A stretch of 32,069 nucleotides of DNA, taken from Dimorphilus gyrociliatus. Lineage: Eukaryota > Animalia > Annelida. Under the pieces are notes generated by a model, which saw nothing but the letters and a program-made list of their open reading frames with translations, made no database searches and was not told the origin of the DNA. Made by a program: the position numbers and the translations under genes. This document shows positions 1 through 32,069 of the stretch, in pieces; position 1 is the stretch's first letter, and each line of letters starts with the position of its first letter. The stretch lies in NCBI GenBank assembly GCA_904063045.1, contig CAJFCJ010000129.1:1-32069 (forward strand). Reading direction: 5' to 3'.

Positions 1-360
1 GGCAAAAACCTTTAAAAAGATATGTGTCAAAGTTGTTTCATCTAACCTATTATCAGATGTTGATAAGACACCTGTTGATCATGTACACTTTGTTTAAAAT
101 TATAATTTGGATAAAACATGTATTGCTTTTATGCATCAAGACATATGTAATCCTATTGAAAATTTTTAATTTTAAATCCTTTTGAAAGGACAAAGCAAAA
201 AATTCCTAAAATTACAATACAACAAAGTCCATTGTAGTTTTTGTATATCTGTATTGCTCATTTAGTCCAAATAGAAGATCAAGTTCTTATCTGTAAGCAG
301 GGTTCATATACTTTCCTAAGAGTTGAACAGTTCACAATTTCAATGTTTCAACAGATTCCA

Positions 361-452
361 GGACATTTTGCCTCTAAATGGGACATTTCATCTTTGCCTG
401 GACATTTTATCGCCTTTACCTCAACATTACATCCCTTTAGTATGGACATTTT
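361..452 (+). repeat. Four spaced GGACATTT motifs
   Basis: GGACATTT starts at 361, 381, 400 and 444. Confidence 0.7.
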
Positions 453-470
453 TATGATTGGTTAATTTCA

Positions 471-554
471 TAGGAATTATAATGGTAGAAGTTTAGAAAG
501 ATTTTTATTTTGTAGGAATTATAATTGTTGAAGTTTAGAAAGACTATTTTTTAG
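471..554 (+). repeat. 42-bp tandem duplication (2 copies)
   Basis: TAGGAATTATAAT(G/T)GT(A/T)GAAGTTTAGAAAGA... starts at 471 and 513. Confidence 0.85.
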
Positions 555-966
555 TAGAATTAGATTCTAGAACTGTAAAAAGATATACTGGATAGCTCTT
601 CTTAAGATCAAATTTATTATTCATAATATACTACAGCACCCCACCCATTTTTTTGTTTTGTTTTCATTTCATTTCTATATGTTGATGTTATAGAATCAAA
701 AATTTAAACCTATATTATTATTCACTTTTCAAAGCCCTGCAAGTCATTGTTGGTTTGGTATTCACAAGACTGTTAAAAACTTGTAGTCAACACAGGTAGT
801 GACTAAGACTTGGCACATAGCCAAATCTAAATTATGTTCTTATGTTATATAGAACTTTTTAATCTAGCTGAAGTTGTTCATTCTATTTTTTTTACCCCTT
901 CTGTTTACCTACTTTAAATTGTTAAACATATTTCATAGTATAAAAATTATAATTGCCGAAAATCTC

Positions 967-1400
967 TGTACACTTATGAACTATAGTTTATAGATATTTT
1001 ATAAATGTTACTTACTATATGGTAGAAGTGTTGAAGTAGATGTTGCCTCTAGGGTAGATGGTACCCAATTGCCAGAATCAACCCCTTTTATAGGCAAAGG
1101 ATAAGATGTTACATAACAAACATGTTGACAATAACAACAAGTGTTTATTTACATAAATATGATATAAGAATTGACCCTTGAGGGGTAACCTACACAAAGT
1201 TGTTGTTTACATCACTATTGCATAATATGATAACCCTTGACCCTGTTATCGTATTTTGATAACTGTTGATACAATATACTGATATTACATATGCTAATAA
1301 TGGATGTGACAGAAACCATTCACAAATGAGTGCTTTTACCCTAACCCTAACCCTAACCCAGCCCTTAGCTGTACCTAACCTTTTCCATTACCCCTTACCC
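967..1400 (+). repeat. Dispersed repeat element (probable non-autonomous TE fragment) with a telomere-like tract
   Basis: 967-1212 matches spacer 14759-14968 in direct orientation; mirror copy at 31034-31457. No coding capacity seen; the TE nature is inferred. Confidence 0.75.
1339..1359 (+). repeat. Interstitial telomere-like (CCCTAA)3+CCC
   Basis: CCCTAACCCTAACCCTAACCC, followed by degenerate units (CCTAACC, TTACCCC). Confidence 0.85.
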
Positions 1401-1549
1401 TCCTAACTACAAATCAGTTGCTGTGTTTTTCTGGCTAACCATTTCTCAATCCAAATTTTTGTCCTAAAATTTCTCATTAGTGGATGTTTTCTGTAAAATC
1501 CCACTAATAATCGATGGTTGAATAATTATTTGTTAATCTGTGGGAACAG

Positions 1550-2319
1550 GGTTGCTATACCATGTTCAGAAGAAAACAACTCACCAGATGCTTTGCAAGT
1601 TATAGCAGGTTCTGGAACTCCAGATGCTGAAAATGATTGTAATCAACCAGCTGTTATGGGAGATCCTCATTTCATCCAATTTGTTTTTGACTGGCGATCA
1701 AAGAAGACACAGTATATTAGCTATGATGTTAGTGGACAAGCTAGAGACAAATTTACAAATACTTTGGTTCAATGTGTCCTACTTCATGATTATTATATGA
1801 ATAAAATTATCATTAACCATTCAGGAAAAGAGTATTTATTTGAGAAAAATTCAATTAATTTACCAAATTCAAAAATGTTCAAATGGTTAAATCTTGATTA
1901 TGAAGACAATCAAGATGGAATCAAATCTTCAATTTATAACAATCAGAGTAATGTTGATATTGTATTTTTCCTGCTGGGGGTTGTAGTTAAGTACTGGTCC
2001 AAATAGAACCAAATTACGAGTAAGCCACTTAGATGTAGAGTTGAGTGAGGATCAATATAAAAATGTTAATTTCGAAAATAAGATTTTCAATGGTGTTAGA
2101 TATGGGGGATTGATTGGATTTATTGGAAATCAAAATATGACCTTTCAATATTCTGTTCAAAATTCCAATATTGCAATAATTCAATTGAGAAATTCATTTT
2201 TTCAATCTGAATTGAATAGAAATAGTCCAAAGTGTTGGCATCTCACATTCAAAGATATTTTGGTGCCAAAATCGCCTAAACATTTTGTTCAACAATCAAA
2301 ATCTGACAATAATATATGA
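1550..2319 (+). pseudogene. ITIH heavy-chain C-terminal-like domain; frame-disrupted or split by an unresolved intron
   Basis: Motifs GDPHFIQ and YDVSG lie in one frame (stop at 2006); HLDV, GGLIGFIG and CW lie in the +1 frame (open 1987-2319). The order matches the ITIH C-terminal-like domain. Candidate acceptor AACAG at 1549; upstream exons unresolved. Confidence 0.5.
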
Positions 2320-3646
2320 TGTGTCAAAATAAAATTTTAATGTTCTATTTAATGTCACATGATTTGACATGTTCTTTTAAAAAACTCTTTGTTATGATAA
2401 AATTTCTTGTTTCCTTTAATGTTAAATACAAAAAAACTTTTCCCTCCTAGGGTACAGCTTCAATTTGGAGAAGATAAACTATTTCATCTAATTTGCCTTT
2501 GAGTTAAGGCTGGTTTTTTAGCTGCAATTCTCCCATTTAGAGAACATATCCTCTAAATTGTTGTACAACAAGCAACTTACAGAATAACAGTGTTCTTTTT
2601 TTGTGTTATAAATATAGAAATTTCTGGCTTGTCATGACTCTATTAATGCTTTTCAAATAAACAGAAGTTTAAAATCATTCTTAAACAACTATTTATAATT
2701 CATTAATTTTGAGAGTTTTTTTTGTTGTGAACAAAAATCAATGTAAATTCATAGTTTTTAAAATTTGAATAATTTCGTATGGTAGATTATGTATATTATA
2801 TATCTTGCTGTAATTTTAAAATGATAGGCCTAACTAACAAATTAGGAATTCTAACTGTTAGAAGAATTTGTATAGGCTGTCTATTCAAATAGTGAAAAGC
2901 TGCCTTAAAAAGAAATTTGTTAAAAAAAATTAAGTCTAGGGATGAAGAGGAGCAAGGAGTGACAGAGTAACTGTCCTTCCATATTTGTCTTTCTCAATCA
3001 TTTTCTCTCAATCCTTCTATCTCTCTATGTCACCATCTCTACTTCTAGTGTCTTACTCAATTGGTCCCTATTTCTTGCTATCTGTCTCACACTTTCCTAT
3101 CTTTTAAGAATGACCAAGTATGAAGTAAGAAACTAGCAAGAAATAGAAAAGGATCAAGTAAAAGCGATTGCATCGCTCTTGCTCGACAAATTTATGTGTT
3201 TGAGAGTGTTTTAACAGTACTGGTTTTACTCATACTTTTACACAATTGTTTAAATTGAATAGTTTATTCAAAATAAAATATTAGTGTCACCCAGAAAATT
3301 CTCGCCATTTATGTCTAACCGCTAAAAAAAATTACATAATATGCTTATTCATAAATGTTAATTAATGTCCTAGGTATGTCTATTTAGCTTCAAATTCCCC
3401 ATTATTGTCAATGCATGTTCACAAATTTGACTGTTTTTATATTCTACTTTAAGAATAATAATTAATTGAATCAGTTTATAAATTTAGCATCAGAATATAA
3501 GGAGGAAGCATATGTGATTAATGCATGTTAAGTAGAACAGCATTGTGAATATAATCTAAACTTAGAATTAAAGCATAAATTGATATTTAATTAAACAGCT
3601 TTTAGTTCAAATTCATAAATTTATAGATTAATAAATTGTGATAATA

Positions 3647-5624
3647 ATGCTAGCATTATTCTGTCTATTATTTACTGGGTTTTATTGACGCGCATTGTAC
3701 ATGCACTGCCCTACATAGAACTAGGTGAATACTGCTTATCTCTATCAGTGCTATCTGCACAGTACTACTAGTCTTCTATGTTTGTCTACCAGTTGTTTAT
3801 GCACAGTTTAAATGTCCGCTCAATTCCCAATCAATACCTATTGATGGTACATATGGTGATCCTAACAACTGTGCCATTTATTACCAATGTGTTAATGGAA
3901 CTGCTCATCCTCAAGCTTGTCCACCAGGCCTTCATTTTCAATTTTCCATTCAAAGTTGTAGCTATATCACATGTGTACATCCAGATTTTTCAGATTGTAC
4001 ATCAAAATCATCTATTCAAGATAGGGATGAAGACAAAGTATGCAAAGAATCAAATCAGGATTCTTCTATTCCATGCTATTTAAAGAATGATGACATTGAT
4101 GAATGTTCACCAAATAAAAATGAAACTGTTGCCAATGAAGTTGATTGTAGAATTTATTATCACTGTGTGAATGGTGTTGCTTGGCCACAACGTTGCCCTA
4201 CTGGATACTTTTTCATTCCAAAAATCAATGTCAAAGAGTGCAATGTGAAACTGTGTGTTCCTTTGAATGAAGCAAACTGTGCAATTCGTGGAGGATGGTC
4301 GGAATGGTCAACATGGAGCAATTGTAATGCACCTTGTGGAGAGGAAGGGATCAGAAATAGAACAAGAGAGTGTAATAATCCTCCTCCTTCAAATGGTGGA
4401 TTATACTGTCCAGGTAGCTCAATCGACTTCGACCAATGTGAAACATTGGTTTGCTCAAAAAGTCCAGCATTTATGGTATCTTTATCAAGATCTCAAACTG
4501 TGAGCTATGGAAATGTGAATTGGACATCTATTGATATAAATAACCAAGGTATATTTGATGAATCAGATAATAGTCTAAGAATTAGCCAATCAGGAATGTA
4601 CTTCTTTTCAATAACGGCATCACTTGAAAGCTATAGTACAACTTCACTAATGCTTGGCAGTACAGGAAGAAGCATTGGTTTGTTAAAATATGGTAATTCA
4701 AGTGTTACAACTGATACTACAACTAGAGCTGGATTGTTCACACTGAATAGATTCAATAGGCCATATATCTTTCAGCATCATCCTTACTCAGATCTAATTG
4801 GAAGTGAAAATGGAAAAGAAACATCATGGTTGGGTTTTTACTACAATACTGAAAACTATTTATTTGCTGCTAGTGACAATTCAATGAATGTTAGTGGTGA
4901 AGTAGAGTTACCAAGTATTATTGCAATGAGAAGTTTTTCAATAATTGGTAATAGATTTAGAGCATTTGAAGAAGGCTATTATTTTATAAACTTTGGATCA
5001 TCGTCTATAGATTCTAGAAATTCTAAAATCAGGTTTTATACTAGTAATGGTGGTTTAGGCCCACATACCTATATTCAGATTACTAACAATATTACTTCAC
5101 CAGTTATGCAATCATTAAGTTTTATTCAGAGATTGAATGCAAATGAAGATATTTATTTACGAAATGATGCTGGCTTTCAATATTCAGATTCTAATTATCT
5201 AACATATCTATGTTTATTCAAGCTAAATGAAAGTTTACCAATTTTTTCAATTGCCACAAACAATGCTATATGTTCTCCCAGTTATTCAACAGTAACTTTC
5301 AGAAGAAGTCCTATTATTGACACAGAGAACAGCTGGTATAACAGAAGCACATTTAAAGTTCCTGTTACTGGTATGTATTACATTGCTTTTAATATACCAA
5401 GTGAAGATGAAAGGAATAAAATTGAGATCTACATTGATATCAATGGATACAAAAAGACAAGAGTCTTCAAATCAAATAATTTAGTTGAAGATAGATATCC
5501 TGGTTATGCATCTGGTGGAGTACTAATGAAATTGTCAGAAAATGATCATCTACAGTTAAAATACCTTGGTTGTATAGCTGATCATGGAAATGAAGGAGCA
5601 TTAACAATAATATTTATACCTTGA
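3647..5624 (+). CDS. Secreted CBM14 (peritrophin-A) x2 - TSP1 - C1q-like x3 protein (~635 aa)
   Basis: The frame is stop-free 3729-5624, 146 codons more than the ORF track shows. CBM14 motifs: DPNNCAIYYQCVNG...CPPGLHF and DCRIYYHCVNG...CPTGYFF. TSP1: GGWSEWSTWSNCNAPCGEEGIRNRTRECNNPPP. Three C1q-like repeats (F..SGMYFF, EEGYYFI, FKVPVTGMYYI). Best start model: exon 3647-3678, intron 3679-3748, exon 3749-5624; the start is less certain than the body. Confidence 0.85.
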
Positions 5625-5754
5625 GTGTCTAGTTTACATTAAATAAATATTGAAATAATCACGATTTGTGATGAAACATTTAAATGTTTTGTAGTTCTAT
5701 TTTACTGCTCTAGTTAATCTTGTGTGCCAACATTTATCATTATTGCTTGTTCAG

Positions 5755-6158
5755 ACAAGTTGATAGATAGACAAAAACTTTGGCTTCCAAATTTTATCAT
5801 CAGTATAAGTTTTTTGAATATATTCCACAAGATCACTGTATATATTCTTTTTTAAAAATTCAATCTTGATTTGGTGAAATTTTAAAGTAATGAATTATTT
5901 TGGAAGATATGAAAGACACATCAACTAGATTCTAATTGAGATAAGTCTTTAACATGGTTTCTGAATTTTATTGAAATATCTTTAGCCAATCTCTTTCCAG
6001 ACTTATCCTAAGTTTCTAAAGTAAGTTTCTTTAATTTGAGTCTTGCTTTTATAACCTGTTCCAGGTTGTTTCCTTCATTGGAGTAGGTATGTTCTCTTTT
6101 TGTAACAAACTTTGTACCCTTTTGGAGAACATATGCCGGGCATGTTTGTTTCTTTGAC
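5755..6158. other. 404-bp segment present only in the left arm
   Basis: Arm match ends at 5754 (vs 26701) and resumes at 6159 (vs 26679); the right arm has 21 unrelated bp (26680-26700). Confidence 0.9.
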
Positions 6159-7401
6159 CTTATAGTTTTATGTCCCAACCCCCTATTTTCCTCCCCTGGG
6201 ATTGTAGGTAAGCACTGGTCCAAATCCCTGAATTAGGTATAATCCACTTAGAAGAGATGTCAATGGAGGAAAGATGGATATAACTGTATTGTAAAGTAAT
6301 ACAGGCTCCAGGGATGGCATATTTAGCAATAGCAATGTAAACAGCAACAATATGTAACACTTATCTTTTGCATATAAATAAAACTGAAAATAATTCGATA
6401 GCATGGCAAATAGTACCAATATGGAGGAGAGCTAACTCCAAATTCGGCAAAATGTTCCAGAGAGAAAGAGGGGCAGGTCAAGAGAAAAAGGGGCTGGTAA
6501 CCAAGTTGTGCAGCAGAAGGGAGGACAGCAATGGCTTATGCTGATGCCATCTATCACATCTAGTGGAATGAAAGATGTGATGGACAAAGCATGAACCAAC
6601 ATGGAGGATGCGACCAAGGTAACTCATGAGCAATATTTCGGATAGATAGACAGGAAAGTGTGAAAATCAAATCTGATGGATCTGTTTTGTATTTCAACGT
6701 TTTCTGGCAATTTAACCAACTGAAGGATTTCATCCAAATAAAAAGCCAGAATCACTTAAGACTCTTGAAATGTAAGATTTCTTATTCTTATTTTAGACTT
6801 GACCATAACAGATGGTGCCACTTTGGAATTAACAAAGGAACAAACAATATAGAAAAAATGCATGTCAAACTTATTACATCTTATTCAAAAACAGTAATAT
6901 ATTGTGTGAAGTTAACAATTATCATTCAATTCTTTCAGTCTCCTATCCTTGTAGAATTGCTAATGTGAAGAAAGAGATGAGGAAGATGAACATCAGGAAC
7001 AAGAATATCAATACTGGTCAAAAAACCTGTAATTAGGACATTGGATTCCAATTTTCAATTCACTGTTAAAAACTACTGTAGACTGTAAGAAAAAAATGAA
7101 ATGTATTTATGGTCACGTGATATATGAATTTTTTAGTGAATTGTTAAATGTTGATAAAAGAGAAAGTGGATTATGCTTGAAATGCTACAATAAATCACAA
7201 TCTTGTAAAAAAAAACAAATAATATTGTCTTCTCTCTTAGTCTCTATTATTTTTTGAATGTGATATTTATTGAAATACTGCAATTTGCTTACAATAATTT
7301 TATATTGGCTCTGAAGAGGAGTGTTTAGCAAGTTTCTAATAATATTGAACAGTTTAAAGTCTTTTTCGAAATCCGTTTTGACGCTATCTCTATCAGGCTG
7401 A

Positions 7402-7776
7402 TCTTTAAAGTCTCAAGGCATTAACTCTCTGACTAAATTGCTAGACGATTGCAGTAAATTACAAACATTCTCTTTAAGAACTTGTTGCAGTTCATAAGTG
7501 AAAATTATTTTTACTGAATCTGCCTTATCCTACCAGGATTATAAATGCCTAGGTAACCTATTAAGGGAAATTTTATACTTGGAAGAGATAAACTTAATAA
7601 TTAAAGTTTCCAGTGAGTTTGGACAAGGAATTGAAACTTTTTGTAATGGACTAAAATCCTATTCAAATACTCTATTAAGAGTAAACTTTTCTCATTGTTC
7701 ACTGTATAAAGACCAAGTTAATCACTTATATAAGTTTTTAAACAAATTTCAGCTGATAAAATACTGCTTATTGTAA
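7402..7776 (+). pseudogene. RNI-like leucine-rich-repeat remnant
   Basis: LLDDCSKLQTFSL, LEEINL and LLRVNFSHCSL fit LxxLxL-type repeats. Stops at 7399 and 7495; no start or splice context. Confidence 0.5.
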
Positions 7777-7854
7777 GAGATTTGAATGTACTTAATAGAC
7801 AGAAACAATTGATAAATAGTATAAAGAATTTCTTGACTGGAGAGATTTTAATTC

Positions 7855-10041
7855 TCACTCTGGTAAAAAATGGGAAGAGTGTAGGTCACATGATAATTTA
7901 TCATTAAAATTGTGAAATCTCTTAAATATTAGGTCCAAGATAATAGTTCCCTTTTGAAAATTAACACCTACTCTACAAATAAAAGTTATTGTTTTCATTG
8001 CTGCTTCATTTTGAGAATTCGATATGCAATATTGTTTAAAATCCATAAAATCTCCTCTGCCAAGGGAATATGAACTACTTATGGTATCTTCATCAACCAC
8101 AAACTTCTTATTAATATAGATCTTTGGATTAATAAGACGTATCATAAATAGGTCATTGTCCTGTAATTCAATTTCGAAATATGATATTTTTGATTGAGAA
8201 GGAATGCAACCATATATAAATTCGTCAAAAAAATTATACATTGCACAAAACTGGTAATCTTTAGTCTCTAGAACTGTAATCTTTCTACCATCTGAAACAA
8301 GCAAAGAAAAAAGAAACAGAGTTATAGATAACCTGTGATCAGATATTTTTTTACCTTTGTGATTCACTTGAACATCATTTACAATATAACTATAATGATT
8401 TCTGAACAAAATTTGATAAACATTTACATATAAATCTGTTTGAATTGAAATATAAGATAATGATTTAGCTGTTGGTTTTCCAAAACCAAATTTGACTTGT
8501 TCTAAAGCGAATTCAAACCAGAAATCATTCCATTTATGGCAATCAATCAATGATTGCGAAATATTGAATTTTACAGTGTTGCTCTTTGAATCATGAACAT
8601 TTAAACTTGATTCTTCCATGTTGTCCTTTATGCTGTCAAGTTTTAGTGAAATGTAAGGTTCATATTTGTTAGCCAAGCGTAAAGTTAGAGAAGAACAACC
8701 AACATTTCCAGTTTCCTGACCTTTAACCTTGAAACTCATTGCTGTAAAATTTTTAAATAAATGTTTCGGTAAGTGATAATAAACGAAATTTTTGTCTTGG
8801 ATGCTATAAACTTTGCCATCAGTTTCTAGTCAAAAGAAAAAATGGAAGATACTTCAAAATAAAATCATTTTACAAAATATATTTTTGTACTTATAGTAAA
8901 AATTTCTATTCTCTCTAATCCGACTTGACCTAGAAAAGTTTCTACAATTGTCAACTTAATCGAATCTTCAATGTCAGCATTTCCAGAGTAGTTGAAACAA
9001 GATCTTATATTATCCATTGAAATTTCAACTGATTGAGTTTGGCCCGAACTCCAATTTATGAACATAGTTTTAACTGCACTCTTTTCATAGCTATTAAGAC
9101 AAAACAGTATTAATTATGAAGTATAAAGAAACAAAATAATGTGGATTACTCATTTGTGAGGCAAAAGAATTCTGGTTTTGTAGGAAATGCAAATGTAATT
9201 TGTATGAATTGTTCATTGCATTGAGGTAAAGATGTAAATTGCAATGGATCACTCTCTAAACACTCTATTTGCCAATGATTGATAGCACTTTCATCAATTG
9301 CATTCTCACATTCACCAAGAGATGCCCCGCACTTTGCTCCTAAATGCATCAGAGCTACATCTGTATACAGCATATCTTCAACCGTCACTTCATCTGTAAA
9401 ATATCATCATTTGAAACAAACTGTTTAGGTTTTACTGTTTTCTTTACCGTCATACGCAAATAAAAGAATTGATTGAAAGCCAATATTGCTTTGTGTCTCG
9501 TCAACTGCATTTGGCTTTAAAGTTACAGAGGAAGTTGCCAATCCACTATTATTTCTGGGTAGAAAACACGTCTCATGCAAATTCAAAGAAACTCTTTGCG
9601 TGTTCTTATCAAATACAATATCCAATCCAAAAATCTTTTTGACATTGTCATTGTTTCTTTGAGTTAGGCATATATCAATAATATCGTATTGCTTTTGAAA
9701 GGTAATTTTAATCCACTCTTCAATACATGATACAGGAGAACAAGATGAAATCCATTCAAGTTTGCTTTGCCATCTTGGTTTTAGAGCGTTTGAACAGATA
9801 AAACTTGTTTTGACAGAAGACGCTGTACACTTGGCTGAATGTTTTACATCAGCAATATTTATAAGTTTTCCATCTATAATAAAATAATTGATGTATAGAA
9901 TATTGGTTTAGTATGAATGAATAACCATAGATTTTTGTCACTACTACCTCTTGACACTACTCCATTTGCAGTTGATGCATTAAATTTATATAGAATTATA
10001 TAACAAAGGGCAATTGATACAGACAGCATTCTCCAGAGCAT
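7855..10041 (-). CDS. Secreted protein: two F5/8 type C-like lobes + FAMeT-like domain (644 aa, 5 exons); left-arm copy
   Basis: Mirror of the model at 22798-24984; ATG complement at 10039-10041. The track ORFs 9425, 9146, 8865 and 7855 correspond to its exons. Confidence 0.8.
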
Positions 10042-10718
10042 TGTGAACCTTGCAACAATTAAGTAAAGTTAATTAACATTTTTGAAGGTTCTACATCCAT
10101 CTTTCATATATGTTTGCGTTGATTAATTTACACTTTTAATTAATAATTGATTTCACGAGGCAATTTAAATTTAACTATAAACTTTTCAATAATGACAGTA
10201 ATTGCTTCATTACTATTTAATTCATTATTCAATTATTAACATTAAACAATGGAATTTTTAATAAATCAGCATTTTCAACAATTTTAAAGAGCAACGCAGC
10301 CTTTTAACAAACATATTTTTAGAATTTTATTTCAATAATTTGTGAAATTGGTATCAATCATCAAATGAGTGATATACAGTATATATGTAGGGGGAATAGG
10401 GATCTTGTCGAAATTTTCCAACATCTCTAGAAAGATTGTTCCTACTCCTGCAGTAAGGAAAAGTGGAAAATGAAGAAAAACGAAAGCGAGAAAACTTTTT
10501 TAAAAAGATCTCTTAATTGTAGTTTTTATTTATTCAAAACAATTTATACTGTTTATAAAAGAGATAGCTTAAAATGTGAGTAGAGAATGACAAACATCTC
10601 TTACAAAATAATAAAAACAAACCTCTATAGGAATCGACAGACAAATGCTTTTACTATAGATTTAAGTAAGAAAGCTACTTGTTCTATACTAAGTGCCAAG
10701 CTAAAAATTTTTCAACAG

Positions 10719-11639
10719 CTATACTTGATTGTTACAATTGTTGGTGTTGCAATAGCATCTTGTAAATTCTACTCCAACTAACATTGTTGTTTGGCAACCA
10801 ATTGTTTGAGCCACTGTTGCGCAAGCTCTCGCAACAATGTGTAAGTTTGTAGTATTTGCTGAAAGATAAATGAAAATTAGACTGTAAAATAGAAATGGAA
10901 ATCCTCAAAATTTTACATATCGATTTTAAAATTGTAGTCAAACATCCATTTTTCGGTTGGCAACGTTTCAAAGGTTCAAAATTATTAACACAGTCGGTGT
11001 TGAAGGAGTTTGTACAAGAATAACAACTTGTTGCTAATAGAAACAATAAAATATAGATATTTTTACATTCATTTTCAAATAGGCCTAACCTGGAGATAAG
11101 TCTGGCGAAGCTGTTTCTTTGCCTATTTGTTTATATACAAAAGTAAAATGCATATCGTTCAGCTAAGAAGGAAAATTCCTGTTAAAACTATAATCTAAAA
11201 AACAAACCAGATGGCGCTGTAACATCAGTTTCATTATTACACTTGTCAGATTTACAATGGCATGTAGTAACGTTTAAACCAAGTACAATTGTTTCTTTGC
11301 AGCCATCTGGCTGTACAGTTGGTGAACAAGATCTCATTACAGCTGAAATTGCAGTTGAAAAGTAAAAAGAGTGTATTAGATTTGAATAACGAAATTGTTA
11401 AACTAATTACAATTTCCTTTTGAAATAGTTGTTGTACAACTTCCAGCTGTTTGACACATAGCTACTGGTGAAGAAAGACTTTCGCAATAGTTATTCATTA
11501 TACTGTTACAGTTGTAACAGGATAGTCCTTGACATAAACAAAGAGAAGGTATGAAAACAATTACATTTTCATTTACGTAAAAAATCTACAAACCATGAGA
11601 AAATGGCAGCAAAATAGATAAAATAACGGCTATAAGCAT
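10719..11639 (-). CDS. Double Ly6/uPAR (three-finger, quiver-like) protein (195 aa, 6 exons); left-arm copy
   Basis: Mirror of the model at 21200-22120; ATG complement at 11637-11639. Confidence 0.82.
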
Positions 11640-13711
11640 GTTTCTTTCCTTCGAATGTTGTGCTCAAAATGCAAAACGCATTAATGCTTCTTTCAAGGTG
11701 ACAAAGGAGAAACTTCAGTATTTTTAGCATTTTTATTACGTAATCTTTCAGAGTTCAATAGTTCAACAACAGGATATGAATATATTCGATTGTATTCAAG
11801 TCTTTTCAATAGGTAAAGTAAATATGGATTTGTAATTGGAGAGGTTTACACTAAGGGGCCAAATGTGTTGTATGGAATTAAGAAGGAATTGAATTTTTGC
11901 TTTCTGATTGTCTTAACTGTTGTACACGAATAGATTTCATCTGATAGGGTCAATTTTAATTCTATTCGCATAGTTTAAAAAGATCTTTCCTCATTGCCAT
12001 ATCAATTCTAGAAAAATTCTTTCAAGTTTTGAACAGTTTTTAAACAATCAATGATTTGAAACATTTCTTTATTGAATATTCTTAACTGTTCAAGTAGAAA
12101 ATTTGAAACTTTTTCTCTCCTCTTTAACTATTTTCGCCTAGAGGAAACTTTTACAATTTGCATGATTTTCATCTAGGCATAGAATGCATAAATTTTCCAT
12201 ATTGTGAGTTTGACACAACAATGTAACTCTCCAAGTGGAATACCATAATTCTCATGTAACAAAAATATGAAAGACTCGCTATATCACACATATAAAATAT
12301 AATTTTAAGATTAGGGCCACATGCCAAACATGTGCCACTGCAACCAGAACCAAAATGTAAGAAAAATATAACTGTATTCTAAGTGATATGTGATGGACTC
12401 AAATCTTCTTCAAACTCTATGAAAAAAATTTTTGTGAGATTTATTGAGTTTGATGTGGAGTATTTACCAAATTGTCAAAGAGATTATCTTTTAATGACAC
12501 AGAACTTAAATTCTGCGAAATTATGTTGAAATGAATCATCTATTGTCAATTCAAATGGTCTGTAACAAAATAAAGAAATACATCTTTTGACACTTTTCCT
12601 TCTCACTTGAAAAAGGGGGAATACCCACAAAATATTGTGAGATTTTAGAGAACGTGAGAAGTAGAAGAGTTCCTGCAATTCAGATTCTCTTAATTTTTGT
12701 TGAGTCTTTGAATTTGTGGTGTTGGAGATACATTGTAGCTTAGGCTTTGAAGGACTACTTAAGTTAGTTATTCCTAACAGCCACATTCACCAGAAACCTA
12801 AAAGTTTGCAGTGTGTGCATTAAGGGGATAGCCATTCCTTACAGGTTGTACAAATCCCTAACACTTAAGACTTAAAGCATTCTATCTTGGGATCTTTCGA
12901 AGCTTTTGTGGAAGTTTTTTTTGGCTTATATATAAACTTAGAACTTGGTTTGAAATACAGTAATAGCTTAGGCTAGGGTCTGTTATTTTAGATAGTAGTT
13001 CCTAATACCTACACCAACCCAAAACAAGCTTATAGTGTGTTTGCAATTGGGGAATTGCCAGTCCTTAAAAATGTGCTAGCCCCTAACCTTAAGACCTATA
13101 TAATTGACCTTCACTTTTATAACAGCTGATTTTATGTCCTTTATCTGGAACTGTTTCTATTGTATTAGTCAATTGTAAAGGAAAATTTTTTTTTTTTTTA
13201 TAAATTATCAGTTGATTAGCAAGATATTATATACACCTGCACAGGTGTAGGATTTAAAATGATGATATAATTTATAATATCATCTAAACATCAAAACTAG
13301 TATATTTATCCCAAATCTCCCTTTTAGAATATTTATCAATTCGACATAATATCCTAAATTGAGAACTCTAACATATTGACCAACTCATTTTTACTCTGAT
13401 TGAGAATGCAATTATGTATATTTATATTGCACTTTTGATAGAAAAGAGTGTAATATTCCTAAAAATATATTTAATCTTAGCAGTTGTTCTAATCCTATAT
13501 TCCATATTCATCAAAATAATAAACTGTTTATTATAGTTGTATCTATACTAAACTCATTTTCAACACGTGCTAGTATGCACCATATTTTTGTAACTTACTT
13601 TCTTTCTCTAGCATTCCCTGGTATTGATATAAAGTTAATCACAAATGAAAATTTTCACCATTCTCATGATATTCATTCAATGTTTTACTAAAACAATAAC
13701 AACAACAAAGA

Positions 13712-14611
13712 ATGTGGAAACTCTTTATTAGAGTAATTGTATTCTTTATACAATTGGGAATAGCAGGTAAAAAATTTAAGGAAAATCTGAAGACAATGCT
13801 AAAAAGCAATTAGATTTTATATAATGTGTGTGTGTGTTTTTTTTTTCAAATTTTTCAGTTTCGGTAACAAGTTTGGTGTGTGAACATAAGACTTTGAATT
13901 TGGAATGTCCAAGTGGAAAATTTCTTATAATTGAATCGGGAAAATACGGTAGAGATAAGGGAGATATGACAACTTGTCATGAAAGATCCATTGTAAACAA
14001 TGTGAAAAGAATTGAATCGAATGATTGCGAAGCATCAACAGCTTTTGAAAAAATAGCAGAAAAATGCAATGATAAGTCGAATTGTTTTGTTTCTGCTTCA
14101 AATACCGAATTTGGTGATCCATGCTCTGGAATATTTAAATATCTAAGAATAGATTACAAATGCGTTTCTCGTAAGTTTCAAAATTACCTTTGAAATGCTT
14201 ATTCACGCAAATAATTACATTTTAGGCCAAACAACTAAAGTTGTTTGTGAACATAGAAATTTGAATTTAAAATGCCCAATTGGAAAGATTCTTAAAGTTG
14301 AATTGGCAAATTATGGTCGAGATGAAGGAGATACAAGAACTTGCTTTGATTTATCTTTAATAATGTTTGCAAAAAAGATAAAATCGAGTAGTTGTCATGC
14401 AATATGTGCTTTAGAAAAAGTAAAACGGATTTGTAACAAAAAGTCAAAATGCACCGTTTCCGCTTCAAATTCAGAGTTTGGTGATCCGTGTTATGGAATA
14501 TTTAAATATCTGAATGTAACTTATAAGTGTGTTACAGGTATGTTGAAAAACAAATTCAGAATTTTTCTGTACCAATTGGGGATGAATCCCTATCAAGATC
14601 TACCCAAGTAA
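13712..14611 (+). CDS. Truncated SUEL lectin copy (signal peptide + 2 SUEL domains), cut in intron 3 by the arm boundary
   Basis: Exons 13712-13766 (MWKLFIRVIVFFIQLGIAG), 13859-14170 and 14226-14537. The intron starting at 14538 switches to spacer sequence at 14568; read-through stop at 14611. Confidence 0.8.
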
Positions 14612-14758
14612 TATTGTGGTTGTTGATTTGGAAACAATAAAAAATGATAAGGCATTATGAATATTTGAATATTGTAATGAAATGAAAAGATGCAATAGAA
14701 GGATTATTATATTATCTAATAACCAAAGAAGAGAATAGAAAAGAAAATCTATGAAGTA

Positions 14759-14978
14759 TGTACACTTATGAACTATAGTTTATAGATATTTTATAAATGT
14801 TACTTACTATATGGTAGAAGTGTTGAAGTAGATGTTGCCTCTGGGGTAGATGGTACCCAACTGCCAGAATCAACCCCTTTTATAGGCAAAGGATAAGGTG
14901 TTACATAATCAATAATGTAAGAATTGAGCCTTGAGGGGTAACCTACACAAAGTTGTTGTTGTTTACATTACCCCTACC
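14759..14978 (+). repeat. Internally deleted copy of the 967-1400 dispersed repeat
   Basis: TGTACACTTATGAACTATAG...AACCTACACAAAGTTGTTG matches 967-1212; it then continues ...CATTACCCC as at ~1387-1394. Confidence 0.85.
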
Positions 14979-15419
14979 TTTTCATTTGTAAATTTTGTCT
15001 TTTCAGCTCCCTCTGACTGGTTGCTACGTTGTCCCAATAATTATGCAACGCAGCCAAATAAAGAAAAAATTGATGAAAATAACGAAAAATTTTTTTCCCA
15101 GATATCATCATTTTCTCAATTTTTTTTCAATATTACGTAAATATCACTCTTTATCTATAGAAATTTATACAAAAAAACACTATTTTCGCAGGAAAAACCA
15201 TTTTTGACCATTAATTTAAATTCGGCCTATCAAAATTTAGGGTGAATCAAAATTTATGCAAATTACTGTATATATGTACTATATATTTGTTTATGTAAAC
15301 CAGCTGAAATATAGAGGTATCGTCTGTGTTTTAGTCATACTTGTAATGATTATACAGATATGGTCACTAACATTGTTTCTAGTTCAAGATGCTATTAATA
15401 AAAGAACAATAAATAGGTC

Positions 15420-16292
15420 ATTATTTATCTCAACCCCAACTCAATCAAAAATCTATTTATAGCAAGAATGTTGAGCTATTGGCAAAATACTCTTGTATCC
15501 TTCATCATCCCCAAAATAAGCCTATATAATTATATTCTACCTGTGTAGATCAATAGCAAATCACTATCCTATCCAGATAAATACTTCTCTACTAGCAAAT
15601 TTGTTGTATTGTATTCAACTTCTTCTACTCGAACCAGTATTCTTAAGAAATGATGGTGGAAGAATAAATCATACATACCTGGCAGAACAAATAGAGCTGA
15701 CTGGGTATCAAGAATTGGGGAAACAGATGAAATCATTGACTTTAGAATACTTGCCAAGAGATAGATTAAGTGTTTCTTTTTAGATACTGAGGATTTAGAA
15801 GAGCTTGATGATTGTTTAGATGCTGATCTAAATAGTGGGGATGAAGAGTGTATGAAATTGAGAATAAAATCTGTTCAATTGGACTTCTACCTGGAACATG
15901 TTCAAGATGATGCATTGATGAAAGTTGTTGAAAAGTTGGAAGGAGGGAAAGTTGATGATAAATCACTAAATGAATTTAGAGGTTCAATAGAAAACATGTT
16001 TGTGAAGGAAGATCTAGTATGGAACTTAAATGGCTGCCAACCACTCTTCCATTCACAACATTAAACAACTTTCTAACACAAGTACATCAATACCAACTGT
16101 TTCAACACTATGGCATTGATACCATAATTCATACCTTAGAACAGAAAACTAAAGAAAACTGTTAAGAATCACATAAAAAATTGTGAATTTTGTGAGCAGT
16201 TACATGCACCAAGTAACAAATATGAACTAGTTGAAACCCTTCATCCAACACTTCCATTACAGACAATTGCAATGGACATACTTTATGCTTGA
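15420..16292 (+). mobile_element. Decayed Ty3/Gypsy-type LTR retrotransposon pol fragment (RNase H tail + integrase H2C2 + start of catalytic core)
   Basis: YLSQPQLNQK...ELLAKYSCILHHPQNK resembles the RNase H C-terminus. VH(16085)...QHYG(16106)...[frameshift]...KNCEFC(16182-16193)...PLQTIAMD is the integrase zinc finger leading into the core. Multiple stops and frameshifts. Confidence 0.72.
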
Positions 16293-17528
16293 ACTGTATT
16301 ACTTTATGCAACTTATACATAAACCTCTTAAAACCTACTCAAGAAAATGCTATAACATTGGCAAAACACAGGTCTGATTAGTCAGCTTGAAGGCTCAGGG
16401 GGAGAGTTAGGTTGGAAAACAGTTTGGTAATTTGGCAACATGCTATTACAAATTATCTACTCTGCTATTGAACTTTCGTATTGCTACTTGCTTAAGTATT
16501 ATAATTTCGAATAAAGTATTTTAATTTAAACATTTGTTTAAAGGTTAGAGTAGAACCAGTACTGTTGTAACTTGCAAACACATAAATTGGCCAGGCAATC
16601 TCAGTTCAATATTCTGTAAGTTTTTTAAAGAATGTAAAGAATACAGAATTTGGATTGTGTGGTAGAGAGAAAAGTTGTTGCTTAATGTATATTTCCTGCC
16701 AGATTTTTCATAATGTTCATAGCTTTAATAGTAGCTTCATTAAAGGCAAATGAATTGGCTGAAAATTATAATTTTACTTAAAAAAACCAAAAAATATTTT
16801 TCTACTTGAATTGTAGCTCTAGGAATCACTTTGGCACTGGTGAAATGTCTAGTTCATGTTTATCTTTAATAACAGGATGTTACAAAGTCTAACAATTAGG
16901 AGGGTTCTTTGAGTTATAACTTGGCTACAGCTTCAGACGTTCAGATCCTATCCAGTCTTACATTTACATTAAGAGGGTGCTGTTTCACCTGCTCATACAA
17001 TGAGACAGGACATCAAGGGTAAGTTGTGCAAAAGTCATCTAGAAAGAGATGAGTGTTCTCTTAAAGTAATCGTATGGAAAATTTTGTTTGTACTATAATA
17101 AAAAAGGGATCAAAAGATGTAAAATGTCTTTCTACAGTTTGTATAATTGATATTGAATAGAGAAACTACTGGGCTAAAATAAGTCAGAACACAATACTGG
17201 AGAGAGATAATAATTCTACTTCCTGTTAAGCTCTAAGACTACACAATGTTTGAATACAATAATTGTATGAAAACAGACAACAAGTTGTTGTGCATTGAGA
17301 ATTATTGTCCGCCTCTTTCTACTGACAAACAAATACAAGCCAACTTTTGCATCTATAAGTACTCTACAACAGTCTGGTATTATTGAATGTATTGGAAAAT
17401 GAACAGCATTTTCACATTGCAGAATTTGTATATGTGTCAAGAATGAATTGTTAGTTGGTGTGAGAGTTTTAACCATCTAAAGAAAAGTAGCTAAGAAGTG
17501 CACATCAGTTATGTTTTAATCGTTTCAC

Positions 17529-19127
17529 TTATATCTTAACATAGAGATCACTAGTTGCAAAAGAAGTAAAATGCGATTTGCTAACATCGTCAATGTCATA
17601 TTTGATGTAGCATGTCTTTTTATCACCATGAAAAACAAAACCAATGCATTTATCATTTTCGGTGCAAGTATTAGCGCAATCATTAAGATTGGTGTCCGTT
17701 AATTTACCAATATCAAATCCAGGATATTTTGTCAAAGGATATCGTTTATATCCCTTCAACGAAACTGTTTGGTAGAATACATATAAAGGAGAAATCTAAA
17801 TTCTAATCAAAAGTATAAATGTTACTTACTTGGAACACATTTATAAACTATTCTTAGATATTTAAATATCCCAGAGCATGGATCACCAAACTGCGAATTT
17901 GAAGCGGAAACAGAACATTTCGATTTATCATTACATTTTGCTTTTACATTTTCAAAAGCAGTTGATTTTTCACAGTTTGTTAATTTAATTCTCGGCGCAA
18001 AAATGCTTAAGGATGGACGTTTACAAGTTGTAAAGTCTCCCCTATCTCTGCCATATTTTACTGATAGAATCTTAAGAATTTCTTGATTTGGACATTCCAT
18101 ATTCAAAGTTTTGTGTTCACATTCTAACTTTGTTTTTGCTCCTGGGAATTATAAAGAAAAGTTAACTTTTTAGAATAAAGTTTGTCAACTATTTCAAAAA
18201 ACTTTTGGAGTAGTTTTTTTATAATTATTATTTACCTTCCATACTTGGATCTGAAAAACAAAATGGAGGTTGAAAAATTCTGAATTTGTTTTTCAACATA
18301 CCTGTAACACACCTATAAGTTACATTCAGATATTTAAATATTCCATAACACGGATCACCAAACTCTGAATTTGAAGCGGAAACGGTGCATTTTGACTTTT
18401 TGTTACAAATCTGTTTTACTTTTTCTAAAGCACATATTGCATGACAACTACTCGATTTTATCTTTTTTGCAAACATTATTAAAGATAAATCAAAGCAAGT
18501 TCTTGTATCTCCTTCATCTCGACCATAATTTGCCAATTCAACTTTAAGAATCTTTCCAATTGGGCATTTTAAATTCAAATTTCTATGTTCACAAACAACT
18601 TTAGTTGTTTGGCCTAAAATGTAATTATTTGCGTGAATAAGCATTTCAAAGGTAATTTTGAAACTTACGAGAAACGCATTTGTAATCTATTCTTAGATAT
18701 TTAAATATTCCAGAGCATGGATCACCAAATTCGGTATTTGAAGCAGAAACAAAACAATTCGACTTATCATTGCATTTTTCTGCTATTTTTTCAAAAGCTG
18801 TTGATGCTTCGCAATCATTCGATTCAATTCTTTTCACATTGTTTACAATGGATCTTTCATGACAAGTTGTCATATCTCCCTTATCTCTACCGTATTTTCC
18901 CGATTCAATTATAAGAAATTTTCCACTTGGACATTCCAAATTCAAAGTCTTATGTTCACACACCAAACTTGTTACCGAAACTGAAAAATTTGAAAAAAAA
19001 AACACACACACACATTATATAAAATCTAATTGCTTTTTAGCATTGTCTTCAGATTTTCCTTCAATTTTTTACCTGCTATTCCCAATTGTACAAAGAATAC
19101 AATTACTCTAATAAAGAGTTTCCACAT
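17529..19127 (-). CDS. Secreted SUEL (Gal_lectin / rhamnose-binding lectin) x3 + PAN/apple protein (408 aa, 5 exons)
   Basis: Exons 19127-19073, 18980-18669, 18613-18302, 18141-17830 and 17764-17529; total 1227 nt; all introns GT-AG and phase 1. Each SUEL has CEH, YGRD, ASN and FGDPC.GIFKYL. The last exon has a four-Cys PAN pattern (YPGFDI...CANTC...CIGF...CYIK). Confidence 0.9.
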
Positions 19128-21199
19128 TCTTTGTTGTTGTTATTGTTTTAGTAAAACATTGAATGAATATCATGAGAATGGTGAAAATTTTCATTTGTGA
19201 TTAACTTTATATCAATACCAGGGAATGCTAGAGAAAGAAAGTAAGTTACAAAAATATGGTGCATACTAGCACGTGTTGAAAATGAGTTTAGTATAGATAC
19301 AACTATAATAAACAGTTTATTATTTTGATGAATATGGAATATAGGATTAGAACAACTGCTAAGATTAAATATATTTTTAGGAATATTACAGTCTTTTCTA
19401 TCAAAAGTGCAATATAAATATACATAATTACATTCTCAATCAGAGTAAAAATGAGTTGGTCAATATGTTAGAGTTCTCAATTTAGGATATTATGTCGAAT
19501 TGATAAATATTCTAAAAGGGAGATTTGGGATAAATATACTAGTTTTGATGTTTAGATGATATTATAAATTATATCATCATTTTAAATCCTACACCTGTGC
19601 AGGTGTATATAATATCTTGCTAATCAACTGATAATTTATAAAAAAAAAAAAAATTTTCCTTTACAATTGACTAATACAATAGAAACAGTTCCAGATAAAG
19701 GACATAAAATCAGCTGTTATAAAAGTGAAGGTCAATTATATAGGTCTTAAGGTTAGGGGCTAGCACATTTTTAAGGACTGGCAATTCCCCAATTGCAAAC
19801 ACACTATAAGCTTGTTTTGGGTTGGTGTAGGTATTAGGAACTACTATCTAAAATAACAGACCCTAGCCTAAGCTATTACTGTATTTCAAACTAAGTTCTA
19901 AGTTTATATATAAGCCAAAAAAAACTTCCACAAAAGCTTCGAAAGATCCCAAGATAGAATGCTTTAAGTCTTAAGTGTTAGGGATTTGTACAACCTGTAA
20001 GGAATGGCTATCCCCTTAATGCACACACTGCAAACTTTTAGGTTTCTGGTGAATGTGGCTGTTAGGAATAACTAACTTAAGTAGTCCTTCAAAGCCTAAG
20101 CTACAATGTATCTCCAACACCACAAATTCAAAGACTCAACAAAAATTAAGAGAATCTGAATTGCAGGAACTCTTCTACTTCTCACGTTCTCTAAAATCTC
20201 ACAATATTTTGTGGGTATTCCCCCTTTTTCAAGTGAGAAGGAAAAGTGTCAAAAGATGTATTTCTTTATTTTGTTACAGACCATTTGAATTGACAATAGA
20301 TGATTCATTTCAACATAATTTCGCAGAATTTAAGTTCTGTGCCATTAAAAGATAATCTCTTTGACAATTTGGTGAATACTCCACATCAAACTCAATAAAT
20401 CTCACAAAAATTTTTTTCATAGAGTTTGAAGAAGATTTGAGTCCATCACATATCACTTAGAATACAGTTATATTTTTCTTACATTTTGGTTCTGGTTGCA
20501 GTGGCACATGTTTGGCATGTGGCCCTAATCTTAAAATTATATTTTATATGTGTGATATAGCGAGTCTTTCATATTTTTGTTACATGAGAATTATGGTATT
20601 CCACTTGGAGAGTTACATTGTTGTGTCAAACTCACAATATGGAAAATTTATGCATTCTATGCCTAGATGAAAATCATGCAAATTGTAAAAGTTTCCTCTA
20701 GGCGAAAATATTTAAAGAGGAGAGAAAAAGTTTCAAATTTTCTACTTGAACAGTTAAGAATATTCAATAAAGAAATGTTTCAAATCATTGATTGTTTAAA
20801 CACTGTTCAAAACTTGAAAGAATTTTTCTAGAATTGATATGGCAATGAGGAAAGATCTTTTTAAACTATGCGAATAGAATTAAAATTGACCCTATCAGAT
20901 GAAATCTATTCGTGTACAACAGTTAAGACAATCAGAAAGCAAAAATTCAATACCTTCTTAATTCCATACAACACATTTGGCCCCTTAGTGTAAACCTCTC
21001 CAATTACAAATCCATATTTACTTTACCTATTGAAAAGACTTGAATACAATCGAATATATTCATATCCTGTTGTTGAACTATTGAACTCTGAAAGATTACG
21101 TAATAAAAATGCTAAAAATACTGAAGTTTCTCCTTTGTCACCTTGAAAGAAGCATTAATGCGTTTTGCATTTTGAGCACAACATTCGAAGGAAAGAAAC

Positions 21200-22120
21200 A
21201 TGCTTATAGCCGTTATTTTATCTATTTTGCTGCCATTTTCTCATGGTTTGTAGATTTTTTACGTAAATGAAAATGTAATTGTTTTCATACCTTCTCTTTG
21301 TTTATGTCAAGGACTATCCTGTTACAACTGTAACAGTATAATGAATAACTATTGCGAAAGTCTTTCTTCACCAGTAGCTATGTGTCAAACAGCTGGAAGT
21401 TGTACAACAACTATTTCAAAAGGAAATTGTAATTAGTCTAACAATTTTGTTATTCAAATCTAATACATTCTTTTTACTTTTCAACTGCAATTTCAGCTGT
21501 AATGAGATCTTGTTCACCAACTGTACAGCCAGATGGCTGCAAAGAAACAATTGTACTTGGTTTAAACGTTACTACATGCCATTGTAAATCTGACAAGTGT
21601 AATAATGAAACTGATGTTACAGCGCCATCTGGTTTGTTTTTTAGATTATAGTTTTAACAGGAATTTTCCTTCTTAGCTGAACGATATGCATTTTACTTTT
21701 GTATATAAACAAACAGGCAAAGAAACAGCTTCGCCAGACTTATCTCCAGGTTAGGCCTATTTGAAAATGAATGTAAAAATATCTATATTTTATTGTTTCT
21801 ATTAGCAACAAGTTGTTATTCTTGTACAAACTCCTTCAACACCGACTGTGTTAATAATTTTGAACCTTTGAAACGTTGCCAACCGAAAAATGGATGTTTG
21901 ACTACAATTTTAAAATCGATATGTAAAATTTTGAGAATTTCCATTTCTATTTTACAGTCTAATTTTCATTTATCTTTCAGCAAATACTACAAACTTACAC
22001 ATTGTTGCGAGAGCTTGCGCAACAGTGGCTCAAACAATTGGTTGCCAAACAACAATGTTAGTTGGAGTAGAATTTACAAGATGCTATTGCAACACCAACA
22101 ATTGTAACAATCAAGTATAG
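21200..22120 (+). CDS. Double Ly6/uPAR (three-finger, quiver-like) protein (195 aa, 6 exons)
   Basis: Exons 21200-21245, 21312-21428, 21497-21631, 21717-21749, 21806-21922 and 21981-22120 (588 nt). Signal MLIAVILSILLPFSHG; domains LSCYNC...CHCKSDKCN and TSCYSC...CYCNTNNCN. Confidence 0.85.
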
Positions 22121-22797
22121 CTGTTGAAAAATTTTTAGCTTGGCACTTAGTATAGAACAAGTAGCTTTCTTACTTAAATCTATAGTAAAAGCATTTGTCT
22201 GTCGATTCCTATAGAGGTTTGTTTTTATTATTTTGTAAGAGATGTTTGTCATTCTCTACTCACATTTTAAGCTATCTCTTTTATAAACAGTATAAATTGT
22301 TTTGAATAAATAAAAACTACAATCAAGAGATGTTTTTAAAAAAGTTTTCTCGCTTTCGTTTTTCTTCATTTTCCACTTTTCCTTGCTGCAGGAGTAGGAA
22401 CAATCTTTCTAGAGATGTTGGAAAATTTCGACAAGATCCCTATTCCCCTTACATATATACTGTATATCACTCATTTGATGATTGATACCAATTTGACAAA
22501 TTATTGAAATAAAATTCTAAAAATATGTTTGTTAAAAGGCTGCGTTGCTCTTTAAAATGGTTGAAAATGCTGATTTATTAAAAATTCCATTGTTTAATGT
22601 TAATAATTGAATAATGAATTAAATAGTAATGAAGCAATTACTGTCATTATTGAAAAGTTTATAGTTAAATTTAAATTGCCTCGTGAAATCAATTATTAAT
22701 TAAAAGTGTAAATTAATCAATGCAAACATATATGAAAGATGGATGTAGAACCTTCAAAAATGTTAATTAACTTTACTTAATTGTTGCAAGGTTCACA

Positions 22798-24984
22798 ATG
22801 CTCTGGAGAATGCTGTCTGCATCAATTGCCCTTTGTTATATAATTCTATATAAATTTAATGCATCAACTGCAAATGGAGTAGTGTCAAGAGGTAGTAGTG
22901 ACAAAAATCTATGGTTATTCATTCATACTAAACCAATATTCTATACATCAATTATTTTATTATAGATGGAAAACTTATAAATATTGCTGATGTAAAACAT
23001 TCAGCCAAGTGTACAGCGTCTTCTGTCAAAACAAGTTTTATCTGTTCAAACGCTCTAAAACCAAGATGGCAAAGCAAACTTGAATGGATTTCATCTTGTT
23101 CTCCTGTATCATGTATTGAAGAGTGGATTAAAATTACCTTTCAAAAGCAATACGATATTATTGATATATGCCTAACTCAAAGAAACAATGACAATGTCAA
23201 AAAGATTTTTGGATTGGATATTGTATTTGATAAGAACACGCAAAGAGTTTCTTTGAATTTGCATGAGACGTGTTTTCTACCCAGAAATAATAGTGGATTG
23301 GCAACTTCCTCTGTAACTTTAAAGCCAAATGCAGTTGACAAGACACAAAGCAATATTGGCTTTCAATCAATTCTTTTATTTGCGTATGACGGTAAAGAAA
23401 ACAGTAAAACCTAAACAGTTTGTTTCAAATGATGATATTTTACAGATGAAGTGACGGTTGAAGATATGCTGTATACAGATGTAGCTCTGATACATTTAGG
23501 AGCAAAGTGCGGGGCATCTCTTGGTGAATGTGAGAATGCAATTGATGAAAGTGTTATCAGTCATTGGCAAATAGAGTGTTTAGAGAGTGATCCATTGCAA
23601 TTTACATCTTTACCTCAATGCAATGAACAATTCATACAAATTACATTTGCATTTCCTGCAAAACCAGAATTCTTTTGCCTCACAAATGAGTAATCCACAT
23701 TATTTTGTTTCTTTATACTTCATAATTAATACTGTTTTGTCTTAATAGCTATGAAAAGAGTGCAGTTAAAACTATGTTCATAAATTGGAGTTCGGGCCAA
23801 ACTCAATCAGTTGAAATTTCAATGGATAATATAAGATCTTGTTTCAACTACTCTGGAAATGCTGACATTGAAGAATCAATTAAGTTGACAATTGTAGAAA
23901 CTTTTCTAGGTCAAGTCGGATTAGAGAGAATAGAAATTTTTACTATAAGTACAAAAATATATTTTGTAAAATGATTTTATTTTGAAGTATCTTCCATTTT
24001 TTCTTTTGACTAGAAACTGATGACAAAGTTTATAGTATCCAAGACAAAAATTTCGTTTATTATCACTTACCGAAACATTTATTTAAAAATTTTACAGCAA
24101 TGAGTTTCAAGGTTAAAGGTCAGGAAACTGGAAATGTTGGTTGTTCTTCTCTAACTTTACGCTTGGCTAACAAATATGAACCTTACATTTCACTAAAACT
24201 TGACAGCATAAAGGACAACATGGAAGAATCAAGTTTAAATGTTCATGATTCAAAGAGCAACACTGTAAAATTCAATATTTCGCAATCATTGATTGATTGC
24301 CATAAATGGAATGATTTCTGGTTTGAATTCGCTTTAGAACAAGTCAAATTTGGTTTTGGAAAACCAACAGCTAAATCACTATCTTATATTTCAGTTCAAA
24401 CAGATTTATACTTAAATGTTTATCAAATTTTATTCAGAAATCATTTTAGTTATATTGTAAATGATGTTCAAGTGAATCACAAAGGTAAAAAAATATCAGA
24501 TCACAGGTTATCTATAACTCTGTTTCTTTTTTCTTTGCTTGTTTCAGATGGTAGAAAGATTACAGTTCTAGAGACTAAAGATTACCAGTTTTGTGCAATG
24601 TACAATTTTTTTGACGAATTTATATATGGTTGCATTCCTTCTCAATCAAAAATATCATATTTCGAAATTGAATTACAGGACAATGACCTATTTATGATAC
24701 GTCTTATTAATCCAAAGATCTATATTAATAAGAAGTTTGTGGTTGATGAAGATACCATAAGTAGTTCATATTCCCTTGGCAGAGGAGATTTTATGGATTT
24801 TAAACAATATTGCATATCGAATTCTCAAAATGAAGCAGCAATGAAAACAATAACTTTTATTTGTAGAGTAGGTGTTAATTTTCAAAAGGGAACTATTATC
24901 TTGGACCTAATATTTAAGAGATTTCACAATTTTAATGATAAATTATCATGTGACCTACACTCTTCCCATTTTTTACCAGAGTGA
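22798..24984 (+). CDS. Secreted protein: two F5/8 type C-like lobes + FAMeT-like domain (644 aa, 5 exons)
   Basis: Exons 22798-22891, 22966-23391, 23446-23689, 23749-23948 and 24014-24984 (1935 nt, frame-consistent GT-AG). Hydrophobic N-terminus; C.AS...W...I.I.F pattern twice; FKVKG...LIDCHKWNDFWFEF...VKFGFG resembles Methyltransf_FA. The gene model is firmer than the domain names. Confidence 0.8.
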
Positions 24985-25062
24985 GAATTAAAATCTCTCC
25001 AGTCAAGAAATTCTTTATACTATTTATCAATTGTTTCTGTCTATTAAGTACATTCAAATATC

Positions 25063-25437
25063 TTACAATAAGCAGTATTTTATCAGCTGAAATTTGTTTA
25101 AAAACTTATATAAGTGATTAACTTGGTCTTTATACAGTGAACAATGAGAAAAGTTTACTCTTAATAGAGTATTTGAATAGGATTTTAGTCCATTACAAAA
25201 AGCTTCAATTCCTTGTCCAAACTCACTGGAAACTTTAATTATTAAGTTTATCTCTTCCAAGTATATCATTTCCCTTAATAGGTTACCTAGGCATTTATAA
25301 TCCTGGTAGGATAAGGCAGATTCAGTAAAAATAATTTTCACTAATGAACTGCAACAAGTTCTTAAAGAGAATGTTTGTAATTTACTGCAATCGTCTAGCA
25401 ATTTAGTCAGAGAGTTAATGCCTTGAGACTTTAAAGA
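25063..25437 (-). pseudogene. RNI-like LRR remnant; right-arm copy
   Basis: Mirror of 7402-7776; the TAA at 7495 is TTA (Leu) here (25342-25344). Confidence 0.5.
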
Positions 25438-26830
25438 TCAGCCTGATAGAGATAGCGTCAAAACGGATTTCGAAAAAGACTTTAAACTATTCAATATTAT
25501 TAGAAACTTGCTAAACACTCCTCTTCAGAGCCAATATAAAATTATTGTAAGCAATTGCAGTATTTCAATAAATATCACATTCAAAAAATAATAGAGACTA
25601 AGAGAGAAGACAATATTATTTGTTTTTTTTTACAAGATTGTGATTTATTGTAGCATTTCAAGCATAATCCACTTTCTCTTTTATCAACATTTAACAATTC
25701 ACTAAAAAATTCATATATCACGTGACCATAAATACATTTCATTTTTTTCTTACAGTCTACAGTAGTTTTTAACAGTGAATTGAAAATTGGAATCCAATGT
25801 CCTAATTACAGGTTTTTTGACCAGTATTGATATTCTTGTTCCTGATGTTCATCTTCCTCATCTCTTTCTTCACATTAGCAATTCTACAAGGATAGGAGAC
25901 TGACAGAATTGAATGATAATTGTTAACTTCACACAATATATTACTGTTTTTGAATAAGATGTAATAAGTTTGACATGCATTTTTTCTATATTGTTTGTTC
26001 CTTTGTTAATTCCAAAGTGGCACCATCTGTTATGATCAAGTCTAAAATAAGAATAAGAAATCTTACATTTCAAGAGTCTTAAGTGATTCTGGCTTTTTAT
26101 TTGGATGAAATCCTTCAGTTAGTTAAATTGCCAGAAAACGTTGAAATACAAAACAGATCCATCAGATTTGATTTTCACACTTTCCTGTCTATCTATCCGA
26201 AATATTGCTCATGAGTTACCTTGGTCGCATCCTCCATGTTGGTTCATGCTTTGTCCATCACATCTTTCATTCCACTAGATGTGATAGATGGCATCAGCAT
26301 AAGCCATTGCTGTCCTCCCTTCTGCTGCACAACTTGGTTACCAGCCCCTTTTTCTCTTGACCTGCCCCTCTTTCTCTCTGGAACATTTTGCCGAATTTGG
26401 AGTTAGCTCTCCTCCATATTGGTACTATTTGCCATGCTATCGAATTATTTTCAGTTTTATTTATATGCAAAAGATAAGTGTTACATATTGTTGCTGTTTA
26501 CATTGCTATTGCTAAATATGCCATCCCTGGAGCCTGTATTACTTTACAATACAGTTATATCCATCTTTCCTCCATTGACATCTCTTCTAAGTGGATTATA
26601 CCTAATTCAGGGATTTGGACCAGTGCTTACCTACAATCCCAGGGGAGGAAAATAGGGGGTTGGGACATAAAACTATAAGTATAAGTATTTTGATATATTG
26701 CTGAACAAGCAATAATGATAAAGGTTGGCACACAAGATTAACTAGAGCAGTAAAATAGAACTACAAAACATTTAAATGTTTCATCACAAATCGTGATTAT
26801 TTCAATATTTATTTAATGTAAACTAGACAC

Positions 26831-28807
26831 TCAAGGTATAAATATTATTGTTAATGCTCCTTCATTTCCATGATCAGCTATACAACCAAGGTATTTTAAC
26901 TGTAGATGATCATTTTCTGACAATTTCATTAGGACTCCACCAGATGCATAACCAGGATATCTATCTTCAACTAAATTATTTGATTTGAAGACTCTTGTCT
27001 TTTTGTATCCATTGATATCAATGTAGATCTCAATTTTATTCCTTTCATCTTCACTTGGTATATTAAAAGCAATGTAATACATACCAGTAACAGGAACTTT
27101 AAATGTGCTTCTGTTATACCAGCTGTTCTCTGTGTCAATAATAGGACTTCTTCCGAAAGTTACTGTTGAATAACTGGGAGAACATATAGCATTGTTTGTG
27201 GCAATTGAAAAAATTGGTAAACTTTCATTTAGCTTGAATAAACATAGATATGTTAGATAATTAGAATCTGAATATTGAAAGCCAGCATCATTTCGTAAAT
27301 AAATATCTTCATTTGCATTCAATCTCTGAATAAAACTTAATGATTGCATAACTGGTGAAGTAATATTGTTAGTAATCTGAATATAGGTATGTGGGCCTAA
27401 ACCACCATTGCTAGTATAAAACTTGATTTTAGAATTTCTAGAATCTATAGACGATGATCCAAAGTTTATAAAATAATAGCCTTCTTCAAATGCTCTAAAT
27501 CTATTACCAATTATTGAAAAACTTCTCATTGCAATAATACTTGGTAACTCTACTTCACCACTAACATTCATTGAATTGTCACTAGCAGCAAATAAATAGT
27601 TTTCAGTATTGTAGTAAAAACCCAACCATGATGTTTCTTTTCCATTTTCACTTCCAATTAGATCTGAGTAAGGATGACGCTGAAAGATATATGGCCTATT
27701 GAATCTATTCAGTGTGAACAATCCAGCTCTAGTTGTAGTATCAGTTGTAACACTTGAATTACCATATTTTAACAAACCAATGCTTCTTCCTGTACTGCCA
27801 AGCATTAGTGAAGTTGTACTGTAGCTTTCAAGTGATGCCGTTATTGAAAAGAAGTACATTCCTGATTGGCTAATTCTTAGACTATTATCTGATTCATTAA
27901 ATATACCTTGGTCATTTATATCAATAGATGTCCAATTCACATATCCATAGCTCACAGTTTGAGATCTTGATAAAGATACCATAAATGCTGGACTTTTTGA
28001 GCAAACCAATGTTTCACATTGGTCTAAGTCGATTGAGCTACCTGGACAGTCTAATCCACCATTTGATGGAGGAGGATTATTACACTCTCTTGTTCTAGTC
28101 CGGATCCCTTCCTCTCCACAAGGTGCATTACAATTGCTCCATGTTGACCATTCCGACCATCCTCCAGGAATTGCACAGTTTGCTTCATTCAAAGGAACAC
28201 ACATTTTCACATTGCACTCTTTGACATTGATTATTGGAGTGAAAAAGTATCCAGTAGGGCAACGTTGTGGCCAAGCAACACCATTCACACAGTGGTAATA
28301 AATTCTACAATCAACTTCATTGGCAACAGTTTCATTTTTATTTGGTGAACATTCATCAATGTCATCATTCTTTAAATACCATGGAATAGAAGAATCCTGA
28401 TTTGATTCTTTGCATACTTTGTCTTCATCCCTATCTTGAATAGATGATTTTGATGTACAATCTGAAAAATCTGGATGTACACATGTGATATAGCTACAAC
28501 TTTGAATGGAAAATTGAAAATGAAGGCCTGGTGGACAAGCTTGAGGATGAGCAGTTCCATTAACACATTGGTAATAAATGGCACAGTTGTTAGGATCACA
28601 TATGTACCATCAATAGGTATTGATTGGGAATTGAGCGGACATTTAAACTGTGCATAAACAACTGGTAGACAAACATAGAAGACTAGTAGTACTGTGCAGA
28701 TAGCACTGATAGAGATAAGCAGTATTCACTTAGTTCTATGTAGGGCAGTGCATGTACAATGCGCGTCAATAAAACCCAGTAAATAATAGACAGAATAATG
28801 CTAGCAT
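26831..28807 (-). CDS. CBM14 x2 - TSP1 - C1q x3 protein; right-arm copy with an apparent 1-bp frameshift near 28599
   Basis: Mirror of 3647-5624. CATATGTGATCC here versus CATATGGTGATCC on the left breaks the first CBM14; this may be a consensus error. Confidence 0.75.
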
Positions 28808-30129
28808 TATTATCACAATTTATTAATCTATAAATTTATGAATTTGAACTAAAAGCTGTTTAATTAAATATCAATTTATGCTTTAATTCTAAGTTTAGAT
28901 TATATTCACAATGCTGTTCTACTTAACATGCATTAATCACATATGCTTCCTCCTTATATTCTGATGCTAAATTTATAAACTGATTCAATTAATTATTATT
29001 CTTAAAGTAGAATATAAAAACAGTCAAATTTGTGAACATGCATTGACAATAATGGGGAATTTGAAGCTAAATAGACATACCTAGGACATTAATTAACATT
29101 TATGAATAAGCATATTATGTAATTTTTTTTTAGCGGTTAGACATAAATGGCGAGAATTTTCTGGGTGACACTAATATTTTATTTTGAATAAACTATTCAA
29201 TTTAAACAATTGTGTAAAAGTATGAGTAAAACCAGTACTGTTAAAACACTCTCAAACACATAAATTTGTCAAGCAAGAGCGATGCAATCGCTTTTACTTG
29301 ATCCTTTTCTATTTCTTGCTAGTTTCTTACTTCATACTTGGTCATTCTTAAAAGATAGGAAAGTGTGAGACAGATAGCAAGAAATAGGGACCAATTGAGT
29401 AAGACACTAGAAGTAGAGATGGTGACAAAGAGAGATAGAAGGATTGAGAGAAAATGATTGAGAAAGACAAATATGGAAGGACAGTTACTCTGTCACTCCT
29501 TGCTCCTCTTCATCCTAGACTTAATTTTTTTAACAAATTTCTTTTTAAGGCAGCTTTTCACTATTTGAATAGACAGCCTATACAAATTCTTCTAACAGTT
29601 AGAATTCCTAATTTGTTAGTTAGGCCTATCATTTTAAAATTACAGCAAGATATATAATATACATAATCTACCATACGAAATTATTCAAATTTTAAAAACT
29701 ATGAATTTACATTGATTTTTGTTCACAACAAAAAAACTCTCAAAATTAATGAATTATAAATAGTTGTTTAAGAATGATTTTAAACTTCTGTTTATTTGAA
29801 AAGCATTAAAGAGTCATGACAAGCCAGAAATTTCTATATTTATAACACAAAAAAAGAACACTGTTATTCTGTAAGTTGCTTGTTGTACAACAATTTAGAG
29901 GATATGTTCTCTAAATGGGAGAATTGCAGCTAAAAACCAGCCTTAACTCAAAGGCAAATTAGATGAAATAGTTTATCTTCTCCAAATTGAAGCTGTACCC
30001 TAGGAGGGAAAAGTTTTTTTGTATTTAACATTAAAGGAAACAAGAAATTTTATCATAACAAAGAGTTTTTTAAAAGAACATGTCAAATCATGTGACATTA
30101 AATAGAACATTAAAATTTTTTTTGACACA

Positions 30130-30889
30130 TCATATATTATTGTCAGATTTTGATTGTTGAACAAAATGTTTAGGCGATTTTGGCACCAAAATATCTTTGA
30201 ATGTGAGATGCCAACATTTGGACTATTTCTATTCAATTCAGATTGAAAAATGAATTTCTCAATTGAATTATTGCAATATTGGAATTTTGAACAGAATATT
30301 GAAAGGTCATATTTTGATTTCCAATAAATCCAATCAATCCCCATATCTAACACCATTGAAAATCTTATTTTCAAATTAACATTTTTATATTGATCCTCAC
30401 TCAACTCTACATCTAAGTGGCTTACTCGTAATTTGGTTCTATTTGGACCAGTACTTAACTACAACCCCAGCAGGAAAATACAATATCAACATTACTCTGA
30501 TTGTTAAAATTGAAGATTTGATTCCATCTTGATTGTCTTCATAATCAAGATTTAACCATTTGAACATTTTTGAATTTGGTAAATTAATTGAATTTTTCTC
30601 AAAAAATACTCTTTTCCTGAATGGTTAATGATAATTTTATTCATATAATAATCATGAAGTAGGACACATTGAACCAAAGTATTTGTAAATTTGTCTCTAG
30701 CTTGTCCACTACATCATAGCTAATATACTGTGTCTTCTTTGATCGCCAGTCAAAACAAATTGGATGAAATGAGGATCTCCCATAACAGCTGGTTGATTAC
30801 AATCATTTTCAGCATCTGGAGTTCCAGAACCTGCTATAACTTGCAAAGCATCTGGTGAGTTGTTTTCTTCTGAACATGGTATAGCAACC
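30130..30889 (-). pseudogene. ITIH-C-terminal-like region; right-arm copy with many 1-bp deletions
   Basis: Mirror of 1550-2319; the ORFs are fragmented by homopolymer shortenings. Confidence 0.45.
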
Positions 30890-31033
30890 TGTTCCACAGA
30901 TTAACAAATAATTATTCAACTCGATTATTAGTGGGATTTTACAGAAAACATCCACTAATGAGAAATTTTAGGACAAAATTTGGATTGAGAAATGGTTAGC
31001 CAGAAAAACACAGCAACTGATTTGTAGTTAGGA

Positions 31034-31457
31034 GGGTAAGGGGTAATGGAAAAGGTTAGGTACAGCTAAGGGCTGGGTTAGGGTTAGGGTTAGGGTAAAG
31101 CAGCTCATTTGTGAATGGTTTCTGTCACATCCATTATTAGCATATGTAATATCAGTATATTGTATCAACAGTTATCAAAATACGATAACAGTGTCAAGGG
31201 TTATCATATTATGCAATAGTGATGTAAACAAAACTTTGTGTAGGTTACCCTCAAGGGTCAATTCTTATATCATATTTATGTAAATAAACACTTGTTGTTA
31301 TTGTCAACATGTTTGTTATGTAAATCTTATCCTTTGCCTATAAAAGGGGTTGATTCTGGCATTGGGACCTCTACTCCAGAGGCAACATCTACTTCAACAT
31401 TCTACCATATAGTAAGTAACATTTATAAATATCTATAATATAGTTCATAAGTGTACA
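31034..31457 (-). repeat. Mirror copy of the dispersed repeat, including (GGGTTA)3+GGG at 31075-31095
   Basis: Reverse complement of 967-1400 with small deletions. Confidence 0.8.
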
Positions 31458-32069
31458 GAGATTTTCGGCAATTATAATTTTTATACTATGAAATATGTTT
31501 AACAATTTAAAGTAGGTAAACAGAAGGGGTAAAAAAATAGAATGAACAATTAAGCTAGATTAAAAAGTTCTATATAAATAAGAATAATTTAGATTTGGCT
31601 ATGTGCCAAGTCTTAGTCACTACCTGTGTTGACTACAAGTTTTTAACAGTCTTGTGAATACAAACCAACAATGACTTGCAGGCTTTGAAAAGTGAATAAT
31701 TATAGGTTTAAATTTTTGATTCTATAACATCAACATATAGAAATGAAATGAAAACAAAACAAAAAATGGGTGGGGTGCTGTAGTATATTATGAATAATAA
31801 ATTTGATCTTAAGAAGAGCTATCCAGTATATCTTTTTACAGTTCTAGAATCTAATTCTACTAAAAATAGTCTTTCTAAACTTCAACAATTATAATTCCTA
31901 CAAAATAAAAATCTTTCTAAACTTCTACATTATAATTCCTATGAAATTAACCAATCATAAAATGTCCATACTAAGGGATGTAATGTTGAGGTAAAGGCGA
32001 TAAAATGTCAGGCAAAGATGAAATGTCCATTTAGAGGCAAAATGTCCTGGAATCTGTTGAAACATTGAA

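Follow-up and report, generated by a model that had tools for sequence, protein, structure and literature searches.

A gene-bearing palindrome in the annelid Dimorphilus gyrociliatus: a candidate young inverted duplication of lectin and C1q genes

Contig C129 of the Dimorphilus gyrociliatus assembly (G000:C129:1-32069) is organized as a large palindrome carrying genes, which raises the question of whether its two arms lie on one DNA molecule or were brought together during sequencing or assembly. The window analysed here, 32,069 nucleotides, is the entire contig, so that the arms lack bounding flanks. A repeat search and self-BLAST agree on two reverse-complement arms, at 339-14567 (+ strand) and 18272-32069 (- strand), on either side of a 3,704-bp spacer (14568-18271). 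Both methods recover the palindrome as two blocks, at the place where a first-pass annotation of the sequence had located it. The outer block (339-5758 against 32069-26698) is 98.5% identical in self-BLAST, with 29 mismatches and 48 gap openings. The inner block (6159-14567 against 26679-18272) is 99.38% identical over 8.4 kb, with 51 substitutions and 1 indel, in agreement with the approximately 99% identity and the single 1-bp indel near 7285 that had been noticed by eye. The boundary between arms and spacer is sharp in the alignment, and the homology of the arms reaches the final base of the contig, 32069 being paired with 339. The arms as assembled measure 13.8-14.2 kb, but both are well polished over only about 11.5 kb.

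The spacer is non-self-complementary and contains no internal inverted repeat. Its left part, from 14568 to about 17000, contains transposon fragments, and its right part holds the downstream exons of a lectin gene that begins in the right arm. Exons 1 and 2 of this gene, which encode SUEL-lectin sequence, lie at 18301-19011 (- strand); a third SUEL-lectin exon (17822-18106, - strand; PF02140, E 3e-19) and a PAN/apple-domain exon (17529-17759, - strand; PF00024, E 3e-9) follow in the spacer. The right-arm gene, of SUEL-SUEL/SUEL-PAN organization, thus runs uninterrupted over 18271/18272. The left copy is truncated: its exons 1 and 2 were identified by domain match at 13828-14538 (+ strand), the exon end reads ...GTTACAG|GTATG in the alignment, and the sequence is cut 30 nt past the GT donor downstream of SUEL exon 2, within an intron of roughly 52 nt. 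Since the right lectin gene is intact through 18271/18272 and the left copy is cut, 14567/14568 (region 14538-14597, + strand) is the novel junction, and the first-pass annotation had rightly chosen it for testing. The left arm, which is well polished up to its outer end, is the derived one. Self-alignment and gene continuity identify the right arm as the ancestral copy, continuous with the spacer, and the ancestral locus comprises spacer and right arm (14568-32069). Microhomology is absent at 14567/14568 on the one side where it can be read. This junction links unique to unique sequence, namely the intron to 190 bp without repeat match, so that a false overlap through a repeat does not explain it. 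The open reading frames that cross the two junctions (14195-14611 and 18228-18644) gave no match in a large protein collection or in a look-up of exact products on other contigs.

To describe the gene content of the arms, exons were searched one by one. The large exon of a gene with TSP1 and C1q domains was identified by domain match at 4167-5624 (+ strand), with its mirror copy at 26831-28288 (- strand). Both copies are open, and they differ at 19 nucleotides, of which 13 are nonsynonymous and 6 synonymous. A search with this exon returned paralogues of at most 65% identity and no second copy of the exon itself. An open reading frame of 294 amino acids without family match (7855-8739, - strand) also has a mirror copy in the right arm, and its paralogues on contigs C42 and C265 show 80-86% DNA identity. 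The families of the arm genes are expanding locally, with paralogues on other contigs at 65-86%. The proposal that at least four multi-exon genes are duplicated is borne out by domains for two of them, TSP1/C1q and SUEL-lectin; the groups of open reading frames between 6.3 and 13 kb match no family. The TSP1, C1q, SUEL-lectin and PAN domains do agree with the extracellular recognition function suggested earlier for this gene content. A search for RNA genes in the window gave none.

The differences between the arms are of two kinds. Substitution divergence amounts to 0.66-1.3%, the highest value being that of the C1q exon, with about 80 substitutions in total. These are spread fairly evenly across the arm from 3 to 14.5 kb, and arm-specific variants continue to 41 bp from the inner boundary. 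In addition, the left arm alone has a 400-bp segment (5759-6158, + strand), in place of which the right arm has 21 bp of filler at about 26680-26700. We are dealing here with two distinct sequences and not with one molecule read twice; indeed, the substitutions together with the replacement exclude a single fold-back or missed-adapter read. The small indels have another distribution: 44 out of 45 are bases absent from the right arm, nearly all in its last 2.6 kb, and the three outermost kilobases of this arm contain 21, 14 and 6 events, falling to about 0 thereafter. A 280-bp repeat with four other copies shows on which side the errors sit. At the 25 columns where the arms differ, the left arm matches the repeat family at 19 and the right arm at 3; the errors are thus in the right arm. 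In its outer end (29516-32069, - strand), some 40 errors of the deletion type occur and true variants are not convincingly present, a profile such as one read or a few reads would give before polishing. Few reads therefore tie right-arm-type sequence to that outer stretch. A clean consensus at 14567/14568 was not taken as proof of read support, as Illumina polishing through nearby variants could clean the junction either way.

Both contig ends fall within 338 bp of one arm coordinate, in non-repeat sequence. There is no unique flanking sequence beyond the arms, and the arms, the spacer and the contig ends are overlapped by no other contig. A break of the contig in high-copy repeats is not supported: bases 1-460 have no other match in the assembly. 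A telomere or linear mini-chromosome was likewise rejected: terminal telomere repeats are absent, and the telomere-type tract found in each arm is short, degenerate and internal, 1.0-1.3 kb from each end. Nor do the arms correspond to the long terminal inverted repeats of a giant transposon, as they bear host-type lectin and C1q genes and their sequence occurs nowhere else in the genome.

Judged from the sequence, we favour with moderate confidence the interpretation that C129 is a real, young inverted segmental duplication within a repeat-rich lectin/C1q gene cluster, both junctions of which would lie on one DNA molecule. At least 11.5 kb beside the ancestral spacer would have been copied, reversed and joined at 14567/14568 to the spacer's far end, giving a layout such as fold-back, template switching or the end-joining of a break may leave. 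As the join falls inside an intron, the left lectin copy would have lost the third SUEL exon and the PAN exon; duplication of the remaining arm genes, TSP1/C1q among them, would have been complete. Substitutions at about 0.7% of positions (1.3% in the C1q exon) and the single 400-bp/21-bp replacement would have accumulated in the arms after the duplication. MDA, the usual origin of inverted chimeras with a spacer, does not apply, since the sequenced DNA was unamplified (PMC7854359). The raw sequencing data are public (PRJEB37657).

A less probable but serious alternative is that the locus is single-copy and that the arms are two alleles of the pooled worms, mis-joined at 14567/14568, for instance through one chimeric PacBio read, so that one allele was attached in reverse to the spacer's far end. 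The contig is indeed isolated and wholly palindromic, with ends that coincide within 338 bp. The right arm ends in an overhang of single-read quality exactly where the true arm differences cease, which is how a haplotig would look if it closed into homozygous sequence. The arm sequence is not represented a second time elsewhere in the assembly, as expected if both alleles are found here. Furthermore, the assembly is 4-7 Mb above the measured genome size, so that some false duplication must be present, and HaploMerger2 would probably miss two haplotypes lying within one contig. There is also a precedent in Adineta vaga, where the AV13 palindromes proved to stem from phased haplotypes that had been wrongly scaffolded (PMC8494291). 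Like C129, these palindromes bear genes, come from an invertebrate draft assembly and show arm differences near the allelic level; unlike them, C129 has no scaffold gap and no ambiguous N base anywhere in the window, its junction lying within continuous long-read consensus.

Several observations nevertheless stand against an allelic mis-join. A rare same-locus inverted chimera would have to arise in unamplified DNA and then to survive PBcR chimera trimming. The true left neighbour of the spacer would be expected on another, overlapping contig, and none exists: an own-genome search found the spacer to be unique in the assembly except for its transposon fragments, and of its first 170 bp no piece of even about 40 bp recurs on another contig. 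The assembly consequently offers no alternative left neighbour for the spacer, although this absence is weak evidence because the outer flanks are missing as well. Brothers and sisters of D. gyrociliatus mate inside the cocoon, so that low divergence between alleles is to be expected. The divergence of the arms is four to eight times genome-wide heterozygosity, although local heterozygosity can far exceed the mean; the genome-wide value is 0.16% (PMC7854359 supplement). Finally, the variants found up to 41 bp from the inner boundary rule out the version of the mis-join that involves a rare allele.

It is improbable that the 3.7-kb spacer is polymorphic for an inversion, with both junctions real but located on different chromosomes, and that the assembler switched between haplotypes within the spacer, producing a palindrome carried by no molecule. 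This would account for a real 14567/14568 junction without any duplication; both junction regions are clean, and the arms differ as two haplotypes would. However, sequence from the other side overlapping the spacer would be expected in the assembly and is absent, the ends of the spacer carry no inverted repeat able to mediate an inversion, and a rare variant would have to coincide with a mis-assembly. A technical fold-back of a single molecule, by a missed SMRTbell adapter or by reading of both strands in one pass, has a negligible chance of being correct: near-equal arm lengths are typical of such reads, but their centre should be empty or adapter, whereas here non-palindromic genomic sequence, including exons and fragments of transposons, fills 3,704 bp, and their arms should be copies of one molecule, whereas these differ by the replacement and the substitutions described above. 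The first-pass annotation had raised as an artefact a fold-back chimeric read polished with both haplotypes. This origin is disfavoured: one folded molecule could yield neither the 3.7-kb non-palindromic spacer nor the 400-bp/21-bp replacement, which polishing does not create.

Even if real, the palindrome belongs to a known kind of structure. Its resemblance to the palindromes of mammalian sex chromosomes (human Y P1-P8, and those of the X) is one of analogy only. Long inverted arms of high identity, a unique kb-sized spacer and duplicated intact genes are common to both. The mammalian palindromes have unique flanks, are physically verified and conserved between species, and undergo gene conversion, with an arm identity of about 99.97%. 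In C129, by comparison, the arms are unbounded and about 99.3% identical, and one gene is truncated at the inner boundary. Inverted duplications attributed to fold-back or template switching (inverted dup-del, DUP-TRP/INV-DUP; PMC11293582) share with C129 an inverted copy a few kilobases from its origin, an asymmetric spacer continuous with one arm only, and breakpoints that bear no relation to gene structure. What such rearrangements should also leave, a second (outer) junction or a triplicated segment, is absent from the contig.

If the duplication is real, C129 provides an annelid example of a large, young, gene-bearing palindrome in which ancestral and derived arms can be distinguished and the breakpoint is placed to the base, and it would show, in an annelid genome that ranks among the smallest, how recognition genes of the lectin and C1q types are being copied. 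In the case of an artefact, about 14 kb of the public D. gyrociliatus assembly is falsely duplicated, and the truncated lectin gene is false too.

Further palindromes were sought by own-genome searches using contig starts. Contig C135 (30 kb), from the same genome, contains a palindrome with arms at 5223-8838 and 11897-15511, which are 100% identical, a 3,058-bp spacer and different sequence outside each arm. A fold-back chimera cannot make such a bounded structure, and structures of this kind thus occur in this assembly. C135 resembles C129 in being an inverted duplication around a transposon-containing spacer of about 3 kb. It differs in that its 3.6-kb arms are identical, flanked and short enough to be spanned by one long read, whereas those of C129 are at least 11.5-14 kb long, diverged and unflanked. 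Very tentatively, the two contigs might belong to a group of inverted duplications in this compact genome that are young, bear genes and surround spacers of about 3 kb in which transposons lie. Such duplications might then be a regular route by which secreted lectin and C1q genes are copied and diversified in a habitual inbreeder with little allelic variation, and C129 might occupy a subtelomere-like, repeat-rich region, as the interstitial telomere-type tract in each of its arms suggests.

The inverted-repeat search and self-BLAST agreed on the layout of the window, which is one complete contig of the 77.9-Mb, 349-contig assembly. An outer block pairs 339-5758 with 32069-26698 at 98.5% identity, and an inner block pairs 6159-14567 with 26679-18272 at 99.38% identity (51 mismatches and a single 1-bp gap). 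Between the arms lies a spacer of 3,704 bp (14568-18271), and the giant palindrome described by the first-pass annotation is thus recovered. In the alignment the inner boundary is sharp: the last 41 bp are 100% matched, and beyond them similarity falls to noise.

Base-by-base alignment of the two arms revealed 99 substitutions and 45 indel events. Inward of arm position 3,339, 82 substitutions (49 transitions, 33 transversions) and 4 indel events are found. Where the left arm has 400 bp at 5759-6158, the right arm carries a filler of 21 bp. The two arms are thus distinct sequences. Bases absent from the right arm account for 44 of the 45 indel events, nearly all within its final 2.6 kb; the three outermost kilobases contain 21, 14 and 6 events per kb, and deeper positions approximately zero. 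At the 25 differing columns of a 280-bp repeat (967-1247, mirror 30975-31231), four copies from elsewhere in the genome agree with the left arm 19 times and with the right arm 3 times. This concentration of deletions, together with the repeat family siding with the left arm, indicates that the sequence quality of 29516-32069 is that of one or a few unpolished reads and that no convincing true variants lie there. The unpolished end suggests that few reads connect right-arm-type sequence to this outer stretch; that Quiver left it unpolished is accounted for by none of the readings considered below. Arm length is solid on both sides over about 11.5 kb (3,027-14,567 paired with 18,272-29,428).

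The lectin gene of the right arm, on the minus strand, crosses 18271/18272 uninterrupted into the spacer, which contains its third SUEL exon (18106-17822) and its PAN exon (17759-17529), both on the minus strand. The left copy, with two SUEL-lectin exons (13828-14193 and 14195 to about 14538), ends 30 nt past the GT donor of an intron of about 52 nt and is followed by unrelated sequence. Since one gene continues into the spacer and the other is broken within an intron, the sequence indicates that the ancestral layout comprises the spacer and the right arm, that the left arm is a derived copy, and that the novel junction is 14567|14568, the position at which the first-pass annotation had also placed it. 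If real, the duplication could have arisen by fold-back or template switching, or by end-joining after a break. These events would fit because only one of the arms is continuous with the spacer, the breakpoint ignores gene structure and the join is blunt, microhomology being absent on the one readable side. The outer junction that they need is absent from the contig.

On balance, and on indirect evidence, we lean slightly towards a real inverted duplication. The novel junction links unique sequence with unique sequence, and no other contig shares any part of the spacer, so that the assembly offers it no alternative neighbour. The arms diverge four to eight times more than the published heterozygosity of 0.16% (PMC7854359). 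The sequenced DNA was unamplified, from adult females, and read on RS II (PMC7854359); MDA-type inverted chimeras are therefore not applicable. None of the six similar-sized contigs probed is a whole-contig palindrome, and a bounded palindrome on one of these six, C135, could not be made by a fold-back chimera. However, the arms have no outer bounds and the contig stands alone, lacking assembled flanks; its two ends halt within 338 bp of each other in arm coordinate, in non-repeat sequence, and the right end is almost without support. Moreover, the assembly (PBcR, Quiver, Pilon, HaploMerger2 and SSPACE-LongRead; PMC7854359) exceeds genome-size estimates by 4-7 Mb, and in Adineta vaga look-alike palindromes can be wrongly joined haplotypes (PMC8494291). 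Haplotypes mis-joined via a chimeric read are a possible, if less probable, explanation. An inversion polymorphism of the spacer combined with a haplotype switch is improbable. That one molecule was read twice, through a missed adapter or as a hairpin read, is ruled out by the 400-bp/21-bp replacement, which polishing cannot produce, and independently by the 3.7-kb non-palindromic centre, leaving a single-molecule hairpin with virtually no credibility.

As a real duplication, the contig would work as inverted segmental duplications and palindromes of many genomes do, and is at best a further case of a known palindrome type, here in an annelid. Mammalian sex-chromosome gene-conversion palindromes have bounded arms, whereas bounding was looked for here and not found; for this reason we do not place the contig in that class, of which arm-to-arm conversion and conservation are further marks. 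The C135 palindrome is bounded; its arms, at 5223-8838 and 11897-15511, are 100% identical and enclose a spacer of 3,058 bp. This spacer includes one copy of a high-copy element of 660 bp, and a further copy adjoins the outer edge of the left arm.

An exon at 4167-5624 (mirror 26831-28288 in the right arm) matches TSP1 (PF00090) and C1q (PF00386); its relatives additionally have chitin-binding CBM14. It is open in both copies, with 19 differences (1.3%; 13 nonsynonymous, 6 synonymous) concentrated in the N-terminal third, mostly in the first 131 residues. This divergence is about twice that of the inner 8.4-kb block overall (0.6%). The best protein matches are the D. gyrociliatus paralogues DgyrCDS14773 (65%) and DgyrCDS9668 (49%). 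No protein in a large collection reaches at least 90% identity, and an annotation of this gene may therefore be missing. In the family search, several groups of ORFs in the 6.3-13 kb interval had no match, and a language-model look-up gave a weak lead to FAMeT-like domains. A 102-aa ORF (6660-6968) is open in the left arm, and its right-arm mirror has Q20 changed to a stop.

About 40 other contigs, among them the Mb-sized C5, carry the 280-bp repeat at 90-97% identity, which points to a young family resembling SINEs or MITEs; tRNA and Rfam searches of the window returned no matches. This distribution and the paralogue matches of the TSP1/C1q exon indicate that the contig is worm DNA, not a contaminant. 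A diverged copy of the repeat lies at 14759-14971. An interstitial telomere-type tract (1339-1410, mirror 31024-31095) stands 1.0-1.3 kb from each contig end; in it, degenerate units come after three perfect CCCTAA units, and its G-rich strand faces outward in both arms. The repeat block that encloses the tract recurs on C81, C98 and other contigs, which hints at a subtelomere-like setting.

Other contigs carry further repeats. The 2.29-kb element at C137:1-2289 has terminal inverted repeats of 634 bp and is present at 99-100% identity on C248, C215 and C317; it resembles a foldback-type transposon that was active recently. On C126, direct copies follow one another in tandem with a roughly 11.4-kb period (1, 13366 and 24777; 99-100% identical), and their unit is also found at the end of C27 (655963-661974); given its GC of 36%, the array may be rDNA. 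The starts of C122, C133 and C134 have a 6.3-6.5-kb segment in common at 99.3-99.8% identity, three versions and therefore more than two alleles; on C133 it adjoins a satellite of about 171-bp period (7618-9622). On C98 and C112, tandem units of about 6-7 kb share short pieces with 10108-10758 and 11962-12056 of the window. They switch orientation inside each of these small contigs, forming further head-to-head junctions; on C112, for example, copies are on the minus strand at 280, 5897 and 12581 and on the plus strand at 20899.
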